A program made the position numbers and the translations under genes. Of a DNA stretch of 64,000 nucleotides, positions 1-64,000 are shown piece after piece; the first letter of the stretch is position 1, and the number at the start of each line of letters is the position of its first letter. The DNA comes from Anaerolineales bacterium (GTDB lineage: Bacteria > Chloroflexota > Anaerolineae > Anaerolineales > RBG-16-64-43): positions 101-64,100 of the forward strand of contig JAFGCU010000020.1 in the NCBI GenBank assembly GCA_016932475.1, in the 5' to 3' direction. The notes below the pieces were generated by a model. It saw only the letters and a list, made by a program, of their open reading frames with translations. It did no database searches and was not told where the DNA came from.

Positions 1-51
1 ATTTACGCTATGTCCCAACTCAGAGTTCGGGAGGGGGATGGGATGGAAGGC

Positions 52-1452
52 TTACAGCGCCGCCTTGATCCGCTGCGCCAGATCCCGCGCGCGCTCCGGC
101 GCGGTGCCGACATACACGCTGGCGTCCATCAATTCCCGGATCCTCGCCGGCTGCAGGTGCTTGAGCATGTCCACATCCGCCGCGAGGAATTCCGCAAGCG
201 GATTGGGGCGCCCTTCGCGGAGCGCGTCCCAGGCCTTGCGGCTGTGCTCGCGTATCTTTTCATGCATCGCCTGGCGGTCCGCGCCCGCCGCCACCAGCGC
301 CATCAGGACGCGCTCGCTGGCCGAGAAGGCGCCGAACCGGGCGAGGTTCGCTTGGATGCCCGCCTCGTCCACATCCAGGCCGCCGACGATCCCGGTCATC
401 ACCCGCAGCATCTCCTCCGTGGCGAGGAACGCCTCGGGCAGGATGCTGCGCCGGTTGGCCGAATCATCGATCGTGCGCTCCAAAAGGTTCTGGGCGGCGT
501 TCTGCCAGGCCACTTCCGGGAGAACGGCCACAAACCGCGCCAGCGAGCAGACGTTTTCCGCCTTGACCGGATTGCGTTTGAAGGGCATCGCGCTGGATCC
601 GACCTGGCGCTTGCCGACCGGCTCGCGCGCTTCGCCGAACCCGGCGGATTGCATGATGCGCAAATCGAAGGCGAACTTGTGCAACGAGGCAGCCAGGCCG
701 GCCAGCGCCGCAAGCAGGCGGTAATCCTGAATGCGCGGATATGTTTGCGAGGCCACCGGGAACGCCTTGAGGCCGAGGCTTTCCATCACCGTGGAGTCGA
801 TTACGTCGGCGGAGATATTCTTCCCGCTGAGTATTTCCCCGTAGGATGCGGCCGTTCCGACCGCGCCCTTCATCCCCTTGCCGCGCAGGCCGTCGCGCAC
901 CCGCCGCAGATCTTCCCAGTGCTCGATCAGATCCTGTCCGTAGAGCGCCAGGCGGTAACCCAGCGTGGTCGGCTCGGCGGGCTGCAAATGGGTGTACCCG
1001 AGGACGACCAGGTTGGAATACCGATCGATCTGAGCGGCGAGGGATTGCAGCAGCGGCCGGAAACCGTCGAGCAGCAGGTCCATCCCGTCGCGCATCCGCA
1101 GCACGTCCGCGTTGTCGGTGATATCCGCCGAGGTGGCCCCCCAGTGGATGATCCCGCCCCCCACCGGGCAGAGTTCCGCGAAGGCGCGGACTTCGGCCAT
1201 TACGTCGTGGCCGATTTCCTTTTCGATCTCCAGCGAACGTTCGAGCGTCACATCCGGCGCGTGGAGCCGAAGGTCCTCCACCTGCTCGGCGGTCACCAAC
1301 CCGAATCCCCGCTGCGCTTCCGCAAGGGCGATCCAGATCCGGCGCCAGAGCAGGCGTCGGTTCTTTTCCGAGAAGATCCGCCGCATGGCGACCGATCCGT
1401 AGCGCGAGCTGAACGGCGAGGCGTAATCTTCCATCTGGATGTCGACATCCAT
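52..1452 (-). CDS. purB: adenylosuccinate lyase
   Basis: Fumarase-superfamily signature SSAMPFKRNP; HWGATSADITDN; YTHLQPAEPTT; GGAGG-like RBS before ATG 1452. Confidence 0.93.
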   Translation of the reverse strand: MDVDIQMEDYASPFSSRYGSVAMRRIFSEKNRRLLWRRIWIALAEAQRGFGLVTAEQVEDLRLHAPDVTLERSLEIEKEIGHDVMAEVRAFAELCPVGGGIIHWGATSADITDNADVLRMRDGMDLLLDGFRPLLQSLAAQIDRYSNLVVLGYTHLQPAEPTTLGYRLALYGQDLIEHWEDLRRVRDGLRGKGMKGAVGTAASYGEILSGKNISADVIDSTVMESLGLKAFPVASQTYPRIQDYRLLAALAGLAASLHKFAFDLRIMQSAGFGEAREPVGKRQVGSSAMPFKRNPVKAENVCSLARFVAVLPEVAWQNAAQNLLERTIDDSANRRSILPEAFLATEEMLRVMTGIVGGLDVDEAGIQANLARFGAFSASERVLMALVAAGADRQAMHEKIREHSRKAWDALREGRPNPLAEFLAADVDMLKHLQPARIRELMDASVYVGTAPERARDLAQRIKAAL

Positions 1453-1548
1453 AAGAATCCCTCCGGAAATTGTATTATTTCTTGATAGCGCAATTTGTCT
1501 CATCCGCAATTATGCGCCACTTTGGGGAATGCGACAACCCTATGGAAT

Positions 1549-1774
1549 GTCATTCCGAGGAGCCTGAACAGGGTGACGCCTGTCCCGAGCGAAGCGAGGG
1601 AAGGAATCGGTCAATTGAAAATAAATAAAGGAGAAGTGAAAACAAAGCCACCGATTCCTCGGCCGCCGACGCGGCCTCGGAATGACGTGCCAAGTGCGTC
1701 ATCCCGAGCCGAAGGCGAGGGGGGACTCGCTGCGGAGGTCATTCCGAGGCTGCTTTAGCAGCCGAGGAATCGGT
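1549..1774. repeat. Cluster of long REP-like palindromes (GTCATTCCGAGG...GAGGAATC family) in alternating orientation
   Basis: Copies at 1549-1610, 1653-1686 (inverted), 1698 onward and 1738-1771; relatives near 54652-54852, 59403-59435 and 60592-60651. Confidence 0.8.
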
Positions 1775-1793
1775 TGCGCTTCGGAGGGCATCC

Positions 1794-2708
1794 CTATTTT
1801 TCCTTCGTAATGTATCCCAGCCTTCGCAGCGCGTCTTCACGGTTGCGCCAGCCCGGCAGCACCTTGACCCGCAGGTCGAGGTAGAGTTTGCGCCCGCTCA
1901 TCTCTTCGATTTTCCGGCGGGCGTCGGTGCCGATCCGCTTCAGCATCGTGCCGCCCTTTCCGATCACAATCGCCTTGTGTGATTCCCTTTCCACAAACAG
2001 GGTCGCCTCGATGTACGCCCCTTCTTCGCCCCGCTCCCGGTACTGGTCGACCCGCACCGCCACGCCATGGGGAACTTCCGCCCGCAGGTTGCGCAGGGCG
2101 GATTCGCGGATCAGTTCCGCGGTGATCTCCCGCTCCGACAGATCGGTGATTTCTTCCTCCGGGTACAGGATCGGCCCTTCCGGAAGCCGGGCGACGACCG
2201 CCTCGAGCAGTTCCGGCAATCCCGTTCCCTGCCGGGCGGAAATCACGCAACGGACGGAGTCCGGAATCAGCGCGCCGTATTCCTCCGCGCGCGATTCGCG
2301 CACCTCCACCGCGACGGCATCCGCCTTGTTGAGCGCGAGGATCACCGGCGCATTCGGTTTATTCTTCCTCAGCCAGGCGGCGAGCTCGCGGTCTTCCCCG
2401 GCCACCAACTCCGTCAGATCGGCCAGGAACAAAACCGCGTCCGCTTCGGCGATGGTCTCCGCGGAGGCGCGGACCATTGCTTTGCCGAGGTTGTCCTTCG
2501 GGGTGTGCCATCCGGGAGTATCGAGAAACAGAATCTGGGCGGCGGCAAGCGTGAGGATGCCCATCTGCCGGCGCCGGGTCGTCTGCGGCCACGGGGATAC
2601 TCCGGCGACCTTCTGACCGAGAAAGGCGTTTAGCAGGGTGGATTTTCCGACGTTGGGACGACCGACAACGGCGACGAACCCCGATCGGTGGATGGGAGCC
2701 TCCGGCAT
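1794..2708 (-). CDS. era: GTPase Era
   Basis: GRPNVGKS, DTPG and NKAD motifs; C-terminal KH domain VIGKGGTMLKRIG. Confidence 0.96.
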   Translation of the reverse strand: MPEAPIHRSGFVAVVGRPNVGKSTLLNAFLGQKVAGVSPWPQTTRRRQMGILTLAAAQILFLDTPGWHTPKDNLGKAMVRASAETIAEADAVLFLADLTELVAGEDRELAAWLRKNKPNAPVILALNKADAVAVEVRESRAEEYGALIPDSVRCVISARQGTGLPELLEAVVARLPEGPILYPEEEITDLSEREITAELIRESALRNLRAEVPHGVAVRVDQYRERGEEGAYIEATLFVERESHKAIVIGKGGTMLKRIGTDARRKIEEMSGRKLYLDLRVKVLPGWRNREDALRRLGYITKEK

Positions 2709-2717
2709 GTCGGTTTC

Positions 2718-3044
2718 TTAGGAGTGTTGGAACATGCTGACCATGCGCATCGCCAGGCCGACATCCCCGTCCAATTTTATCTTCCCCTGCATGAACGCAG
2801 CCATGCCGTCCAGTTTTCCTTCGGCGATGGCCGTGATGTCCGCCAGGCTGCTGGTGACGGTCAGCCGGGGTGAAGCCGCGGTTCCCTCGGCACCGGTAAC
2901 TTTGCCGCCCGCGAATTTAATCATCCAGTTCCCCCCGCCCTCCCCGGTCAGGTTAAGCTGGACATCGGCGTCCAGCCCGGCGGCTTTTTCGGACGGGAAG
3001 TTCGCCACCAGCTGGTCGATCAATTGCTTTGCTTGAAGGGTCAT
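2718..3044 (-). CDS. SCP2 sterol-binding domain protein
   Basis: AAFMQGKIKLDGDVGLAM C-terminal motif; 108 aa; RBS GGAG. Confidence 0.88.
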   Translation of the reverse strand: MTLQAKQLIDQLVANFPSEKAAGLDADVQLNLTGEGGGNWMIKFAGGKVTGAEGTAASPRLTVTSSLADITAIAEGKLDGMAAFMQGKIKLDGDVGLAMRMVSMFQHS

Positions 3045-3074
3045 GAACAGCTCCTATCCCTCTCTCCAAAAGGA

Positions 3075-3725
3075 TTATGACTGCAGGCGCGGGTTCTTCG
3101 AATGATCCAGTATATATTGAATGAGTGATTCCTGCTGGCGGGGGCTGATATCGATGAACTCCACGCCCACTTGGCTCTTCCGGGCTCCCTCACCCGGGAC
3201 GGAACGCACGATCCGGCCGGTGAGGTTCAATTCTTCCTCCATTTGACCGAGCGGAATTTGGAACTTTACCCGCAACAGCGTCTCCTGCGGACAGTTCCGG
3301 TGGGTCTCCATCAGGATCCCGCCTCCACTGATATCCAGCGATGTGGACTTGGAAAAAGACAAACCGGCGTGCGTGTCGCGGATCTCGGCATAGCGGGTTT
3401 CCAGTTTTATGGGAAGTCGTGGATATGCCCTGCGCTCCAAATGAACCACCTCCTTTGGGAAATCCAATTCGATCCGCCCTTCCGCACCCTGCGTTTCCGA
3501 GAGCACAGCGCAGACGAGCTGAAAAAGGCCTTCCGAGGAAGGGACCCGCACCCGCAAGAAAGCACCTGGGGACGCGGGGAAAAAACCCTCCGGTATCTTC
3601 GGGTTAACAATGAAAAACGAGGTGTTCCCCACCTCCACAACTTTCGAGGCAAACCAATTCTCCCCCTCCAAGGCAGGCGAAATGTGGAAAATGCTGTCTT
3701 TCTTGATCCAGCGATGAATTTCCAT
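3075..3725 (-). CDS. YcgR-like PilZ-domain c-di-GMP effector
   Basis: RxxxR (ERRAYPR) and DxSxxG (DISGGG) motifs after an N-terminal beta domain. Confidence 0.85.
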   Translation of the reverse strand: MEIHRWIKKDSIFHISPALEGENWFASKVVEVGNTSFFIVNPKIPEGFFPASPGAFLRVRVPSSEGLFQLVCAVLSETQGAEGRIELDFPKEVVHLERRAYPRLPIKLETRYAEIRDTHAGLSFSKSTSLDISGGGILMETHRNCPQETLLRVKFQIPLGQMEEELNLTGRIVRSVPGEGARKSQVGVEFIDISPRQQESLIQYILDHSKNPRLQS

Positions 3726-3920
3726 GATGTGGCCCCTGGTTTCCCGCTCCCTTCCCGGTGTCCGACCTCCCCTCGCCCAGAACGCCTCCGGGGCAGGCAA
3801 CAACCCGCCCCTTGCGGAAATTATAGCTCCGGTGAGCGGCGCGCCCCCACGACTTATATCCTATCTTCCGCAATAATTAATCACCTCTTTGCAGCCGGGG
3901 AGGAAATTATGAGTTATTGC

Positions 3921-4700
3921 TCAGGCCCAGAAAGGCCATGGAACGGACGCTCCCGGACCCGGAAACGGGAACTTTCCGGCTTTACGCAGCGATCCGGCGC
4001 GGGAGAAGACAGCGCGGATCTCATCGGGGGATAACAACCGCGCCAAAGCCGCCTGGAATCTCTTTGGAAAATCAGACGTTTGAAGATGGTGAACGCCCGG
4101 TTTGGAGTTGGTGAAATTATCCAGCACCAGCCGCACATCTTCCGGGAGGGGTTCGCCGGCAAAATCCCAAATCACCGTCCGCAGCTTCCATTCCCGGTGG
4201 AAACAAACGCCATGATCGATCAGCCAGATGCGGCCCGACCTGTCGCGCACGACGTGCATCGCTTTTCGATCGGCGTTGTTGATCAACACATCGAACGCCG
4301 CGACCCGCCGCATCGCATCCGGATCCTGATCCCTCAGCAAAAAATAATTCTGCGCGAGGTCCAGCTCCATAAATTCCTGGAAGGAACCCGGCCCGAGCGG
4401 GCCGTCATCGCGGAACACGGTGGGCGGCACAAAATTCCAGCCCAGCAGGCGGGTAAGTTCGTAGGCGGCGGCTTCCCGTTTGGCGAGGGTTCCAGCCGGG
4501 AAATCCCACAGCGGCCGTTCGCCGCGCACGGGCTTATACACCGCCTGAAGCGAACCGGTCTCCGCCTTCAACCCGCAGAGGAACGTGGCGTTCGATCCCA
4601 GACGGAACAAGCCGCGCACCTCCGCCTCGCCTTCGCGGAGGATCCGCAGCACGCTCGCCGCGGGGCGCAGACCCGGCGGCGGATCAGTGTTTGTGTCCAT
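3921..4700 (-). CDS. SCO1664-family PI3/PI4-kinase-like protein
   Basis: VYKPVRGERPLWDFP, REAAAY, NNADRK, IDHG. Confidence 0.88.
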   Translation of the reverse strand: MDTNTDPPPGLRPAASVLRILREGEAEVRGLFRLGSNATFLCGLKAETGSLQAVYKPVRGERPLWDFPAGTLAKREAAAYELTRLLGWNFVPPTVFRDDGPLGPGSFQEFMELDLAQNYFLLRDQDPDAMRRVAAFDVLINNADRKAMHVVRDRSGRIWLIDHGVCFHREWKLRTVIWDFAGEPLPEDVRLVLDNFTNSKPGVHHLQTSDFPKRFQAALARLLSPDEIRAVFSRAGSLRKAGKFPFPGPGASVPWPFWA

Positions 4701-5211
4701 TCCGGCGCGGGCAGAAATGGCCCGAGGGATCGATCGGGTTTCCGCAATTGCCGCAGATCGGCCGGCCGCGCCGCGCAAGCTCCGTCCCCCAGCGCGCCAT
4801 GCGGAGCAGCTGGGTGCGGGTGCACCAAAGGGAGGCTTCCGCCTGCTCTTCCCCGCCTCCGGTCTCCTCCACCGCCTGACGCAGGACAAACAACAGCCGG
4901 TCTTCCTTTTCGTCGTACCCCAGGCCCATATTTCCGATGTGGAATGCCGCGTCCAGCGGCTGCGTCAACCCCATCTCGGATTCCACATACCCGGCATCCG
5001 GCGGTTCGAGCGCCGGAAAACGCTCCTGCAGGTCGTTGAGGAACTGCTCGATCGAGGCCGCCAGCATCAACACCTGTTCCTTTTCCGCCCGCAGAGTGAC
5101 ACGGCTGCCGCCGCCGGCGGCCTGCAGGAAAAAAATGCGATGACCGGGCTGTCCGACCGCCCCGACGGTTATCCGCTCCACGGGCCGGATTTTAAAATGA
5201 GAGGATGTCAT
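4684..5211 (-). CDS. DUF3090 family protein
   Basis: GAVGQPGHRIFFLQA, EKEQV, C-terminal GRPICGNCGNPIDPSGHFCPRRNGH. Confidence 0.88.
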   Translation of the reverse strand: MTSSHFKIRPVERITVGAVGQPGHRIFFLQAAGGGSRVTLRAEKEQVLMLAASIEQFLNDLQERFPALEPPDAGYVESEMGLTQPLDAAFHIGNMGLGYDEKEDRLLFVLRQAVEETGGGEEQAEASLWCTRTQLLRMARWGTELARRGRPICGNCGNPIDPSGHFCPRRNGHKH

Positions 5212-5230
5212 GGGGTTGACCGGGCGGCTC

Positions 5231-5848
5231 CTATTCCGCTTTCACCCGCAAGGGCGAACCCGCGGGCAGGTTGATCCCCGCCACGCGGACAGCTTTGCGG
5301 GTGACGATGAGTACCGACACGGACGCCGGTTCCGTGACCAGCATATGATACGCCGCAAGCGGCATTTGCAGGTAGTGCGCGAGCGCAAGGCGGATGGTGT
5401 CGGCGTGGGTAAAAAGCGCCGCGATCCCCGACCCCTCGCCGGCGCGGATTTCCTCCATCATTCCCACCGCGCGCTCCTGCGCCTCCGCAAGACTCTCCCC
5501 TCCCGGGTAGCGCACCATCGCCGGCGTGTGATGCACTTCCTGCCAGATGGTCATCCCCTGCAGTTCGGTGAACGGTTTGCCGGTCAACTCGCCGAAATCC
5601 ACCTCCTGCAGCCGTTCATCCCGGATGATCCTTTTGTCCGCCGCCCGCGCGGCCGGCTCCGCTGTTTCCAGCGCGCGTTCGAGCGGAGAGGAATAGACCG
5701 CGTCGAGCGGGAGCGGGCCCAGCACCGCCGCCAGCGCGTCGGCGTGCGCGCGCCCTTCCGCATTCAGATGAATATCCGGAAGCCGCCCGGCCAGGCGTTT
5801 CCCAAGCCAGTCGGTCTCGCCATGACGCACGAGGAGCAGGACGGTCAT
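5231..5848 (-). CDS. histidine phosphatase (MSMEG_4193-like phosphomutase)
   Basis: RHGET, SSPLERALETA, EVDFG, THAD. Confidence 0.88.
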   Translation of the reverse strand: MTVLLLVRHGETDWLGKRLAGRLPDIHLNAEGRAHADALAAVLGPLPLDAVYSSPLERALETAEPAARAADKRIIRDERLQEVDFGELTGKPFTELQGMTIWQEVHHTPAMVRYPGGESLAEAQERAVGMMEEIRAGEGSGIAALFTHADTIRLALAHYLQMPLAAYHMLVTEPASVSVLIVTRKAVRVAGINLPAGSPLRVKAE

Positions 5849-7194
5849 CCGGAATCCTCCAATCCATTCCGCCGGATTACAGCCGCGTACCAATCAAAGG
5901 AGGTTTTGGGCGTCCGCTTCCGGGTGGCGAAATCGATGTACACCAGCCCGAAACGCATGGCGTACCCCAATTCCCACTCAAAATTATCGGTGAAGGACCA
6001 AACGAAATAACCTTTGACGGGAATGTTTTTCGCCATCGACGACTGCAACACGCGCAGGTGACGCTGGAGATAGGATATGCGTTCGGGATCGCTTACGACG
6101 CCATTCCCGTCCGGCGCGTCGGGCACGGGAATACCGTTTTCGGTGACCAGGATCATCGGCGGGCGGTAATCGTTCCAGACCCTTTCCACCGTTTCGCCGA
6201 TCCCGGGCGGGTAAACCTCCCACATCGGGGAGAACTCGCCCTGCTTCGACCGGACCATTAGCCCGCCCATGATCGGCACCCACCATCGCCCGGCGAACAC
6301 CTGGCGGGTGTAGTAGTTTACGCCGAGAAAGTCGATCGGCTCGGCTATCTTCGCCAGGTCGCCGTCGCGGACCGGCGGGGCGAACGGGCCGAAACGCCGC
6401 CAGAGATCCGGCGGATACGCTCCGCGCAGGACAGGATCCAGACAAATGTGGTTCGAGAGCACATCGAACCAGGAGGCCGCCCGGCGGTCGGATTCCGTAT
6501 CCCGTTCGGGGTGCACCGGCGAGAGGTTCAACGCGATCCCCACCCGCGCCGGCCGCGGGGATGCCGACCGGATGGCGCGCACCGCCTCCCCGTGCGCCAG
6601 GAGAAGGGTGTGCATGGCGCGGGTGTAGGAGCCCGGATTGCGCCGGCCCGGCGCGTGCGTTCCGTACATATACCCCAGCACAGCGGCGACCATCGGCTCG
6701 TTCAGCGTGATCCACCATTGGACGCGGTCTCCCAGGCGCGCCGCCACGACGGCCGCATACTCTCCGAAAGCCGCCGCCGTGTCGCGTTCCGGCCAGCTCC
6801 CCTTTTTGTGCAACGCAAGCGGCAGGTCGAAATGGTAGAGCGTGGGGAACGGTTGGATGCCGCGTTCGAGCATGCCGTCCACCAGGCGGTCGTAGAAATC
6901 CAGCCCCGCTTGGTTGATGTTGCCCCTGCCCTCGGGAATGACCCGCGACCATGAGACCGAGAACCGGTATGCCCCTGCGCCGAGAGTCTTGAGCAGATCG
7001 AGATCGTCCTTCCAGCGGTGGTAATGGTCGCAGGCAACGTCGCCGGTTTCGCCGCGCGCGGTTTTCCCGCGCCGATGGGAGAACCAATCCCAAATCGAAG
7101 GCCCCTTGCCGTCCCCGTTCCAGGCGCCTTCGATCTGGTAGGCCGAGGAAGAAACACCCCAGAGAAAGTCTTTTGGGAAAATCAGGTCCGGCAT
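5845..7194 (-). CDS. GH1 beta-glucosidase
   Basis: TLNEP acid/base and VTENG nucleophile motifs; AYQIEGA; WSFTDNFEW. Confidence 0.95.
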   Translation of the reverse strand: MPDLIFPKDFLWGVSSSAYQIEGAWNGDGKGPSIWDWFSHRRGKTARGETGDVACDHYHRWKDDLDLLKTLGAGAYRFSVSWSRVIPEGRGNINQAGLDFYDRLVDGMLERGIQPFPTLYHFDLPLALHKKGSWPERDTAAAFGEYAAVVAARLGDRVQWWITLNEPMVAAVLGYMYGTHAPGRRNPGSYTRAMHTLLLAHGEAVRAIRSASPRPARVGIALNLSPVHPERDTESDRRAASWFDVLSNHICLDPVLRGAYPPDLWRRFGPFAPPVRDGDLAKIAEPIDFLGVNYYTRQVFAGRWWVPIMGGLMVRSKQGEFSPMWEVYPPGIGETVERVWNDYRPPMILVTENGIPVPDAPDGNGVVSDPERISYLQRHLRVLQSSMAKNIPVKGYFVWSFTDNFEWELGYAMRFGLVYIDFATRKRTPKTSFDWYAAVIRRNGLEDSG

Positions 7195-7329
7195 CGGGTC
7201 ACTTTTGCCTGTTTATCTGAATGAGAACTTCTCATCGCATCCACCCCGCTTCCGGTCTTCGGGCGCCTTCTCCCGGCGGATGCCGGGAGAAGGCGGGGAA
7301 TGGTGCAGGAGAGCGGCATCCGCCTATCC

Positions 7330-7509
7330 TTATGGAACTTCGACGACTTCGGCCATGGCGGCGTTCTTCTTCACCGATTCGATCCCGTCCAAGCAGGCCT
7401 GCCGGCTGGAATAACCTTCACCGGAATCCGCGATGGATTTCCCGTTCGGGGCAACCAAGCGCCAGCGGTGCTGCCCGCCCTTGTCCTTGTACACCTCGAA
7501 TTTGTACAT
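7330..7509 (-). CDS. YegP/DUF1508 family small protein (59 aa, missing from the ORF track)
   Basis: Manual translation MYKFEVYKDKGGQHRWRLVAPNGKSIADSGEGYSSRQACLDGIESVKKNAAMAEVVEVP; strong AGGAGG RBS. Confidence 0.9.
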   Translation of the reverse strand: MYKFEVYKDKGGQHRWRLVAPNGKSIADSGEGYSSRQACLDGIESVKKNAAMAEVVEVP

Positions 7510-7556
7510 GCATTCCTCCTGGAAGAATTGGATTGGTGATCCGGCCTATCCCCCAA

Positions 7557-7653
7557 CCCCCTCCTCTAGCCTCCCCCATTTGCCTCGTTGATCAGGGCAG
7601 TGCAATCCGGATATACTTTTCTCCTCGAGGTAAAGGGGGAGGCTAGGAGGGGG
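7557..7653. repeat. C-rich/G-rich inverted repeat overlapping the rarA stop codon
   Basis: Arms CCCCCTCCTCTAGCCTCCCCCATTTGCCTCG and CGAGGTAAAGGGGGAGGCTAGGAGGGGG; similar element at 21193-21254. Confidence 0.65.
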
Positions 7654-9061
7654 ACCGGAATCCCATCTTGCGCTTGATACTCTCCGCTTCCTCGTGGGTC
7701 GGCGTGGGGAGGGTCGTGGTTTCGGTGACGCCCAGCGCCTTTTCCTGAGCGCGCCGCCAGCGCTCCAGCCGCTCCCGCACCGCCGCCTCATAACCAATGC
7801 CGGTCGGTTTGTAGAAATATGTCCCCTGCAGCGCGGTCGGCAGATACTGCTGGCCGACATGATGGTCTTCGAGCTGGTGCGGGTAAACGTACCCTTCGCC
7901 GTGCCCCAGGCCTTTGGCGTCGCGGCTGGAATCCTTCAGGTGGTCGGGAACTTCGGTGACGCCCTTCCTTTCCACCGTCTCATAGGCCTGGAAATAAGCC
8001 AGCGCGCTGTTGGATTTCGGCGCGGTGGAAAGATACAGCGCCGCCTCGACCAGCGGATAAATCCCTTCCGGCAAACCGACGTAATCAAACGCCTGGGCCG
8101 CGGCGTTGGCCACAACCAGCGCCTGCGGTTCCGCGAGGCCGATATCCTCCCCCGCAAAAATCAGCATCCGCCGCAGGATAAACCGCGGGTCCTCGCCGGA
8201 ATACAGCATGCGCGCCATCCAGTAGAGCGCCGCGTCCGGATCCGAGCCGCGCAGGGATTTGATGAACGCGCTGATCGTATCGTAGTGCGCGTCGCCGTCG
8301 CGGTCGTAGAGCAGCGCCCGGCGCTGGATCGATTCCTGCGCCACGAGAAGATTGATGCGAATCGCGCCGTCCGCGCCGGGCGCGGTGGATTCCACCGCCA
8401 GTTCGAGCGCGTTCAGCGCGTTGCGCGCGTCGCCGCCGGCCACATCGACCAGGTGGGCTTCCGCTTCATCCGCGAGGATGACCTTGCGGCCGCCGTAGCC
8501 GCGTTCGGGATCCTCGAGCGCGCGCCGGAGAAGGCGGCGGACGTCGTCCTGCGCCAGCGGGCGCAGCTGGAAGATGCGCGAGCGCGAGACGAGCGCGCCG
8601 ATCACCTCGAAGTAGGGGTTCTCGGTCGTCGCGCCGATCAGCACGATCTTGCCGTTTTCCACGTGCGGCAGGAGCGCATCCTGCTGGGCTTTGTTCCAGC
8701 GGTGGACTTCGTCGACAAACAGGATCGTACGGATGTTGTTCAGCTTCCGGCGCTCGCCCGCCTCGGCGATCACGCGCCGCAGTTCGGCCACGCCCGCGAG
8801 GACCGCGCTCAGCGTTTCGAAATGGGATTTGGTGCTGCCGGCGATGATCTGCGCGAGGGTGGTCTTGCCGCTGCCGGGCGGCCCCCAGAGGAGAATCGAG
8901 GAAAACAGCCGGTCGGCTTCGATCGCGCGGCGGAGGAGCTTGCCCGGGCCGATGATGTCTTCCTGCCCGGCGAACTCATCGAGCGTGCGCGGGCGCATCC
9001 GCGCCGCGAGCGGCGCTTCGCGTTTCATCCGGTCCCGCAGCGCGTGATCGAACAGGTCCAT
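7643..9061 (-). CDS. rarA: replication-associated recombination protein A (MgsA/RarA)
   Basis: PLAARMRP, GPPGSGKT, DEVHRWNKAQQD, ISAFIKSLRGSD, EDIGLA. Confidence 0.95.
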   Translation of the reverse strand: MDLFDHALRDRMKREAPLAARMRPRTLDEFAGQEDIIGPGKLLRRAIEADRLFSSILLWGPPGSGKTTLAQIIAGSTKSHFETLSAVLAGVAELRRVIAEAGERRKLNNIRTILFVDEVHRWNKAQQDALLPHVENGKIVLIGATTENPYFEVIGALVSRSRIFQLRPLAQDDVRRLLRRALEDPERGYGGRKVILADEAEAHLVDVAGGDARNALNALELAVESTAPGADGAIRINLLVAQESIQRRALLYDRDGDAHYDTISAFIKSLRGSDPDAALYWMARMLYSGEDPRFILRRMLIFAGEDIGLAEPQALVVANAAAQAFDYVGLPEGIYPLVEAALYLSTAPKSNSALAYFQAYETVERKGVTEVPDHLKDSSRDAKGLGHGEGYVYPHQLEDHHVGQQYLPTALQGTYFYKPTGIGYEAAVRERLERWRRAQEKALGVTETTTLPTPTHEEAESIKRKMGFRSPS

Positions 9062-9068
9062 GGCGGGA

Positions 9069-9077
9069 AGTATAGCA
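9069..9077 (-). promoter_or_regulatory. extended -10 promoter of rarA (probably leaderless)
   Basis: TGCTATACT 7 nt upstream of ATG; no RBS. Confidence 0.65.
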
Positions 9078-9090
9078 TGGGGGATGAAAT

Positions 9091-9958
9091 GAATCCACGA
9101 AGGAACACGAAGAAAAACCTGAAGAACACGAAGAATTAAAAAACAATTGGCGAGGGGATGGGTTCGAGATGCCGGCGCCTGCTCTCGCGAAGTGCGCAGG
9201 TTTGGTTTTTTTATCCTGCGCGTCCACGAAGCGTGGGCGGACTTAGCCGGCATCCAGATTATGCGTCATCTTCCCGTGGACCCCGGCCTAGTACACGCCG
9301 GGGTGACGTTTTTATCAGCACGCCGGGGTGACGTTTTCCCCCGAGCGTTCGTCATGCCGGCGCGTTTTTGGCCGGCATCCAGATCATGCGTCCTCATCCC
9401 GTGGACCCCGGCCTAGTACACGCCGGGGTGACGGTTTCTCGGCACGCCGGGGTGACGTTTTTATCGGCACGCCGGGGTGACTTTTTTCCCCCAAGTGTTC
9501 GTCATGCCGGCGCGTTTTTGGCCGGCATCCAGATCATGCATCATCTTCGGTGGACCCCGGCCTAGTACACGCCGGGGTGACGGTTTCTCGGCACGCCGGG
9601 GTGACGTTTTCCCCCGAGCGTTCGTCATGCCGGCGCGTTTTTGGCCGGCATCCAGATCATGCGTCATCTTCGGTGGACCCCGGCCTAGTACACGCCGGGG
9701 TGACTTTTTTTCGGCACGCCGGGGTGACGTTTTTATCAGCACGCCGGGGTGACGTTTTCCCTCGAGCGTTCGTCATGCCGGCGTGTTTTTGGCCGGCATC
9801 CAGATCATGCATCATCTTCGGTGGACCCCGGCCTAGTACACGCCGGGGTGACGTTTTTTTTAGCACGCCGGGGTGACGACTACATTTCATAGTCGGGTGG
9901 TTTTTCCAATATATCTTCGTGTGTCTTCCGATCTTCCTTTGTGTATCTTCGTGGATTC
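9091..9958. repeat. about 870-bp composite repeat region bounded by imperfect CACGAAG-rich inverted repeats
   Basis: Left 9091-9134 GAATCCACGAAGGAACACGAAG...; right 9914-9958 is its approximate reverse complement. Confidence 0.65.
9169..9877. repeat. BIME-like tandem array of five inverted REP doublets plus half-REP units
   Basis: A=GTCATGCCGGCGCGTTTTTGGCCGGCATCCA at 9351, 9501, 9624, 9772 (interrupted copy at 9169); B=TGGACCCCGGCCTAGTACACGCCGGGGTGAC at 9277, 9402, 9551, 9674, 9822. Confidence 0.92.
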
Positions 9959-10001
9959 CTCCGCATCAGGGTATAATTTCCCGGAAGCCGCCGAACTAAA
10001 A

Positions 10002-10721
10002 ATGAATCCACCAGCCATATCCTTGCTTCTGGTCGATGACGACGTTTCGATCACCGGACAGGTCGGGGCCTTCCTGACCCGCGCCGGGTACCGCGTGCAA
10101 ACCGAAGCGGACGGCGCGCGGGCTCTCGAGCAGATCCAGGCGCTCGACCCGGACCTGGTGATTCTCGATGTCCTCCTGCCCGGCATGGACGGGCGCGCGG
10201 TGCTGCGCGCGCTGCGCGCCGGCGGGGACCGACGCCCGGTGATTCTGCTGACCAAGGTCGGCAAGGCATCCGAACGGGCGTTGGCGCTCGAAGAAGGCGC
10301 CGACGACTACCTGAACAAGCCCTTTTCGGCGAGGGAACTCCTGGCCCGGATCCGGGCCGTGCTGCGGCGCGCGCACGACGCCCCGGTTCCCTTAACCTCC
10401 GCCTGGAAACTGACAGCCGGCAACCTGATCCTCGACCGCCGCGCCCGGCGCGCCGTGCTGAACGGGCAGACGATCGCCATGAAACCAAAAACGCTTGCCT
10501 TGCTCGAATACCTCATGACCCACCCCGACGAGTTGATGACGCGCGAGCGGCTGCTCAACGCGGTGTGGGGGTGGGAATACCCCGCCGGCCAGCGCACGGT
10601 GGATACGCGCGTGGCCGAACTGCGCCGGGCTTTGGGCGACGACGCCGGTCAACCCGCCTTCATCGAGACCGCCCCGAGCGAAGGATACCGGTTCATCGCT
10701 CCCGTACAGGGCGAGAAGTGA
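10002..10721 (+). CDS. OmpR/PhoB-family response regulator
   Basis: Receiver domain LVDDD, ILDVLLP, GADDYLNKPF; winged helix RTVDTRVAELRRAL...GYRF; TATAAT at 9972. Confidence 0.94.
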   Translation: MNPPAISLLLVDDDVSITGQVGAFLTRAGYRVQTEADGARALEQIQALDPDLVILDVLLPGMDGRAVLRALRAGGDRRPVILLTKVGKASERALALEEGADDYLNKPFSARELLARIRAVLRRAHDAPVPLTSAWKLTAGNLILDRRARRAVLNGQTIAMKPKTLALLEYLMTHPDELMTRERLLNAVWGWEYPAGQRTVDTRVAELRRALGDDAGQPAFIETAPSEGYRFIAPVQGEK

Positions 10722-11659
10722 TCCGCAAGCTCCTGATCTCCGCGACGCCTTTGCTCCTCTGCCTGACGGCGGGGATCGCCGTGGAAGCGCTGGCGCCCCG
10801 TTTGCCTTTGCTTTCCCTGGAAATCAGCGCCGGCTGGCTTCTCGTCCTGGCCGGCCTCGCCGCCGGCTTCCTGACTGCCTCCTTCTTCTTCCTTCATTGG
10901 TGGCATGGCATCCGCGTCGAATCCGCGGTCCAGGCGGAGAAGCAAACGCAGGTGGAAGCCCAAAACCGGTTCCTGCGCAGGTTGGATCATGAGCTGAAAA
11001 ATCCGCTGACCGGCCTGCGGGCGGCGGTGGAAAACCTGGAAGAATCCGCTTCGGAAAATCTGCTGCCGGCGACCCTCCCCGACATCCGGCTGCAGGTCGA
11101 ACGCATGGTCCGGCTGACGGGCGATTTGCGCAAACTGGCGGAACTCGAAGAGATCCCGCTCGAACAAAGCGCAGTCGATCTGGGAGATTTGCTCGAGCGG
11201 ATCGTCGAAGCCGCGCAGGCCCAGCCCCTGGGAACCGGCCGGGATATCCGCCTGGTCGTTCCGCGCGTCCCCTGGCCGCTTGCCCCGGTTATGGCGGATG
11301 AGGACCTTCTCGGTTCGGCCTTTTTCAACCTTATCGACAATGCTTTGAAATACAGCCGTAAAAGCGACGCCGTGGAGATCCGGGCCGCCAATCACGACCG
11401 TCAGATACAGGTGGAAATCGCCGATTCCGGCCCCGGTATCGCCACGGAGGAACTTCCGCGGATTTTCGAGGAGCTCTACCGCGGCGCCAACGCGCGCAGC
11501 AGCGAGGGCAGCGGGGTTGGGCTGGCGCTCGTCAAACGCATCATCGAACGGCACGGCGGCACCATCACCGTGCACAGCCGGATGAACGGCGCCACCGGCT
11601 CCATTTTTACCGTTCTTCTGCCGGCCTCGGGCGCGGGCGAGAATATGACCAAACGGTAA
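10718..11659 (+). CDS. sensor histidine kinase (2 TM, HisKA-HATPase)
   Basis: HELKNPL, NLIDNALKY, DSGPGI, GSGVGL; GTG start overlaps the regulator stop (GTGA). Confidence 0.92.
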   Translation: MIRKLLISATPLLLCLTAGIAVEALAPRLPLLSLEISAGWLLVLAGLAAGFLTASFFFLHWWHGIRVESAVQAEKQTQVEAQNRFLRRLDHELKNPLTGLRAAVENLEESASENLLPATLPDIRLQVERMVRLTGDLRKLAELEEIPLEQSAVDLGDLLERIVEAAQAQPLGTGRDIRLVVPRVPWPLAPVMADEDLLGSAFFNLIDNALKYSRKSDAVEIRAANHDRQIQVEIADSGPGIATEELPRIFEELYRGANARSSEGSGVGLALVKRIIERHGGTITVHSRMNGATGSIFTVLLPASGAGENMTKR

Positions 11660-11682
11660 CAACCGGGTGACCACTTGGTAAT
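11644..11682 (+). promoter_or_regulatory. putative response-regulator binding site: 11-bp-spaced direct repeats
   Basis: TATGAC 11644, GGTAAC 11655, GGTGAC 11666, GGTAAT 11677, followed by TTGACG at 11686. Confidence 0.5.
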
Positions 11683-11741
11683 CCGTTGACGCTATTAATA
11701 CTGGTGAAGTACATTCTCTTTTTCCTCCGCGGAGGCCCATT

Positions 11742-13868
11742 ATGAAAAAGAAAAACATCCCCTTTTTGGCATTTGTGCTCAGCCTGGTTTTCCTTTCGAT
11801 CAATTGCGGAACGCTGAACATGGATCTGGTGAATCCCAACTCCGCCGGATCGGCGGAGACCGCCGTTTCCGGCGGCGCGGAATCGACGGCCGCCGGAAAG
11901 ACGGAAATCGCTTCCTCGGGCGCAAACGAGCCTTCCGACACCGCCATGCCCATCCCGACTCAGGCGCCGTCGATTCAAATTCATGCCGAGCCGAAAACCA
12001 TCCTGGAGTATCCCGGGGGGCACATCGCCTGGTCGCCGGACGGGAAGTGGCTGATCCTGGGCGGGCGCGAAGTCCGTTTCCTGGACGCCCAGACTCTGCA
12101 GCAAACGCGGTCGATCCAGGCCGACCGTTGGGTGATGGGCATAGCGGTCTCCCCGGACAGTAAAGTCCTCGCGATGATCGACGAATCGCGCGGGGTGATG
12201 CTGTTCGACATCGCCTCCGGAAGCGAAATGCGGACGATTCCAGACTCGCGCTCCACCACCTCCGCAACCTCCGGTTCCTTCCTCGCGTTTTCCCCCGACA
12301 GCGCCACACTGGCGGTGATCCTCGGGGAAGTCGTCAAGCTGTACCGGGTTTCCGACGGCGAGGAGCTCAACACCCTGGTTCCTAAAACCGGCGGCATGTC
12401 ATCCCATTTCGGCGCGTCGTCCGTAGCCTTCTCCAAGGACGGCAGCAAGTTGTTCGTGGGTGGAATGGGGATTGCCGTGATCAACATCACCGACGGGAAG
12501 CAGGAGCAGGTATTCGGCGAGGATACGCGCTGCATGGCGCTCTCCCCGGACGGAAACCTGCTTGTGACCGCGGGAACGTTCAACAATCAGCCGGTTACGG
12601 TTTGGGATGCCGCCACCGGCAGCCCCCTGCGCACGCTGGACGAACCGGGCGACGCGGCTGTGGATATCGGCATATCGAGCATGGCATTCTCGCCGGACAG
12701 CCGGGTGCTGGCAACGGCCTCCGCCGACGTAACGATCAAACTGTGGGACGTGGCCACGGGGGCGTTGCTTCAAACGCTGGTCGGTCATACCACGGCCGTG
12801 TCCGCCCTCGGCTTTTCCCCGGACGGGAGAACCCTCGCCTCCGGAACGAAGGAGGAAGGGGATCAGGCCGGCGTACGGCTGTGGACGATCTCCAGCGGCC
12901 CGGCTCAGCCGACCGCTACCCGCTCCACTGCTTCCGTCGAGCGGCCCACGCCCATCCCGCTTTCCGCGCGCGCGATCCTACCCGAAAACGCGCCGTCGAT
13001 GAAGAAACGCTCCGCGCTCGAGGTCAGCGAAAGCGGTAGCCTGGCCTGGTCGCCGGATGGTAGCAGGCTGGTCGTCGGCGGGCGGAAGCTGCAATTCTTC
13101 CGTGTTCCCGGCCTGACCGAATCCAGCGCGCTGTCTTCCGAGATAGCGGGATTGGCAATATCTCCCAACGGCAGGATCCTGGCTGCCGCCGGATATTCCG
13201 GCGTGCGCTTGATCGATATGGCTTCCGAAAAAGAAATCCTCACCCTGCCCGGCACCAGCATCAGCACCAGTGCATTGTCCAACTCGTTCCTGGCGTTTAC
13301 ACCCGACAGCAGGACTCTGGCGGTGATTCTCGGAGACGTGGTTAAGTTGTTCGATACGGAGACCGGTCTGGAAACCGGGACTATTGTGGCCAACGGCGCC
13401 TTCCACATTGCCATCTCTCCCGATGGAACCCTGCTCTACGCCGTCGGTTGGGGCGAGCAAATCACAGTGTGGGATATTTTCACCGGCGCCAATCTTCGTT
13501 CGATCGGCACTCCTTCCTTTAGTTTCGATTACATGATCCTCTCCCCGGACGGGAGTACCCTCGCGGCCAGTTCGTTCGACGGCACGATCCTCCTTCTGGA
13601 TGCAGCGTCCGGGCGCCAACTCCACTCGCTCCAGGTATCCAGTGCGCGGATCGGCGGAATGGCCTTCTCTCCCGATGGGAAGATCCTCGCCGCCATCACC
13701 GACGGGGTGGCGATACAACTGTGGGACGTATCGAGGGGACAATTGTTAACAAACCTGACCGGCCACAGCCAAAGCATAAACTCCATCGCCTTCTCCCCAG
13801 ACGGTGCACTCCTGGCCTCCTCGTCCTATAGTGACGGCGTGTACCTTTGGGGCCTGCCAGCCGGATAG
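11742..13868 (+). CDS. secreted or lipid-anchored WD40 protein with two tandem beta-propellers
   Basis: Signal peptide ending in Cys; many AFSPDG and LWD repeats; two homologous halves joined by a Pro/Thr linker. Confidence 0.88.
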   Translation: MKKKNIPFLAFVLSLVFLSINCGTLNMDLVNPNSAGSAETAVSGGAESTAAGKTEIASSGANEPSDTAMPIPTQAPSIQIHAEPKTILEYPGGHIAWSPDGKWLILGGREVRFLDAQTLQQTRSIQADRWVMGIAVSPDSKVLAMIDESRGVMLFDIASGSEMRTIPDSRSTTSATSGSFLAFSPDSATLAVILGEVVKLYRVSDGEELNTLVPKTGGMSSHFGASSVAFSKDGSKLFVGGMGIAVINITDGKQEQVFGEDTRCMALSPDGNLLVTAGTFNNQPVTVWDAATGSPLRTLDEPGDAAVDIGISSMAFSPDSRVLATASADVTIKLWDVATGALLQTLVGHTTAVSALGFSPDGRTLASGTKEEGDQAGVRLWTISSGPAQPTATRSTASVERPTPIPLSARAILPENAPSMKKRSALEVSESGSLAWSPDGSRLVVGGRKLQFFRVPGLTESSALSSEIAGLAISPNGRILAAAGYSGVRLIDMASEKEILTLPGTSISTSALSNSFLAFTPDSRTLAVILGDVVKLFDTETGLETGTIVANGAFHIAISPDGTLLYAVGWGEQITVWDIFTGANLRSIGTPSFSFDYMILSPDGSTLAASSFDGTILLLDAASGRQLHSLQVSSARIGGMAFSPDGKILAAITDGVAIQLWDVSRGQLLTNLTGHSQSINSIAFSPDGALLASSSYSDGVYLWGLPAG

Positions 13869-13994
13869 GCGCGGCTTTCCCGATCCTGATGGACACAACC
13901 CTCCCGCGGCAAACGCCGCGGGAGGGCACCCCCGGAACGATTAAAAAAGAAAAAAACAAGTAAGTAGCCCTTCAGGCTACCCATGGGAGGAGCC

Positions 13995-15014
13995 ATGCTT
14001 AAATCCAGTCTGATCGCCGTTCCCGTCACCGCTATCGTCATCCTTTGCACCGGATTTCTGAGCGAGTTGTGCTGCTGCGCCAGTCCGTTCACCGCGGTTT
14101 TCCTGGGGCTTGCCGCCGGAGCGTTGTGCGCCTTGGTTGAAAAGCCTCTCCACAGGGATCGGGCGTTGAAGCGCGGCGCGATCGCCGGCGCAATCGCCGG
14201 ATTCGCCGCGGTCCCCGCCCAGGTGCTCGGGGAAATCGCCGTCGCCCTGGCGATAGCGGGAAGCGGTCAAGTGGATATCTCGCTGTTCGGCCTGCCGCAG
14301 GCGAGCGCCACCGTCGATTTATGGAACTGGGCCTTAAACGCCTTCTTCGCCGCCAGCCTGTACGGATTGCTCGCCGCCGCGATTATGACGGGGACGGGAG
14401 CCGCGGGCGGCGCCATATGGTTCCGCGTTTATCGAAGGAAGAACACGGAACCGGGTACCGGGGTGGACCAGCCTAAACCGGAACTGCCGGCAGATCTTCC
14501 CGGGCAGGCGCCGGATCCACGGAAAATGATTTTATCCGGCGTCATCATGGCCGGCGTGGCGTTTGTCTTTCTTCTCCTGATCAAGACAAATTGGGGATGC
14601 CTGTCGGTACCGGCGGCGGTAATCATAGGATTGGCCACCGGTATCCTTGCCGGCAACCTGGCAAGGCCGGACACTGCCGGCCGGGCGGCTGTCTTCGGGG
14701 GGATCGCCGGATTGATCGCCAGCCTTGGCGCCTCCCTCGGCGATATCATCGGCTTGTTGATCCGCATATTCCTGATCCAGACCCCGCAGGGGATTAATTC
14801 CATGACCGAAGGGTTTTACGGCATGATGGGGATGGCCGATTCGTTTGGGGCACAAACACCGGCTGAAATCCTTTTCGGTGATATTCCCATAATCTGCTGC
14901 TGCAGCACTCTTTATCTTGCCGCATTTATCGGTTTCGGCGCGCTCGGCGGCCTGTTGTGGTTCCGGCGGGAGGCGATGCCGGGTGCGCTCCGGCCGGCCG
15001 CCCCGGCGCAATAA
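13995..15014 (+). CDS. hypothetical membrane protein with internal duplication
   Basis: About 8 hydrophobic segments; two similar halves; CCC motifs near both ends; GGAGG RBS. Confidence 0.75.
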   Translation: MLKSSLIAVPVTAIVILCTGFLSELCCCASPFTAVFLGLAAGALCALVEKPLHRDRALKRGAIAGAIAGFAAVPAQVLGEIAVALAIAGSGQVDISLFGLPQASATVDLWNWALNAFFAASLYGLLAAAIMTGTGAAGGAIWFRVYRRKNTEPGTGVDQPKPELPADLPGQAPDPRKMILSGVIMAGVAFVFLLLIKTNWGCLSVPAAVIIGLATGILAGNLARPDTAGRAAVFGGIAGLIASLGASLGDIIGLLIRIFLIQTPQGINSMTEGFYGMMGMADSFGAQTPAEILFGDIPIICCCSTLYLAAFIGFGALGGLLWFRREAMPGALRPAAPAQ

Positions 15015-15042
15015 CCAGTTCCGCGGATGAGGGGCATGTAAT

Positions 15043-15117
15043 AGCCGGAAGGACACGAAGGGTTAAAATCTTAATCAACCTTCGTGTCCTTCCGGCTTTC
15101 CTTCGTGTTCTTCGCGG
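15043..15117. repeat. CACGAAG-family inverted repeat between convergent genes (may act as terminator)
   Basis: AGCCGGAAGGACACGAAGGGTT paired with AACCTTCGTGTCCTTCCGGCT. Confidence 0.6.
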
Positions 15118-15119
15118 AA

Positions 15120-15395
15120 TTAATTAATTCCGAGCAGTTCGCAAATCTTTTTCTTGTCCCAATCCACCACGATCTCCCCGCCGATATCGATGGTGGGCGT
15201 GGTTTCATTCCCGTCCGCCCAGCCGCGCACACGCGCCGCGGCCTCGCGGTCCTTGCTGATATCCACATCGACATATTTGATGTTGTGTTCTTTCAGGAAT
15301 GCGCGCGCACTCCGGCACCCCGGGCACCATTGCGTGCAATACAGGATCACCTCGGCTTTCGGTTCCGACGATCCGGTTTTTTCATTCTGCGGCAT
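15120..15395 (-). CDS. glutaredoxin-like (NrdH/mycoredoxin-like) protein
   Basis: WCPGC, VDI, GNETTPTI. Confidence 0.88.
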   Translation of the reverse strand: MPQNEKTGSSEPKAEVILYCTQWCPGCRSARAFLKEHNIKYVDVDISKDREAAARVRGWADGNETTPTIDIGGEIVVDWDKKKICELLGIN

Positions 15396-15537
15396 TCTCT
15401 CTCCTTTGAAATCTATGCAAATGGAATTCTTCTGGAAAACCCCATTTCCGGAAAGCCGCAAAGGACGCTAAGCTATTCATTGTTTTCTTTTCCAATTTTC
15501 TTTGTGTACTTAGCGGCTTCGCGGTGAAAAGGTTTTT

Positions 15538-16710
15538 TTATTTCTTCAATTCCCGGCTTGCGGCCAGCGCCGCCTGCCAGACTTCTTTGAGCGGAATGCG
15601 CTTTTCTTCCGCCAGCCGCAGGCAATCCCGGTATTCCGGGGCGGCGTTCATCACCCGCTTTTCCCAGCAGGCGATTTTCACCTTCACCGGACCGTAGGCG
15701 GTCTCCACGGTCCGTTCCTCGCGCTCGAGCTTCCGCCGCTCCACCGGGTGCATGCGCACGCCGATCGTGGTCGTCTCGGAAAAGAGAACGCCGAGCGCGC
15801 CGTCCAATTTCGATTCATCCACCAGCATGCCGAGCAGGATCGCCGGACGGTTGCGCTTCATCTGAATCGGCGCAAGGTACACATCCAGCGCCCCGGCGTC
15901 GAACAGCCGCTCCAGGACGTGCTCGTACCATTGCGGATTCATGTCGTCGATGTTGGCTTCCACGACCAGGACGTGCTCCCCCGCCGGCCCGTCCTCCGCG
16001 CTGCCGACTGTCACCCGCAGGAGATTGGCCCACGGCAGGTCGCGCGTGCCGGCGCCGTACCCCACGAACCCCACACGCATCGGCGGCGCGCCGTCGAAAT
16101 CCGCCGTTAACCCCGCCAGCAGTGCGGCGCCGGTCGGCGTGACCAGCTCCGCGTCGACATCCCGCCCGTACACCGGAACTCCGCGCAGCAGTTCGGCCGT
16201 CGCCGGAGCCGGCACCGGAAGCAGGCCGTGCGCGGATTGCACGGTTCCGGCGCCGATGTGCAGCGGAGACGAATACACCCTGTCCACGCCGAGCAACTCC
16301 AGGCAGATCGCAGTCCCGACGATGTCGACGATCGCGTCCACCGCGCCGACTTCATGGAAGTGGATCTTCTCGACCGGCTCGCCGTGGACTTTCGATTCCG
16401 CTTCGGCCAGCGCGCGGAACGTCCGCAGACTCCGCTCGCGGACCCGCTCCGCCAGCGCGCCGGATTGTATGATCGTTTCGATGTCCGCCAAATGGCGGTG
16501 CGGCTGTTTTTCATCCATGCGGACTTCCACCGCCGTTCCGCGCAAGCCGGATTTGTGCGTCTCGTTTATTTCAAGCCGGTATCCGCCGAGGTTCAGTTTC
16601 CCCAACTCGCGGCGGAGGGTGTCCGGCGCGATGCCGCAATCGAGCAGCGCGCCCAGCGTCATGTTGCCGCTGATGCCGGAAAAACAATCAAAACAGGCGA
16701 TTGTCGTCAT
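15538..16710 (-). CDS. larC: nickel-pincer cofactor nickel-insertion protein LarC
   Basis: FDCFSGISGNM, HFHEVGAVDAIVDI, PVPAPAT, ELVTPTGAA, MKRNRP, ETTTIGVR. Confidence 0.93.
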   Translation of the reverse strand: MTTIACFDCFSGISGNMTLGALLDCGIAPDTLRRELGKLNLGGYRLEINETHKSGLRGTAVEVRMDEKQPHRHLADIETIIQSGALAERVRERSLRTFRALAEAESKVHGEPVEKIHFHEVGAVDAIVDIVGTAICLELLGVDRVYSSPLHIGAGTVQSAHGLLPVPAPATAELLRGVPVYGRDVDAELVTPTGAALLAGLTADFDGAPPMRVGFVGYGAGTRDLPWANLLRVTVGSAEDGPAGEHVLVVEANIDDMNPQWYEHVLERLFDAGALDVYLAPIQMKRNRPAILLGMLVDESKLDGALGVLFSETTTIGVRMHPVERRKLEREERTVETAYGPVKVKIACWEKRVMNAAPEYRDCLRLAEEKRIPLKEVWQAALAASRELKK

Positions 16711-16737
16711 AGTATCCCCAAAACCAAAGCAAGCCTT

Positions 16738-17166
16738 TCATTCCCCGCCAATGATGACCAGCCGGTGGTTGGTCCCATCCATGACCAGCGTGAGTTTTGT
16801 GATCACCCACTCCCCCTCCATTTTTCTTGCTGTGACGTACACCGTTCCGGAACCCTTCGGACCGGAAACGGAATATGAAATGTCGGCGGTCCCGGACGCC
16901 GGGGTTTCGGAGATGGATCCGTTGACAAGCCATCCCGCCTCGATCGGCGTCCCCAAAAGCTGTTGAGCCCGGGAATCCGCCTGAACCGCGGCCAGCGAAT
17001 CCTGATACGCCGGGTTGGATTTCATCAGGCCGAATATGCCGAATACCCCGGCGGCACCGGTTCCGACGACGCACACGGCGGTCATCGTCAGCAACAGGCA
17101 GGCCGCCAGGATCAGCACCCACCAAAAACGCGCGAACCAGCTTTTCTTCTTTGTTGGATTTTCCAT
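16738..17166 (-). CDS. Coa1/Tim21-like membrane protein
   Basis: N-terminal TM; LLGTPIEAG...ADISYSVSGPKGSGTVYVTA...W. Confidence 0.75.
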   Translation of the reverse strand: MENPTKKKSWFARFWWVLILAACLLLTMTAVCVVGTGAAGVFGIFGLMKSNPAYQDSLAAVQADSRAQQLLGTPIEAGWLVNGSISETPASGTADISYSVSGPKGSGTVYVTARKMEGEWVITKLTLVMDGTNHRLVIIGGE

Positions 17167-17235
17167 GTTCTCCTCCGGTTTGAAATATTCACGATCTCGG
17201 CGGGAACGAATTATAAGGGATGGCCGTGCCATGAA

Positions 17236-17556
17236 TTATGGAGAAAGCAATTTTTCGGCCACAGGCAGCAGAAACAGGCCTGCGATGCACACGGTGATCA
17301 GCGCGATCAGGACGATGTTGGCGTACCCCATAACCAATCCGGCGGCCGCCAATCCGTCGCCGGTAAGCCGCCCTTCGGATTGAGCAATCCGGACCCTCGC
17401 CATATGCCCAAGGACAATCGCGGGAATGGCGCCCAGGACCGGGAGGATGATCCAGCTGGCGAGGCCCAGAAACAGGCTGGCGGTGGCCAGCCCGCTGATC
17501 TGGAACGGCGGTTCCTCCGGCGGCAGATACGAGCGCTCTTCCGAAGGTTCGGCCAT
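17236..17556 (-). CDS. DUF4190 domain membrane protein
   Basis: SGLATASLFLG...AIVLGHMARVRI...GDGLAAAGLVMGY. Confidence 0.85.
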   Translation of the reverse strand: MAEPSEERSYLPPEEPPFQISGLATASLFLGLASWIILPVLGAIPAIVLGHMARVRIAQSEGRLTGDGLAAAGLVMGYANIVLIALITVCIAGLFLLPVAEKLLSP

Positions 17557-18189
17557 CTATCCGGCCTCCCACTCCGCGCGGGTGACTGTATGGCAGCCCA
17601 TCTGCAGCCATTCCCAGAAGGCGGCGCAATCTCCGTCCAGCGTGTAGCCCACGCTTTGCACGAAATCGAACTGGAACACCGTGCTGTTCAACTGCGACAT
17701 CAGCATCTGGCTGCCGGCGCTGGTGGAGGCGTTGGGGATGAGCGTATTAAGTCCCGTGAAATCGACGGTGTACTCCCCGCCCACGCCGATCACCCCGGCG
17801 ACCGCATCCGCCGTGGCGGGCGAGAACCACGAGGTCAGTCCGGCTGCTTTTTCGGCGTCGGTCGGCCCCTTAAGCAGTTCCTTGAGAGTCGAGCGGACAA
17901 GGACCGCCTCGTTGTCGGTTTGCGGGACGGACCGGGTGGCCGGGACGGGGGTCATATTCTCGTCGGCGGCCATTGTGAAGAAGACCCACACGCTCACCGT
18001 TCCCGGTTCGGGGGATTGCACCGGGCTCCAGGTTTCCGAGACGGTCGGCATAGCACCTTGCGTATTCTGGGCCGGCAGCGTCAGAATGGATGCGGTGGGC
18101 ACCGCCGGCCCATCCGTGGCGATGGGTGTGGATATATTGCACGCCAGGGTCGGTAATACAATGGCAAGAAGGGGCAGCAATCGATTCAT
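17557..18189 (-). CDS. GerMN-domain lipoprotein
   Basis: Lipobox LAC; LLKGPTDAEKAAGL; QLNSTVFQFDFVQSV. Confidence 0.82.
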   Translation of the reverse strand: MNRLLPLLAIVLPTLACNISTPIATDGPAVPTASILTLPAQNTQGAMPTVSETWSPVQSPEPGTVSVWVFFTMAADENMTPVPATRSVPQTDNEAVLVRSTLKELLKGPTDAEKAAGLTSWFSPATADAVAGVIGVGGEYTVDFTGLNTLIPNASTSAGSQMLMSQLNSTVFQFDFVQSVGYTLDGDCAAFWEWLQMGCHTVTRAEWEAG

Positions 18190-18267
18190 TAACTCTCCTT
18201 GCATAATCTGGCAATCACCGGGCAATCGATATGGCGCGGGTTTTGATTATGCATTATAAATCCCTTT

Positions 18268-19350
18268 TTATCCACCCGAATACACATTCCTGTCGCTGTT
18301 CCCTCCCGGCTTGAAAGCGGACCAAGTGACATAGAGGGATTCATCCCTGCCGGCGGAGAAGGATAAATCATGACGGGCGAAGAAAACCCCTTGTTTACCA
18401 AACCGTGCAGGGCAAGAAGCTGTTTATAATCCCCAATAACAAACTGCAGCTTCCGGATTCCGACTCATCCAGAAATGCTTCCCCGAACCAGAAATCATGG
18501 TTGTATTCGAGCGGAGTATAGATCGTTGTCCACTCCCCGGATGTGAGCTGGTACGCCGATCCCGGGTTTCGCATCCCCATCCAGGTCAGGTACAGGTTGC
18601 CGTCCTGCGCGAGAAGGAATTGCGGGCGGGTTATGTGCGAATCCGATAATACCCGCGGTTCGGACCGGGAAAGGCCATCCCCTTTGGATTCCATGAGCAT
18701 CAACCGGGCGACCTGATCGACGGCTGATTCTGAAGTAAACGCAATAAAAAAGTACCCGCGGAATCCTGCTCCGTCTCCAGCTCAGTAATAGCTAATGATC
18801 CGTCCGTCAGGCGGGTTTCTCCGAAGTAGAGAAAATTTTGATGCTCCTCGAGCGTGAAGTAGGTCGACTTTATCCACGGCGGACCGAGAAAGAACTTCCT
18901 CTCAAGCGAGAGACGGTCCGCATACCCTTTGTACCCGCTGTCCACCCGCCCGCCGGCCTGCTGGCAATTCAACCGCAGGACCGGCGACTCTCTTCTCTCG
19001 AAATAGGTGACACAAGGTTTCCCATGGCTGCCCCGCAAAAAACAGAGGAAAATCCAGCTCCTCATTTTCCATCTGTTCTTGTTAACCGTCGGAAAAGCGT
19101 CTCCGGAATTAAAAATCCGTCGAGATGGGAGATTCCCGATCGTATCCGTCTTTCCAGAATATGCGGGGGTCCTTCGGCAGGCATGACAGGAAGCGGTTTT
19201 TTCAATGTTAGCTATGGATTCCCGCTGGGAGCACCCTCGCTCCGCATTTATCATGGCTTATAAACCAGAAATGAGCCAAAAAGCTGCCCGATGGCAGACG
19301 CGGAAATGACGGAGGATAGGCTGGTTCCGTGGGGGCGTGTTGCTCATGTC
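18268..19350 (-). pseudogene. probable fragmented gene for an exported beta-propeller-like protein
   Basis: Blade-like fragments in different frames (PQFLLAQDGNLYLTW; SAGRDESLYVTW) broken by stops and frameshifts; lower GC than flanks; 5' limit approximate. Confidence 0.4.
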
Positions 19351-19509
19351 GACTGATGATAGACGAAAAACATGGTTATCATGGTGGAAATCCCCTTTCC
19401 TCAATCCGCATTGGGTGGAATATCCAACCCGCATGAAACCGCATTCCAGGCTGACCGGTGTTCATGAGAATATCCGCGGATCGGGGAAGAACGGCTCCGT
19501 GAGATGATC

Positions 19510-19587
19510 GTCATGCCGGCGGGTAACTGGCCGGCATCCACGACTTTCTTTACCCATAAACCCCGGCCTGCGGCGCGCCGGGGTGAC
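19510..19587. repeat. REP doublet (A plus inverted B)
   Basis: GTCATGCCGGCGGGTAACTGGCCGGCATCCA ... CCCCGGCCTGCGGCGCGCCGGGGTGAC directly after larB. Confidence 0.85.
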
Positions 19588-19597
19588 GAGGTGCTCC

Positions 19598-20338
19598 CTA
19601 TTGATTCACCATATGCGCCATGTACCCTGCGCCGAAGCCGTTATCGATATTCACCACCGTCACGCCCGGCGCGCAGGAGTTCAACATGGTCAGCAGCGCC
19701 GCCAGGCCGCCGAACGACGCTCCGTAGCCGATGCTGGTCGGCACGGCGATCACCGGCCGGCTGACCAGCCCGCCGACGACGCTGGGAAGCGCGCCGTCCA
19801 TCCCGGCCACGACGACCAGCACGTTCGCCGCGAAAAGCGTCTCGCGCCGGTCGAGCAGGCGGTGGATGCCCGCCACGCCGACATCGAACAACCGCTCGAC
19901 CTTGCTGCCGAGGGTCTCGGCGGTCACGGCGGCCTCGTCCGCGACGGGGATATCGGCCGTCCCGGCGCTCATCACCAGCACCGTCCCTTTGCCGGAGGAT
20001 GCGGGAGAACCGAGCGTCACGATCCGCGCCGATTCGTGATATACCGCCTGCGGGAATTTCTTTTTTATCGCGTCCGCCGCTTCGGCGGTCGCACGGGCGG
20101 CCATCACCCGGCCCTCGTGTTTCGCCAGCCGCTCGAAGATCATCTCGATCTGGCCGATCGTCTTGCCCGGGCAGAAGATCACCTCGGGGTATCCTTTGCG
20201 CATCGCGCGGTGCGTGTCGACCCGCGCGAATCCCATATCCTCATACGGCAGATCCTTCAATTTGGAGAACGCGTCTTCCACGGCGAGTTCCCCGCCGCGG
20301 ACCTGTTCGAGAAGTCGCCGGATGCGTTCGCTATCCAT
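19598..20338 (-). CDS. larB: nickel-pincer cofactor biosynthesis protein LarB
   Basis: PEVIFCPGK, AGTADIPVADEA, DVGVAGIHRL, AVPTSIGYG, NSCAPG, NIDNGFGA. Confidence 0.95.
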   Translation of the reverse strand: MDSERIRRLLEQVRGGELAVEDAFSKLKDLPYEDMGFARVDTHRAMRKGYPEVIFCPGKTIGQIEMIFERLAKHEGRVMAARATAEAADAIKKKFPQAVYHESARIVTLGSPASSGKGTVLVMSAGTADIPVADEAAVTAETLGSKVERLFDVGVAGIHRLLDRRETLFAANVLVVVAGMDGALPSVVGGLVSRPVIAVPTSIGYGASFGGLAALLTMLNSCAPGVTVVNIDNGFGAGYMAHMVNQ

Positions 20339-21179
20339 GATTCTTTCCTTCCTCAGCCTGATCGATGGCTTCGTTCAGGCTCCCACGCCGGTAGCCCTGC
20401 AGATCGGCGGCGATGTAGGTGTACCCGGCGGCGTGCAATGCGGCAACTACTTCGGCGGCGATTTCCGGCGAGACCAGGCGGGCGATCTCCTCCGGCGCCA
20501 CTTCCACGCGCGCCATCGTCTGATAATCCCGGACCCGGACGGACCTGAACCCAAGCGCCTTAATCGCATGTTCGGCCTCGCGCACCCGCTGGAGCGCATC
20601 GAGGGTGATGCGCGAGCCGTACGGAAAACGCGCCGCGAGGCAGGATTCGGCCGGTTTGTTCCAGTTCGCCAGGCCGGCCCGGCGGGCGAGCTCGCGGATC
20701 TCCGCCTTCGACAGGTCCGCCTCGCGCAACGGACTGCGTGCGCCGGCTTCCTTGACGGCGCGCTCGCCCGGCCGGTAATCGTCCAGGTCGTCGCGGTTGG
20801 ATCCTTCCACGATCCAGGCAATCCCTTCCTTGCGGGCCAACTCGGCCAGGCTGCCCAGCACCCCCCGCTTGCAATAGTAGCACCGGTCCTGCGGATTTTG
20901 GACGAACACTTCATCTTCCAGCTGCCGCGCGGCGAGGAAGATATGCTTCACACCAAGGCCGCGGGGAAGCGCACACAGCTCTTCATCATTCTGTTCGGCG
21001 TAAATCGGCGACTGGGCCGTCGCGGCGGCCACTTTTTCCACGCCGAGGGTCCGGCCCGCGGCCCACAGCAGGAAGCTGCTGTCCACCCCGCCGGAATACG
21101 CGACCAGCACCGATCCCATTTCCTTGAGAATGGCGAAAAGGGCGGCTTGTTTTTTATCGAGCTGTGCCAGGTCGAGCAT
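20331..21179 (-). CDS. larE: sulfur transferase LarE
   Basis: PP-loop AYSGGVDSS, RCYYCK, DYRPG, CLAARFPYG, GYRRGSLN. Confidence 0.94.
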   Translation of the reverse strand: MLDLAQLDKKQAALFAILKEMGSVLVAYSGGVDSSFLLWAAGRTLGVEKVAAATAQSPIYAEQNDEELCALPRGLGVKHIFLAARQLEDEVFVQNPQDRCYYCKRGVLGSLAELARKEGIAWIVEGSNRDDLDDYRPGERAVKEAGARSPLREADLSKAEIRELARRAGLANWNKPAESCLAARFPYGSRITLDALQRVREAEHAIKALGFRSVRVRDYQTMARVEVAPEEIARLVSPEIAAEVVAALHAAGYTYIAADLQGYRRGSLNEAIDQAEEGKNHG

Positions 21180-21180
21180 T

Positions 21181-21897
21181 TCACCTTTCCTTCCTCATCC
21201 CCCCTTCCCCATTTTCCTGGTTTTGATCAGGAAAGGGGGAGCGAGGGGGTGAGGATGGCTTCACCGCATCCAGAACGATCGAGGTATACCCAAGCTTTCC
21301 GCCGCGATTCCTTTTATCAAACCGTTTTGAACGGTGGATCATGCCGTCCTCCGGCGCCCACTCGTTATAGTGGAATTTTCCGGCGTCGTCGAAGTATTCC
21401 AGCATCCGGACCTCGAACCCCGCCCGTTCGAATAATAAACGCGCGCTGGCATGGGTGTAAAGCAATTTATGATCGTCCGCGCCCGCGCCGCTCCCGCCCG
21501 GTTTTACCCATGCACGATATTCCGGATCCGGGTGATTCCCATCCGGGACGGCGATCCTCAGGTATCCGCCCGGCTTTAGGTAGCGATGGCAGAGGGCCGC
21601 GCCCTGCTGCGCTTCTTCCGCCGTCAAATGTTCCCACACATGTTCGGCCAGCAACGCGTCGATGGAACCCGGTATAAAAAAACGCGCCCAATCCGCTTCC
21701 TTCAGAATGTTGAGCGCCTCAATTTCGGTCGGGATCCAACCCGGGTCGAACGTCGCCGACGCGCCGATGACGATCCGGCGCGGGGATCGATGCAGGGCAT
21801 TCCGGATCTGCCTGGAATTCCTCCAACCCCGGAACGCCTTTACCATCCGGCGCGCCAAGGCGCCCAACACCGGGATGCCCGCGATCCGCCTCTTCAT
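21181..21897 (-). CDS. class I SAM-dependent methyltransferase-like protein
   Basis: AEHVWEHL, LKPGGYLRIAVPD. Confidence 0.8.
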   Translation of the reverse strand: MKRRIAGIPVLGALARRMVKAFRGWRNSRQIRNALHRSPRRIVIGASATFDPGWIPTEIEALNILKEADWARFFIPGSIDALLAEHVWEHLTAEEAQQGAALCHRYLKPGGYLRIAVPDGNHPDPEYRAWVKPGGSGAGADDHKLLYTHASARLLFERAGFEVRMLEYFDDAGKFHYNEWAPEDGMIHRSKRFDKRNRGGKLGYTSIVLDAVKPSSPPRSPFPDQNQENGEGGMRKER

Positions 21898-21901
21898 GCG
21901 T

Positions 21902-22582
21902 TTATGCCTTGCCGGAGCCCGGGGCGTTCCGGCTCGCGATCAGGATCCAGGAAATATGATGATGGCTCGAGCCCCCCGCCCGGCTTTCGAGGAATTCGTG
22001 CTCATGGAATTTTTGGAATTTCAGAAAATGGAACGCTGATTCCAGCTCCGCCCGGTCGCTCAGATGGACGTAGGTTTTATCCACCCAGGAGTTGCGGTCG
22101 CCCGGGACCGCGGTCCCCTTGCCGGCATGTTCCGGATCCCGGCTGGAGAGTGTGCCGAGGATGAACACGCCGTCCGGCGCGAGGAGTGCATTCACCGTCC
22201 GGGGGAACTGCTTCCGTTCCTGCGGCGGCAGGATCTGGTACAGGTTGGCGGCGTAGACCAGGTCGAACGGCCCGTCCGCGACATCCTGAAAGCGGGCAAC
22301 GCGGAAATCCACCTCCGGGGGGCCGCCTCTCGCGCCGTCGGCCCTGGCCATCTCCACGGCGCTGGCGGCGGGATCGACCGCCGTCATGCGCACCCCCAGG
22401 TGCATCGCCAGGTAAAACGCGTCCCGCCCGTACCCGCAGCCGATGTCGAGCATGCGTTTTCCGGCGGTTGGAATGCCGGCTTCCGAAATGAATTTCGACG
22501 CCGCGAGCGCAATTTCACTCGGGCGTTTGCCCCAGATTTTCCGGTCGCTGCGGTACGCTCCATCCCAATACGAGAGGCTCAT
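21902..22582 (-). CDS. class I SAM-dependent methyltransferase
   Basis: LDIGCGYGRD motif; ATGA overlap with the upstream HAD gene. Confidence 0.88.
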   Translation of the reverse strand: MSLSYWDGAYRSDRKIWGKRPSEIALAASKFISEAGIPTAGKRMLDIGCGYGRDAFYLAMHLGVRMTAVDPAASAVEMARADGARGGPPEVDFRVARFQDVADGPFDLVYAANLYQILPPQERKQFPRTVNALLAPDGVFILGTLSSRDPEHAGKGTAVPGDRNSWVDKTYVHLSDRAELESAFHFLKFQKFHEHEFLESRAGGSSHHHISWILIASRNAPGSGKA

Positions 22583-23331
22583 GGTTGCGGTTGATCCTTC
22601 CAATGCACAAGCAAAGCCGCGGCCTCGCCGATGGTTTTCACCTGCGCGTCGGGCGCGATTTTTCCGCGCAACTTCCGGTTGGCGGGCGCATGGATCTCGG
22701 TCGTCAACCAGATCGTCCGCATTCCGGCCTGCTTCCCGCCGAGGATGTCCGCCTCGAGCCGGTCGCCGACCATCACGAGCTGGCCGGCGGGGATGCCCCA
22801 TGCGCCGAGGATCGGCTGAAACGCCCGCCGGTCCGGCTTGCGGATTCCGATCGCGGCGGAAATGACGACCGGATCAAAAAAATATTTCAGCTTGTGGTTA
22901 TCCAGCATCCGCCGGACGTTTTCCTCATCCGAGGCGTTGGAGAGCATCGCCATCCGCAGGCCGGCCGCCCGGATTTTTTCCAGCGCCGCGATCGAATCCG
23001 GGAACAGGATCCAGTGCGCTTCGTACACTTCATACATCGACCGCAGCGCGCGGCGCAGGATCGTGATCGGTTGGGGCGGGACCTTTTCCTCCTCCAGAAC
23101 CGATGTCAGCACGGAGAGGGCGGTGGTTTCCAGATTGTCGATCGCGCGTTTACGATCGTAGGCCGTGAATTTGCCCGCCAGCCGCCTGAGGAAGGACCTT
23201 TCCCGCAGGGTCACCCCCGCGCCGCACAGCGTGTCCAGCATCGCTCGGTGGGCGCGCGCGCGCACCACCGTCACATCGCCGTCGAAGGTGATCAGGGTCG
23301 AGCCGTAATCCAGGATCACACCGCGGATCAT
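22579..23331 (-). CDS. HAD-family hydrolase
   Basis: ILDYGSTL, LSNA, RKPD, MVGDRLEADILG. Confidence 0.88.
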   Translation of the reverse strand: MIRGVILDYGSTLITFDGDVTVVRARAHRAMLDTLCGAGVTLRERSFLRRLAGKFTAYDRKRAIDNLETTALSVLTSVLEEEKVPPQPITILRRALRSMYEVYEAHWILFPDSIAALEKIRAAGLRMAMLSNASDEENVRRMLDNHKLKYFFDPVVISAAIGIRKPDRRAFQPILGAWGIPAGQLVMVGDRLEADILGGKQAGMRTIWLTTEIHAPANRKLRGKIAPDAQVKTIGEAAALLVHWKDQPQP

Positions 23332-23338
23332 GCGGACC

Positions 23339-24355
23339 CTAATATCCTTTCTGCGGATCGAAGCGGTTCACAAGCGGCCGGTTCTCAAGGTACCGGCGCA
23401 GGTTCTCGGCGAACACATCCGCCGCGCGCGCGTCGTACCGCGGCGAACTCCCGGCGATGTGCGGGGTGATGAACAGGCACGGCGCCTTCCAAAGCTTGTC
23501 GTCCGGCGGGAGCGGCTCGTGCGCGAACACGTCCAGCGCCGCCCCGGCGATCTTCCCGGATTGCAGCGCCTTCGCGAGCGCGGCCTCGTCGACAATATCC
23601 CCGCGCGAGACGACCACCAGGCAGGCGCCCTCGCGCATCGCTCCGATCATTTTGGCGTCGAACGATTGCCGCGAGGAAACCGTCAGCGGCGAACACACGA
23701 CCACAAAATCGCACTCGGCCAGCATGCGCCTGGTCGTCTGCGGCGGATAGATGCGCGCCGGTATCCGGCCGTCCGGATCTCCGATCCCTTCCGCCGCGTA
23801 TCCGCCGTCTTCGGGCGACATGACGTCGCGCTTGACGGCGAGGACCCGCGCGCCGAACGCCTGGCAGAGTCTCGCCGTTTCGCGCCCCACGCTTCCGTAC
23901 CCAACCACCCCGACGGTGGATCCGCGCAGTTCCCGCGGTGAAAACCGTTCCCATTTCTCGCGCGGCCATTCGCACGCGGCCTGGGCGCGGATCAGTTCCG
24001 GCAGGCGGTGCCCGAGCGCCAGCAGCATCATTACGATGTATTCCGCCATCTGGGGCGCCGCCGCGCCGGAAAGCGACGTGAACTGCACCCCCCGCGCCAG
24101 GATCGGCGCGTCCGCGAAGTGATCCAGCCCGGCCATGTGGAATTGGATCCACTTCAGATTCGGCGCCAGGTCGGGAGGCGGGACGATCCTCAGCGTGTAG
24201 AGCACGTCCGCGCGGGCCAGAAGGTCCGGCGGAACTTCCTCGAGCTTGTTCGCCGGATGGACGTGCACCTCAAGCCGCGGGGAAATCGATTGCAGCCGGG
24301 CGGCGATCTCCGGAGGAAGGGGTTCGGTGATCAGGACGAAAATGGGCTCTTCCAT
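23339..24355 (-). CDS. D-2-hydroxyacid dehydrogenase
   Basis: GYGSVG, VSRG, LDVFAHEPL, TPHIAG. Confidence 0.92.
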   Translation of the reverse strand: MEEPIFVLITEPLPPEIAARLQSISPRLEVHVHPANKLEEVPPDLLARADVLYTLRIVPPPDLAPNLKWIQFHMAGLDHFADAPILARGVQFTSLSGAAAPQMAEYIVMMLLALGHRLPELIRAQAACEWPREKWERFSPRELRGSTVGVVGYGSVGRETARLCQAFGARVLAVKRDVMSPEDGGYAAEGIGDPDGRIPARIYPPQTTRRMLAECDFVVVCSPLTVSSRQSFDAKMIGAMREGACLVVVSRGDIVDEAALAKALQSGKIAGAALDVFAHEPLPPDDKLWKAPCLFITPHIAGSSPRYDARAADVFAENLRRYLENRPLVNRFDPQKGY

Positions 24356-24821
24356 TTGCCAAGAAGCCTTTCGCAACCGCGCACCCGCTCATCCCTTTCT
24401 GCCCCCAACTTTTATCGGGAGAAGCTGGCCGCAGGCCGGATGAGGGCGGATATAATTACGGGTTTTTTCGCCAGGTAAATACTTGCAATGTCTTCCGAAC
24501 TACACTGGAAGACCCTCACCGGATTTTCCAGATTTCCAATCGTATCAATTTCTTCTATCTCCTGCAATCATCCAAACGAAAGGGATCGTCTGGGGTTTTT
24601 TTTCGGCACAAAAGACACTATTTTTTATCAAACCCCTGGATAAATTCCACGGAGCGCCCCTGCTTCGGAGGCAGAACTGCTCAACGCGTAAAGACAAGTG
24701 GTTTTACTCAGCGAGCGCAGGAGCTCCGCCTGACAACCTTTTTCAGAGATTTCCATATATGGTCGAGCGGTTTTTTATGGCCAAGAGAAACCCCAACGTG
24801 AAAGCCTCATCCCTCCCGGGA

Positions 24822-26354
24822 TCAGTAAACCATCAGAACAGTAAAGATGCTCGCTGTCAGGAGCAGGATCCCGATCGGAAGCAGCAGTTCCCGGATAAGA
24901 TCCCCCTCCTTCAAGCCGGAGGCGAACGCCACCGACCCCATGCCGACCTTCGCCGGGGAGAGCACCGAACCCACCGCCCCGCCGCCGGTCTGCCCGGCCA
25001 GCAGAATATCCTCGCGCACGCCCAGCGAGCGCGCCATGGACTGCTGGAGCGGCGCGAACATCAGATTGGAGTTGGTGTTGCTCCCCGTCAGGAATGCGCC
25101 GACCGCGCCCAGCCAGGGGGCGACCGCCGGGAAGGCGCCGCCGACCGTGGCCGTCAAGCCTTCCGCCAATTGGTCGGTCATCCCGGAATAGGAAAGAATG
25201 GTCGATACGCCGACCATCAGCAGGATCCCGATCGATACCGGAACCGCCCGCCCCACCGTACCGCGCAGGATCCGCCCGGCCGGATGGACCGGGTACCAAG
25301 CCAGCTTCCGGAAAAGGATGAACACCGCGATCGCCGAATACGACAGTAGAGCGCCGGGGTGTCCGAACGGCGCAATCCGGGCGGCTTCCCCGGCCGGGAC
25401 GGTAAATCCGGGAGCGGTGACGGCTTCCGGAAGCACGGGATTCCACACGACCGATTGCAGTGCCCCGCGCAGCGGGCCGATCCATTGCGCGCAAAGGATC
25501 ACGACGATAAGGACGAGATAAGCCGACAATCCGAGTATGAACTTGCGGTCCGGCCGGTAGGCGAGCGCCGGATCCCTCCCCCGCAGGATGCGCGCCGCGA
25601 CGACGATCACCAACAACCCCGCCAGGCCGCCTCCCAGCGAACCGATCTGCCAGAAGCCGTAGACCGCGAGCCAATACTGGGTGCCCGCCATCGCGATTCC
25701 AACGGCGAACAGAACCGGAAGCAGCCTCCGGAATTCGCCTTTTTCGGATGCCGGCAGGGCGACCAACACGCCGGAAAGCAAGCACAGGATCCCGAGCAAC
25801 AGCGCCGAGGGTCCGGCGAGCATATCCGCGCTTAGCCCGCTGGCCGCCGTCAGTGCCTGGAAGGACGTTCCCAATGATCCGAAGGTTACCGCCCAGGAAT
25901 GCCCGATAAACGGCAGGCTCATCGCCTGCAGCGGGGTGAACCCGGCCGCAAGCAGAAGCGGGGCCGTGATCACCACCGGGACTCCGAAGCCGCCTGCCCC
26001 CTGGAGAAAGGACGCAAACGCCCAAGCCAAAGTCAGCGCGCGAAGGCCTTTCCATGGAACCGCCCGGCTCAACCCATCCCCGACGGCCTGGATGACCCCG
26101 GCCTCCTCGCACACGACGTAGAAAAGGAGCGCGCCCCATACGATCGGGAGGACATCCAGAGCGAGGATCAACGCCTTGGCCTGCGATACGGCGACCATGG
26201 CCGGGCCGGCTCCAAAAGCCAGGATCGCGACCGCCGCCGTCCAAACCCAGGCCGCGACACCGGTGCGGATCAAGCTCAACCGCACCCCGGCGATCAGGAT
26301 CAGGATAACCATCAAGGGCGAAACCGCCAGGAGAAATGCGGCGGGGTTCACCAT
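24822..26354 (-). CDS. lctP: L-lactate permease (LctP family)
   Basis: FLQGAGGFGVP, FGSLG, GAFLTGSNTNSNLMF; many TM helices. Confidence 0.88.
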   Translation of the reverse strand: MVNPAAFLLAVSPLMVILILIAGVRLSLIRTGVAAWVWTAAVAILAFGAGPAMVAVSQAKALILALDVLPIVWGALLFYVVCEEAGVIQAVGDGLSRAVPWKGLRALTLAWAFASFLQGAGGFGVPVVITAPLLLAAGFTPLQAMSLPFIGHSWAVTFGSLGTSFQALTAASGLSADMLAGPSALLLGILCLLSGVLVALPASEKGEFRRLLPVLFAVGIAMAGTQYWLAVYGFWQIGSLGGGLAGLLVIVVAARILRGRDPALAYRPDRKFILGLSAYLVLIVVILCAQWIGPLRGALQSVVWNPVLPEAVTAPGFTVPAGEAARIAPFGHPGALLSYSAIAVFILFRKLAWYPVHPAGRILRGTVGRAVPVSIGILLMVGVSTILSYSGMTDQLAEGLTATVGGAFPAVAPWLGAVGAFLTGSNTNSNLMFAPLQQSMARSLGVREDILLAGQTGGGAVGSVLSPAKVGMGSVAFASGLKEGDLIRELLLPIGILLLTASIFTVLMVY

Positions 26355-26589
26355 CCCGCCTCGGGATTCTGTGTATCGGTTGTGTGTCCCGTTAAGCGGG
26401 GATTAAAAGGGAGGAAAACGCTGGCGGCGTAGGGCATTCGTAGGTTTTCCGTCGGACGTTAATCATGTAAAGTTTTTCCGGTTGTGTTAACCTAGAGACT
26501 AGAAGGGCAATTCTCTCTTCTTCTCCTCCTTTTCGAGAGCCGGGGTCGGCGTCCCCGGCTCTTGTGATTCATGGATAAGACCGTCGCGG

Positions 26590-29397
26590 TCAGGTTCTGG
26601 CCGTCCGCCGGCGCAGGATCCATTTATACAGCTCATTGGCGACCGAATCCGCAAAAGCAAACGGCACCAGAATAAGCCAATCCTGCCATCCAAGGGGAAT
26701 GGTGTTGAAGATCGGCTCCAGGAAGGGGATGTAGAGGACCCCCAGAAGAAGCAGGAACGAACTGCCGGCCGCCAACAGCATCCACCGGTTGGTGGTCAAG
26801 CCGATCCGGAAAACGGAGAGCCGCTCGGACCGGACGGTGAACGCGCGCACCAGCTCGGATACTACCAGCGTCGCAAAAGCCACGGTTTGCGCGCCGGCCA
26901 GGTTGCCGGGGTACCGCTGCAGTGCAAGGATGAACGATGCCAGCACGGCGGCGGTCATCACCGAAGCCTGGACCGCGACGCCGACCGTCATTTCGCGGTT
27001 GATGATCGGCTCTTTGGCCGGGCGCGGCGGCCGGTCCATGACATCCGGCTCGCCTTTTTCCATCCCCAGCGCGAGCGCCGGCGCGCCGTCGGTCACCAGG
27101 TTCAACCACAGCAGCTGGATGGGGCGCAGCGGCAATGGCAGGCCGGTCAACATCGAGATCAGCACGATCAGGATCTCCCCGATATTGCAGGAAACCAGGT
27201 AATAGACGAATTTGCGGATATTCGAATAGATGATCCGGCCTTCTTCGATGGCCGAGACGATGCTGACGTAGTTGTCGTCGGTCAGCACCATGTCCGCAGT
27301 CTCCTTGGAAACGTCGGTCCCGGTGATCCCCATCGCGATGCCGATATTCGCGCGTTTAAGCGCCGGCGCATCGTTGACTCCGTCGCCGGTCATGGCGACC
27401 ACGTGGCCGCGGGAGCGCAGAGCCTCGACGATCTTCACCTTATGCTGGGGTGAAACCCGGGCATACACGCCGATCCGGTCGGACCGCGCCGCGATATCCG
27501 CCTCCGTCATCCTATCCAGATCCGCGCCCGAAAGCACCTCCTGCCCCTCTCCCAGCAGGTTAATCTGCTCGCCGATGGCCCGGGCGGTGTCCGGGTAATC
27601 TCCGGTGACCATCACCGTCCGCAAGCCGGCCTGGCGCGCGCTCTTGATCGCCGCGGCTACTTCCGGGCGCGGCGGATCGATCATCCCAAGCATCCCCACA
27701 AAAACCATATCCTTTTCCACGCCGGCCATATCGGCCGCGTCGGGCTTGGAGGAAAAATTCCGATACGCCGCGCCCAGAACGCGCAGCGCCTGCCGCGCCA
27801 TCCCGTTATTGGCGTCCAGCACCGCCTTCCGTCGTTCGGGCGTGAGCGGCTCCTCGCTTCCGTTTTCACGGATCCGGGTGCACAGATCCAACACGACGTC
27901 TGGCGCGCCTTTCATGCTGGCCACCCATCCGCCGGAATCGGATTTGCGCGTCGCAGGCACGGGGTGAATGGTGGTCATGCGTTTGCGCGCGGAGTCGAAG
28001 GGAATTTCCCCCTCGCGCGGCATTTCCTGCGCGAGGGCTTCACGCCGGATGCCGGCTTTCGCCGCCGCCACCATCAGGGCGCCTTCGGTCGGATCGCCGA
28101 TCATGCGCCAGGTCTTCTCGCCCTCCGCCTCGCCGCTTTCTTCCAGATGCGCGTCGTTGCACAGCGCCAATCCCCGCAATAACAGGAACACATCCGGATC
28201 CGCGGCGGGCTGGAAGACCGCGCCGTCCCGGCGGAAGATTCCAACCGTAAGGTCGTGGGCGCTTTCGATGGTGAATTCCCCCCCGCACGCCCACCCGTGG
28301 GTCACGGTCATTTCGTTCTGGGTCAGCGTGCCGGTTTTGTCGGAGCAGATCACCGTCGCGCTTCCCAGGGTTTCCACCGCGGCGAGCTTGCGGATCAGCG
28401 CGTGCCGGTTGACCATCCGCTGCATCCCAAGCGCCAGGCAGATCGTCACCACCGCGGGCAGCCCTTCCGGCACGGCGGCGATCGCGAGACTGACCGCGGT
28501 CATGAACAACTCGACAATTTCGGATTGATGCGAGGATAAATATTCCACAATGCCCTGCGTGAAAATCATCCCCGGCGAGGTATCCCGCACAATCCCGAAG
28601 ACGAAGATCGCGCCGCAAATGCCCAGGGCGGCAATCCCCAGCGAGCGGGCCAGTTCGTCCAGCCGCTGCTGCAGCGGGGTGGGTTCTTCTTCGTAGGTTT
28701 GCAGCATCTGGGCGATCATGCCGATCTGGGTATGCATGCCCGTCGAGACAACCATCCCGCGGCCGCGCCCGTATGTGATCATCGAACTCATGAAGGCCGA
28801 GTTGGTCCGGTCCCCGACCGGGATGTCCTTGTCCAGAATGACGTCCGAATGCTTCTGAACCGGGTGGGATTCCCCGGTAAGCGCCGATTCATCGATCTTC
28901 AGGTTGACGCTTTCCACCAGCCGCAGATCGCCGGGGACATAATTTCCCGCTTCCAGCAAAACGATATCGCCGGGAACGAGTTCCCGGGAGGGAATAAGCT
29001 GCTGGCTCCCGTCGCGGATCACCATCGCATTCGGAGCCGCCATCTTGCGCAGCGCGGCCAGCGCTTTTTCAGCCCGCGATTCCTGAACCACGCCCAGGAC
29101 GGCGTTGAGGACGACGATCGCCAAAATAGCGGCCGCATCGATGTACTCGCCGAGGAGCATGGAAACCGCCGCCGCCACGATCAGCAGAATGATGAGGAAG
29201 TTGTTGAACTGCGCCAGGAGCAGCTGGAGGAAACCGGGCCGCGGCCGTTCCTTCAATTCGTTCGGGCCGATGGTGGCCAGGCGTTCCCGGACCTGATCGG
29301 AGGTGAGCCCGGTGCGAATGTGCGTATCCAGCTGGTCGGCCAAGTGCTCGACGCTGCCGCCGTGGATCACCGGCATGTTGTCCATTGGGGTATTCAT
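26590..29397 (-). CDS. P-type ATPase, type IIA Ca2+-like
   Basis: [41 protein letters not shown]. Confidence 0.94.
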
Positions 29398-29561
29398 CGA
29401 GGATCGGATTTCCGCCTTTCCGTCGGTGCGGTATTCCGGGATTCAATCCCGTATGCCGTTCTATACGAAGAATTTTATCATTGGATACGAGGATTCCAAA
29501 TATCCGACCTGACGGCGGGCTGCCGCTACCGGAAACCGCCGCCGGGAACGGCGGGCAATCT

Positions 29562-29570
29562 TGCTATAAT
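29562..29570 (+). promoter_or_regulatory. extended -10 promoter of murJ (probably leaderless)
   Basis: TGCTATAAT 7 nt upstream of ATG 29578. Confidence 0.65.
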
Positions 29571-29577
29571 CCAGCTT

Positions 29578-31173
29578 ATGATCCCCCCCCGTCCCGCGGC
29601 AACGCTTTCCATCACCCGCTCCGCGTTCGTCGTCATGATCGGCCTGGTACTGTCCCAGGTGGCCGGTCTCCTGAAGAACGTTGTGGTCGCGCAGGCGTTC
29701 GGAACCGGCGCCGGGTATGACGCATTCATCGCCGGAAACCGCCTGCCGGAGTTCCTGTTCAACCTGATCGCCGGAGGCGCGCTGGCTTCGGCGTTCATCC
29801 CGACCTATACCGCCTTCCTGGTGGAGGAAAAAAGAAAAGAAGCCGACCGGCTTGCCTCGGCCGTCGGGAGTTGGCTGCTTATTCTTCTGGCGGCGGGCTC
29901 CGTGCTGTGCGCGGTGCTGGCGCCTCAGCTTGTGAAGCACATCATCGCCCCCGGGTTCACGGATCCGCAGCAGATAGCGACTACCGTTGCGCTGCTGCGC
30001 ATCCTGCTCCTGTGCCCGACTATCTTCGGGTTGAGCGGGCTGATGATGGGGATCCTCAACGCCCACCACCGCTTCTTTTTTTCGGCGCTGGCGCCGATGT
30101 TTTATTCGTCGGGATGGATCGCGGGCGTCCTGTTATTGGCGCCGTCAATGGGAATTTTCGGTCTGGCTTGGGGTGTGGTTGCCGGCGCGGTGATGCATTT
30201 CGCCGTGCAGCTTCCGGCGCTTTTTTCCCTCCGCTCCAGGCTGCGGTTCATGCTGGACGCGGCAAATCCCGCGGTGCGCAACGTGTTCCGTTTGATGGCG
30301 CCGCGGGCGATCGGCCAATCCGCTATTCAATTGAATTTGCTTGTGAACACAATCCTCGCCTCCGGGCTGCAGGAAGGCAGCCAGTCCGCGATCGCCATCG
30401 CCTTTGCGCTGATGCTGATGCCGGAGATCGCCGTGGCGCAGGCGGCGGGCACGGCCGCCTTCCCGACGCTTTCCGCGCAGATCAGCCGCGGCCAGATCGA
30501 TCCGATGCGCGCGACCCTGGCGTCGGTGGTGCGGGGAATCTTTTTCCTGGCGCTTCCCTCCGCGGTCGGGCTGATCCTCCTGGGGCGGCCGATCGTGCGG
30601 ATGATTTTCGAACGCGGGGCGTTCGACGCGCATTCCACCGATATGGTCGTATGGGCTCTGGGGTTCTATTCGCTCGGTCTGGTCGCGCACTCCCTGCTGG
30701 AAGTCCTGGCGCGCGCCTTTTTTGCGATGCAGGACACGGTTACTCCCGTCTCGGTCAGCGTCGGCGGGATGCTGCTTAACGTCGTCCTGAGCCTTACGCT
30801 GGTCTCGGTTTTCCGCGGATGGGGGTGGATGCCGCACGGCGCGCTGGCGCTCTCCAATTCGCTCGCGACAATCGTCGAGATGACGGTGTTGATTGGTTTT
30901 CTGCGGCGGAAGATCCGCTGGGGCTTGGATCACGCCGGGTGGTTGAGCCTGGGCCGGACGATGCTTGCCTCAACGGTGATGGCCGCGGCGTTGTGGATTT
31001 GGTCCGGCGCCGCGGGATCCGCTTCCGTTTGGATTTTGGGACCGGGCGGCATCCTGCTCGGCACGGCCGTCTTTGGCGCGGCGAGCTTTGCGCTCGGGTC
31101 GACGGAAGCACATTCCATGGCCCGCGCGGTGCTTTCACGAATCCGGCCGGCGGCGAAGAAAACGCTTTCCTAG
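29578..31173 (+). CDS. murJ: lipid II flippase MurJ
   Basis: AFGTG..YDAF...RLPE, GALASAFIP, FERGAFD, RAFFAMQDTVTP. Confidence 0.92.
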   Translation: MIPPRPAATLSITRSAFVVMIGLVLSQVAGLLKNVVVAQAFGTGAGYDAFIAGNRLPEFLFNLIAGGALASAFIPTYTAFLVEEKRKEADRLASAVGSWLLILLAAGSVLCAVLAPQLVKHIIAPGFTDPQQIATTVALLRILLLCPTIFGLSGLMMGILNAHHRFFFSALAPMFYSSGWIAGVLLLAPSMGIFGLAWGVVAGAVMHFAVQLPALFSLRSRLRFMLDAANPAVRNVFRLMAPRAIGQSAIQLNLLVNTILASGLQEGSQSAIAIAFALMLMPEIAVAQAAGTAAFPTLSAQISRGQIDPMRATLASVVRGIFFLALPSAVGLILLGRPIVRMIFERGAFDAHSTDMVVWALGFYSLGLVAHSLLEVLARAFFAMQDTVTPVSVSVGGMLLNVVLSLTLVSVFRGWGWMPHGALALSNSLATIVEMTVLIGFLRRKIRWGLDHAGWLSLGRTMLASTVMAAALWIWSGAAGSASVWILGPGGILLGTAVFGAASFALGSTEAHSMARAVLSRIRPAAKKTLS

Positions 31174-31355
31174 GAATTATCATTCTGAAAGTGGAGGGGG
31201 GATTAAATTCCCCGTAAATCTCACCACAGTAGATTTCGTCATGCCCGCTAGAATCACACTCGCTTCACGATCATTCCCACTCAACAACCAGATGCGGGTG
31301 ATAATGACGACCACTTACCCTTCAAAGGCCGCGAAAGGGAAAAAGGGGGCTTCGT

Positions 31356-31802
31356 TCACCCGCCCGCGTTCAGCATGATAAGGATGGCGACGGAGACCCC
31401 GACGACTGTGCCGACAATCACCTCCCCCGGCGTGTGTCCGAGCAGTTCCTTCAGGTTCTCCTCCTTCAACGGATGCCCGTGCGAGAAATCATCGATAATC
31501 GCGTTGATCACCCGCGCGTGTTCCCCCGCCTGCCGCCGGACCCCGGCCGCGTCGTACAGCACCACCATGCAGATGGCGATGCTCAGGGCGAACTCCGGCG
31601 AATCGAACCCCAGTTGCATCCCCAGCGCGATGGTGGCGGCGGTGATGATCGCCGAATGGGTGGACGGCATGCCTCCGGCGCTGAAAAACCACGACCAGGC
31701 CCACTCCCGCGTGCGCAAGTACTGCACGAAGGGTTTGCTGAACTGGGCGATGAACCACGCGACTGTAACGCACCACAATACTCTGTTCTGAAATAATTCC
31801 AT
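31356..31802 (-). CDS. divergent PAP2 family protein (DUF212)
   Basis: GGMPSTHSA, YDAAGVRRQAG, LKELLGHTP. Confidence 0.92.
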   Translation of the reverse strand: MELFQNRVLWCVTVAWFIAQFSKPFVQYLRTREWAWSWFFSAGGMPSTHSAIITAATIALGMQLGFDSPEFALSIAICMVVLYDAAGVRRQAGEHARVINAIIDDFSHGHPLKEENLKELLGHTPGEVIVGTVVGVSVAILIMLNAGG

Positions 31803-31819
31803 GATCCGAAAATCTCCTG

Positions 31820-32056
31820 TCACTCGTCCTGCGGGGTTTCCGCGGGCGGGCTCCCGAGTTCCCGGATCCGGAGTTCCGCCTTATCGAGCAGCCCGGCGCA
31901 GGTTTTCGCCAGCCCCTGCCCGCGTTCATAGAGCGCCAGCGCCTCTTCCAGGGGAATTTCTCCGGATTCGAGTTTGGTCACAATATCCTGCAATTCGGCA
32001 AAAGCTTTTTCATAACTTGGTTCCGGATCGGCTGTTTTTTTCTGTCTCGGTGCCAT
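31820..32056 (-). CDS. xseB: exodeoxyribonuclease VII small subunit
   Basis: SYEKAFAELQDIVTKLESGEIPLEEALALYERG. Confidence 0.93.
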   Translation of the reverse strand: MAPRQKKTADPEPSYEKAFAELQDIVTKLESGEIPLEEALALYERGQGLAKTCAGLLDKAELRIRELGSPPAETPQDE

Positions 32057-32113
32057 TCCCCTCGCTCCTCTCCGATGATCCCGTCACGCATAAGGCCTGC
32101 GGATCGCGGCGGC

Positions 32114-33328
32114 TTATTCCGCGCCTTCCGAGCGGGCGGCCAGCTTCCCATCGGCGACCTGAACCCGCAACCGCGCGCCCGCCGGAGCCTGTCGCACCGA
32201 CCGCACCAGGCGGCCGTCGGCTTCACTCCAGATAAGCGCATACCCGCGTTCGAGCACCCGGGCCGGCCCCATCCCCGCGAGCACGCGGGCTAGCCCTTCC
32301 AACCGAGAACGATACAGGCAAAGCCGGCCGCGGATCGAGGCCTCCGCCCGGCGCGATACATCATCCGTTTGCTGGCGGATATTCTGCAGGCGGTGCAGCG
32401 GAGAAACCGCCTGCAACCGGATCGTCGCCGACCGCAGCCGATCCCGGCTTTCCCGCAGGACGGATTCCACGCGCAAATCCAATCGGCGGCGGTGAACGGT
32501 AATGTGCTGCCGCAATTCCTCGCGGTCCGGCGAGGCCATTTCCGCGGCCGCGGACGGAGTTGGGGCGCGCAGATCGGCGGCGAAATCCGCCAGTGTGAAA
32601 TCCGATTCGTGCCCGACTCCGGTGACGACCGGAGTTTGCATCGCGGCGACCGTCCGCACCACCAATTCGTCGTTGAACGCCCACAGATCCTCGATGCTTC
32701 CGCCGCCGCGCACCAGCAGGACGACGTCCGCCTTGGCCTGATCGGCCTTCCGCAGCGCGGCGCAGATGCGTTTCGGCGCATCCTCCCCCTGCACCGCGGT
32801 CGGCGCAAAGAGCACCTCCACGATCGGGAACCGGCGGGCCAGGACGGTTTGCACATCCTGCCAGGCCGCCCCGATCGGCGAGGTGACGACCGCGATCCGG
32901 CGCGGCCAACGCGGGAGCTCACATTTCCGAGCGGGATCGAACAAGCCTTCGGTCTCCAGCTTGGCCTTCAGGCGCAGGAATTCGGTGTACAGTTCGCCCT
33001 GCCCGGCCGGCTGGAGATAATCCGCGTACAGCTGGTACTGACCGCCCGCCTCATACAGGCTGATGCGGCCATGCGCCTCCACCGCCTCGCCTTCGCGCGG
33101 GATCGCTATCCGCACCGCGGCGTCTCGCCACATCACGCAGCGGATGGCGGCGCCGGCATCCTTGAGGGTGAAATACAGATGGCGGGAAGCCGGGCGCGAC
33201 AGGCCCGATACCTCTCCCCCGATCCACACATCCTGCAGGACCGGATCGCTCTCGAGCGTAATCCGGGCCAATCGATTGATTTCGGTGACCGTCAGGCAGT
33301 TCGAATGAAAGAGGGGAAGTTGCTGCAT
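32114..33328 (-). CDS. xseA: exodeoxyribonuclease VII large subunit
   Basis: HLYFTLKD, RGGGSIEDLWAFN, GHESDFTLADFAADLRAPTPSAAAE. Confidence 0.95.
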   Translation of the reverse strand: MQQLPLFHSNCLTVTEINRLARITLESDPVLQDVWIGGEVSGLSRPASRHLYFTLKDAGAAIRCVMWRDAAVRIAIPREGEAVEAHGRISLYEAGGQYQLYADYLQPAGQGELYTEFLRLKAKLETEGLFDPARKCELPRWPRRIAVVTSPIGAAWQDVQTVLARRFPIVEVLFAPTAVQGEDAPKRICAALRKADQAKADVVLLVRGGGSIEDLWAFNDELVVRTVAAMQTPVVTGVGHESDFTLADFAADLRAPTPSAAAEMASPDREELRQHITVHRRRLDLRVESVLRESRDRLRSATIRLQAVSPLHRLQNIRQQTDDVSRRAEASIRGRLCLYRSRLEGLARVLAGMGPARVLERGYALIWSEADGRLVRSVRQAPAGARLRVQVADGKLAARSEGAE

Positions 33329-33399
33329 GCGTCCGCCGTTCGTTCCGGAATTGTACCAAGGTTTATCCGCGCGCAAGCTCGTCCGCCTTAAGCCGGGAT

Positions 33400-33428
33400 A
33401 AAAAAAAGCCCCGCCGAAGGGCGGGGCT
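33400..33428 (-). terminator. rho-independent terminator of the ATP-grasp gene
   Basis: AGCCCCGCCCTTCGGCGGGGCT followed by a T run on the minus strand. Confidence 0.85.
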
Positions 33429-33445
33429 CCGAGCTGTCGAAGATG

Positions 33446-34489
33446 TCAGGCCATTACCATCTCGCGTTCGGGGATCTGGGCCGGGACGGCGTAGCGTGCC
33501 GACGCCAGTTCAAGGATGTGCGCGATCGTCTGGCCGTAATCGTAACCGGCGGCGCGGGCCGAGCGGGCGAAACCGCCTTCCATGGTGATATCCGGGTTGG
33601 AATTCACGTCGACGACGTAGGGGATGCCGTCCCGCACGCGCAGATCCACGCGGCCGTAATCCCTCACACGCAACGAGCGCTGGGTCCGGCGGCAGACGTT
33701 TTCGATCCGGCGGCGCAGTTCGTCCTCCACCGGCGCGGGGCACCGCACCGAGGTGAGCAGGTACGCTTCCGACGCCGGATCCCATTTGGCGTCGTAGGAA
33801 CACAACCGGTCGTGATAATCCGGGAAGACGGAATAATCAATTAGCGACAGGGGCAGCACATCCAGCCGTTCATTGCCCCACAACGAGACGTTGTATTCGG
33901 GTCCGTCGATGAAATCTTCGACGAGGGCCTTGCAGTGGTACGTATCCAGCACGAATTCCACGCGCTTGCGCAGTTCGTCCGAGTTATCGACGACGGAGTC
34001 GCGGGTGATCCCCAAGGAGCAGTGTTCGGTGGCGGGTTTCACCAGCGCCGGGAAGCGGACCCATCCGTTGCGCGCCGGGCGCGAATACACGGCCGCCTGC
34101 GGCGTGGGAATGCGGTGCCGCCGGAGTATTTCCTTGGTGGCCACCTTGTCCTCGGTGATATTCAGGCACCACGCGTCCGATCCGGTGTACATGAAGCCCA
34201 GCCGTTCGAGGATCGGCGGAATCGCATCGTACGCGTTGGGTTCGCCGTCCAATCCTTCACACCAGTTGAAGATGATGCATTCCTTGGGATCAAAACCGCG
34301 CAGTGCGCCTTCGATATCACGCCGAACGGGGATCGAAGTGACTTCCATGCCCAGCGATGTCAGCCCGTATTTCATCCGGGTCACCGCCTGTTCGGCAGCT
34401 TCGATGTCTGCCGAAGTCCAATCGCTCATCACATTGTGAAGGATCAAGACCGAGTACGGATTATAAATTTCTTTTGCGTTTCGTCTCAT
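33446..34489 (-). CDS. Ddl-like ATP-grasp ligase (non-canonical)
   Basis: FNWCEG, YTGS, DKVATK, LVKP, LVEDFIDG, YGRVDLR, DVNSNPD; lacks the Ddl GGxSxE and LHG motifs. Confidence 0.88.
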   Translation of the reverse strand: MRRNAKEIYNPYSVLILHNVMSDWTSADIEAAEQAVTRMKYGLTSLGMEVTSIPVRRDIEGALRGFDPKECIIFNWCEGLDGEPNAYDAIPPILERLGFMYTGSDAWCLNITEDKVATKEILRRHRIPTPQAAVYSRPARNGWVRFPALVKPATEHCSLGITRDSVVDNSDELRKRVEFVLDTYHCKALVEDFIDGPEYNVSLWGNERLDVLPLSLIDYSVFPDYHDRLCSYDAKWDPASEAYLLTSVRCPAPVEDELRRRIENVCRRTQRSLRVRDYGRVDLRVRDGIPYVVDVNSNPDITMEGGFARSARAAGYDYGQTIAHILELASARYAVPAQIPEREMVMA

Positions 34490-34706
34490 GTCTCTCCTGT
34501 TTTTTTTCCGCCGATGCGGATCAACGTTCTCCTAAATCAATTTTTATTCTACATTACAAAACCGAGAAGTCAATGGGTCGAATCTTAAATTTCCTTTTCG
34601 ACCTCTTTAACATTCGCGCGTCTCCCGGAAGCATTTTTGCACCTTCGCGATCAAATTAATTTATTTTCAAAAATATTTTTGTGTGTGTTGCTTCACAATA
34701 TTTTTT

Positions 34707-34937
34707 CTTTACGTCATGGCGTCTTTGCGTTTTGTGTTTACTATCTTAACGCAAAGGTGCAAAGATGCGGAGACGCAAAAAACCAATACCCGGGAATATC
34801 AATGCTATTATGGAAATATTTGCATGATTGGTTTAATTCCAATATTGTGATTTTTATTTTGCGTCTTTGCGCCGTTGCGTCTTTAGGTTGAGAAGTTAAT
34901 ACCTTAACGCAAGTCGCTAAGGCGCAGAGGCGCAAAG
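34707..34937. repeat. four alternating-orientation blocks of 8-bp-periodic GCAAAGAC-like repeats in an AT-rich spacer
   Basis: Blocks at 34707-34732 (rev), 34748-34779 (fwd), 34859-34884 (rev), 34906-34937 (fwd). Confidence 0.65.
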
Positions 34938-34988
34938 CAGTTCAAATTTATATATTTTGTGATGTTTGGGAAAGACCAATTTTTGGAA

Positions 34989-35486
34989 TTACGGATTGGA
35001 ATTGTAATATTTTACGAAAACCACCATATCCTCGCCGGGTTTGTAGTAATCCCGGATGCGGGCGGAGAGCTCACAGCCCATTCGCTCATAAAATTTCGAC
35101 GCCGGCATGTATTCCCTGCCGCCGCTTGTCCAGATCATCATCAGCCGGCCCTTCCGGTTCCGGATTTCCGCATCCATCGCCGCAAACAAGGCCCGCCCCA
35201 CCCCTCTGCCCTGCCCATCCGGATCGGTGCAGATCCAATATAAATCGTACGCTCCCTGCGCGAACGGGGTCGGCCCGTAACAGGCAAACCCCACCACCCG
35301 CTCCCCGGCCCGGGCCGAAAACCACTCATACCCGGAATCGGGCGATTGCAGATGGGTGTCGAATAATTCGAAGATCGAATCTTTTTCCTCCCGGGTGAAG
35401 ACCCCCGCCCGCCGCGCGATCTCCCCGATCGCCGCGCGGTCTTCCGGTCGGCTTGCGTCTATTTGAATTCGAGTTTCGGATTTCAT
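34989..35486 (-). CDS. GNAT N-acetyltransferase
   Basis: GFACYGPTP, YDLYWI, QGRGVGRAL acetyl-CoA motif, FYERMG. Confidence 0.9.
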   Translation of the reverse strand: MKSETRIQIDASRPEDRAAIGEIARRAGVFTREEKDSIFELFDTHLQSPDSGYEWFSARAGERVVGFACYGPTPFAQGAYDLYWICTDPDGQGRGVGRALFAAMDAEIRNRKGRLMMIWTSGGREYMPASKFYERMGCELSARIRDYYKPGEDMVVFVKYYNSNP

Positions 35487-35562
35487 GGGTCGAATGGGTT
35501 CCCCGATTTTCCAAAGCGGCTTTCCAACCGGGCGCCAGGCCGCATCCGCGCCGTGCCCCCGG

Positions 35563-36801
35563 TCACGATCCGGCGGGAACAGCCTTCCCGGCCGGGACGT
35601 CTTCCGCGTCCCCGCTGTCCGGCAGCAATCCGTACCGTCTGGCGCCGGCTTCCAGAACGGATTGAATCAACCGGGCATAACTCCAGCCTTCCGACTGCGC
35701 GCAAATGGTCAGGTCGCTGATCGGGGTCAGGCCGGGAAGCGAATTGATCTCGATGATGTACGGCTGCAGGTTTTCACCGCTGTGGAGCCGGAAATCCACC
35801 CGCGCAAAATCAAGCGTCTGGGTCACCCGGAACGTCTCAAGGGTCAGCCGGCGCACTTCGGCGGCGATCTTCTCCGGGATGGGCGCCGGGCAGAAATACG
35901 GATACTCCTCGAGCGACAGGGCCTTCACCGCATAGGAATAGTAGGGGTCCATGCCCGGTATCCGCGCATGATCCACTTCCGAAATGGGGAAGATGTGGAT
36001 ATTGTTCCAGTCCACTCCCCCGCCCGGCCCGGGGATCAGCCCCCGCAGATCCGGCACCGGCTGCCCGGATTCCATCGCGGTCAGGTTCCCCACCAGACCG
36101 CAGGTAATGTCGCGGCCCGGGATGTACTCCTCCACGAGCGCGGATTCGCAGTATTCCTTTAATATGTATTCCACCTTGGCGCGCAGCTGATCCTCGGATC
36201 GCACCAGGGATTTGGAGTCGATCCCGATCCCGGTTCCTTCGCGATTCGGCTTCACAAACAGGGGAAAATGCAGTCGCGGATCCAAGGGAAGATCGGGATG
36301 CGTGAATTCCTGGAAACGGGGGGTGGGCAGGCCGTACGCCATGAGGATCCGTTTCGTCGCGGCTTTGTCCAGGGTGTTGGCGAGGCAGGTTACCTTTCCG
36401 CCGGTATAGGGAATCCCCATCATTTCCAGCAGCGCCGGGACTTGGGCCTCGCGGGCGTCTCCCCGGTAGCCTTCACAGGTGTTGAAGCAGATATCGACCT
36501 TCAAGCGCTTCAACCGGCGGAACAGGTCCGGATTTCCGTCGATCCCGATGACGTGGTGGCCGGCGGCGCGCAAAGCGGCGGCATACGCGGCAATGTTGGA
36601 TTCGCTGTCGAGTTCGGCGAATGCGTCCGCCGGATGCGCTCCGTCGGCGGGCGCGTGTTTCTTTAAATTATGAAGCACCGCCACGCGCAGGCGGCTTTTT
36701 CTCAACCCGTTCTTTTTCTGGGGGATGGCGGCGGCGGAGGACGCGGCAGGCGGTTCTCCGTTTATCACGGCGGTTTTTTCCTGGGGAGAAGTATTCGACA
36801 A
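35563..36801 (-). CDS. Ddl-like ATP-grasp ligase (non-canonical)
   Basis: FNTCEG, REAQVPALLE, IPYTG, FVKPNREGTGIGI, EEYIPG, ARVDFR, EINSLPG; TTG start uncertain. Confidence 0.9.
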   Translation of the reverse strand: MSNTSPQEKTAVINGEPPAASSAAAIPQKKNGLRKSRLRVAVLHNLKKHAPADGAHPADAFAELDSESNIAAYAAALRAAGHHVIGIDGNPDLFRRLKRLKVDICFNTCEGYRGDAREAQVPALLEMMGIPYTGGKVTCLANTLDKAATKRILMAYGLPTPRFQEFTHPDLPLDPRLHFPLFVKPNREGTGIGIDSKSLVRSEDQLRAKVEYILKEYCESALVEEYIPGRDITCGLVGNLTAMESGQPVPDLRGLIPGPGGGVDWNNIHIFPISEVDHARIPGMDPYYSYAVKALSLEEYPYFCPAPIPEKIAAEVRRLTLETFRVTQTLDFARVDFRLHSGENLQPYIIEINSLPGLTPISDLTICAQSEGWSYARLIQSVLEAGARRYGLLPDSGDAEDVPAGKAVPAGS

Positions 36802-36842
36802 GGATAGATCCTTGGAAGGCGGGAATCCGGCCGTGTGCGGGT

Positions 36843-38225
36843 TTATTTCTCTTTTCGCGGACCGGTCGGATCAGCCGGATGGCTTCCCCCCGAAGCCGAA
36901 CTCGTGCCGATCCCGCGCGGATTCCATTTATTCGAATCCCGGTTCAACCGGTGTTCGACGCCGCCCCGGGCGTGCATCTTCGCCCAATCGATCGGTTCGA
37001 TCGCCAGCTCGTCGCCGTCCAGCAGGCCGGAAATGCCCGACTGCCCCGGTTCCGCGCGCTTGCGCTTGCATTCCGCGCATTCGGCCGGATCGTGCGCGGA
37101 ATAGGCCGTCGGTTCTTCGTAACTCGAGATGTAGCCTTCGAAATTCCGCAGGGCGACGCGGTGATCCGACATGCTCAGCAGGTAATTCGGCCCGAGCGGG
37201 ATTTTTCCGCCGCCGCCGGGCGCATCGACGACATAGGTGGGAACCGCGAAGCCGGAAGTGTGTCCGCGCAAGCCCTCGATGATCTCAATCCCCTTCGAAA
37301 CCGGCGTCCGGAAATGCCCCGCGCCCTCGACCAGGTCGCATTGGTATAGGTAATACGGGCGGACGCGGATCCGCACCAGGTCCTGCACCAGCCGGCGCTG
37401 GATATGCACGCAATCGTTCACTCCCGCCAGCAGGACCGACTGGTTTCCGAGCGGCACTCCCGCGCGGGTGAGTTTATCCGCGGCGGCCGCGAGTTCCGGC
37501 GTGATTTCGTTCGGATGGTTGACGTGAATGTTAAACCAGATGGGATGGTACCGCCCGAGCATGGCGCACAGGTCGTCGTCCACTCGCATAGGCATGAACA
37601 CCGGCACGCGCGACCCGATCCGGATGATCTCCACGTGGGAAATCTCCCGCAGGCTCGCGATCAGGTTTTCCAGAATCTTCGGCGCAAGCGTCAGCGGATC
37701 CCCGCCCGAGAGCAGCACGTCGCGGATCTGCGGTGTGGCGCGGATGTAATCCAGCTGTTCTTCGTATTCACTCGAGGAGAATTGCGCCGAGGGATCCCCG
37801 ACGATCCGCGAGCGGGTGCAATAGCGGCAGTAGGACGCGCACTGGGTCGTGACCAGCATCAGCACCCGGTCCGGGTAGCGGTGCACCAGCCCCGGCACGG
37901 GGGAATGCCGGTCCTCGGCAAGGGAATCCTCCATCATCGCCGTGAAGGGCACGAGCTCCGCCGCAGTGGGGATCACCTGGCGGCGGATGGGGTCGGCCGG
38001 GTCTTCCGGGCGGATGAGGGAGGCGAAGTACGGGGTGACGTCGACGCGGAACAGATCGCCCGCGGCAAGCGCGGCGCGTTCGCTTTCGGTGAGCGGGAAC
38101 ACCCGCTCCAACTCATCCGCCTTGTTCAAGCGGTGGCTGAGCTGCCAGTGCCAATCGTTCCACTGCGCATCCGGGACGTCCCGGAAAACGGGCGCGCGGC
38201 GCGGGCCTCCCGGTGGATTGGTCAT
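36843..38225 (-). CDS. kamA: lysine 2,3-aminomutase (radical SAM, PLP)
   Basis: CASYCRYC, HRYPDR, LSGGDPL, YQCD, VVDAPGGGGK, C-terminal Cys cluster. Confidence 0.93.
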   Translation of the reverse strand: MTNPPGGPRRAPVFRDVPDAQWNDWHWQLSHRLNKADELERVFPLTESERAALAAGDLFRVDVTPYFASLIRPEDPADPIRRQVIPTAAELVPFTAMMEDSLAEDRHSPVPGLVHRYPDRVLMLVTTQCASYCRYCTRSRIVGDPSAQFSSSEYEEQLDYIRATPQIRDVLLSGGDPLTLAPKILENLIASLREISHVEIIRIGSRVPVFMPMRVDDDLCAMLGRYHPIWFNIHVNHPNEITPELAAAADKLTRAGVPLGNQSVLLAGVNDCVHIQRRLVQDLVRIRVRPYYLYQCDLVEGAGHFRTPVSKGIEIIEGLRGHTSGFAVPTYVVDAPGGGGKIPLGPNYLLSMSDHRVALRNFEGYISSYEEPTAYSAHDPAECAECKRKRAEPGQSGISGLLDGDELAIEPIDWAKMHARGGVEHRLNRDSNKWNPRGIGTSSASGGSHPADPTGPRKEK

Positions 38226-38264
38226 TCGCCCCTCCCGGTGCAGCGGGTGGCCGCGCGCGGGTGC

Positions 38265-38432
38265 TTATTTCGATGAAACATTCGCCCCTGGGTTGAGTTT
38301 AAGAATCTTCGCGGCGATCGCGGCGCGCGCCTTCGAATCCTTGGCATCCGCCAGGCGCTTCTTCAGGAATTCCATTTTCGACCGTTTCTGCCGGCGGCGC
38401 GAAATTTCCCGATCCCGTTCTGTTTTCGGCAT
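38265..38432 (-). CDS. small basic protein (DUF6800-like), 55 aa
   Basis: MPKTERDREISRRRQKRSKMEFLKKRL...KILKLNP; GGAGG RBS. Confidence 0.7.
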   Translation of the reverse strand: MPKTERDREISRRRQKRSKMEFLKKRLADAKDSKARAAIAAKILKLNPGANVSSK

Positions 38433-38754
38433 AGCATCCTCCGAACTGCTTTCCCAAGATGCGGAAAAGTATATCCCCTTTCGCGGCGATCGAACAGAGG
38501 ACATTCCGCTGACCGCAACGGTTCCTCCTCGCGCGCGAAGGCGGCGGCGCGGAAGGGATCCTCATCCGAGGATGCCTTCTCCGGAAAACGAAGTTCCTTG
38601 CGCGCCCCGCGCCGTCGCGGAAAGACTCCCGCCCTGCTGGAAAAATCGGGCTGGTATAATCCCCGCAGGATATTGTTCCGCATGTCGATCGCCGCGGTTG
38701 GAAAACAATCCGCGCGAATCGGGATCCTCCCGGGACGGGATATCGGCCATCGCC

Positions 38755-39078
38755 ATGGATGTAAAACAGCTCACCGAGGCTATGCACCGGTTCGTCCGGT
38801 CCAAAGGCTGGTACGCCGCAGATTCCCCGCGTCCGCAAACCCCGCGCAACCTCGCGATTTCCCTCTCCCTCGAAGCCGCGGAAGTCCTGGAACATTTCCA
38901 ATGGGACGACCGCGCGGATCCGGATATAAAGGAAGAGCTCGCCGACACGGCGCTGTACCTGCTTCAGCTCTCCTCCGTCCTCGGGATCGACCTGGAACAG
39001 GCTGTCCTCGAAAAACTGGAAACCAACGCCAAACGATCCTGGCCTGCCCCTTCCCCGGCGCCGAAGGACCGCAAATGA
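38755..39078 (+). CDS. MazG-like nucleotide pyrophosphohydrolase
   Basis: NLAISLSLEAAEVLEHFQW, EELAD. Confidence 0.9.
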   Translation: MDVKQLTEAMHRFVRSKGWYAADSPRPQTPRNLAISLSLEAAEVLEHFQWDDRADPDIKEELADTALYLLQLSSVLGIDLEQAVLEKLETNAKRSWPAPSPAPKDRK

Positions 39079-39752
39079 ACCCCCCGGCCGCCCGGACCAT
39101 TCTTTGCGTCAGCGACGAAATATCCGAGCGCCTGAATTCCTGCCAGGCCCCGCAGAAAACAGGAAAAGTCGATTTCATCATCAGCTGCGGGGACCTGCCC
39201 TTCGATTATCTGGAATTCCTGATGACCTGCTTCAACACCCCGATGTATTACGTCCTCGGAAATCACGACGGCGAGGGCTTTTTTCGCGAATGCGGACAGG
39301 TGGATTACCGGCCTGACGCGGGCGACAGCATCGACGGGAGCGCGTTGCAAGCGAAGGGAATTTTAATTGCCGGCCTGGGCGGGAGCATCCGCTACGGATT
39401 TACGCTGAAGAACCAGTACACCGAGGCGGAAATGTGGCGGCGGGTGCTGAGGCTCACCCCGCAGCTGCTTTCCAACCAGGTGCGTTACGGCCGCCGGCTG
39501 GATATTTTCGTGGCGCATTCGCCCGCCCGCGGCGTGCACGAGGGGGAAGACTCGGCCCACAAGGGATACGCCGCCTTCCGCTGGCTGTTGGAGTGGGCTA
39601 AACCGCGCTGGATGCTGCACGGCCACTCGCAATTCATCCGCCCGCCGAAATCGCTTCAGACCCGGGTCGGTTCAACCGATGTGATTTACATCCCCCCGTA
39701 CCGCCTTCTGCAGTGGGACGTCGCGGCGGATGCCCACCCGCCCCCCGGTTAA
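39075..39752 (+). CDS. metallophosphoesterase
   Basis: VSD, CGDL, GNHD, AHSP, HGH. Confidence 0.88.
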   Translation: MNPPAARTILCVSDEISERLNSCQAPQKTGKVDFIISCGDLPFDYLEFLMTCFNTPMYYVLGNHDGEGFFRECGQVDYRPDAGDSIDGSALQAKGILIAGLGGSIRYGFTLKNQYTEAEMWRRVLRLTPQLLSNQVRYGRRLDIFVAHSPARGVHEGEDSAHKGYAAFRWLLEWAKPRWMLHGHSQFIRPPKSLQTRVGSTDVIYIPPYRLLQWDVAADAHPPPG

Positions 39753-39770
39753 CCCGAAGGGAATCCGCGC

Positions 39771-40349
39771 ATGCCAGTCTCCCGTAACCGGTTTGTTGTT
39801 GGAGTGTTTGGGGCGGCATTCCTCGAAGAAAGCCATCCGGCATTCCAGACGGCATTCACACTCGGCTCGGAAATCGCACGCCGCGGGTGGGTGACGGCGA
39901 GCGGCGGCTACGGCGGGACGATGGCGGCGGCCAGCCGCGGGGCGGCCGAGGCGGGCGGGCACACCATCGGCGTGACGTGCGGGACGCTCCACCGCGCCGG
40001 GCGCCGCGCCAATCCCTGGATCCGGGAAGAAATCCACCGCCCCACCGTGCGCGCAAGGCTGACGACGCTGGTGGGCTTGGCGGATGCATGTGTGGCGCTC
40101 GATGGGGGTATCGGCACGCTGACGGAGATCGCATTCGGCGCGGTGCAGATTCAAACCGGCGAGTTATCCCCGCGCCCGCTGGTGCTGATGGGGAAGGTTT
40201 GGGATGAAACGTTTCAGACGTTTTTCCGATCCGCGGGGCCGCATATAAAGGCAGCCGACCGGGCGTTGTTCTCATTTGTTTCTTCTCCGACGGAAGCGGT
40301 TGCAATCATTCAAAAGCATTTCGATCGACTGGCCGGCCCAAGCCATTAG
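39771..40349 (+). CDS. LOG family protein
   Basis: SGGYGGTMAA, GGIGTLTE. Confidence 0.85.
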   Translation: MPVSRNRFVVGVFGAAFLEESHPAFQTAFTLGSEIARRGWVTASGGYGGTMAAASRGAAEAGGHTIGVTCGTLHRAGRRANPWIREEIHRPTVRARLTTLVGLADACVALDGGIGTLTEIAFGAVQIQTGELSPRPLVLMGKVWDETFQTFFRSAGPHIKAADRALFSFVSSPTEAVAIIQKHFDRLAGPSH

Positions 40350-40572
40350 TTCCTATTCTCCAGTTCTGGTTTCCACTTTCCGGTATTCGCAGCCGTCCGG
40401 CCCAACCCGCTCCCATTCCCTGCCTCCTTCCCATTTCTCTTTCCTGCCCCGCCCCCCGATCTTCCCCTCGGAAAAACACCGAGGTTCAGACGGGGAGAGG
40501 AGGTACGGTTGGCGTCCATCATCGAACCGGTTATCATTGCGGGGTCAATCCATCCCCGAAGGAGTCACACCG

Positions 40573-42009
40573 ATGCCCGAAGATCGCCTGCCCTCGCGCG
40601 CCGAGGATTTTTCCGAATGGTACAACCAGCTTGTGCTGCGGGCCGAACTGGCCGACTACGCCCCGGTCCGCGGCTGCATGGTGGTGCGCCCGTACGGCTG
40701 GGCGCTGTGGGAAGCCATCACCCGCGAACTGGACCGCCGCTTCAAGGCCACCGGCCACGTCAACGCCGGCTTTCCGATGTTTATCCCAAAATCGTTCCTG
40801 GAAAAAGAGAAGGAACATGTGGAGGGGTTCTCCCCGGAACTGGCGGTGGTGACAATCGGCGGCGGGGAGGAACTCGAGGAACCGCTGGCCGTCCGGCCGA
40901 CCTCGGAGACGATCATCGGCCACATGTATGCCAAGTGGGTTAAATCCTATCGCGACCTGCCGATCCTGATCAACCTGTGGAACAGCGTCGTGCGCTGGGA
41001 AAAACGCACCAAGCTCTTCCTGCGCACGACCGAATTCTACTGGCAGGAGGGGCATACCGCGCACGCCACGGCCCAGGAAGCGGACGAGGAAACCCTGCGC
41101 ATGCTGGATATTTACGCCGACTTCGCCGAGAACGAAGCCGCCGTCCCGGTCATCCGCGGCCGCAAGAGCGACAGCGAGAAGTTTGCCGGCGCCGCCTGCA
41201 CCTACGCGATCGAAGCCATGATGGGCGACGGCAAGGCGCTCCAATCCGCCACTTCGCACAACCTCGGGCAGAACTTCGCGAAAGCATTTAACATCCAGTA
41301 CCTGGACGAGCAGAACAGCCAGCAATATGCCTGGACCACATCCTGGGGGCTCTCGACCCGCTTCATCGGCGCGATCATCATGGTTCACGGCGACGACACG
41401 GGCCTGATCCTTCCTCCGCGCCTGGCGCCGACCCAGGCGGTCATCGTGCCGATCTGGCGCAAAGAGGAGGAAAAGTCGGCGGTCACGGAGAAGGCGCTGC
41501 AACTGGAGCAGGAACTCCGGCAGACGTACCGCGTGCGGGTCGACCTGCGCGACGGGCTGACGCCCGGTTATAAATTCAACGACTGGGAGATGCGCGGCGT
41601 ACCGGTCCGCATCGAAATCGGCCCGCGCGATCTTGCCGCGGGAACGGTTGCGCTGGCGCGGCGCGACCGGCCGGGCCGCGAGGGCAAGACCACCGCAGCC
41701 TGGGATGGGCTGCCGCAATCGGTCGGCGCCCTGCTGGACGAGATTCAGCTGGCGTTGCTCGCCCGGGCGAAGAAGTTCCGCGACGATCACACCCAGGACC
41801 CGGCCGATTACGACGGTTTCCGCGGCGCCGTCGAGCAGGGGTTCGCCGTATCCTGGTGGTGCGGCGACGCGGCCTGCGAGGAAAAGGTCAAGGAAGACAC
41901 CAAAGCCACCATCCGCTGCATCCCCCTGGAGCAACCGGACGGAAAAGGGCGCTGCCTCGTCTGCGGCAAAGATGCTTCCCGGAAAGCCGTCTTCGGGAAA
42001 GCGTATTAA
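40573..42009 (+). CDS. proS: proline--tRNA ligase (archaeal/eukaryotic-like type)
   Basis: RPTSET, FLRTTEFYWQEGH, TSWGLSTR, C-terminal Zn domain. Confidence 0.96.
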   Translation: MPEDRLPSRAEDFSEWYNQLVLRAELADYAPVRGCMVVRPYGWALWEAITRELDRRFKATGHVNAGFPMFIPKSFLEKEKEHVEGFSPELAVVTIGGGEELEEPLAVRPTSETIIGHMYAKWVKSYRDLPILINLWNSVVRWEKRTKLFLRTTEFYWQEGHTAHATAQEADEETLRMLDIYADFAENEAAVPVIRGRKSDSEKFAGAACTYAIEAMMGDGKALQSATSHNLGQNFAKAFNIQYLDEQNSQQYAWTTSWGLSTRFIGAIIMVHGDDTGLILPPRLAPTQAVIVPIWRKEEEKSAVTEKALQLEQELRQTYRVRVDLRDGLTPGYKFNDWEMRGVPVRIEIGPRDLAAGTVALARRDRPGREGKTTAAWDGLPQSVGALLDEIQLALLARAKKFRDDHTQDPADYDGFRGAVEQGFAVSWWCGDAACEEKVKEDTKATIRCIPLEQPDGKGRCLVCGKDASRKAVFGKAY

Positions 42010-42011
42010 CC

Positions 42012-42803
42012 GTGCCCGCCATCAATATTTCGCGCTTGCGGCTCCAGGCGTTTGAGCTGGCCGGATTGCTCGAGGATCACGCCGCATTCCAGAAGTCCCT
42101 CCGTGCGCTCCTGGACGAGAATTCCCACCGCCTGCTGCGGCGCGGACGGTCGATGGCCATACGCAGCGCGCTTCCCGCCTGGGACGTTCCAGGCATCCTG
42201 ATCCGCGAACTGGAGGCGGCGCTGATTCCCGCCGCCCGGGAAAAAAACGCGGGCGTGATCGCCGCGGCGGCCGCGGTCTGGACGGCCGGCAAGCTCGAAG
42301 AGAAACAGCTCGCCGCGTACCTCGCCGGCCTTTCCCGCAGTTCCGGCGACGTGCGGACCCTGCTCCTGCAGTGGCTTGAGGAGACGAACGATCCGGCAGT
42401 ATTGCAGGATCTCGCCGTGCATACCTGCTCTCCGCTTCGAACCTCCAACCTGCTGTTGTTCCGCGCCGACATCCGGACCTGGATCGAAGCCCGCGAACCT
42501 CCGCGCCGCCGGTTCGGCTGGATGGCGCTGCGGGCATGGACGGACGAGAAGACCTCCGAATCCGTTTTTGCCGCCTTCGAATTGCTCCCTCTGGTTTTTT
42601 CGGAAACGGATCCGGAAACGATGCGGCTGGCGTCCGGGCTATTGGCACGGCTGGCGGAATTCTATCCGCAGGAAACGCAGGGATGGATGTCTGAATTCAC
42701 TCCAATACAGCTGCAGCAGGGACGCAAATTCCTGCGGATGGCGGTTCCCCAACTCCCCGAGGAACCGGCCGCATTCCTGCGCGACCTGTTGCATGGGGAT
42801 TGA
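42012..42803 (+). CDS. helical repeat protein, AlkD/DNA alkylation repair-like
   Basis: All-alpha pattern with W...LEEKQLAAYL; GTG 2 nt after the proS stop. Confidence 0.55.
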   Translation: MPAINISRLRLQAFELAGLLEDHAAFQKSLRALLDENSHRLLRRGRSMAIRSALPAWDVPGILIRELEAALIPAAREKNAGVIAAAAAVWTAGKLEEKQLAAYLAGLSRSSGDVRTLLLQWLEETNDPAVLQDLAVHTCSPLRTSNLLLFRADIRTWIEAREPPRRRFGWMALRAWTDEKTSESVFAAFELLPLVFSETDPETMRLASGLLARLAEFYPQETQGWMSEFTPIQLQQGRKFLRMAVPQLPEEPAAFLRDLLHGD

Positions 42804-42890
42804 AAAAATGCCGCGGTCTCCGCATCCCGCCACCTTTGCCCTCTGCATTCGGGCTTCATGCCGGATCATCCGGCCGGAAAAGGCGCCGTT

Positions 42891-43259
42891 GTGACAACCG
42901 GGAACAGACAGCTCGGAAATCGCGGTGAAGAAACGGCCGCCGACCATCTATCCAAATCGGGGTATGAAATCCTCAAGCGCAATGTGCGGACCCCCTACGG
43001 AGAACTGGATTTGATAACCCGGCAGGCGGGATCCACCGTTTTCATCGAGGTGAAAACACGCCGCAGCCGGACGCACGGCCTCCCGGAGGAGGCGGTCACA
43101 CCGCGCAAGCGCAGTCATCTCCTGGCTTCCGCGCAATATTTCCTCCAGCAGCATGCGCTATCCGATTCGCCGTGGCGAATCGATGTGGTGGCGGTTGAAT
43201 TGGATTCATCCGGAACCCTCAAGCGGCTTGAGGTATTTGAGAATGCCGTTCACGCCTGA
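42891..43259 (+). CDS. YraN family (UPF0102) endonuclease-like protein
   Basis: GNRGEE.AA..L, GELDLI, VFIEVKTR, RIDVVAV. Confidence 0.92.
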   Translation: MTTGNRQLGNRGEETAADHLSKSGYEILKRNVRTPYGELDLITRQAGSTVFIEVKTRRSRTHGLPEEAVTPRKRSHLLASAQYFLQQHALSDSPWRIDVVAVELDSSGTLKRLEVFENAVHA

Positions 43260-44202
43260 CACAAATCCGCTTCCGCTGGTGGTTTTCATCGTCGGTCCGA
43301 CCGGCTCGGGGAAAAGCGCGGCCGCCGCGGTCCTGGCGCGGCGCCTGAGCGGCGAGATTATCTCGGCCGACAGTCGCCTGCTCTACCGGGGATTCGATAT
43401 CGGCACCGACAAACCTCCGCCGGCCGCCCGGGCCGCGGTACCGCATCACCTGATCGACGTCACCGATCCGGATAAACCCTGGAGCCTGGTGGAATATCAA
43501 TCCGCCGCGCGCGAGTGCATCCTTCAGATCCACGCCCGCCGGCGGCTGCCGCTGTGCGTCGGCGGAACCGGGCAGTACGTGCGCGCGCTCCTGGAGGGAT
43601 GGGAAATTCCGCCCGCGGTTTCCAGCCCGGATTTCCGGATTCGGCTCGAGGACCGGGCTGCCCGGGAAGGCTCCGCGGCCCTGTATGCGGAATTGGAGCA
43701 GGCCGATCCGGCCGCCGCCGCGCGGATCGATCCGCGCAACGTTCGGCGCGTGGTCCGTGCGCTGGAAGTCGTCCTGTCCACCGGGAAGCCGTTTTCCGCG
43801 CTGCGCCGCAAGGGCGCGGTCGGATTTCGTCCGTTGGTTACCGGCCTGAGCCTCCCGCGGCCCGAATTGTACGCACGGGTGGACGCCCGGATCGACTCCA
43901 TGCTCGCCGCGGGTTGGATCGAGGAAGTGCGCGGACTCCTGGCGCGCGGATACGCCCCCGCGCTGCCGGCCTTCTCCGCCCTCGGATACGGTCAGATTGT
44001 CCGCCACATTCATGGCGAGCTCTCGCTGGACGATTGTGTCATGGAAATCCGGCGCGCCACACGCCGCCTGATCCGCCATCAGGCAAACTGGTTCCGTCCC
44101 GATGATCCGAACATCCACTGGCTTGAATCCGGCCCGGATGCGGCCGCGAAGGCGGAACAAATCATCCGCACATCCGCCTCCGCCTGGAACCGGAACGGGT
44201 AA
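43243..44202 (+). CDS. miaA: tRNA dimethylallyltransferase
   Basis: GPTGSGKS, ISADSR, DIGTDKP, VGGTGQY, RRVVRALEV, QANWF. Confidence 0.95.
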   Translation: MPFTPDTNPLPLVVFIVGPTGSGKSAAAAVLARRLSGEIISADSRLLYRGFDIGTDKPPPAARAAVPHHLIDVTDPDKPWSLVEYQSAARECILQIHARRRLPLCVGGTGQYVRALLEGWEIPPAVSSPDFRIRLEDRAAREGSAALYAELEQADPAAAARIDPRNVRRVVRALEVVLSTGKPFSALRRKGAVGFRPLVTGLSLPRPELYARVDARIDSMLAAGWIEEVRGLLARGYAPALPAFSALGYGQIVRHIHGELSLDDCVMEIRRATRRLIRHQANWFRPDDPNIHWLESGPDAAAKAEQIIRTSASAWNRNG

Positions 44203-44238
44203 CCGCAACGCCTGCCCCGGTGGGGCAGGCGTTGCGGT
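44202..44238. terminator. 17-bp perfect hairpin between convergent genes
   Basis: ACCGCAACGCCTGCCCC-GGT-GGGGCAGGCGTTGCGGT. Confidence 0.55.
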
Positions 44239-44311
44239 GAAAAGTATCTCGCGAGGGATTGGATTAAAAAAAACGCCCCGGACGGGCCGGGCGGGGAACA
44301 TGCCATACCGG

Positions 44312-44953
44312 TTACGCCGGCGGGGATTTCCGTTCGATCCGATATCCGCACTCGCATCGGACCGATCCGTCATCATCCAAAGGCCGGTTTCCAAGATATC
44401 TTCCGCACTTCGGGCATCGCGAGAAGAAGTTTCTTCGCAACCGCTGAAGGATCGATTGCCGGAAAAGAACATTCTTTTGGTCGCTGCGTTTCCGCAGCCA
44501 ATTCCAGATTTCAACCGCCGCCTGCGGCACCAGGACGACAGCCAGAAGAACCCCGATGATGATCCCCGCCGCCGGCACGTTGCCCACCCAAACGCTGAGA
44601 CCGTAATGCGCCGCGCCGACAGCCATGAACAACAGGCCGACACCCAGAAGTTTTACCGCCCCGACGAGGAAACGCCCGAGGATCTGCGGCAGGCTCCAAT
44701 AGCGGCGGTACAACTGCTGCAGGTCCTTTTTCAAATCCTCCAGGGAAATTTCCTGCTCCGATACCCGCCTGGCCTGCGCGGAGATATGGTAGAACTTTCC
44801 GTACACAGGAACGATCTCAAAACGGTTCTGATCCTCCCAGGCGATGCATTCGTTGAATACCCACGCCGAAGGCTTCTTCTCCAGGCGCTGATTATCCAGA
44901 ATTTTTCCGACTGCTTCCATCACCTCATCGGGTGATGCAGGGAGAAAGAGCAT
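44312..44953 (-). CDS. hypothetical 2-TM protein with C-terminal Zn ribbon
   Basis: Two hydrophobic helices; CPKC...CECG. Confidence 0.65.
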   Translation of the reverse strand: MLFLPASPDEVMEAVGKILDNQRLEKKPSAWVFNECIAWEDQNRFEIVPVYGKFYHISAQARRVSEQEISLEDLKKDLQQLYRRYWSLPQILGRFLVGAVKLLGVGLLFMAVGAAHYGLSVWVGNVPAAGIIIGVLLAVVLVPQAAVEIWNWLRKRSDQKNVLFRQSILQRLRRNFFSRCPKCGRYLGNRPLDDDGSVRCECGYRIERKSPPA

Positions 44954-45201
44954 GGTTGATCCCTTTCCACATGGATTGACACGCGCCGCCCCGGATGACG
45001 TTCTCACCCGCAGGACCTCTGGCCGGTCCGGAGGAAACAAAGCGTGCTCCAACCGGAGCGGATGCCCGATACAATTCGCCGGATAATCCGGGATACCCAA
45101 TTTTATCCGGGAAGTACGCTTGATGCTGCAACCCGGAAAAACCCGCTGGCGCCCGCAATAAGAATCCCGGCCGGAAAACGCGGTTTTTCACGTCTTGGGG
45201 A

Positions 45202-45678
45202 TTATTTTTTTACGGGTTTTTTACCGCCGGTCAGGTCCGCAAAGAGCGGAAGATATCTTCCGAATCCGGCATCTTCCAATTCTTCCACCGGGATGAACCG
45301 CAGAGAGGCGGAGTTGATGCAATATCGTTTGCCGGTCGGCTGCGGGCCGTCGTCGAAGACGTGCCCCAGGTGGGAATCCGCCCGGCCCGAACGGACCTCG
45401 GTGCGCTCCCGGTCAAACGACCGGTCGATTTTAAAAATAAGTTCCGCGTCGTCCATCGGCCGGAGGAAGCTCGGCCATCCGGTGCCGGAATCAAATTTAT
45501 CCAGCGAACAGAAGAGCGGTTCGCCCGAGACCACATCCACGTAGATCCCGGCGCGATGGTTGTCCCAGTATTCATTCTGAAACGGTTTTTCGGTTAGCGA
45601 GCACTGGGTGACCTGGTACTGTTCGGGATCCAAACGGCGGCGAAGTTCGTCATCCGGCGGTTTGGCGTAATCGCTCAT
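45202..45678 (-). CDS. msrB: methionine-R-sulfoxide reductase
   Basis: [31 protein letters not shown]. Confidence 0.96.
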
Positions 45679-45806
45679 GGAAGCCTCCGTAAAAAAGGGC
45701 GCCGCATCCCGGACCGGAGCCGGCACCGCTCCTTCAAATTTCATTATACCCACCGCCCGGCAGTCATGAATTAACCGGCCATGAAATAAAAAAAGCCGCG
45801 CGAAAA

Positions 45807-46625
45807 TCACCGGCGGTTTTTTTCCAGCCACCATTCTCCGGTTCGCTGCACCGCCACAACGGTAAGGGCGAGCGCCCCGCCCGCGGCCAGCGCCTGCCCG
45901 GGCGCCTGCCCGAACACCAACCGCGCTTCGGCCAGCATCCGGCCCCATTCGGGAACCGACGGCGCGCCGCCGAACCCGAGAAAAGTGAGCGATGCGACGT
46001 TTACCATCGCCCAGCCGAAGTGCAGCGCGCCGTACGCGGCCAGCGATCCGGAAATGTTCGGCAGCAGATGGCGGACCACCAGGCGGATTTTCCCGGCGCC
46101 GAGCGTGCGTGCCGCGAGCAAATATTCACGGCTGCGGATCTGACGCGCTTCGGCGCGCAGCAACCGCGCAAAAGTCGCGGCGCCGCCCAGACCCAGGGCG
46201 AGAATGACCGCCGCCTCCCCGGGACCGAGCGCGGAGAGTATCACAAGACCCAGGATCAACGCGGGCACGGCCAGGGCTGCATCCATCAACCGGCTTAGGA
46301 TCCGGTCTGCCCATCCGCCTGCGAATCCGGCCGCAATTCCCCACAGGCCGCCGAGCAGGATGGAGATGGCGGCCGCGCCGAACGCGGCAAGGAAAGTCCG
46401 CGCGCCGCCGGCGATCATCCGCCAGCCGAAATCTCTCCCCAGCATGTCCGTCCCCAGCCAGTGAACGCCGCTCGGCGGCTGCAGCGGAGATCCGGCGGCC
46501 GGCGCGGGGATCAGCCCAACAAGCAACCCACCCCCCAGCAGCAGGGCGATCCACGCGAATGCCGCCCAGGGGCGCGGATCGCGCACCGCCGGATTCGCCG
46601 CCGTCCACTTCCGGGATGCGCTCAT
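45807..46625 (-). CDS. peptide/nickel ABC transporter permease (DppC-like)
   Basis: [34 protein letters not shown]. Confidence 0.9.
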
Positions 46626-47554
46626 GAAGCCTCACGCACCCGGGGATCCAGCATCGCGGCCGAAACATCCGCGATCATCCCGAACAGAATGTATCCGAGC
46701 GCGGCCAGCGCCAGCAGCGCCTGGACAACCGGGTAATCGCCCCGCAGCGCGGCATCCACCAGCATCCGGCCGAGCCCCGGGCGGGCGAAGACCACTTCGG
46801 TGATCATCGTGCCGCCGAGCAGAAAGGCGGCCTCCATGCCGGCCAGTGCCAGGACCGGCGCCATCGCGGCGCGCAGCATGCGCCAATCCGCTTGCACCCC
46901 GCGCGGGAATCCGTGCGCGCGCATCGCGAGATGAAAAAGCTCGCCGCGCGATTCGCGGATGGAGGTTTCGGCCGCGCGTCCGATGCTGCTCCCGACGGTC
47001 CACGCCAGCGCCAAGGCGGGAAGCAGGAGCCGCAATCCCCCGCGCAACGGATCCGGCAGCGGCGCGGTGAACAGCGGCACCGCCGCCCAAAGCAGGATCA
47101 ACCCGGACCATGCCACCGGCGTCGCCGCGCCGACGGCCAGGGCCGCCGACGCAATCCGGCCAATCCCCATGCCGCTCCCGCGGCGGTCGCGCCGGGAGGC
47201 GACGGCGCCGATCGCGAGGCCGAAAGCAACCGAGAGAATCCAGGCCAGGACGGCCAGCGGCACGGTGTAGGCGGCCGCCGACGCGATCATCCCGGCCACA
47301 TCCTGCCCGCTGAAGATCGACCGGCCCAGATCGCCGCGCAATACACCGCTGAAATATTGCGCGTACTGATCCAGCAACGGCCGGTCCAGCCCCAACGCGC
47401 GCCGCATTTCCGCCGCCTGCTCCTGCGTCGCGAGCCCTTCCGCCGTGAGCGACGCCAGCGGATCCACCCGGCCCAACCGCAGCGCGAAGAACGCCAGGGT
47501 GGCCACCGCCCAGACGACGATCAGGTTCTCGAGAATCCGCCGGATGTACCGCAT
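46622..47554 (-). CDS. peptide/nickel ABC transporter permease (DppB-like)
   Basis: LGLDRPL..QY, GDLGRS, TEVVFARPGLG, DYPVVQ. Confidence 0.9.
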   Translation of the reverse strand: MRYIRRILENLIVVWAVATLAFFALRLGRVDPLASLTAEGLATQEQAAEMRRALGLDRPLLDQYAQYFSGVLRGDLGRSIFSGQDVAGMIASAAAYTVPLAVLAWILSVAFGLAIGAVASRRDRRGSGMGIGRIASAALAVGAATPVAWSGLILLWAAVPLFTAPLPDPLRGGLRLLLPALALAWTVGSSIGRAAETSIRESRGELFHLAMRAHGFPRGVQADWRMLRAAMAPVLALAGMEAAFLLGGTMITEVVFARPGLGRMLVDAALRGDYPVVQALLALAALGYILFGMIADVSAAMLDPRVREAS

Positions 47555-47674
47555 GGGAATTATTGTACCCACCTTTTTATCCGGCATCGATTCCTCATTT
47601 TTTCCGCAGGAGAAAGGTACTGGAATCGCCGGCGGGCGCGGGGGATATAATACCTGTCAGACAAAGGAGCCGGC

Positions 47675-48472
47675 ATGCCCGATCCGCTGCGGAAAATCGA
47701 AATCCAGCTGGAGAATCTGTTCGAAAAAAGGACCGGGATACTTTCCGCGCACATCCTGCATGCCGGGAAGATCCTTGCGCGTCTGATCGAGGCGCTTGAA
47801 GAGCGCGCCGAACAGGGGCCCGGCGGCCGCTGGATTGCGCCGAATGCATACCGGCTGAAGCTCGGCAAGCGCATCTGGCAGACCGCCTCGGCCGTCCCGG
47901 ATCTGGCGGCGCTGCTCGGCTCCAAACTGGAGGAACATGTCACCCAGAGCGAGATGATCCTCCTCAACCCGATCCAAATCGAATTCACGTCCGACGACTC
48001 GCTGCGCGAGGAGAGCATCCGCGTATTCGCGGAAATCGTGCGGACCGGCGGCGAGCACACGGACGCCTTCCCGGCTTCCGACGCCGCGCCGATCGTCCTG
48101 CCGCACGGCGCGTTCCTGATCCTCAACGGCAGCCGGCATTACCCGCTCAACCGGCCGGTGATCAACATCGGCCGCCAGCTGGATAACCATCTGGTGATCG
48201 ACGACGCGCTGGTGAGCCGCCGACATGCGCAGTTGCGGGCGCGCGAGGGACAGTACCTTCTGACCGACCTCGGCTCCAAGCACGGCATGAAGGTCAACAA
48301 CTCGATCGTCCGCGAATGGGTCCTCCAACCCGGCGACGTGTTCCGCCTGGGCAACACCGAACTCATTTACGGCGACGACCGCGAGGAGAGCATCACCCAG
48401 CCGATCCCCGCCCACCCCGCCCCCGACTCCCCCGCGGATACCACCCCCCGACCGGAGAAACCCGCGGCATGA
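47675..48472 (+). CDS. FhaA-like protein (DUF3662 plus FHA)
   Basis: IAPNAY; FHA motifs IGR, VSRRHA, DLGSKHG. Confidence 0.85.
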   Translation: MPDPLRKIEIQLENLFEKRTGILSAHILHAGKILARLIEALEERAEQGPGGRWIAPNAYRLKLGKRIWQTASAVPDLAALLGSKLEEHVTQSEMILLNPIQIEFTSDDSLREESIRVFAEIVRTGGEHTDAFPASDAAPIVLPHGAFLILNGSRHYPLNRPVINIGRQLDNHLVIDDALVSRRHAQLRAREGQYLLTDLGSKHGMKVNNSIVREWVLQPGDVFRLGNTELIYGDDREESITQPIPAHPAPDSPADTTPRPEKPAA

Positions 48473-48951
48473 GCGTCTCGGTCCTGATGCTCGCCGCCCG
48501 CATCGCCCTGGCCGCCTGCCTGTATGCCTTCCTCGCGCTTGTCCTGGTGACCTTGTGGCGAGACCTGCGCGCGGCGGCCGGGGTGCAGCCCGCCGGATCG
48601 GCCCACTTCAGCCTGCGCCGCCTGCGGGAGGACGGCACGACGGACCGCGACTATCCGCTGCAGAAAGAATCCTGTTTCATCGGCCGCTCCCCGAGCCTCG
48701 AGGTATCTCTGGCGGATGAAACCGTTTCCGTCGTGCATGCACGCTTGTGGAAGGAGGCCGGCCGATGGTGGTTGGAGGATCTCGACTCGCGCAACGGCAC
48801 CCTGCTCAACCAAATTCCCGTCTCGAAAAAAACCGTCCTGTGCGCGGGCGATCGGATCCGCACCGGACGCATTCTGCTGGAATTCCGGATTGAGGATTCC
48901 TCACAACCCCCGGCGAAAATACAACCCCGCGCAACGGACACCCCCGCATGA
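48469..48951 (+). CDS. FhaB-like membrane-anchored FHA protein
   Basis: N-terminal TM LYAFL...LWRDL; IGR, VSVVHA, DLDSRNGT. Confidence 0.88.
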   Translation: MSVSVLMLAARIALAACLYAFLALVLVTLWRDLRAAAGVQPAGSAHFSLRRLREDGTTDRDYPLQKESCFIGRSPSLEVSLADETVSVVHARLWKEAGRWWLEDLDSRNGTLLNQIPVSKKTVLCAGDRIRTGRILLEFRIEDSSQPPAKIQPRATDTPA

Positions 48952-51461
48952 CCAACCCCTCCCGGCGGGAAGCGGCGCTCCTCGGGCTGGCGCTTCTCTT
49001 CCAAGCCTTCGGCGCGGCGGCGCTGCTGCTCTCGTCTTCGGTCCGGGGCGGGGCATGGACGGTTAACCCGCCGTACTTGTCGGCCATCCCTGCCTTGTGT
49101 GTCTGGGGTCTGGTCGCGTGGATCCTTCACCGCGGGCTCGACCGCGCCCTTCCCAACCGCGATCCGTTGCTGCTGCCGGCGGCCATGTTCCTGTGCGGAT
49201 GGGGATTGCAGATTCTGGTCCGGTTATCGCCGGAAACCGCGATGCGCCAGACCCTGTGGCTGTTTCTGTTGGGCGGATTGCTGATGGTCTTCCTGCGGTT
49301 GCCGCCCGATCTCGAATGGCTGCGCAAGTACCGCTACCTCTGGCTGGGCTCGGCGCTCCTGGCGGTGGCCGCCACGCTGTTCATCGGAGTCGGCGCGGGA
49401 GAGGATTCGCCGCGGTTATGGCTCGGGTTGGACGGCATTTTCTTCCAACCCTCGGAATTCCTGCGCTGGATCTTCCCGGTGTTCGCCGCGTTCACGCTCG
49501 CGCCGCGCCGGAGCACCGCCCGCGGCCCCGACGCCAAGGATTCGCTTCCCGTGCTGTTGTTCGGCGCGGCCGGAATCCTGCTGCATATCCTCCAGCAGGA
49601 TCTTGGCGCCGCCATGCTGCTTCTCGCCGCCTTGGTCCTGGCTCTGTATCTCGCCTATCGCAAAACGGCCATCCTTCTGCTTGGAGCCGCCGCCGCGCTC
49701 ATGATCCTGGGCGGCGGGTACGCGCTGAGCGGGACTATCCGCGACCGGATCGCGACCTGGTGGAATCCCTGGCTGGATCCGAGCAACACCTCGTATCAGG
49801 TGGTGCAGTCGCTGATCTCGGTTGCGGCCGGCGGCCTGATCGGCCGCGGACCCGGCCTGGGCGCCCCAGGGCTTGTGCCGGTGGCTTATTCGGATTTTAT
49901 TTTTTCCGCGGTCTGCGAGGAATACGGAGTGCTGGGCGCCGTCGGCTGCCTGACCATCATGGCCGTGCTGGTATTGCGCGGACTGCGGATTGCGATACGC
50001 TCCGCGGATCCCGCCGCCCGCCTGATCGCCGCAAACCTCAGCGCTCTGCTGGGCTGCCAATCGATCCTGATCATCGGAGGCGGATTGCGCCTGCTGCCGC
50101 TGACCGGTGTCACCCTGCCCTGGATGAGTTACGGCGGCTCCTCGCTGCTGGGAAGCATGATCATGCTTGGCTTCCTGCTGATGCTTTCGGACAAGGCTCC
50201 GGCCGCGGCGGCGGAAGCCCGGCCGGACCGGCCGGTCCGGGTCCTTTCGGCCCTCTTCCTGCTTGCCTTCGCCGCGGCGGGTGTGAGCGCGGGTTGGTGG
50301 GGCATATACCGGTCGCCCGTGCTGCGGGTCCGCACCGATAATTACCGGCGAGTCCTGCACGACCTCCGCGCGCGGCGCGGAGACCTGTTCGACCGCACCG
50401 GTCTGCCGCTGGCCGTCACCGCCGGCACGGCGGGCGCCTACACGCGCGAGTATCCCGATCCCGCGTCCGCGCCGGTGATCGGGTACACCACAGCCTTCTA
50501 CGGACAGGGCGGAATGGAAGCCGCGCTGGATCCGTGGCTGCGCGGAGAAGCCGGCCGGGATTTGTTCGACCAATGGTGGTCGGAAACTGTCCTTGGCATC
50601 CCCCTGGAAGGCAAGGATGCCTGGCTGACGATCGACCGCTCCATCCAGGAGCGCGGCAGCGCCGGGATGAAGGATCTCTCCGGCGCGGTCGTGGCGCTGC
50701 GGGCCGGGAGCGGGGAAATCCTCGCGCTCATCTCCCAACCGACGTTTGATCCGGCGACGCTGCAAACGGATTACGAATTGCTGTCCCGCAATCCCGCGGC
50801 TCCGCTCCTCAACCGGGCCACCCAGGGATTGTATGGACCGGGGCGGATGTTATATCCGTTCTTCGCCGCGGAAGCGATCGACCGGAACCTGCCGGATGCG
50901 GGTGCCGATCTCTGCGCGGCGCCGTACACGGAATGGATTTTGGAGAATCCGGAATTCGCTCAACAGGTCCTTACCCGGTTCCGGTTCGATCAGGATCCGG
51001 CGATGGACCTGCCGACGGCGAACGTCGCGGAGCTTGTGTTTCCCGCCGGCGAGGCATCCATCCGGCGCGAATGGGACGGGCAGGGACGCGTTCTGGTCAG
51101 CCCGATGCAACTGGCGCTCGCCTTTTCGTCGATCGCCGCCGGCGGCATGGCGCCCGCCCCGCGGCTGGTGTACCGCCTGGAGACGGAAGCCGGCTGGGTA
51201 ACACCCGCCGCGGCGAGCCATCCGGTGGCGATGATACCCGCCGTGACAGCCGCGCGCCTGCGGGAGATCCTGGCCGGCGGCGACGGGATGGCCGAGTGGA
51301 CCGGCTGCGGCTTTTACTCCGGCGGAATCTCGTGGTATGCCGGATTTGAGACTACGGGCGACGATCCGGTCGTGGTGGTGGTCGCGCTCGAAGGCGAACC
51401 CTCCGACGCCGCCGCGATCGGCCGGATGATCCTCGCGCTTGCGGCGGTAGTGGGAAAATAG
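48948..51461 (+). CDS. SEDS (RodA/FtsW)-PbpA fusion with degenerate transpeptidase domain
   Basis: QPSEF, YQVVQS, SDFIFS, PLTGVTLPWMSYGGSS; then RGDLFDR, REYP, NRATQGLYGPGRMLY, SPMQLA. Confidence 0.88.
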   Translation: MTNPSRREAALLGLALLFQAFGAAALLLSSSVRGGAWTVNPPYLSAIPALCVWGLVAWILHRGLDRALPNRDPLLLPAAMFLCGWGLQILVRLSPETAMRQTLWLFLLGGLLMVFLRLPPDLEWLRKYRYLWLGSALLAVAATLFIGVGAGEDSPRLWLGLDGIFFQPSEFLRWIFPVFAAFTLAPRRSTARGPDAKDSLPVLLFGAAGILLHILQQDLGAAMLLLAALVLALYLAYRKTAILLLGAAAALMILGGGYALSGTIRDRIATWWNPWLDPSNTSYQVVQSLISVAAGGLIGRGPGLGAPGLVPVAYSDFIFSAVCEEYGVLGAVGCLTIMAVLVLRGLRIAIRSADPAARLIAANLSALLGCQSILIIGGGLRLLPLTGVTLPWMSYGGSSLLGSMIMLGFLLMLSDKAPAAAAEARPDRPVRVLSALFLLAFAAAGVSAGWWGIYRSPVLRVRTDNYRRVLHDLRARRGDLFDRTGLPLAVTAGTAGAYTREYPDPASAPVIGYTTAFYGQGGMEAALDPWLRGEAGRDLFDQWWSETVLGIPLEGKDAWLTIDRSIQERGSAGMKDLSGAVVALRAGSGEILALISQPTFDPATLQTDYELLSRNPAAPLLNRATQGLYGPGRMLYPFFAAEAIDRNLPDAGADLCAAPYTEWILENPEFAQQVLTRFRFDQDPAMDLPTANVAELVFPAGEASIRREWDGQGRVLVSPMQLALAFSSIAAGGMAPAPRLVYRLETEAGWVTPAAASHPVAMIPAVTAARLREILAGGDGMAEWTGCGFYSGGISWYAGFETTGDDPVVVVVALEGEPSDAAAIGRMILALAAVVGK

Positions 51462-51465
51462 TTAT

Positions 51466-51821
51466 CACCGCAGAGACGCAGAGAACGCAGAGGAATTCTT
51501 TTTATTCGTCATTCCGGCGTGCTTTTAGCCGGAATCCACACCACACTCGTTTGTAACCACACCAGAAGAAACGCAACATCTGGATCCCCGATAAACACGC
51601 GGGTATGACGGGCTTTACCTCCATCGTCCTTCCCGTGCGTGCCCGGTTTGTTCGTCATTCCGGCGTGCTTTTAGCCGGAATCCAAAACACACTCGGATGC
51701 GACCACACTGTAAGAACACAAATACTGGATCCCCGATAAATTCACCCCCGCTTCGCATTCATCCCGGCTCATGAACCAGATGCGAGCCGGGATGCTTCGC
51801 GAGGGCAGGCTCGGGGATGAC
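51466..51821. repeat. GCAGAG periodic repeat followed by two tandem REP doublets (146-bp period)
   Basis: GTCATTCCGGCGTGCTTTTAGCCGGAATCCA at 51508 and 51654; B partners at 51581 and 51726 (the latter interrupted by a 65-bp insert). Confidence 0.85.
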
Positions 51822-51870
51822 GGTCACGCCCCGGCGGATTTATAATTCCCCCGAGGCAACGCTTTTCGAG

Positions 51871-52392
51871 ATGACCGAATACACCATCAGACCGGTAACG
51901 GTTGAGGATAAACCCTGGATCCGGCAGTTGATGCGCGAGCATTGGGCGGCGGAGTTTATCGTCGTGCGCGGCGGGGAATACCGTCCGGCCGAGCTTCCGG
52001 GATTCCTCGCCGAGATCGGGGCGGCCAAAGCCGGGTTAATCACCCATCGGATCGAGGGCGACTCGTGCGAGATCATGACACTGGACAGCCTCTCCCCCGG
52101 CCGCGGGATCGGCGGTGCGTTGATCGAAGCCGTCCGGAGCGCCGCCCGGATGGCTGGGTGCCGGCGGCTTTTTGTGGTGACAACCAATAACAACCTGCAT
52201 GCCCTGCGGTTCTACCAGCGCAGGGGATTCGTCCTCTCGGCTCTCCGCCCGAACGCCGTCGCGGAAAGCCGGAAGCACAAACCCATTCCGCTTCTCGACG
52301 AAAATGGAATTTCCATCCGGGATGAAATCGAATTGGAGATGATGCTGACCCCGCAGAATACGGCTCAACAGTCAACCGAGGCGCAATATTAG
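51871..52392 (+). CDS. GNAT N-acetyltransferase
   Basis: GRGIGGALI, TTNNNLHALRFYQRRGF. Confidence 0.9.
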   Translation: MTEYTIRPVTVEDKPWIRQLMREHWAAEFIVVRGGEYRPAELPGFLAEIGAAKAGLITHRIEGDSCEIMTLDSLSPGRGIGGALIEAVRSAARMAGCRRLFVVTTNNNLHALRFYQRRGFVLSALRPNAVAESRKHKPIPLLDENGISIRDEIELEMMLTPQNTAQQSTEAQY

Positions 52393-52503
52393 ATTATTAC
52401 CCGAAAAATAAAAGCGGCAACCGGGCCCGGGGCGGAGACAAACCAACCCGGCGCCTGACATAAGCCGCAGCGAAAAGCAAACAACGCAATGCCCTTGCCG
52501 GAT

Positions 52504-53022
52504 TTATTGCGGCTTGCCCTCCCCCTTGATTTCATCGTACAGCAAAAGCGTGCGCGGACCCCGGCGGTGCGCTTCCCACAGCGCGGTCGAGGCTCGGGAT
52601 AGCAGTTCAATCGAACTTATGCCTTCACCACCAGGGTGCGAGGCGACCCCGGCACAGACGGACACACGGTATTCCAGCAGCTGGCGGGTGACCTGCTTGC
52701 CCTGGAATTTATCGACCAGGCGCTCGGCCGCTTTCTTCGCCCCCTCCGCATCGGATTCGGGCATGACCACCAGGTAGTTGCCCTGATAATGCCCGGGCAT
52801 ATCCACCTCGCGCAAACTTGCATGCAGAATATCGGCCAGGAAGGATTGCGCGCTTTCCAGTACATCCGGCGAGGGGTTTTCATCGAAACGCAACCCGAGG
52901 TAAAGCACCGACAGCGGACCGGGATACCGCTTGGCGCGAAGCACTTCGCCGTCGAGCAGTGATTCCAGCATCTTCTGCGGATAAAGACCGGATTCGGCGT
53001 CAAGGCGAGATTCCTGGTCCAT
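52504..53022 (-). CDS. degenerate stand-alone GGDEF-domain protein
   Basis: DAESGLY, LREVDMPGHYQGNYLVVMP, VSVCAGVA, ALWEA. Confidence 0.8.
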   Translation of the reverse strand: MDQESRLDAESGLYPQKMLESLLDGEVLRAKRYPGPLSVLYLGLRFDENPSPDVLESAQSFLADILHASLREVDMPGHYQGNYLVVMPESDAEGAKKAAERLVDKFQGKQVTRQLLEYRVSVCAGVASHPGGEGISSIELLSRASTALWEAHRRGPRTLLLYDEIKGEGKPQ

Positions 53023-53158
53023 GGGGTCCCTTCCTATACCGTCCGGCGTGCCCGGCAACGTGTCACCGGGTTATTTAATCCGAGTTTTCCGTTTTCGGCA
53101 AACGCCATAATCCGCGTTCGCGCGGCCCCGTTCGAGGATGGTGAAAAACCAACCGATC

Positions 53159-53254
53159 GTCACGCCCGCGGGGGCTTGGCGGGCATCCAGGAATCGCTGC
53201 CGTGCATGGGGCACCGGACGAACCGTTTCCCCGGCAAGTTCGCCCGGGGATGAC
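53159..53254. repeat. REP doublet downstream of tyrS
   Basis: GTCACGCCCGC-9nt-GCGGGCATCCA ... TCCCCGG-9nt-CCGGGGATGAC. Confidence 0.8.
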
Positions 53255-53275
53255 GAGTATTACTCCGAAACGGGT

Positions 53276-54511
53276 TTACACCGCTTTCTTCAAGCGGACG
53301 AATTTCCTTTTTCCCACCTGCAGGACCGGATCGCCCGCGAGCGGCACAACGCCGTTCGGATCGTTCACCGTCTCGCCGCCCAGGCGCACCCCGCCCTGCT
53401 CGATCAGGCGCCGCGCATCGGTTTTGCTTTTGGCCAATTCCAGTTCCACCATCAGGTCGGCCAGGCGTTTGCCGTCCGAAACCTGCGCCACGGGCATGTC
53501 GTCCGGCAGTTCCGATTTTTGAAAGACCTGCCGGAACTGCTCTTCGGCCGCCGCCGCCGCATCCGTCCCGTGGTAGATCTCGACGATCTCCCGCGCCAGG
53601 CGCATCTTGCCGTCGCGCGGATGCAAAGCGCCCGATTGCAGATCGCGTTCGGTCGCGGCGATCTGATCCGGGGTGAAGCGGGTCAGGAGCCGGTAGTACA
53701 GCGCCATCGCCGTATCCGGCACGCTCATCACCTTGCCGTACATATCCCCCGGCTCGGCCATGATCGGGATGTGGTTGCCGAGGGATTTGCTCATTCGGAC
53801 GACACCGTCGGTTCCGGGGAGGATCCCGAGCAGCACGCCGATGTTCGGCCGGACGCCGTAAAATTCCATAATCTTCCGGCCCGAGGTAAGGATGTTGAAG
53901 AGCTGTTCGGTCCCGCCGACTTGCACGTCGGCGCGCAGGGCGTAGGCATCGTACCCCTGCATGATCGAGTAGAAGAACTCATGCAGGTAGATGGCTTCGC
54001 CCTTATCCCAGCGCAGCCTGAAATTTTCGCGGGTGGTGAACTGCTGCACGGTGAAGTTGGATCCCAGGCGGATCAGTTCCGCGAAGGAGAGCTTGGAAAG
54101 CCACTCGGAGTTGTGGTGCACCTCGGTCTTTTCACGGTCCAAAATCCGGAATGCCTGCTCGGCGTAGGTCCGGGCGTTGGCGTTTATCTTCTCCTCCAAA
54201 AGCTGCGGGCGCAGGGTGTTTTTATCCGACGGGTCCCCCACCCGCGCGGTGTAATCGCCGATCAGGAAGACGACCGAATGCCCGAGCTCCTGGAATTGGC
54301 GCAGCTTGCGCATGGTCACGGTGTGGCCGAGATGCAGATCCGAGGAGGTGGGATCGTACCCGGCATACACGCGCAGCGGGCGCTGTTCCTTTTCGGCCAG
54401 GATCAGGCGTTCGCGGAGTTCCGCGGCCATGGCCTGCTTCAGCGCCGGGTCCCCGTATTCGGTTCCCTGCATGAGTATGGCGAGTTGTTCGTCGATCCCG
54501 GGTTTGGACAT
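53276..54511 (-). CDS. tyrS: tyrosine--tRNA ligase
   Basis: GYDPT..DLHLGH, MQGYD, GGTEQLFN, RMSKSLGN, C-terminal S4 domain. Confidence 0.96.
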   Translation of the reverse strand: MSKPGIDEQLAILMQGTEYGDPALKQAMAAELRERLILAEKEQRPLRVYAGYDPTSSDLHLGHTVTMRKLRQFQELGHSVVFLIGDYTARVGDPSDKNTLRPQLLEEKINANARTYAEQAFRILDREKTEVHHNSEWLSKLSFAELIRLGSNFTVQQFTTRENFRLRWDKGEAIYLHEFFYSIMQGYDAYALRADVQVGGTEQLFNILTSGRKIMEFYGVRPNIGVLLGILPGTDGVVRMSKSLGNHIPIMAEPGDMYGKVMSVPDTAMALYYRLLTRFTPDQIAATERDLQSGALHPRDGKMRLAREIVEIYHGTDAAAAAEEQFRQVFQKSELPDDMPVAQVSDGKRLADLMVELELAKSKTDARRLIEQGGVRLGGETVNDPNGVVPLAGDPVLQVGKRKFVRLKKAV

Positions 54512-54563
54512 TGCCTGCTCCGAAGCGGATTGGAATGGCATGCAAATGCTTCCGTGGGGCGGG

Positions 54564-54623
54564 ATTATAGCATCAACCCCGCGATTTCCGCGGGAAAAGC
54601 CCTGAAATTCCGGATGGTATAAT
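54564..54623. promoter_or_regulatory. back-to-back extended -10 promoters for tyrS (-) and the mre operon (+)
   Basis: TGCTATAAT on minus strand at 54564-54572; TGGTATAAT on plus strand at 54615-54623. Confidence 0.6.
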
Positions 54624-54651
54624 CGGTAGCTGGTTCGTTTGGGACCCCGGT

Positions 54652-54852
54652 GGTCATCCCTAGCCGAAGGCAGCCTGTCCCGAGCGCGGCGAGGGAAGGG
54701 ATTGGGAATTCCTTTCACGAACAGCCGATTCCTCGAGGCCTGAAGGCCCCTCCCCGGCTTGGAGCACCCCCGCTCCGTGGTTAACATTGCCAAAGAACCA
54801 AAGGCTGGCAATGTCACTCCGCGGGGGCAGGCGCCGGGGCAGGCGGAACGAC
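54652..54852. repeat. nested palindromic repeats in the mreB leader
   Basis: REP-like pair, each member interrupted by GCCTG/CAGGC-ended inserts; triple nesting at 54727-54852. Confidence 0.75.
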
Positions 54853-54898
54853 TCACTGCATATGATGGTGGATTTCTTTTCTTATTCCAGGAGAGACA

Positions 54899-55963
54899 TT
54901 GGCTAATCCGGTTCAGTGGCTGCTCAACCTGATCACATTAGACATCAGCATCGACCTAGGGACAGCCAACACGCTGGTTAATGTCCACGGCAAGGGCATT
55001 GTCATCAACGAGCCCTCCTGGGTGGCGATCGACAAGAAATCCCGCCGGGTGCTGAAGGTGGGCCGCGCGGCGAAGGAAATCATCGGCCGCACACCGCCCA
55101 ATGTGGTCACCATGCGCCCCATCCGCGACGGGGTAATCTCGGAATTCGACGCGACGGCGACGATGCTGGAATATTTCATCCGCCGGGTGATCAACCAGAG
55201 CGTGGTCCCGGTGCCGCTGACGCGGGTCATCGTCGGCGTGCCGGTCGGCGCCACGAGCGTGGAACGGCGGGCGGTGATCGACGCCGCCACATCGGCCGGG
55301 GCGCGCGAGGCGCTCCTGGTGGAAGAGCCGGTCGCCTCCGCGATCGGCGCCGCGCTGCCGATCCGCGGCGTGCACAGCACGATGCTGATGGACATCGGCG
55401 GCGGCACGACCGAGATCGCGGTCTTCTCCTCGCGCCGGATCCTGCTCTCCAACTCGATCCGCGTCGCCGGAGACGAACTCGACGAGAACGTCATCACCTA
55501 CCTGCGGGACAAGTACAACCTGCTGGTGGGCCAGTCGATGGCCGAGCAGGCAAAAAAGACGGTCGGCGCCGCCGCGCCCCTGAAGGAAGAGAAGGTGATG
55601 ACCGTCCGCGGCCGCAATCTGATCTCCGGGCTGCCGGAGGAGGTCGAGATCTCCTCGATCGAGATGCGCGAGGCGCTAGCGCCCTCGCTGAAAATCATCT
55701 CCCAGGCATTGCGGGACGTGGTCGAGCAGGCGCCGCCGGAGATCATGGCCGACCTGCTGGATTCCGGGCTGTGCCTGACGGGCGGGGGCGCCCTGCTCAA
55801 CGGCCTTCCGGAAAAACTCAGCGAGGAATTCAAGATCCGGGTTTGGCGGGCCGACGATCCGCTCACGTGCGTCGTCCGCGGCGCGGCCGCCGTGCTGGCT
55901 GGAATAGACCAGCACCGTGAATTCATCGCTTCTTCCGACCGGGATTACCGCGGGAAAAGGTAA
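54899..55963 (+). CDS. mreB: rod shape-determining protein MreB
   Basis: DLGTANT, RPIRDGVI, EEPVASAIGA, DIGGGTTE, LTGGGALL; TTG start. Confidence 0.95.
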   Translation: MANPVQWLLNLITLDISIDLGTANTLVNVHGKGIVINEPSWVAIDKKSRRVLKVGRAAKEIIGRTPPNVVTMRPIRDGVISEFDATATMLEYFIRRVINQSVVPVPLTRVIVGVPVGATSVERRAVIDAATSAGAREALLVEEPVASAIGAALPIRGVHSTMLMDIGGGTTEIAVFSSRRILLSNSIRVAGDELDENVITYLRDKYNLLVGQSMAEQAKKTVGAAAPLKEEKVMTVRGRNLISGLPEEVEISSIEMREALAPSLKIISQALRDVVEQAPPEIMADLLDSGLCLTGGGALLNGLPEKLSEEFKIRVWRADDPLTCVVRGAAAVLAGIDQHREFIASSDRDYRGKR

Positions 55964-55999
55964 TCCCCATTGCCGCGTTGACTCCACCCGGTTAACCCC

Positions 56000-56842
56000 A
56001 TGTCCAACTCGAAAAGACGTCTCCTGATCGCATCCGCGCTCTTCGCGGCGGCCATCGGCCTGGTGTTGCTCGGCCAGGCGGGAATGCTGGCTCCGGTCCA
56101 GGATCTTGCGCAGCGCGCCGTCACCGGTGTTCAGCGCTCGATTTCGACCGCCTTCTTTACTCTCCGCGACTTTCTGACCGCCCCGCGCAACCTGCAGGAG
56201 CTTATTCAGACCAACAGCCAGCTGGAGGAGCGCGTCGCCCAGCTCGAAGCCGAAGTGGTGACCCTGCGCGATCAAGCCGCCGAGGTCGACCAGCTGAAGG
56301 CGCTGCTTGGCGCCGCGCGCGAGGCGCCCGAGAACCGCTACCTGGCCGCGCAGGTGATCGGCCGCGACACCAGTCCGTTCCTGCATTACCTGATCCTCGA
56401 TCAGGGATCCATTGCGGGAGTGCGCCGGGGCATGCCGGTTGTGAACGAGAAAGGGCTGGTCGGCAGGATCACCGAGGTCAGCGCCTCCGCCTCCAAGCTG
56501 CAACTCATCACCGACCCGGATTCGGTCATCAACGCGCGGATCCAGGAAAGCCGCGCCGAGGGAATCCTGGTCGGACGGGCGACGGGCGAACTGGAAATGA
56601 TCTACGTCTCCCAGGACATCAAGGTCACCGTCGGGGAAATCGTCGTCACCTCCGGCCTGGGCGGCGGTTTCCCGCCGGAGATCCTGATCGGGCGGGTGGT
56701 CAGCGTTCACCGCCGCGATTACGAGCTCTACCAGACCGCGATCATCGAACCACGCAGCGATTTCTCGCGCCTGGAAATGGTGCTCATCATCACCAATTTC
56801 GAACCGGTGCTGATCGATCCGCTGCTGGAGAGAGCCCGCTAG
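56000..56842 (+). CDS. mreC: MreC
   Basis: TM, coiled coil, GLVGRI, VTSGLGGGFP. Confidence 0.94.
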   Translation: MSNSKRRLLIASALFAAAIGLVLLGQAGMLAPVQDLAQRAVTGVQRSISTAFFTLRDFLTAPRNLQELIQTNSQLEERVAQLEAEVVTLRDQAAEVDQLKALLGAAREAPENRYLAAQVIGRDTSPFLHYLILDQGSIAGVRRGMPVVNEKGLVGRITEVSASASKLQLITDPDSVINARIQESRAEGILVGRATGELEMIYVSQDIKVTVGEIVVTSGLGGGFPPEILIGRVVSVHRRDYELYQTAIIEPRSDFSRLEMVLIITNFEPVLIDPLLERAR

Positions 56843-56851
56843 GCCGCGCCG

Positions 56852-57355
56852 ATGATCTGGGCTATCGCCGTCCCGCTCCTGGCCGTCCTCTCCCTGCTCC
56901 AAACCACGATCCTCCGCCACCTGCCCCTCCTGGACGGAAACCTCGACCTGCTGCTGCTGGCCGTCTTGTGCTGGAGCCTGTTGCGGCCGGAGGAGGGCAT
57001 GATCTGGGCGGTCCTGGCGGGATCCTTTTCCGATATCTTCACCGGCGGCCCCTTCGGGGTGACGTCGATCGCCTACCTGTTCGCGGCGTTTTGCATCAGC
57101 TTCCTGCATGGGAGGCTTCGAACCCACAACCCGATCGTGGTGATGGCGATCGCCCTGTCCGGCACGATCCTCGCCCACCTGACGGCGGTCGCGCTGCTGG
57201 TCGTATTCGGCCGGTCTCTGGAGATCGGGTATCTGCTCCTGTACGTCACGCTGCCGACCGCCTTCCTCAACACCGTGGGCGCCGTCCCGGTGTATCTGAC
57301 GCTGCGTCTGTTGCACCGGATCGGCGTTCCCGTGTTAACGGAGGATACCGAATGA
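56852..57355 (+). CDS. mreD: MreD
   Basis: Hydrophobic 167-aa protein located between mreC and mrdA. Confidence 0.88.
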   Translation: MIWAIAVPLLAVLSLLQTTILRHLPLLDGNLDLLLLAVLCWSLLRPEEGMIWAVLAGSFSDIFTGGPFGVTSIAYLFAAFCISFLHGRLRTHNPIVVMAIALSGTILAHLTAVALLVVFGRSLEIGYLLLYVTLPTAFLNTVGAVPVYLTLRLLHRIGVPVLTEDTE

Positions 57356-59391
57356 GAACCCCCTCGTTCAGCGAGAATCGAGTCCAGCCGTCGCGAATCC
57401 GGTTCTTCCTGATCGGGATGACCGGGGTGTTTGCCATCTTCACCCTGCGCCTGTTCTTCATGCAGGTCATCCAGGGCGATTATTATTACGGGCTGGCGGA
57501 AAGCAACCGCACGAAGCAAACCTACGTCCCCGCTTCGCGCGGCGTGGTCTACGACCGCCGCGGAGTGCTCCTGGCGCGCAACATGCCGGCGTACAACATT
57601 ACGATCACACCCGCCGATCTTCCCGATACGGAAGCGGAGATCGAAGCGGTTTACCGACAACTTTCGCAGTTGACCGGTGTGCCGATCCGGGTCCCGGGAT
57701 CGGTCCCCTCGCAGGAATGCGCGCCCGGGCGCGGGATCGCGGACCTGGTCGACGAATGGATCGAGCTCGCCCCGTATTACGCGGTGAAAATCCAATGCGA
57801 CGCCGACGCGGAGATCGCGAAAGTCGTCCTGGAAAAATCGGCCGACATGCCGGGGGTGGGCGTGGAGGTTTCCCCGGTGCGGGATTACCCGAACGGCCGG
57901 TACACCGCGCACATCGTCGGGTACATGGGGCGCGTCCCGGCGGAATATTCCGACTACTTCAAAGAGAAGGGGTACAACCTGGATCGCGACAAGATCGGCT
58001 ACTCCGGGATCGAGGCGTACATGGAGGAAGAACTCGCCGGAACGTACGGCAGCGAACTGTGGGAGGTCGATGCGGCCGGGAAGGAGATCCGCCTGCTCGA
58101 ACCCCCCGTGCCGGCGGTGCCCGGGAAGAATATCCGCCTGACGATCGACGCCCGTCTGCAGGAAGCCGCCACGATCATCCTGGAGAAACAGATCGAGGCG
58201 ACTCGCGCGCTCAAGCCGGAATACCTGCGTAGCCCGATGCTCGGCGGCGTGGTGGTGGCGATGAATCCGAACACCGGCGAGATTCTCGCGATGGTGTCGG
58301 TGCCGACGTACGACAACCAGAAATTCTCGCGCTACATCCCGATCGAGTATTACACCGAACTGGCGACCGACATCAGCAATCCGCTCCTGAACCACGCGAT
58401 TGCCGGCACCTATCCGCCCGGATCGATCTTTAAACTGGTCACCGCAGTGGGCGCGCTCAACGAAGGGGTCGTCACTCCGGACACGCCGGTGATCTGCCGC
58501 GGGACGATCTCGATCACGCAGAAGTTCCACCCCTCCGATCCCGGGCGCGAGATGCTGTTCTACTGTTACGACCGCGAAGGGCACGGGGAAATCTCGTTCC
58601 TGCGCGGTCTGGCTCTTTCGTGCGATATTTATTTCTACAACCTGGGCGCCGGGTACAGCGGCCCGGGCGGGGTGAAGAAGGGATTGGAAATCGAAGGGAT
58701 AAAGCAATACGCCCGGGCGGTTGGCTACGACCGGGCTTTGGGAATCGAACTGTTCGGCGAACGCAGCGGCCTGATCCCGGACAAGGACTGGAAGCGGATA
58801 AACCAAGGCGAGAACTGGGCCACCGGCGACACGTACATCGCCACCATCGGCCAGGGCTACGTGGACGTGACGCCGCTGCAGGTGGCCGAATCCATCGCCG
58901 TCATCGCCAGCAACGGGAAGGTCATGAAGCCCACCCTGATAAAAGAGTACCTGGACGGGGAAGGAAACGTGGTCGAAATCCACGAGCCGGAAATGCTCTA
59001 CGACATCACCGATGATATCCATGACGAACTGTACGACACCGTCACGGTCCAGCCCTGGGTGCTCAAGATGGTGCAGCAGGGCATGCGGCTGGCGGTGACG
59101 GAAGGAACCGCCGCGGATTACGCGCAAATCGAGAACATTCCCACCGCGGGGAAGACGAGCACGGCGGAATATTGCGACGACATCGCCCAATCGCGAAACC
59201 TGTGCAAACGCGAAGCCTGGCCGACCCATGCCTGGTACGGCGCCTACGGCCCGTACGAGAATCCGGAAATCGTCGTGGTGGCATTTGTTTACGACGGCGG
59301 CGAGGGCGCGGTCACGGCCGGCCCGGTCGTGCGCGACGTGCTGCGGGCTTACTTCGCGCTCAAGACGATCGATCTCGAGCAGGGCGGATGA
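57352..59391 (+). CDS. mrdA: penicillin-binding protein 2
   Basis: RGVVYDR, YPPGSIFK (SxxK), SCD, IGQG, KTST. Confidence 0.93.
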   Translation: MRTPSFSENRVQPSRIRFFLIGMTGVFAIFTLRLFFMQVIQGDYYYGLAESNRTKQTYVPASRGVVYDRRGVLLARNMPAYNITITPADLPDTEAEIEAVYRQLSQLTGVPIRVPGSVPSQECAPGRGIADLVDEWIELAPYYAVKIQCDADAEIAKVVLEKSADMPGVGVEVSPVRDYPNGRYTAHIVGYMGRVPAEYSDYFKEKGYNLDRDKIGYSGIEAYMEEELAGTYGSELWEVDAAGKEIRLLEPPVPAVPGKNIRLTIDARLQEAATIILEKQIEATRALKPEYLRSPMLGGVVVAMNPNTGEILAMVSVPTYDNQKFSRYIPIEYYTELATDISNPLLNHAIAGTYPPGSIFKLVTAVGALNEGVVTPDTPVICRGTISITQKFHPSDPGREMLFYCYDREGHGEISFLRGLALSCDIYFYNLGAGYSGPGGVKKGLEIEGIKQYARAVGYDRALGIELFGERSGLIPDKDWKRINQGENWATGDTYIATIGQGYVDVTPLQVAESIAVIASNGKVMKPTLIKEYLDGEGNVVEIHEPEMLYDITDDIHDELYDTVTVQPWVLKMVQQGMRLAVTEGTAADYAQIENIPTAGKTSTAEYCDDIAQSRNLCKREAWPTHAWYGAYGPYENPEIVVVAFVYDGGEGAVTAGPVVRDVLRAYFALKTIDLEQGG

Positions 59392-59402
59392 TGAGCGTAT
59401 AT

Positions 59403-59544
59403 GTCATTCCGAGGAGCCGAAGGCTCCGAGGAACCGGTTTCGCGACGGGTCAACCGGCGAATGTCATGCCGGCGCGAACCTGGCCGGCATCCATTTGACT
59501 CGCCGAAAGTCGCCGAACCCCGGCTTCGACCACGCCGGGGTGAC
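59403..59544. repeat. long REP plus REP doublet between mrdA and minC
   Basis: GTCATTCCGAGGAGCCGAAGGCTCCGAGGAAC; A copy at 59463-59493, B copy at 59514-59544. Confidence 0.82.
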
Positions 59545-59661
59545 GAAAAAAAACTGGAACACCAGGTGACATACCCGCGGCAAGTCACCGATACTTCAGC
59601 GCCGAAAACGGCGCTTCATAATGACGGGATGCGCATGCTATAATGAAATTTGACATTCGAT

Positions 59662-60378
59662 ATGCCGCTATCCGTCAGCGTTAAGGGTATCCACGAAGGC
59701 CTCCTGATCACTCCCGGAGAGGGAAATTGGGAAGATGCGTTCTCCTCCCTCCTGGAACATCTGGATTCGAAGCCGGATTTTTTCTTCGGCGCCCAAGCCA
59801 TCATCCAGCTGGGATCGTATCCTCTGCACGCGGCCGATCTGGCCACGCTGCGCAGCGCGCTGGCGGACCGCGGCCTCGGGCTGCATTCCATCCTTTCGGA
59901 GAATCCCGCGACGGTCGAGGCGGCCAGGAGCCTGGGGCTCGGCACCTCGCTGCCCAAACGCGAGCTGAAGGAATCGCCGATCTCGACCGAGTTGCGCGGG
60001 ATGGACGCGATTTTCCTTCAGCAGACCCTCCGTTCCGGGAACAGCATCCACTTCCCCGGGCACGTGACCGTGCTTGGGGACGTTAATCCGGGCGCGGAGA
60101 TCATCGCCGGCGGGAGCATCATCGTATGGGGGCATTTGCGCGGGACGGTGCATGCGGGCGCGCAGGGCGATGAAACGTCGGTCGTCTGCGCGATGGACCT
60201 CAGCCCGATGCAGCTGCGGATCGCCTCGCACGCGGCCACCTCCCCGCCCCGCAAGGGGAAGACCCAGCCGGAGATCGCATCCCTGCACGATGGCCGGCTG
60301 GTGGCGGAACCGTGGAGCCCCAAGGATAAACCGAAGGCGGCGGACGGGAAAATCAAGGGCGAGGATATCCAGGGATGA
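59662..60378 (+). CDS. minC: septum site-determining protein MinC
   Basis: TLRSG, VLGDVNPGAEIIAGG, WGHLRGTVHAG, QLRIA; alternative TTG start at 59650; TGCTATAAT at 59636. Confidence 0.93.
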   Translation: MPLSVSVKGIHEGLLITPGEGNWEDAFSSLLEHLDSKPDFFFGAQAIIQLGSYPLHAADLATLRSALADRGLGLHSILSENPATVEAARSLGLGTSLPKRELKESPISTELRGMDAIFLQQTLRSGNSIHFPGHVTVLGDVNPGAEIIAGGSIIVWGHLRGTVHAGAQGDETSVVCAMDLSPMQLRIASHAATSPPRKGKTQPEIASLHDGRLVAEPWSPKDKPKAADGKIKGEDIQG

Positions 60379-60651
60379 GATTCTCCGGCTTCAAGCGCCC
60401 TCGCTTCGCAATCGGCATTGCCCAAAGACCAAAAGCCGGCAATGCCGCTCCGCGAGGGCAGGCGCCGGAATGAAGCATCGATCGGATTGGATTCAGGACG
60501 GGCCCGCCCTCCGAGCGATGCGCATCGGGGATCTTCCGATGCGATGAATTCGCGAGGGGGGAAGGCGAGGGATCGGTTGATCTTTCCAGCCGATTCCTCG
60601 GGCTCGTCGAGCCCTTCCCGGCCAAGACCACGCCAGGACAGGCGGAATGAC
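60379..60651. repeat. nested palindromic repeats between minC and minD
   Basis: REP-B-like host with a 65-bp insert at 60399-60463; second REP with a CAGGC-ended insert near 60592-60651. Confidence 0.75.
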
Positions 60652-60671
60652 TTTTTAAATGAGGAGCGGGA

Positions 60672-61478
60672 ATGACGGCAAAGGTTCTGACCATAACTTC
60701 GGGAAAAGGCGGCGTCGGGAAAACCACCGCCACGGCCAACATCGGAGTCGCCCTTGCGGCGCTCGGACAGAAGGTGGTCTGCATCGACAGCGACATCGGA
60801 TTGCGCAACCTGGATGTCGTGATGGGTCTGGAAAACCGGATCGTCTACGACCTGGTGGATGTGATTGAGGGCCGGGCGCGGCTGCGGCAGGCAATGATCA
60901 AGGACAAGCGGCTGCCCGAACTGCATATGATCCCCGCCGCCCAGACCCGCGATAAAACCGCGATCGCCCCCAGCGACATGATCCGCATCTGCGACGAGCT
61001 GCGGCCGGAGATGGACTGGATCCTGATCGACAGCCCGGCCGGGATCGAACGCGGCTTCCGCAACGCGATCGCCGCCTCCGACACCGCGCTGATCGTCACC
61101 AATCCGGAAGTGTCCGCGGTGCGGGACGCCGACCGGATCATCGGGCTGCTGGAGGCCGAACAAAAGGGGCCCGGCAAGCTGATCATCAACCGGATCCGGC
61201 CGGAGCTGGTGGAACGGGGCGACATGCTCGAAACCGCGGACGTGCTCGAGATCCTGGCCGTCGAACTGATCGGCTTGATCCCCGAAGATGAATCGGTCCT
61301 GATCGCCACCAACCGCGGCAACCCGGCCGCGCTGGAACCCAAGAGCAAGGCGGGCCAGGCATTCCGCGACATCGCCAGGCGCCTGATGGGTGAAGAGGTT
61401 CCGTTCCCGCCGTTGGACGGAACCGAAAGCCTCAGGAACCGCCTGTCGCGGCTGATCCATCCCAAGGGTGCATCATGA
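60672..61478 (+). CDS. minD: septum site-determining ATPase MinD
   Basis: SGKGGVGKTT, DIGLRNLD, DSPAGIE, PEVSAVRDADR. Confidence 0.97.
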   Translation: MTAKVLTITSGKGGVGKTTATANIGVALAALGQKVVCIDSDIGLRNLDVVMGLENRIVYDLVDVIEGRARLRQAMIKDKRLPELHMIPAAQTRDKTAIAPSDMIRICDELRPEMDWILIDSPAGIERGFRNAIAASDTALIVTNPEVSAVRDADRIIGLLEAEQKGPGKLIINRIRPELVERGDMLETADVLEILAVELIGLIPEDESVLIATNRGNPAALEPKSKAGQAFRDIARRLMGEEVPFPPLDGTESLRNRLSRLIHPKGAS

Positions 61479-61753
61479 GCGGGATATTCGACCGGATTAC
61501 CGGGCACGGCGGACGCTCCAGCGCCAAGGCGGCGAAGGAACGGCTGATCGTGGTGCTCAGCCACGACCGGGCGGACATCGGCCCCGGGCTGCTGGAGACG
61601 ATCAAGCAGGAGATCGTGCGCGTGATTTCCGAACACATCGATGTGGATCCCGCGACGGTGCAGGTCAGCCTGTTCTCGGAAGGCCGGGAACAGCACCTCC
61701 AGGCCGACATCCCGATCACGGCGGCCTCCTCCCGGCGGAAGCGCACCCTCTAG
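61475..61753 (+). CDS. minE: cell division topological specificity factor MinE
   Basis: SAKAAKERLIVVLSHDR. Confidence 0.94.
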   Translation: MSGIFDRITGHGGRSSAKAAKERLIVVLSHDRADIGPGLLETIKQEIVRVISEHIDVDPATVQVSLFSEGREQHLQADIPITAASSRRKRTL

Positions 61754-61758
61754 GCCCC

Positions 61759-62859
61759 ATGTTCGACTGGCGTAGATGGCGTCACTTTGATTTCTGGATG
61801 CTGGGGGCGGCCGCGCTGCTCGTGCTGCTCGGGATCGTCGAGATCCGCTCGGCGGTCGCCGACAACGCCTCGCTGGCCGACAGCGCCCAGCGCCAGGCCA
61901 CGTTTGCGGCGATCGGGCTGGTTATCCTGATGGCGGCTACCGTCATCGACTACCATTTTTGGCGCGGGCTTTCACGCCTGCTCTTCGTCGGGATCATCCT
62001 GTTGCTCCTGTACGTGGAGTTGATCGGGACCGAATCCTTCGGCGCGACGCGCTGGATCCAGGTCGGCGGCATTACGATCCAGCCCTCCGAAGTCGCGAAA
62101 ATTTCATTGATCATCATTCTGGCGGACGATATCGCCCGCAACGAGGACCGGCTGCAGACCTGGTCCGGCATCCTGCGGACCCTGATCCTGGCCGCGATCC
62201 CGGCGGTGGTCATCCTGCGCGAACCGGACCTTTCCACGGCGATCCTGACGATGGTGCTGTGGGCGGCGATGGCGTTCGCCGCCGGGATGCCGCCGCGCTT
62301 CATCTTCATCATGGGCGGGGCAGCCCTGCTGTTGCCGTTCATCGCGCTGGCCCTCAACCTCCTTCAGCCTTATCAACTGGACCGGCTGGCCCTGTTCTTC
62401 ATGCCGGATGCGGATCCCAGCGGGGCCTACAACATCGAACAATCAAAAATCGCGATTGGATCCGGCGGCTGGATCGGCCAGGGATACGGCCTGAGCACCC
62501 AGGTGCAGCTGCGGTTCCTTAAAGTCCGCCACACAGACTTCATCTTTTCGGTGATGTCGAGCGAATACGGATTGATCGGGATGACCGCTTTCTTCGGCCT
62601 GCTGGGCTTCCTGGTCTCCCGCTGCCTGCGCGCGGCGCGACTGGCGCGCGACACCTACGGCGCGTTGATCGGGTACGGGGTGGCGACGCTGATTTTTTAT
62701 CAGGCGGCCTTCAACATCGGGATGAACCTCAACCTGCTGCCCGTCGCCGGGCTGCCCCTGCCGTTCATCAGTTCGGGCGGAAGCTCGTTATGGTCGGTCC
62801 TGCTCGGGATCGGCCTGGTGGAAAGCACGATCCTCTACCGGAAGGATATTGAATTCTGA
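61759..62859 (+). CDS. rodA: rod shape-determining protein RodA
   Basis: QPSEVAK, EPDL, QSKIAIGSGG, HTDFIF, LPFISSGGSS. Confidence 0.93.
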   Translation: MFDWRRWRHFDFWMLGAAALLVLLGIVEIRSAVADNASLADSAQRQATFAAIGLVILMAATVIDYHFWRGLSRLLFVGIILLLLYVELIGTESFGATRWIQVGGITIQPSEVAKISLIIILADDIARNEDRLQTWSGILRTLILAAIPAVVILREPDLSTAILTMVLWAAMAFAAGMPPRFIFIMGGAALLLPFIALALNLLQPYQLDRLALFFMPDADPSGAYNIEQSKIAIGSGGWIGQGYGLSTQVQLRFLKVRHTDFIFSVMSSEYGLIGMTAFFGLLGFLVSRCLRAARLARDTYGALIGYGVATLIFYQAAFNIGMNLNLLPVAGLPLPFISSGGSSLWSVLLGIGLVESTILYRKDIEF

Positions 62860-62864
62860 TGCAC

Positions 62865-64000
62865 ATGCCCGTCACCGTCCGCTTCGCGCCCTCCCCCACC
62901 GGCCGGATGCACATCGGCAGCGCCCGCACCGCGCTCTACAATTACCTGTTGGCGAAAAGAGTCGGCGGCCGCTTCATCCTGCGGATCGAGGACACCGATC
63001 AAAAACGTTTTTCCCCCGAAGCGGAAGCGGAAATCATCGAAGGCCTGCGCTGGCTGGGGCTGGATTGGGACGAGGGGCCGGATATCGGCGGACCGCACGC
63101 GCCCTACCGGCAGACGGAAGCCCGGGAGATCTACCGCGAACACGCGCAGCGGCTGATCGAAAAGGATCACGCCTATCCGTGCTTCTGCACCGCCGAACGC
63201 CTGGCCCGGATGCGCGAAGAGCATCGGGCGCGCAAGGAACAGCCGCTCTACGACGGCTTGTGCCGCCGCCTGGATCCCGCGGAGGCGGCGCAGCGCATAG
63301 CGGCCGGCGAGCGCCACGTGATCCGGTTTAAAACGCCGAATGAGGGCACGACCACCGTGACCGACATGCTGCGCGGCGAAATCTCGGTGGAGAACAAGAC
63401 GCTCGACGATTTCATCCTGGTTAAATCCGACGGTCTGGCGCTGTACCACCTGGCGGCGATGGTCGACGACCGCCGCATGGCGGTTTCTCACGTCATCCGC
63501 GGATCGGAATGGCTCTCGACCCTCCCGCTGCACGCGCTGGTGGTGCGCGCCTTCGGCTGGCGCGAACCGGCCTGGTGCCACCTCTCACTCTTCCTCAAAC
63601 CCTCGGGCAAGGGGAAGATGAGCAAACGCGACGCCACCCAGGCGATGACCGAAGGCCACAGCATATTCATCCGCGACCTTAAGGAAATGGGCTACATCCC
63701 GGAAGGAATCCTCAACTGGATCGCGCTGATGGGCGCCTCCTTCGACGAGGCGCAAGATGTGTTCACGCTTGAGGAGATGATCCAGCGGTTCGACCTCGGG
63801 CATCTCAACCCCTCGCCGGCCGCGATCAATTTCGAGAAGGCGGACCACTTCAACGGGACTCACATCCGCCGGCTTTCCACGGACGACTTGGCGGCGCGGC
63901 TTGCGCCGGTATTTGCAAAAGCCGGATACGCGCCGGACGGCGCAAAGCTTCGCCAGGTGGCCGCGGCCGTGCAGGTGCGGATCGTCACCCTCGACGAGGC
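62865..64000 (+). CDS. gltX: glutamate--tRNA ligase (runs off the window end)
   Basis: MPVTVRFAPSPTGRMHIGSARTALYN, LRIEDTD, SHVIRGSEW, KMSKR; no stop before the end, so it is absent from the ORF track. Confidence 0.95.
   Translation, partial: MPVTVRFAPSPTGRMHIGSARTALYNYLLAKRVGGRFILRIEDTDQKRFSPEAEAEIIEGLRWLGLDWDEGPDIGGPHAPYRQTEAREIYREHAQRLIEKDHAYPCFCTAERLARMREEHRARKEQPLYDGLCRRLDPAEAAQRIAAGERHVIRFKTPNEGTTTVTDMLRGEISVENKTLDDFILVKSDGLALYHLAAMVDDRRMAVSHVIRGSEWLSTLPLHALVVRAFGWREPAWCHLSLFLKPSGKGKMSKRDATQAMTEGHSIFIRDLKEMGYIPEGILNWIALMGASFDEAQDVFTLEEMIQRFDLGHLNPSPAAINFEKADHFNGTHIRRLSTDDLAARLAPVFAKAGYAPDGAKLRQVAAAVQVRIVTLDE

Follow-up and report, generated by a model that had tools for sequence, protein, structure and literature searches.

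A recurrent hairpin module with conserved ends

How does one short hairpin come to lie inside another, at the same place in repeat after repeat? The question is raised by a 64-kb stretch of DNA (hereafter the window) from an uncultured Anaerolineales bacterium (the source genome), whose relatives we label with G and a number (such as G006) and their genera g1-g4. An initial annotation of the window described four copies of a structured element inside REP hairpins. All four sequences were located as quoted and in the places given, with the difference that every module begins one C earlier than had been written (Table 1).

In a scan of the window, covariance model R1 recovered the four copies at E values from 9e-17 to 2e-10 and revealed two extra, decayed copies that the first reading had missed. 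Across the source genome the module core CTYCGCGRGGGCAGGC occurs 34 times, compared with 0 occurrences for the backwards-read pattern, which rules out a chance origin, and the covariance model gives at least 117 matches (up to 150 candidates were scored per genome). Based on a crude gene call, 36 of 41 copies are intergenic; among the five doubtful ones, three fall in window ORFs that overrun a real gene or have no Pfam match, and contigs C70 and C73 hold the other two. As a look at replication-strand bias, we compared the strands of 110 module matches in the near-complete relative G006: a plus-strand run at 18-68 kb lies in the region of a same-orientation cassette-like array, and elsewhere no clear strand switch was visible by eye.

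The module consists of a 7-bp outer stem (CCCYCGC/GCGRGGG) followed on the 3' side by CAGGC, and of an interior of 3 nt (11 copies), 46-49 nt (22 copies) or 107 nt (10 copies); the form originally reported has an interior of about 47 nt and makes a unit of 60-66 nt. As cargo its loop may carry 3 nt only, a REP-like loop of 9 nt, a single inner hairpin that varies, or a longer mosaic. A composite of about 260 bp in the source genome is a mosaic of palindromic motifs. Among the features first proposed as conserved, the GCAGGC end holds up well, with CAGGC present in 38 of 40 aligned copies. The doubled CTYCG was overstated, as the two pentamers (mostly CTTCG on the left and CTCCG on the right) are identical in only 9 of 40, and for the same reason we rejected it as a fresh target duplication. 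The ACCA loop is weak (13 of 40 loops), and what the loops actually keep is a length of 12-13 nt and an A content of 49%. Read on the other strand, the module presents a tag and then a stem-loop, just as a REP does, and it resembles REPs in the wide sense in having its tag beside a GC-rich stem-loop, a high copy number and an intergenic location.

Table 1 Modules, host hairpins and empty REPs in the window
Feature	Position	Strand	Description
Module copy 1	9177..9237	-	Outer stem CCCACGC/GCGAGAG, GCGCAGG-type inner hairpin, CAGGC end; 58 bits, E 2e-10
Host REP of copy 1	9168..9254	-	CGTC-type, arms GATGCCGGC/GCCGGCATC, 8-nt loop remnant; 5' of an MgsA-type AAA+ gene on the minus strand; the ORF of this gene extends spuriously across the REP
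Tandem array of empty REP doublets beside copy 1	9283..9853	.	Pattern matches 9283-9308, 9408-9433, 9557-9582, 9771-9796, 9828-9853
Decayed module in CGTC-type REP	19230..19302	+	43 bits; inner and outer 3' stems eroded
Decayed module-like copy	24653..24725	+	35.8 bits
Empty CGTC-type REP	51507..51532	+	9-nt loop, first half of doublet; paralogous copy at 51653-51678
Module copy 2	51745..51810	+	ATCCCGGCTC-type inner hairpin; 88.3 bits
Host REP of copy 2	51729..51822	+	Rare arms ATCCCCGA/TCGGGGAT and GACG tag; second half of head-to-head doublet
Module copy 3	54767..54832	+	ACATTGCC-type inner hairpin; tyrS and mreB diverge on either side
Host hairpin of copy 3	54752..54839	+	Arms CCCCGGC/GCCGGGG
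Module copy 4	60398..60463	+	GGCATTGCC-type inner hairpin; flanked by minC and minD
Host REP of copy 4	60383..60471	+	Arms CTCCGGC/GCCGGAA
Second module type, M2	60499..60562	-	Outer stem of the same kind, GC-rich end; the interior differs and holds two small hairpins; 19.5 bits

The module occupies a fixed site in CGTC-tagged REPs

The host is a CGTC-tagged REP, of which the source genome holds about 253 empty copies with a 9-nt loop. The tag stands at one end of a short stem-loop, whose stem of 8-9 bp has initial A-T pairs and is accompanied by a short, unpaired CCA-type tail; the commonest arms are TGCCGGC, CCCCGGC, TCCCGGC, TGCCCGC and TTCCCGC, preceded in the copies that we read by A and followed on the tag strand by TCCA. 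The pattern CGTCAYNCCSGCGTG-6 nt-GCSGG matches 130 times in the source genome and 0 times when read backwards, and the empty loop, which ends in CAC or CGC, is found with its TGA tail 234 times vs. 2 in the reversed control. At every locus read, REPs form head-to-head doublets with the CGTC tags outward.

The CGTC-tagged REPs described by Di Nocera, De Gregorio and Rocco (2013, PMC3733652) share with this host the CGTC tag, the CCA-type tail and a stem of 8 bp that opens with two A-T positions, as well as head-to-head dimers, high copy number and the lack of a flanked transposase gene, CGTC REPs being reported there to have no dedicated transposase. The host differs in its loop (9 nt vs. 4-5 nt in the CGTC families described) and in carrying a nested module, which the account of CGTC families in that study does not mention; for Chloroflexi, the families it lists are GTAG repeats rather than CGTC.

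Excising the module restores a host hairpin with a 9-nt loop, as had been proposed from the four copies, and in 55 of 55 clear module-bearing CGTC-type REPs the module abuts the 3' arm on one strand, with none inverted. The junctions show no target duplication, apart from a single C at most that could be read either way. On its left the module is flanked by CA in 44 of 96 paired cases, some of these pairings being spurious, and by TA, GA or GG in other hosts.

These other hosts include a CCCAGC-NNNN-GCTGGG palindrome and GCTCAG-type hairpins, both with empty counterparts also present, as well as attC-like sites in relative G006 with an empty homologue in the source genome. The palindrome and the attC-like sites share neither arm nor loop sequence with the CGTC REP.

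Orthologous REPs are filled in some relatives and empty in others

Comparison with relatives shows that at three of the four loci the state of a single orthologous REP varies between species, some having it empty and others filled, at times with another inner hairpin. At the copy 4 locus G000 and G004 have a filled REP and G006 and G007 an empty one, and in G004 an empty REP sits directly beside the filled one with the same loop remnant. At the copy 1 locus it is empty in G006 and G004, and in G002 it is filled with a different module. The copy 2 locus is empty in three relatives and carries three different inserts in three others, the host arms being chimeric in G006 and G004, while G000 has a chimera that is empty; the chimeric arms around modules show that recombination between REPs also moves them. 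At the copy 3 locus, REP and module are present or absent together. The filled and empty states may reflect either gain or loss of the module, and empty sites arising by precise hairpin loss through slippage are plausible.

The phyletic range of the module (g1 and g4 only) is narrower than that of its host REP (g1, g3 and g4). Inner-hairpin subfamilies recur in the sister genus, as expected for long-lived repeat lineages.

Our preferred reading, held with guarded confidence, is that the module is a nested palindromic repeat acting at the DNA level, a 'REP within a REP' that enters the loops of folded hairpins and is then shuffled by recombination. The unit would enter the single-stranded loop of another folded hairpin at the junction of loop and 3' arm, in one orientation, through a trans-acting enzyme that cuts and rejoins folded single-stranded DNA (our best guess would be a RAYT- or IS200-like enzyme of the HUH/Y1 type), and recombination between REP copies would shuffle it further. 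Its stems would covary because copying either requires the DNA to form hairpins or restores them, with no RNA implied. That insertion took place, in which direction (gain or loss) and by which enzyme we infer from these patterns, and independent mobility of the module is likely but unproven. The initial annotation had called the element non-autonomous, mobile and REP-targeting; the discrete non-coding unit, its fixed REP-loop site, its presence or absence at orthologous REPs and its occurrence in unrelated palindromes are all supported, and transposition is a putative means of movement beside recombination between REPs. More tentatively, the module may be a minimal, single-hairpin mobile DNA that targets shape and not sequence, inserting where loop and 3' arm meet in any hairpin extruded as single-stranded DNA, moved by an unrecognised enzyme, reaching CGTC REPs, palindromes and attC-like sites and nesting repeatedly, as in three-level hairpins and the 260-bp mosaic; we hold this to be possible rather than probable.

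The same distribution could in principle arise if the module were only a passenger, which entered one REP once and was spread by copying of REPs and doublets, homologous recombination and gene conversion, leaving empty sites that are ancestral or hairpin-deleted. A single ancient insertion with subsequent REP copying and gene conversion would likewise leave all copies (55 of 55) in one orientation and position, and the chimeric arms at the copy 2 locus, the joint coming and going of REP and module at the copy 3 locus and the lack of both an enzyme and a target duplication are in keeping with such a history. We nevertheless judge it unlikely, given that modules occur in hairpins without CGTC REP arm or loop sequence, that one orthologous REP is occupied by different modules, G000 retaining both of the resident arms, and that empty and filled copies with the same loop remnant are adjacent in G004.

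Covarying stems and other features point to DNA palindromy

The stems of the module vary in sequence and still pair. This property, noted from the four copies, is confirmed across 40 aligned copies with 27 distinct inner arms, in which 88.4% of cells pair, compared with 74.0% after shuffling of partners (0 of 500 shuffles reach 88.4%) and 37-50% with partners slid, and in which 15 of 19 stem pairs have changes on both sides. The outer stem likewise covaries between T-A and C-G, as had been claimed, with pair 13-69 being UA in 24 copies and CG in 7. The module fold is more stable than shuffles (mean z -3.1). Tandem sheared G-A pairs, suggested at first for the opposite strand, may form there; folded as DNA, that strand has only a slight advantage in stability, in 34 of 40 copies.

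Such stems might arise with no enzyme at all, through template switching or slippage at hairpins, which makes and perfects inverted repeats and deletes between short direct repeats. The near-perfect arms without G-T bias, tandem duplications of the 12-nt GCGGGGGCAGGC and a short form that equals the long form minus the segment between the two CTYCG repeats all agree with these processes. As an explanation of the module they appear improbable to us, since they would not bring the same 7-bp ends, the same CAGGC tag and the same subfamilies of inner hairpin into many hosts in two genera, and would not yield one site in 55 of 55 copies.

Significant stem covariation, a fold that beats shuffles and the location of some copies within operons, such as minC-minD, could also be taken to indicate a structured RNA, a form that the initial annotation had allowed for. 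It might be a small RNA, might terminate or stabilise transcripts, or might regulate in cis, and selection acting on the transcript would then maintain the stems. We consider this very unlikely. An RNA would give an excess of G-U on one strand, whereas G-T and A-C mismatches number 24 and 25 in the module stems. Orientation to neighbouring genes is unbiased, with 23 sense vs. 19 antisense copies at 3' ends and 21 vs. 18 at 5' ends and with all four gene contexts found; decayed copies exist; and there are more than 100 copies per genome, lying within other repeats. No Rfam family matches the module, with 0 matches in the window at the gathering threshold and nothing at E ≤ 1 among 20 module copies, for which only two microRNA models appeared, far below threshold. 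In two metatranscriptomes, one RNA-library contig of depth 2.5 carries another module copy and is indistinguishable from DNA carry-over, and contigs of these and of two DNA runs match the locus in scattered pieces only. The covarying stems, with G-T about equal to A-C, unbiased orientation and decaying copies, thus point to DNA palindromy, not RNA.

Candidate enzymes do not follow the module

In keeping with the first report of no cognate enzyme in the window, no transposase, integrase or reverse-transcriptase family, and neither IS110 nor GIY-YIG, was detected in its 51 scanned ORFs at E ≤ 1e-5; 13 of these ORFs are without any Pfam family. A REP-associated Y1 enzyme has been described to cleave and recombine single-stranded REPs in vitro (PMC8266576). 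In the source genome the Y1 family yields one weak match, flanked by a different palindrome, and strong Y1 genes occur in only 4 of the 7 other genomes of g1, in all 4 of g4 and in 1 of the 3 of g2. None of the 16 Y1 loci whose flanks we read is flanked by the long form of the module, and no cognate RAYT flanked by the module or its host REP was found among the Y1 loci examined. One Y1 gene in G004 is flanked by units with a same-type stem and 9-nt loop, and its homologue in G018 has another palindrome only. Neither the Y1 family nor the integron integrase matches the distribution of the module. No long protein-coding version with module ends was seen in the source genome, where pairing of distant junction patterns gave only noise, and a gene between two same-strand module copies on contig C2 looked, by eye, aldolase-like and not like a transposase.

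The integron integrase also acts on folded single strands, the source genome has one (contig C120) and modules lie within attC-like sites of the cassette-like array in G006, yet derivation of the module from attC sites or movement by this integrase is the least probable of the alternatives, because the integrase occurs in 3 of 6 genomes of g3, a genus in which no module was found, and searches did not find it in G005, G006 and G013, all with many modules, and because no R box (GTTRRRY) stands at the module ends. The attC boxes R'' (RYYYAAC) and R' (GTTRRRY) are absent from the module itself and present in larger units, attC-like by these boxes, in G006 (where they host the module) and on contig C32 of the source genome.

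Comparison with known repeats and mobile elements

MITEs and small palindrome-associated elements derived from IS200/IS605 are short and non-coding, with inverted ends and many copies. The module lacks the target-site duplication of MITEs, has an inverted end of only 7 bp and has no parent element that we could find in a noisy screen of the source genome; its two ends pair together into one hairpin, whereas IS200/IS605-derived elements have one hairpin per end, and it shows neither separate subterminal hairpins nor a fixed tetra- or pentanucleotide at its left flank. In group IIC-attC introns and integron cassettes, insertion is directed by a folded hairpin and not by a long sequence; the introns carry a ribozyme and a reverse transcriptase and the cassettes attC, and the module has neither. 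ERIC elements may have internal insertions, a point for which our literature search gave no confirmation. In the literature searched, we found no account of a hairpin module that has conserved ends of its own and sits within REP loops, and no repeat study of Anaerolineae.

Nesting as such has precedent in the GTAG families treated in PMC3733652, where the loops of GTAG-3 and GTAG-14 REPs, up to 27 bp long, are self-complementary in their inner part and the Thermomicrobium roseum GTAG-23 REP lies inside CCGSSCC(n3,4)GGSSCGG, with hundreds of empty targets. Both these and the module place a hairpin inside the loop of a repeated hairpin with empty targets alongside; unlike the nested REPs in the relevant passages of that paper, the module has its own conserved ends and tag, variable cargo, several unrelated hosts and filled or empty states at orthologous loci. 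BIMEs, the enterobacterial REP mosaics, are in the accounts drawn on here (PMC3333891, PMC2817692) built combinatorially from a few palindromic motifs, much like the composite of about 260 bp, with units side by side rather than nested in loops. REPINs (PMC3116915, PMC3337134) pair two inverted REPs, and a Y1 enzyme is thought to move them in trans. They resemble the module in being non-autonomous and in keeping their stems by compensatory change, and differ from it in having a cognate RAYT, which was not found for the module or its host REP.

Implications

The module looks like a new nested variant of selfish DNA of the REP/BIME type, not an RNA gene. At a practical level, its mosaic repeats break assemblies of these MAGs, with many copies at contig ends, and make long false ORFs over real gene starts. 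How REPs spread is a long-standing question, and CGTC REPs are without a known enzyme; a module that is filled or empty at one REP in sister species offers a tractable marker of recent events and supplies defined single-stranded substrates for candidate enzymes. If the shape-targeting reading is true, the module would represent a novel class of non-autonomous element that targets structure, would map hairpin extrusion in vivo, and would mean that attC sites and REPs are reached by one process.

Module structure and abundance

The module, a self-pairing DNA hairpin unit lodged in the loops of REP hairpins, was located at all four window positions claimed in the initial annotation. The quoted sequences were correct, but the true start lies one C upstream, making the outer stem 7 bp (CCCYCGC pairing with GCGRGGG). 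Inside this stem are a symmetric (3-by-3) pyrimidine internal loop, two further pairs that covary (C-G 20, T-A 9, A-T 1, G-C 1), a bulge, and an inner hairpin of 10-12 bp with an A-rich loop of 12-13 nt, and the module ends 3' in CAGGC. Across the assembly (3.65 Mb, 129 contigs, 61% G+C; the window corresponds to contig C39), 22 long forms match a strict pattern, and there are 34 occurrences of the 3' core CTYCGCGRGGGCAGGC, compared with 0 for the same pattern read backwards.

We built a covariance model of the module (R1) from 40 copies, 37 of them on contigs other than that of the window and hand-chosen among 80 hairpin-plus-tail candidates; one more hand-picked copy (contig C56) was left out ahead of alignment. 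The four window copies reach R1 scores of 58-88 bits, and the model detects further copies, including two eroded ones in the window. Stem pairing exceeds chance: 88.4% of 760 cells in the 40 copies are paired vs. 74.0% with shuffled partners, a level reached in 0 of 500 shuffles, and sliding the partners by 1-3 columns lowers pairing to 37-50%. DNA folds are stabler than dinucleotide shuffles (mean z -3.1), with the opposite strand slightly stabler in 34/40 copies. Both-sided changes occur in 15 of 19 pairs (106 cells), bearing out the earlier claim that the stems covary and pair despite their sequence differences. The inner arms (27 distinct among the 40 aligned copies) represent a small number of subfamilies, which recur in the sister genus.

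The doubled CTYCG described earlier is present as a structural feature, its appearance arising from the pyrimidine internal loop, but it is not conserved as an identical pair: the two pentamers match in just 9/40 copies, with the left consistently CTTCG and the right CTCCG. The pentamers thus belong to the inherited structure and are not fresh target duplications. The interior itself varies, measuring 3 nt in 11 copies, 46-49 nt in 22 and 107 nt in 10, while a 9-nt REP-like loop takes its place in other contexts and a second module type (M2) has the outer stem in common with the module. The long form is one member of a series in which outer stem and CAGGC are common to several interiors.

Coordinates of module copies, associated repeats and Y1 genes (G000, source genome; G004 and G018, relatives)
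Feature	Location	Remarks
Module copy 1	window 9177-9237	minus
Module copy 2	window 51745-51810	
Module copy 3	window 54767-54832	
Module copy 4	window 60398-60463	
Eroded module copy	window 19230-19302	R1 match
Eroded module copy	window 24653-24725	R1 match
M2 unit	window 60499-60562	weak R1 match
~260 bp mosaic repeat	G000 C40:6520-6790; C95, C30, C58, C63, C17, C4, C3	many contig ends
CCTTCTCCCAGC/GCTGGGAGAAGG palindrome	~20 sites in G000, e.g. C2:28193, C5:45496, C12:4330	often adjoins GGTGGCCGAAGGCCGGATGAGGG
RAYT-like Y1 gene	G000 C90:962-4312, ORF 1300-1929	minus; 209 residues; HxH and YIHQNP motifs
Homologous small Y1 genes	G004:C84:1-2329; G018:C8:46300-48628	flanks GCGCGGGCAT-NA-ATGCCCGCGC hairpins

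The host hairpin

In the host REP, variable arms of 7-8 bp (e.g., ATGCCGGC or ATTCCCGC) form a short hairpin around a 9-nt loop terminating in CAC or CGC, with a 3' GACG on the module strand that reads CGTC on the opposite strand. These sequence features class the host as a long-looped CGTC-type REP; they agree with the CGTC-tagged REPs in the available portion of Di Nocera et al. 2013 (PMC3733652), although loops in the families described there measure 4-5 nt rather than 9. Empty host REPs numbered 234 in one count (2 in a reversed-genome control) and 253 in another, and form head-to-head pairs separated by ~40 nt. Five tandem REP doublets with a period of ~125-270 bp, plus extra partial 3' arms (GCACGCCGGGGTGACG repeated), occupy window 9250-9900 and are a local amplification of the host repeat.

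Separability of module and host

The module is separable from its host REP on four lines of evidence: site and orientation, hosts, orthologous loci and phyletic range. The previously claimed fixed position at the loop/arm junction holds, with the module following 8 nt of host loop and abutting the 3' arm. It lies on one strand against this arm in 55/55 clear filled REPs and is inverted in 0; 11 further cases were scripted as "elsewhere", of which the printed examples looked like wrong arm pairings.

Other hairpins also serve as hosts. A second palindrome family (CCTTCTCCCAGC, a 4-nt loop, GCTGGGAGAAGG) has many empty copies and several in which a module (short, long or M2) follows the first 3-4 bases of the loop, and hairpins whose 3' arm begins GCTCAG likewise carry the module. 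The relative G006 contains a run of same-orientation units (C3:18000-68000) between short low-GC3 ORFs, whose end boxes GCCCAAC and GTTGGGC resemble those of integron attC sites; this run looks like a cassette array. Within its units the 9-nt-loop form and the long form occupy separate internal points; the source genome has a homologous unit (contig C32) that contains neither.

Comparing orthologous loci, we found empty and filled REPs at three of the four. At copy 4, the REP is empty in G006 and G007, filled in the source genome and G004, and lacking in G002 and G005, with G004 carrying an empty REP (loop TTCGAGCAC) beside the filled one (TTCGAGCA plus module). At copy 1, G006 and G004 have the REP empty, G002 has it filled but with a different inner hairpin, and G007 and G005 lack it. 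At copy 2, the REP has rare arms (ATCCCCGA/TCGGGGAT); three relatives (G007, G002 and G005) have it empty and three have it filled, namely G006 (same inner subfamily as the source genome), G004 (another subfamily) and G003 (a different hairpin, on the 5' side of the loop). No such difference is seen at copy 3, where REP and module are both present in G007 and G004 and both absent in five others. A repeat unit upstream of this copy (window 54620-54750; GTCATCCC...GAGGGAAGGGAT type with a GATTCCTCG...GGCC hairpin) is shared by the source genome, G007, G004 and, in part, G002; four relatives lack it.

The empty host pattern occurs in 7/7 relatives of the source genus (g1), 4/4 genomes of g4, 6/6 of g3 and 0/3 of g2. 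The module, by motif and by model, is found only in g1 and g4: with up to 150 candidates scored per genome, R1 matches number 19-128 in other g1 genomes and 13-27 in g4, the 9 g2 and g3 genomes give 0, and the motif was not found in 20 searched genomes of the order's other families.

Proposed mobility and candidate enzymes

Our best explanation, favored with modest confidence, is that the module inserts independently into hairpin loops via an enzyme that would act in trans, a HUH-type enzyme being only the leading guess as its mover. REPs also commonly exchange strands, at or close to the junction of loop and 3' arm, and this can carry modules along: at copy 2, the filled REPs of G006 and G004 combine a foreign 5' arm with the resident 3' arm, and the source genome has an empty REP that is chimeric the other way round. 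Empty sites could instead be module losses, since pairing module ends invite precise deletion. The short form equals the long form without the segment between the two CTYCG repeats.

As noted initially, no cognate enzyme lies in the window, where 51 scanned ORFs have no transposase, integrase or reverse-transcriptase family match. The proposed enzyme co-occurrence failed to emerge for either family followed. The source genome has a single weak Y1 match (22.6 bits, contig C90), with orthologues in G001 and G002; both its flanks carry a GACCTGTCAGGTC-type palindrome (~8 copies in the genome), not the module. Strong Y1 genes occur in 4/7 other g1 genomes, 4/4 of g4, 1/3 of g2 and 0/6 of g3. One of these, in G004, is flanked on both sides by ~180 bp units holding a hairpin of CCCCCGC, a 9-nt loop, GCGGGGG and CAGGC, whose stem is of the module's type, and its G018 homologue by another palindrome; this offers a lead but does not tie the enzyme to the module. 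The source genome also encodes an integron integrase outside the window (C120:7408-8346; 447.8 bits, cut-off 265), which and was rejected as the module's enzyme because its distribution (g1 5/8, g4 3/4, g3 3/6, g2 0/3) does not track the module; the gene was not found in the 77%-complete G006 assembly.

DNA as the probable selected form

The selected structure is very probably DNA. Stem mismatches comprise 24 G-T and 25 A-C cells, which fits Watson-Crick palindromy readable on either strand, whereas a one-strand RNA tolerates G-U, though not A-C, and should show an excess. Selection as RNA is correspondingly improbable, as on a crude gene call the modules show no orientation bias (3' ends 23 sense/19 antisense, 5' ends 21/18) and all four gene arrangements (14, 9, 9 and 8), two window copies are visibly decayed, and Rfam searches of the window and of 20 copies gave no match at the gathering threshold.

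Three window copies placed in ORFs by the gene call lie outside real coding sequence. Pfam domains begin 85 residues into the repeat-spanning ORF of the MgsA-type gene at copy 1 (window 7646-9253, minus) and 156 residues into that of tyrS at copy 3 (window 53279-54856, minus). Copy 4 lies between minC and minD, and the ORF over it (window 60021-61460, minus) has no Pfam match and overlaps both genes on the other strand.

Precedents and implications

Nesting has brief precedents in the available portion of PMC3733652, which describes REP loops with self-complementary inner parts of up to 27 bp and, in Thermomicrobium roseum, REPs inside small palindromes that are also found empty in hundreds of copies. 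The accessible text of PMC8266576 reports in vitro cleavage and recombination of single-stranded REPs by a REP-associated Y1 enzyme, and assigns the E. coli REP loop a structural role only. The literature searched yielded no inner unit that has conserved ends and a tag of its own, holds variable cargo, occupies several unrelated hosts and is filled or empty at orthologous sites.

The 107-nt form is a component of a ~260 bp mosaic (at least 30 copies at 75-96% identity) built of an empty REP, a spacer, a REP with a module in which an M2 unit and tandem 12-nt GCGGGGGCAGGC copies accompany an inner hairpin; it terminates many contigs and so breaks the assembly. At repeat-spanning ORFs, automatic annotation would mis-start or invent genes. 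Collectively, the module is a real, abundant and lineage-restricted nested palindromic unit, new within REP/BIME-type repeat DNA.

Follow-up and report, generated by a model that had tools for sequence, protein, structure and literature searches.

What would a lysine 2,3-aminomutase contribute to a gene cassette that otherwise encodes two relatives of D-alanine-D-alanine ligase (Ddl) and a small acetyltransferase? The question is raised by a locus on contig JAFGCU010000020.1 of an Anaerolineales bacterium. Beta-lysine is known from three routes, namely fermentation, AblAB and EpmAB. To our knowledge its fates are few and none of them employs ATP-grasp ligases, and our literature search found no description of a beta-lysine ligase cassette of this kind. 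In the window, meaning the whole stretch of 64,000 nucleotides that was analyzed, kamA, AG1, GNAT, AG2 and a terminator follow one another in the same orientation on the minus strand (Table 1), so that the four co-oriented genes and strong terminator of the initial annotation are indeed present; kamA starts at 38225, and the cassette boundary that it had placed at 38432 is some 200 bp too far out. Its central proposal, an uncharacterized route that ligates beta-lysine, is supported. In the form developed here, a small-molecule route would lead from beta-lysine through the Ddl-like ligases and the GNAT to an amide or short peptide of beta-lysine that is N-acetylated, a reading that we regard, taken whole, as evenly poised between right and wrong.

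Table 1 Features of the kamA–ligase–GNAT cassette, with positions counted in the window
Feature	Position	Strand	Details
kamA/ablA-type L-lysine 2,3-aminomutase	36843..38225	-	460 aa; PF12544 LAM_C 1.1e-34 + Radical_SAM
AG1, Ddl-like ATP-grasp ligase	35563..36801	-	412 aa; PF07478 4.5e-31
Small GNAT acetyltransferase	34989..35486	-	165 aa; Pfam Acetyltransf_7/_1
AT-rich spacer with genome-wide CGCAAAG-type repeat copies	34490..34988	.	499 bp; direct + inverted repeats
Predicted AG2 promoter	34546..34573	-	sigma-70-like TTGACT-16-TAGAAT; promoter scan
AG2, second Ddl-like ATP-grasp ligase	33446..34489	-	347 aa; PF07478 7.9e-24
Predicted intrinsic terminator closing the cassette	33405..33430	-	11-bp stem, 8 GC pairs, 4-nt loop, T run

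The cassette is flanked by the housekeeping genes xseAB and proS, and no transporter or regulator was found in the unit. The end of kamA and the start of AG1 are 41 bp apart. AG2 is preceded by a spacer in a region with a GC fraction of 0.54 (2-kb bin), and approximately 150 bp upstream of its start, including the promoter-like site, was conserved in all six aligned sequences of the genus. Given a spacer of this length and a predicted promoter for AG2 itself, the four genes therefore probably form two transcription units, and with its own promoter AG2 may be expressed uncoupled from kamA, AG1 and GNAT. The CGCAAAG-type repeats were rejected as a locus-specific operator because the motif has 160 copies in the genome at two or fewer mismatches, spread over many contigs. 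An Rfam scan of positions 30000–42000 returned two matches only, both far below their gathering scores, leaving the spacer without a family at threshold. A short open reading frame (ORF) in the spacer was likewise rejected as a precursor peptide: it meets a stop at the fifth codon in one of the six genus relatives (L038), and the conserved DNA there includes the promoter. The initial annotation had overlooked the AG2 spacer and promoter, as well as a third ligase paralog and the occurrence in some lineages of a ligase–GNAT core that has no adjacent kamA.

Both the curated model score and the substrate residues mark KamA as a lysine 2,3-aminomutase. It reached 530.5 bits against the lys_2_3_AblA model TIGR03820 (cut-off 525.4) and stayed below the cut-offs of the glutamate (430.5 versus 650) and arginine (390.8 versus 600) aminomutase models. 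When aligned to the solved lysine 2,3-aminomutase 2A5H (E 4.6e-156), its CASYCRYC segment coincided with the cluster motif, keeping the radical-SAM CxxxCxxC, and its YQCD and VVDAPGGGGK motifs provided the equivalents of D293, D330 and K337. We take D293 and D330 to be the two aspartates by which the epsilon-amino group of lysine is held and K337 to be the PLP lysine. The earlier statement that these acidic residues favor lysine over glutamate agrees with both the alignment and the model scores. No KamA-family gene other than the cassette copy occurs in this genome. In-frame TGA codons within kamA matches of one genus were considered as recoding and discarded, as they represent read-through past the true stop.

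Other uses of beta-lysine appear to have little place in this genome. The best genome match to AblB (TIGR03827), on another contig, reached 21 bits where the cut-off is 205.1, whereas control genomes matched; no protein exceeded the cut-off for EpmA (TIGR00462), the best reaching 237.9 versus 286.9; and the search for KamD gave no match, with its positive controls silent as well. In the EF-P of this genome the loop sequence is KPGRGN and its tip is Arg, at what we take to be the site where a lysine would be modified. Within these limits, the known enzyme partners of beta-lysine were not found in the genome.

AG1 and AG2 read as intact ATP-grasp enzymes, yet not as Ddl. Their best NCBIfam Ddl scores were 164.8 and 117.8, respectively (NF002378 cut-off 243), both fell below every cut-off of the curated Ddl/Van models, and a separate canonical Ddl is encoded in the genome (443.3 versus a cut-off of 262). 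A third paralog, AG1', was found on another contig (C87) of the same genome and scored 165.2 against the Ddl cut-off of 243; its surroundings comprise housekeeping genes only and were uninformative. In a tree of 148 sequences, the AG1-type (78) and AG2-type (66) ligases formed two clades separate from four Ddl. Grouping with canonical Ddl had been named beforehand as one observation that would refute the proposal, and neither the tree nor the scores place the ligases there.

Residue comparisons with E. coli DdlB are consistent with this separation. Both ligases carry D for E15 and CEG for LHG, in agreement with the earlier claim that they lack the D-Ala-binding motifs of Ddl, and they differ from each other at the C-terminal metal motif as had been quoted (EINSLPG in AG1 and DVNSNPD in AG2). 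E15, H63, Y216 and S281/L282 (E. coli DdlB numbering) are presumably the D-Ala-binding residues. AG1 shows the substitutions E15 D, H63 E, Y216 A and L282 D, together with an insert of about 30 aa in the omega-loop region, and the AG2 clade is marked by H63 E, G149 H, S150 C, Y216 W, E270 D, G276 D and L282 G. Across the two clades, K144, E180, K215, R255, D257 and N272 were kept in 144/144 members and H63 was replaced by E in 142; Y216 became V, A or T in AG1-type members and W in AG2-type members, and L282 became D in 78/78 of the former and G in 64/66 of the latter. Both clades therefore look catalytically intact with an apparently changed substrate pocket. The E at 63 and the D at 282 would bring further acidic groups into the region that in Ddl binds the substrates, and this would fit a cationic substrate. 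The predicted AG2 model (mean pLDDT 89.7) found only Ddl structures as its best solved folds, at 15–26% identity and TM scores of 0.68–0.86.

The GNAT is no AblB, with no TIGR03827 match over cut-off anywhere in the genome. Among solved structures it is closest to 2R7H (E 1.2e-32), which was deposited under the name 'putative D-alanine N-acetyltransferase', and among NCBIfam models it matches RimI best, with 44.7 bits and under the cut-off of 86.4. In other organisms the GNAT is fused to a Ddl-like ATP-grasp domain; the plasmid contexts of such fusion relatives were uninformative.

The linkage of the ligases to kamA and the GNAT, to which the initial annotation had tied its proposal, is conserved. 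Among 251 Anaerolineae genomes, kamA was present in 86 of the 88 with an AG2-type ligase (none was seen in the other two) versus 61 of the 163 without one, counts that ignore the kinship of the genomes and so overstate the support, since related genomes are not independent. In 44/86 genomes, spread over 17 families, no more than 6 kb separated kamA from the ligase. At loci with enough flank it stood directly upstream of AG1 in 36/62, and the GNAT followed downstream in 43/52. Starting from the GNAT gave a similar picture, with a ligase directly upstream in 43/48 loci and kamA within 4.5 kb in 17/23; one of these loci has the shuffled order GNAT-kamA-AG1-AG2. The ligase–GNAT core had no adjacent kamA in 13/47 fully flanked loci, and in each of five genomes whose module is so arranged (5/5) a single AblA-type kamA was located elsewhere. 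The ligase–GNAT pair was also found as a translationally coupled two-gene unit in unrelated contexts. Flanking genes vary between lineages and the cassette stays unchanged. Because the same neighborhood recurs across 17 families of the class, it goes beyond chance. Clostridial relatives of AG1 (35–37% identity) were examined as carriers of the same cassette and rejected, their neighbors being opine-dehydrogenase-like and B12-binding-domain genes of a different system.

In the route that we propose, KamA would convert L-lysine to beta-lysine, and AG1 and AG2, probably with the unlinked AG1', would use beta-lysine as one of their substrates and form amide bonds via acyl-phosphate intermediates. 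A free amino group would be acetylated by the small GNAT. This would yield an N-acetylated amide or short peptide of beta-lysine that remains cytoplasmic and most plausibly resembles a compatible solute. The gene neighborhood and the aligned residues point to beta-lysine as a candidate substrate of the ligases; the order in which the steps occur, what is made and what it serves for are inferred, and an osmolyte role is weakly suggested. In one lineage an AG1'-type gene adjoins TrkA-like and permease genes, a weak hint of such a role, and the titles of related MAG records name fen, groundwater and other non-marine sources, which we counted against it. A broader version of the proposal would make the AG1 and AG2 clades new enzyme families with beta-lysine as acyl-phosphate donor, building with the GNAT a new class of N-acetylated beta-lysine peptides that would be widespread among Anaerolineae as a solute or protectant of the cytoplasm; this we put forward tentatively, as possible and somewhat more likely to fail than to hold.

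Three known systems offer the nearest parallels. The AblAB pathway occurs in methanogens and some bacteria, with yodP-kamA as its form in Bacillus, and the domain make-up of Ngg joins GNAT acetylation with ATP-dependent ligation. How N-epsilon-acetyl-beta-lysine is formed through AblA and AblB is described in passages of PMC9049628. Like that pathway, the cassette places an AblA-type aminomutase near a GNAT and would be expected to yield an acetylated beta-lysine derivative; unlike it, the cassette has a GNAT of 165 aa that is distinct from AblB, and two to three ATP-grasp ligases are added. Ngg/AsnO couples acetylation to ATP-dependent peptide-bond formation in making the osmolyte N-acetylglutaminylglutamine amide, according to excerpts of PMC8070244. 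The cassette resembles Ngg/AsnO in combining GNAT acetylation with a predicted ATP-dependent peptide bond, and ligase–GNAT fusions of the cassette family exist, but its unit contains an aminomutase instead of an AsnO-type amidotransferase. Among 17 plasmid matches of a ligase–GNAT fusion relative, compared by record labels alone, none was annotated as Ngg. With Ddl and Van ligases the cassette enzymes share the fold, as modeled for AG2, and the ATP-grasp catalytic residues; they differ in the replacement of E15, H63, Y216 and L282, in scores under the curated cut-offs and in forming separate clades.

The parallel with Ngg also suggests an alternative, in which the ligase–GNAT module would, in the manner of Ngg, assemble ordinary amino acids into an acetylated di- or tripeptide, beta-lysine would not be obligate and kamA would be an add-on in some lineages or meet a separate need. 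The 13/47 loci whose core has no adjacent kamA, the coupled pair in unrelated contexts, the fusion protein and the performance of both acetylation and ligation by Ngg, as reported in part of PMC8070244, all speak for it. We nevertheless consider it unlikely: kamA is present in 86/88 AG2-type genomes and in 5/5 genomes with an unlinked module, it directly precedes AG1 in 36/62 loci, and this genome shows no other beta-lysine use by the AblB, KamD and EpmA searches or at the EF-P tip. Modification of the cell envelope, for example by attaching beta-lysine or an acetylated short peptide to precursors of peptidoglycan or to a different wall polymer, appears improbable, as the unit is free of mur, fem, flippase and other envelope genes and the flanks differ among lineages around a constant cassette. 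Ddl is the closest relative of the ligases by sequence and fold, and there are known ATP-grasp ligases by which peptidoglycan precursors receive side-chain residues, both of which we counted in favor of such a cell-envelope role.

Modification of a protein or ribosomal peptide, whether by RimK/RimI-like tailing and acetylation, by EF-P beta-lysylation or in a microviridin-like graspetide, is less probable again. The microviridin gene layout likewise consists of two ATP-grasp ligases and a GNAT, and RimI is the best, if subthreshold, match of the GNAT. Against these points, EF-P carries Arg at the presumed site of lysine modification, the spacer offers a single short ORF that one of the six relatives has lost to a stop, and no graspetide-type or RimK model was matched over cut-off. 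Public records label AG1- and AG2-type ligases 'D-alanine-D-alanine ligase' or 'hypothetical protein', which would suit a chance adjacency of genes or a pair of spare D-Ala-D-Ala ligases. This we find scarcely credible, as all Ddl cut-offs are missed, the D-Ala-binding residues are replaced, a canonical Ddl is encoded elsewhere in the genome and the linkage extends over 17 families, with shuffled orders and fusions.

If true, the proposed N-acetylated beta-lysine route would give beta-lysine a third metabolic fate, next to fermentation and the AblAB/EpmAB routes. Conservation across a large, mostly uncultured class points towards a metabolite still to be identified as well as two uncharacterized offshoots of the D-alanine ligase family. 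Among 8000 candidate ligase relatives scored from public records, 2469 proteins matched at E <= 1e-10, so identification of the product would correct thousands of annotations and add a pathway to Chloroflexota biology. In the Protein Atlas, the relatives appeared in 'Ddl family' clusters only, in several phyla.

The kamA cassette comprises four ORFs in the same orientation, all on the minus strand (see table), with intergenic gaps of 41 bp (kamA to AG1), 76 bp (AG1 to the acetyltransferase gene GNAT) and 499 bp (GNAT to AG2). With a GC content of about 0.63, the window is GC-rich; it belongs to a 3.65-Mb assembly in 129 contigs. The cassette flanks are housekeeping genes, with xseA, xseB and a DUF212 gene downstream and, in divergent orientation upstream, a metallophosphoesterase gene and proS.

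Features of the aminomutase–ligase cassette (window coordinates)
Feature	Position	Strand	Description
kamA	36843-38225	minus	460 aa; Pfam LAM_C and Radical_SAM; NCBIfam TIGR03820 AblA
AG1	35563-36801	minus	412 aa; Pfam Dala_Dala_lig_C
GNAT	34989-35486	minus	165 aa; Pfam GNAT families
AG2	33446-34489	minus	347 aa; Pfam Dala_Dala_lig_C
terminator	33430-33405	minus	11-bp stem, after AG2

The kamA product scored 530.5 bits against the NCBIfam model TIGR03820 (AblA; cut-off 525.4) and aligned over 406 residues to 2A5H, a solved lysine 2,3-aminomutase from Clostridium (E = 4.6e-156). The CxxxCxxC motif and the equivalents of 2A5H D293, D330 and K337, residues whose roles are described in the 2A5H literature, are all present in this alignment. 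A genome-wide search returned no other KamA-family gene. Among known beta-lysine partners, neither AblB nor the EF-P ligase EpmA had a genome match above cut-off, and the absence of a genome match to the KamD domain is a weak negative because the positive controls of that search gave no signal. The EF-P gene on another contig (C77:18227-18775; L198:1501-2049) encodes the loop tip KPGRGN, with Arg instead of Lys, which argues against beta-lysylation of a lysine at that position.

Judged by profile scores, phylogeny and residue content, AG1, AG2 and their clade relatives are not D-alanine–D-alanine ligases (Ddl). AG1, AG2 and a third family member, AG1' (contig C87:17991-19220; L031:6992-8221; 41% identity to AG1), scored far under every Ddl and Van cut-off, versus 443 against a cut-off of 262 for the true Ddl of the genome on contig C116. 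The only solved relatives of AG1 and AG2 found by sequence are Ddl proteins (E = 1e-26 and 1e-21). Ddl folds are also what the AlphaFold model of AG2 (pLDDT 89.7) resembles, sharing 15-26% identity with them. The phylogeny comprised 148 sequences, namely 143 locus proteins, the three ligases and the Ddl of the window genome and E. coli DdlB; 5 of 148 clustered locus proteins with lengths outside 300-480 aa had first been removed. AG1-type (78) and AG2-type (66) proteins formed two clades apart from the four Ddl sequences, with support of 0.80 and 0.999 for the two and 0.64 for their union against this small outgroup.

These 144 members were mapped onto E. coli DdlB numbering. K144, E180, K215, R255, D257 and N272 are kept in 144/144, while H63 is replaced by E in 142/144 and E15 by D in 117. 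At L282, 78/78 AG1-type members have D and 64/66 AG2-type members have G; at Y216, the former have V, A or T and 64/66 of the latter have W. AG2-type members further carry G149H, S150C, E270D and G276D. With catalytic residues kept and pocket residues replaced, the ligases look active, with predicted substrate pockets that are new and more acidic than in Ddl. Such pockets, we infer, would suit a diamino acid such as beta-lysine.

Conservation of the neighborhood was surveyed at several depths. Among relatives of the order, 25 of 41 genomes contained a match to AG1 at 56% identity or more. The species-genome scan gave 77 loci, of which 73 were kept and four outliers set aside (two from Clostridia and two from Flavobacteriales, the latter true Ddl). 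In the window's own family the order is kamA-AG1-GNAT-AG2, and the flanks are syntenic. In other Anaerolineales families it is kamA-AG1-AG1'-GNAT-AG2, and the flanks differ; there, the orthologue of AG1', which in the window genome stands alone amid housekeeping genes, is part of the cassette, following AG1 and preceding GNAT. The arrangement in Thermoflexales, Roseilinea and related MAGs is AG1-AGx-GNAT-AG2, where AGx falls in the AG2 clade and kamA is not adjacent. Directly before AG1 in 10 Thermoflexales/Roseilinea-type loci (L075-L089, for example, L076:7395-7721) is a conserved protein of ~108 aa with no match in Pfam or NCBIfam.

Where flanks sufficed, kamA was directly upstream of AG1 in 36/62 loci and GNAT downstream in 43/52; AG1 always came after kamA where the two were linked. 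The 47 loci flanked on both sides included 25 with kamA and GNAT, 13 with GNAT only, two with kamA only and seven with neither. Genomes with an unlinked module carried one AblA-type kamA elsewhere (5/5), which in 4/5 examined follows genes for a 238-aa GNAT that NCBIfam does not identify as AblB and for a DsbA-like thioredoxin (L111:6399-9567, with counterparts in L112-L114). Across 251 genomes sampled evenly from the class, AG2-type ligases (E <= 1e-45) were found in 88 and kamA (E <= 1e-60) in 147; kamA occurred in 86/88 genomes with the ligase versus 61/163 without, figures that are descriptive only, as related genomes are not independent. It lay within 6 kb of the AG2-type match in 44/86 genomes, spanning 17 families.

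Metagenome loci seeded with GNAT alone (n = 80) had a ligase directly upstream in 43/48 and directly downstream in 23/45, and kamA within 4.5 kb in 17/23; one was ordered GNAT-kamA-AG1-AG2. A variant consisting of two genes, ligase and GNAT, that overlap by 4 bp occurs in unrelated contexts, and ligase-GNAT fusions were found in a Pirellulales MAG and two database proteins. As read from these variants and fusions, the minimal unit is therefore the ligase-GNAT pair, to which kamA is attached tightly, not universally. The cassette was confirmed here in Chloroflexota only, plus one module in Planctomycetota, in a genome that carries a kamA homologue at another site.

The solved relative of GNAT, 2R7H, was deposited under the name putative D-alanine N-acetyltransferase; the one paper found to mention it deals with an unrelated toxin. 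In other relatives (P0123 and P0125-P0128; 747-753 aa), the GNAT is joined to a histone-deacetylase-like domain (PF00850); a source is named for two of these proteins, Rhodospirillales and Pseudaestuariivita. These fusions hint at amine or polyamine-like substrates for the family.

The ~150 bp of the GNAT-AG2 spacer nearest to AG2 show conservation in 6/6 aligned sequences of the genus and hold TTGACT-16-TAGAAT, a small hairpin and a ribosome-binding site; AG2 is thus probably under its own predicted promoter. The rest contains CGCAAAG-type 8-mer repeats (window 34699-34940). These were rejected as a locus-specific signal and read as a dispersed intergenic repeat, given 160 matches across the genome at up to 2 mismatches, often as inverted pairs ~50 bp apart and at contig ends.

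In the proposed pathway, beta-lysine would come from KamA. The ligases, AG1 among them, would convert a carboxylate into its acyl phosphate and join it to an amine, and GNAT would acetylate an amino group. The predicted product is a beta-lysine amide or short peptide bearing an acetyl group. The cassette unit has no gene for export, regulation or the envelope, which, with the core-genome surroundings, is more in keeping with a primary metabolite of the cytoplasm than with an antibiotic. Only the analogy with AblAB (PMC9049628) and NAGGN (PMC8070244) and a TrkA-linked paralogue suggest a role in osmoprotection. Full-text searches returned no paper combining aminomutase, ATP-grasp and beta-lysine, and a prior prediction in the 2009 amidoligase survey or the Ngg paper is possible. 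By titles and abstract openings, aminomutase with ATP-grasp retrieved only unrelated work; the matches listed for beta-lysine with ATP-grasp were reviews or papers on other natural products.

The TrkA-linked lineage (L092-L101, for example, L092:1767-15589) has an AG1'-type gene alone, preceded by two 700-aa permease-like and two TrkA-domain genes and followed by genes for a membrane protein, a PMT_2-like protein of 960 aa and a two-component system; kamA is adjacent in two loci. In this setting the ligase may be connected with the control of potassium or osmotic balance.

Elsewhere in the window, an FHA/FhaA_N protein (47675-48472) precedes an 837-aa ORF (48948-51461, plus strand) that joins an FtsW/RodA/SpoVE domain to penicillin-binding dimerisation and transpeptidase domains.
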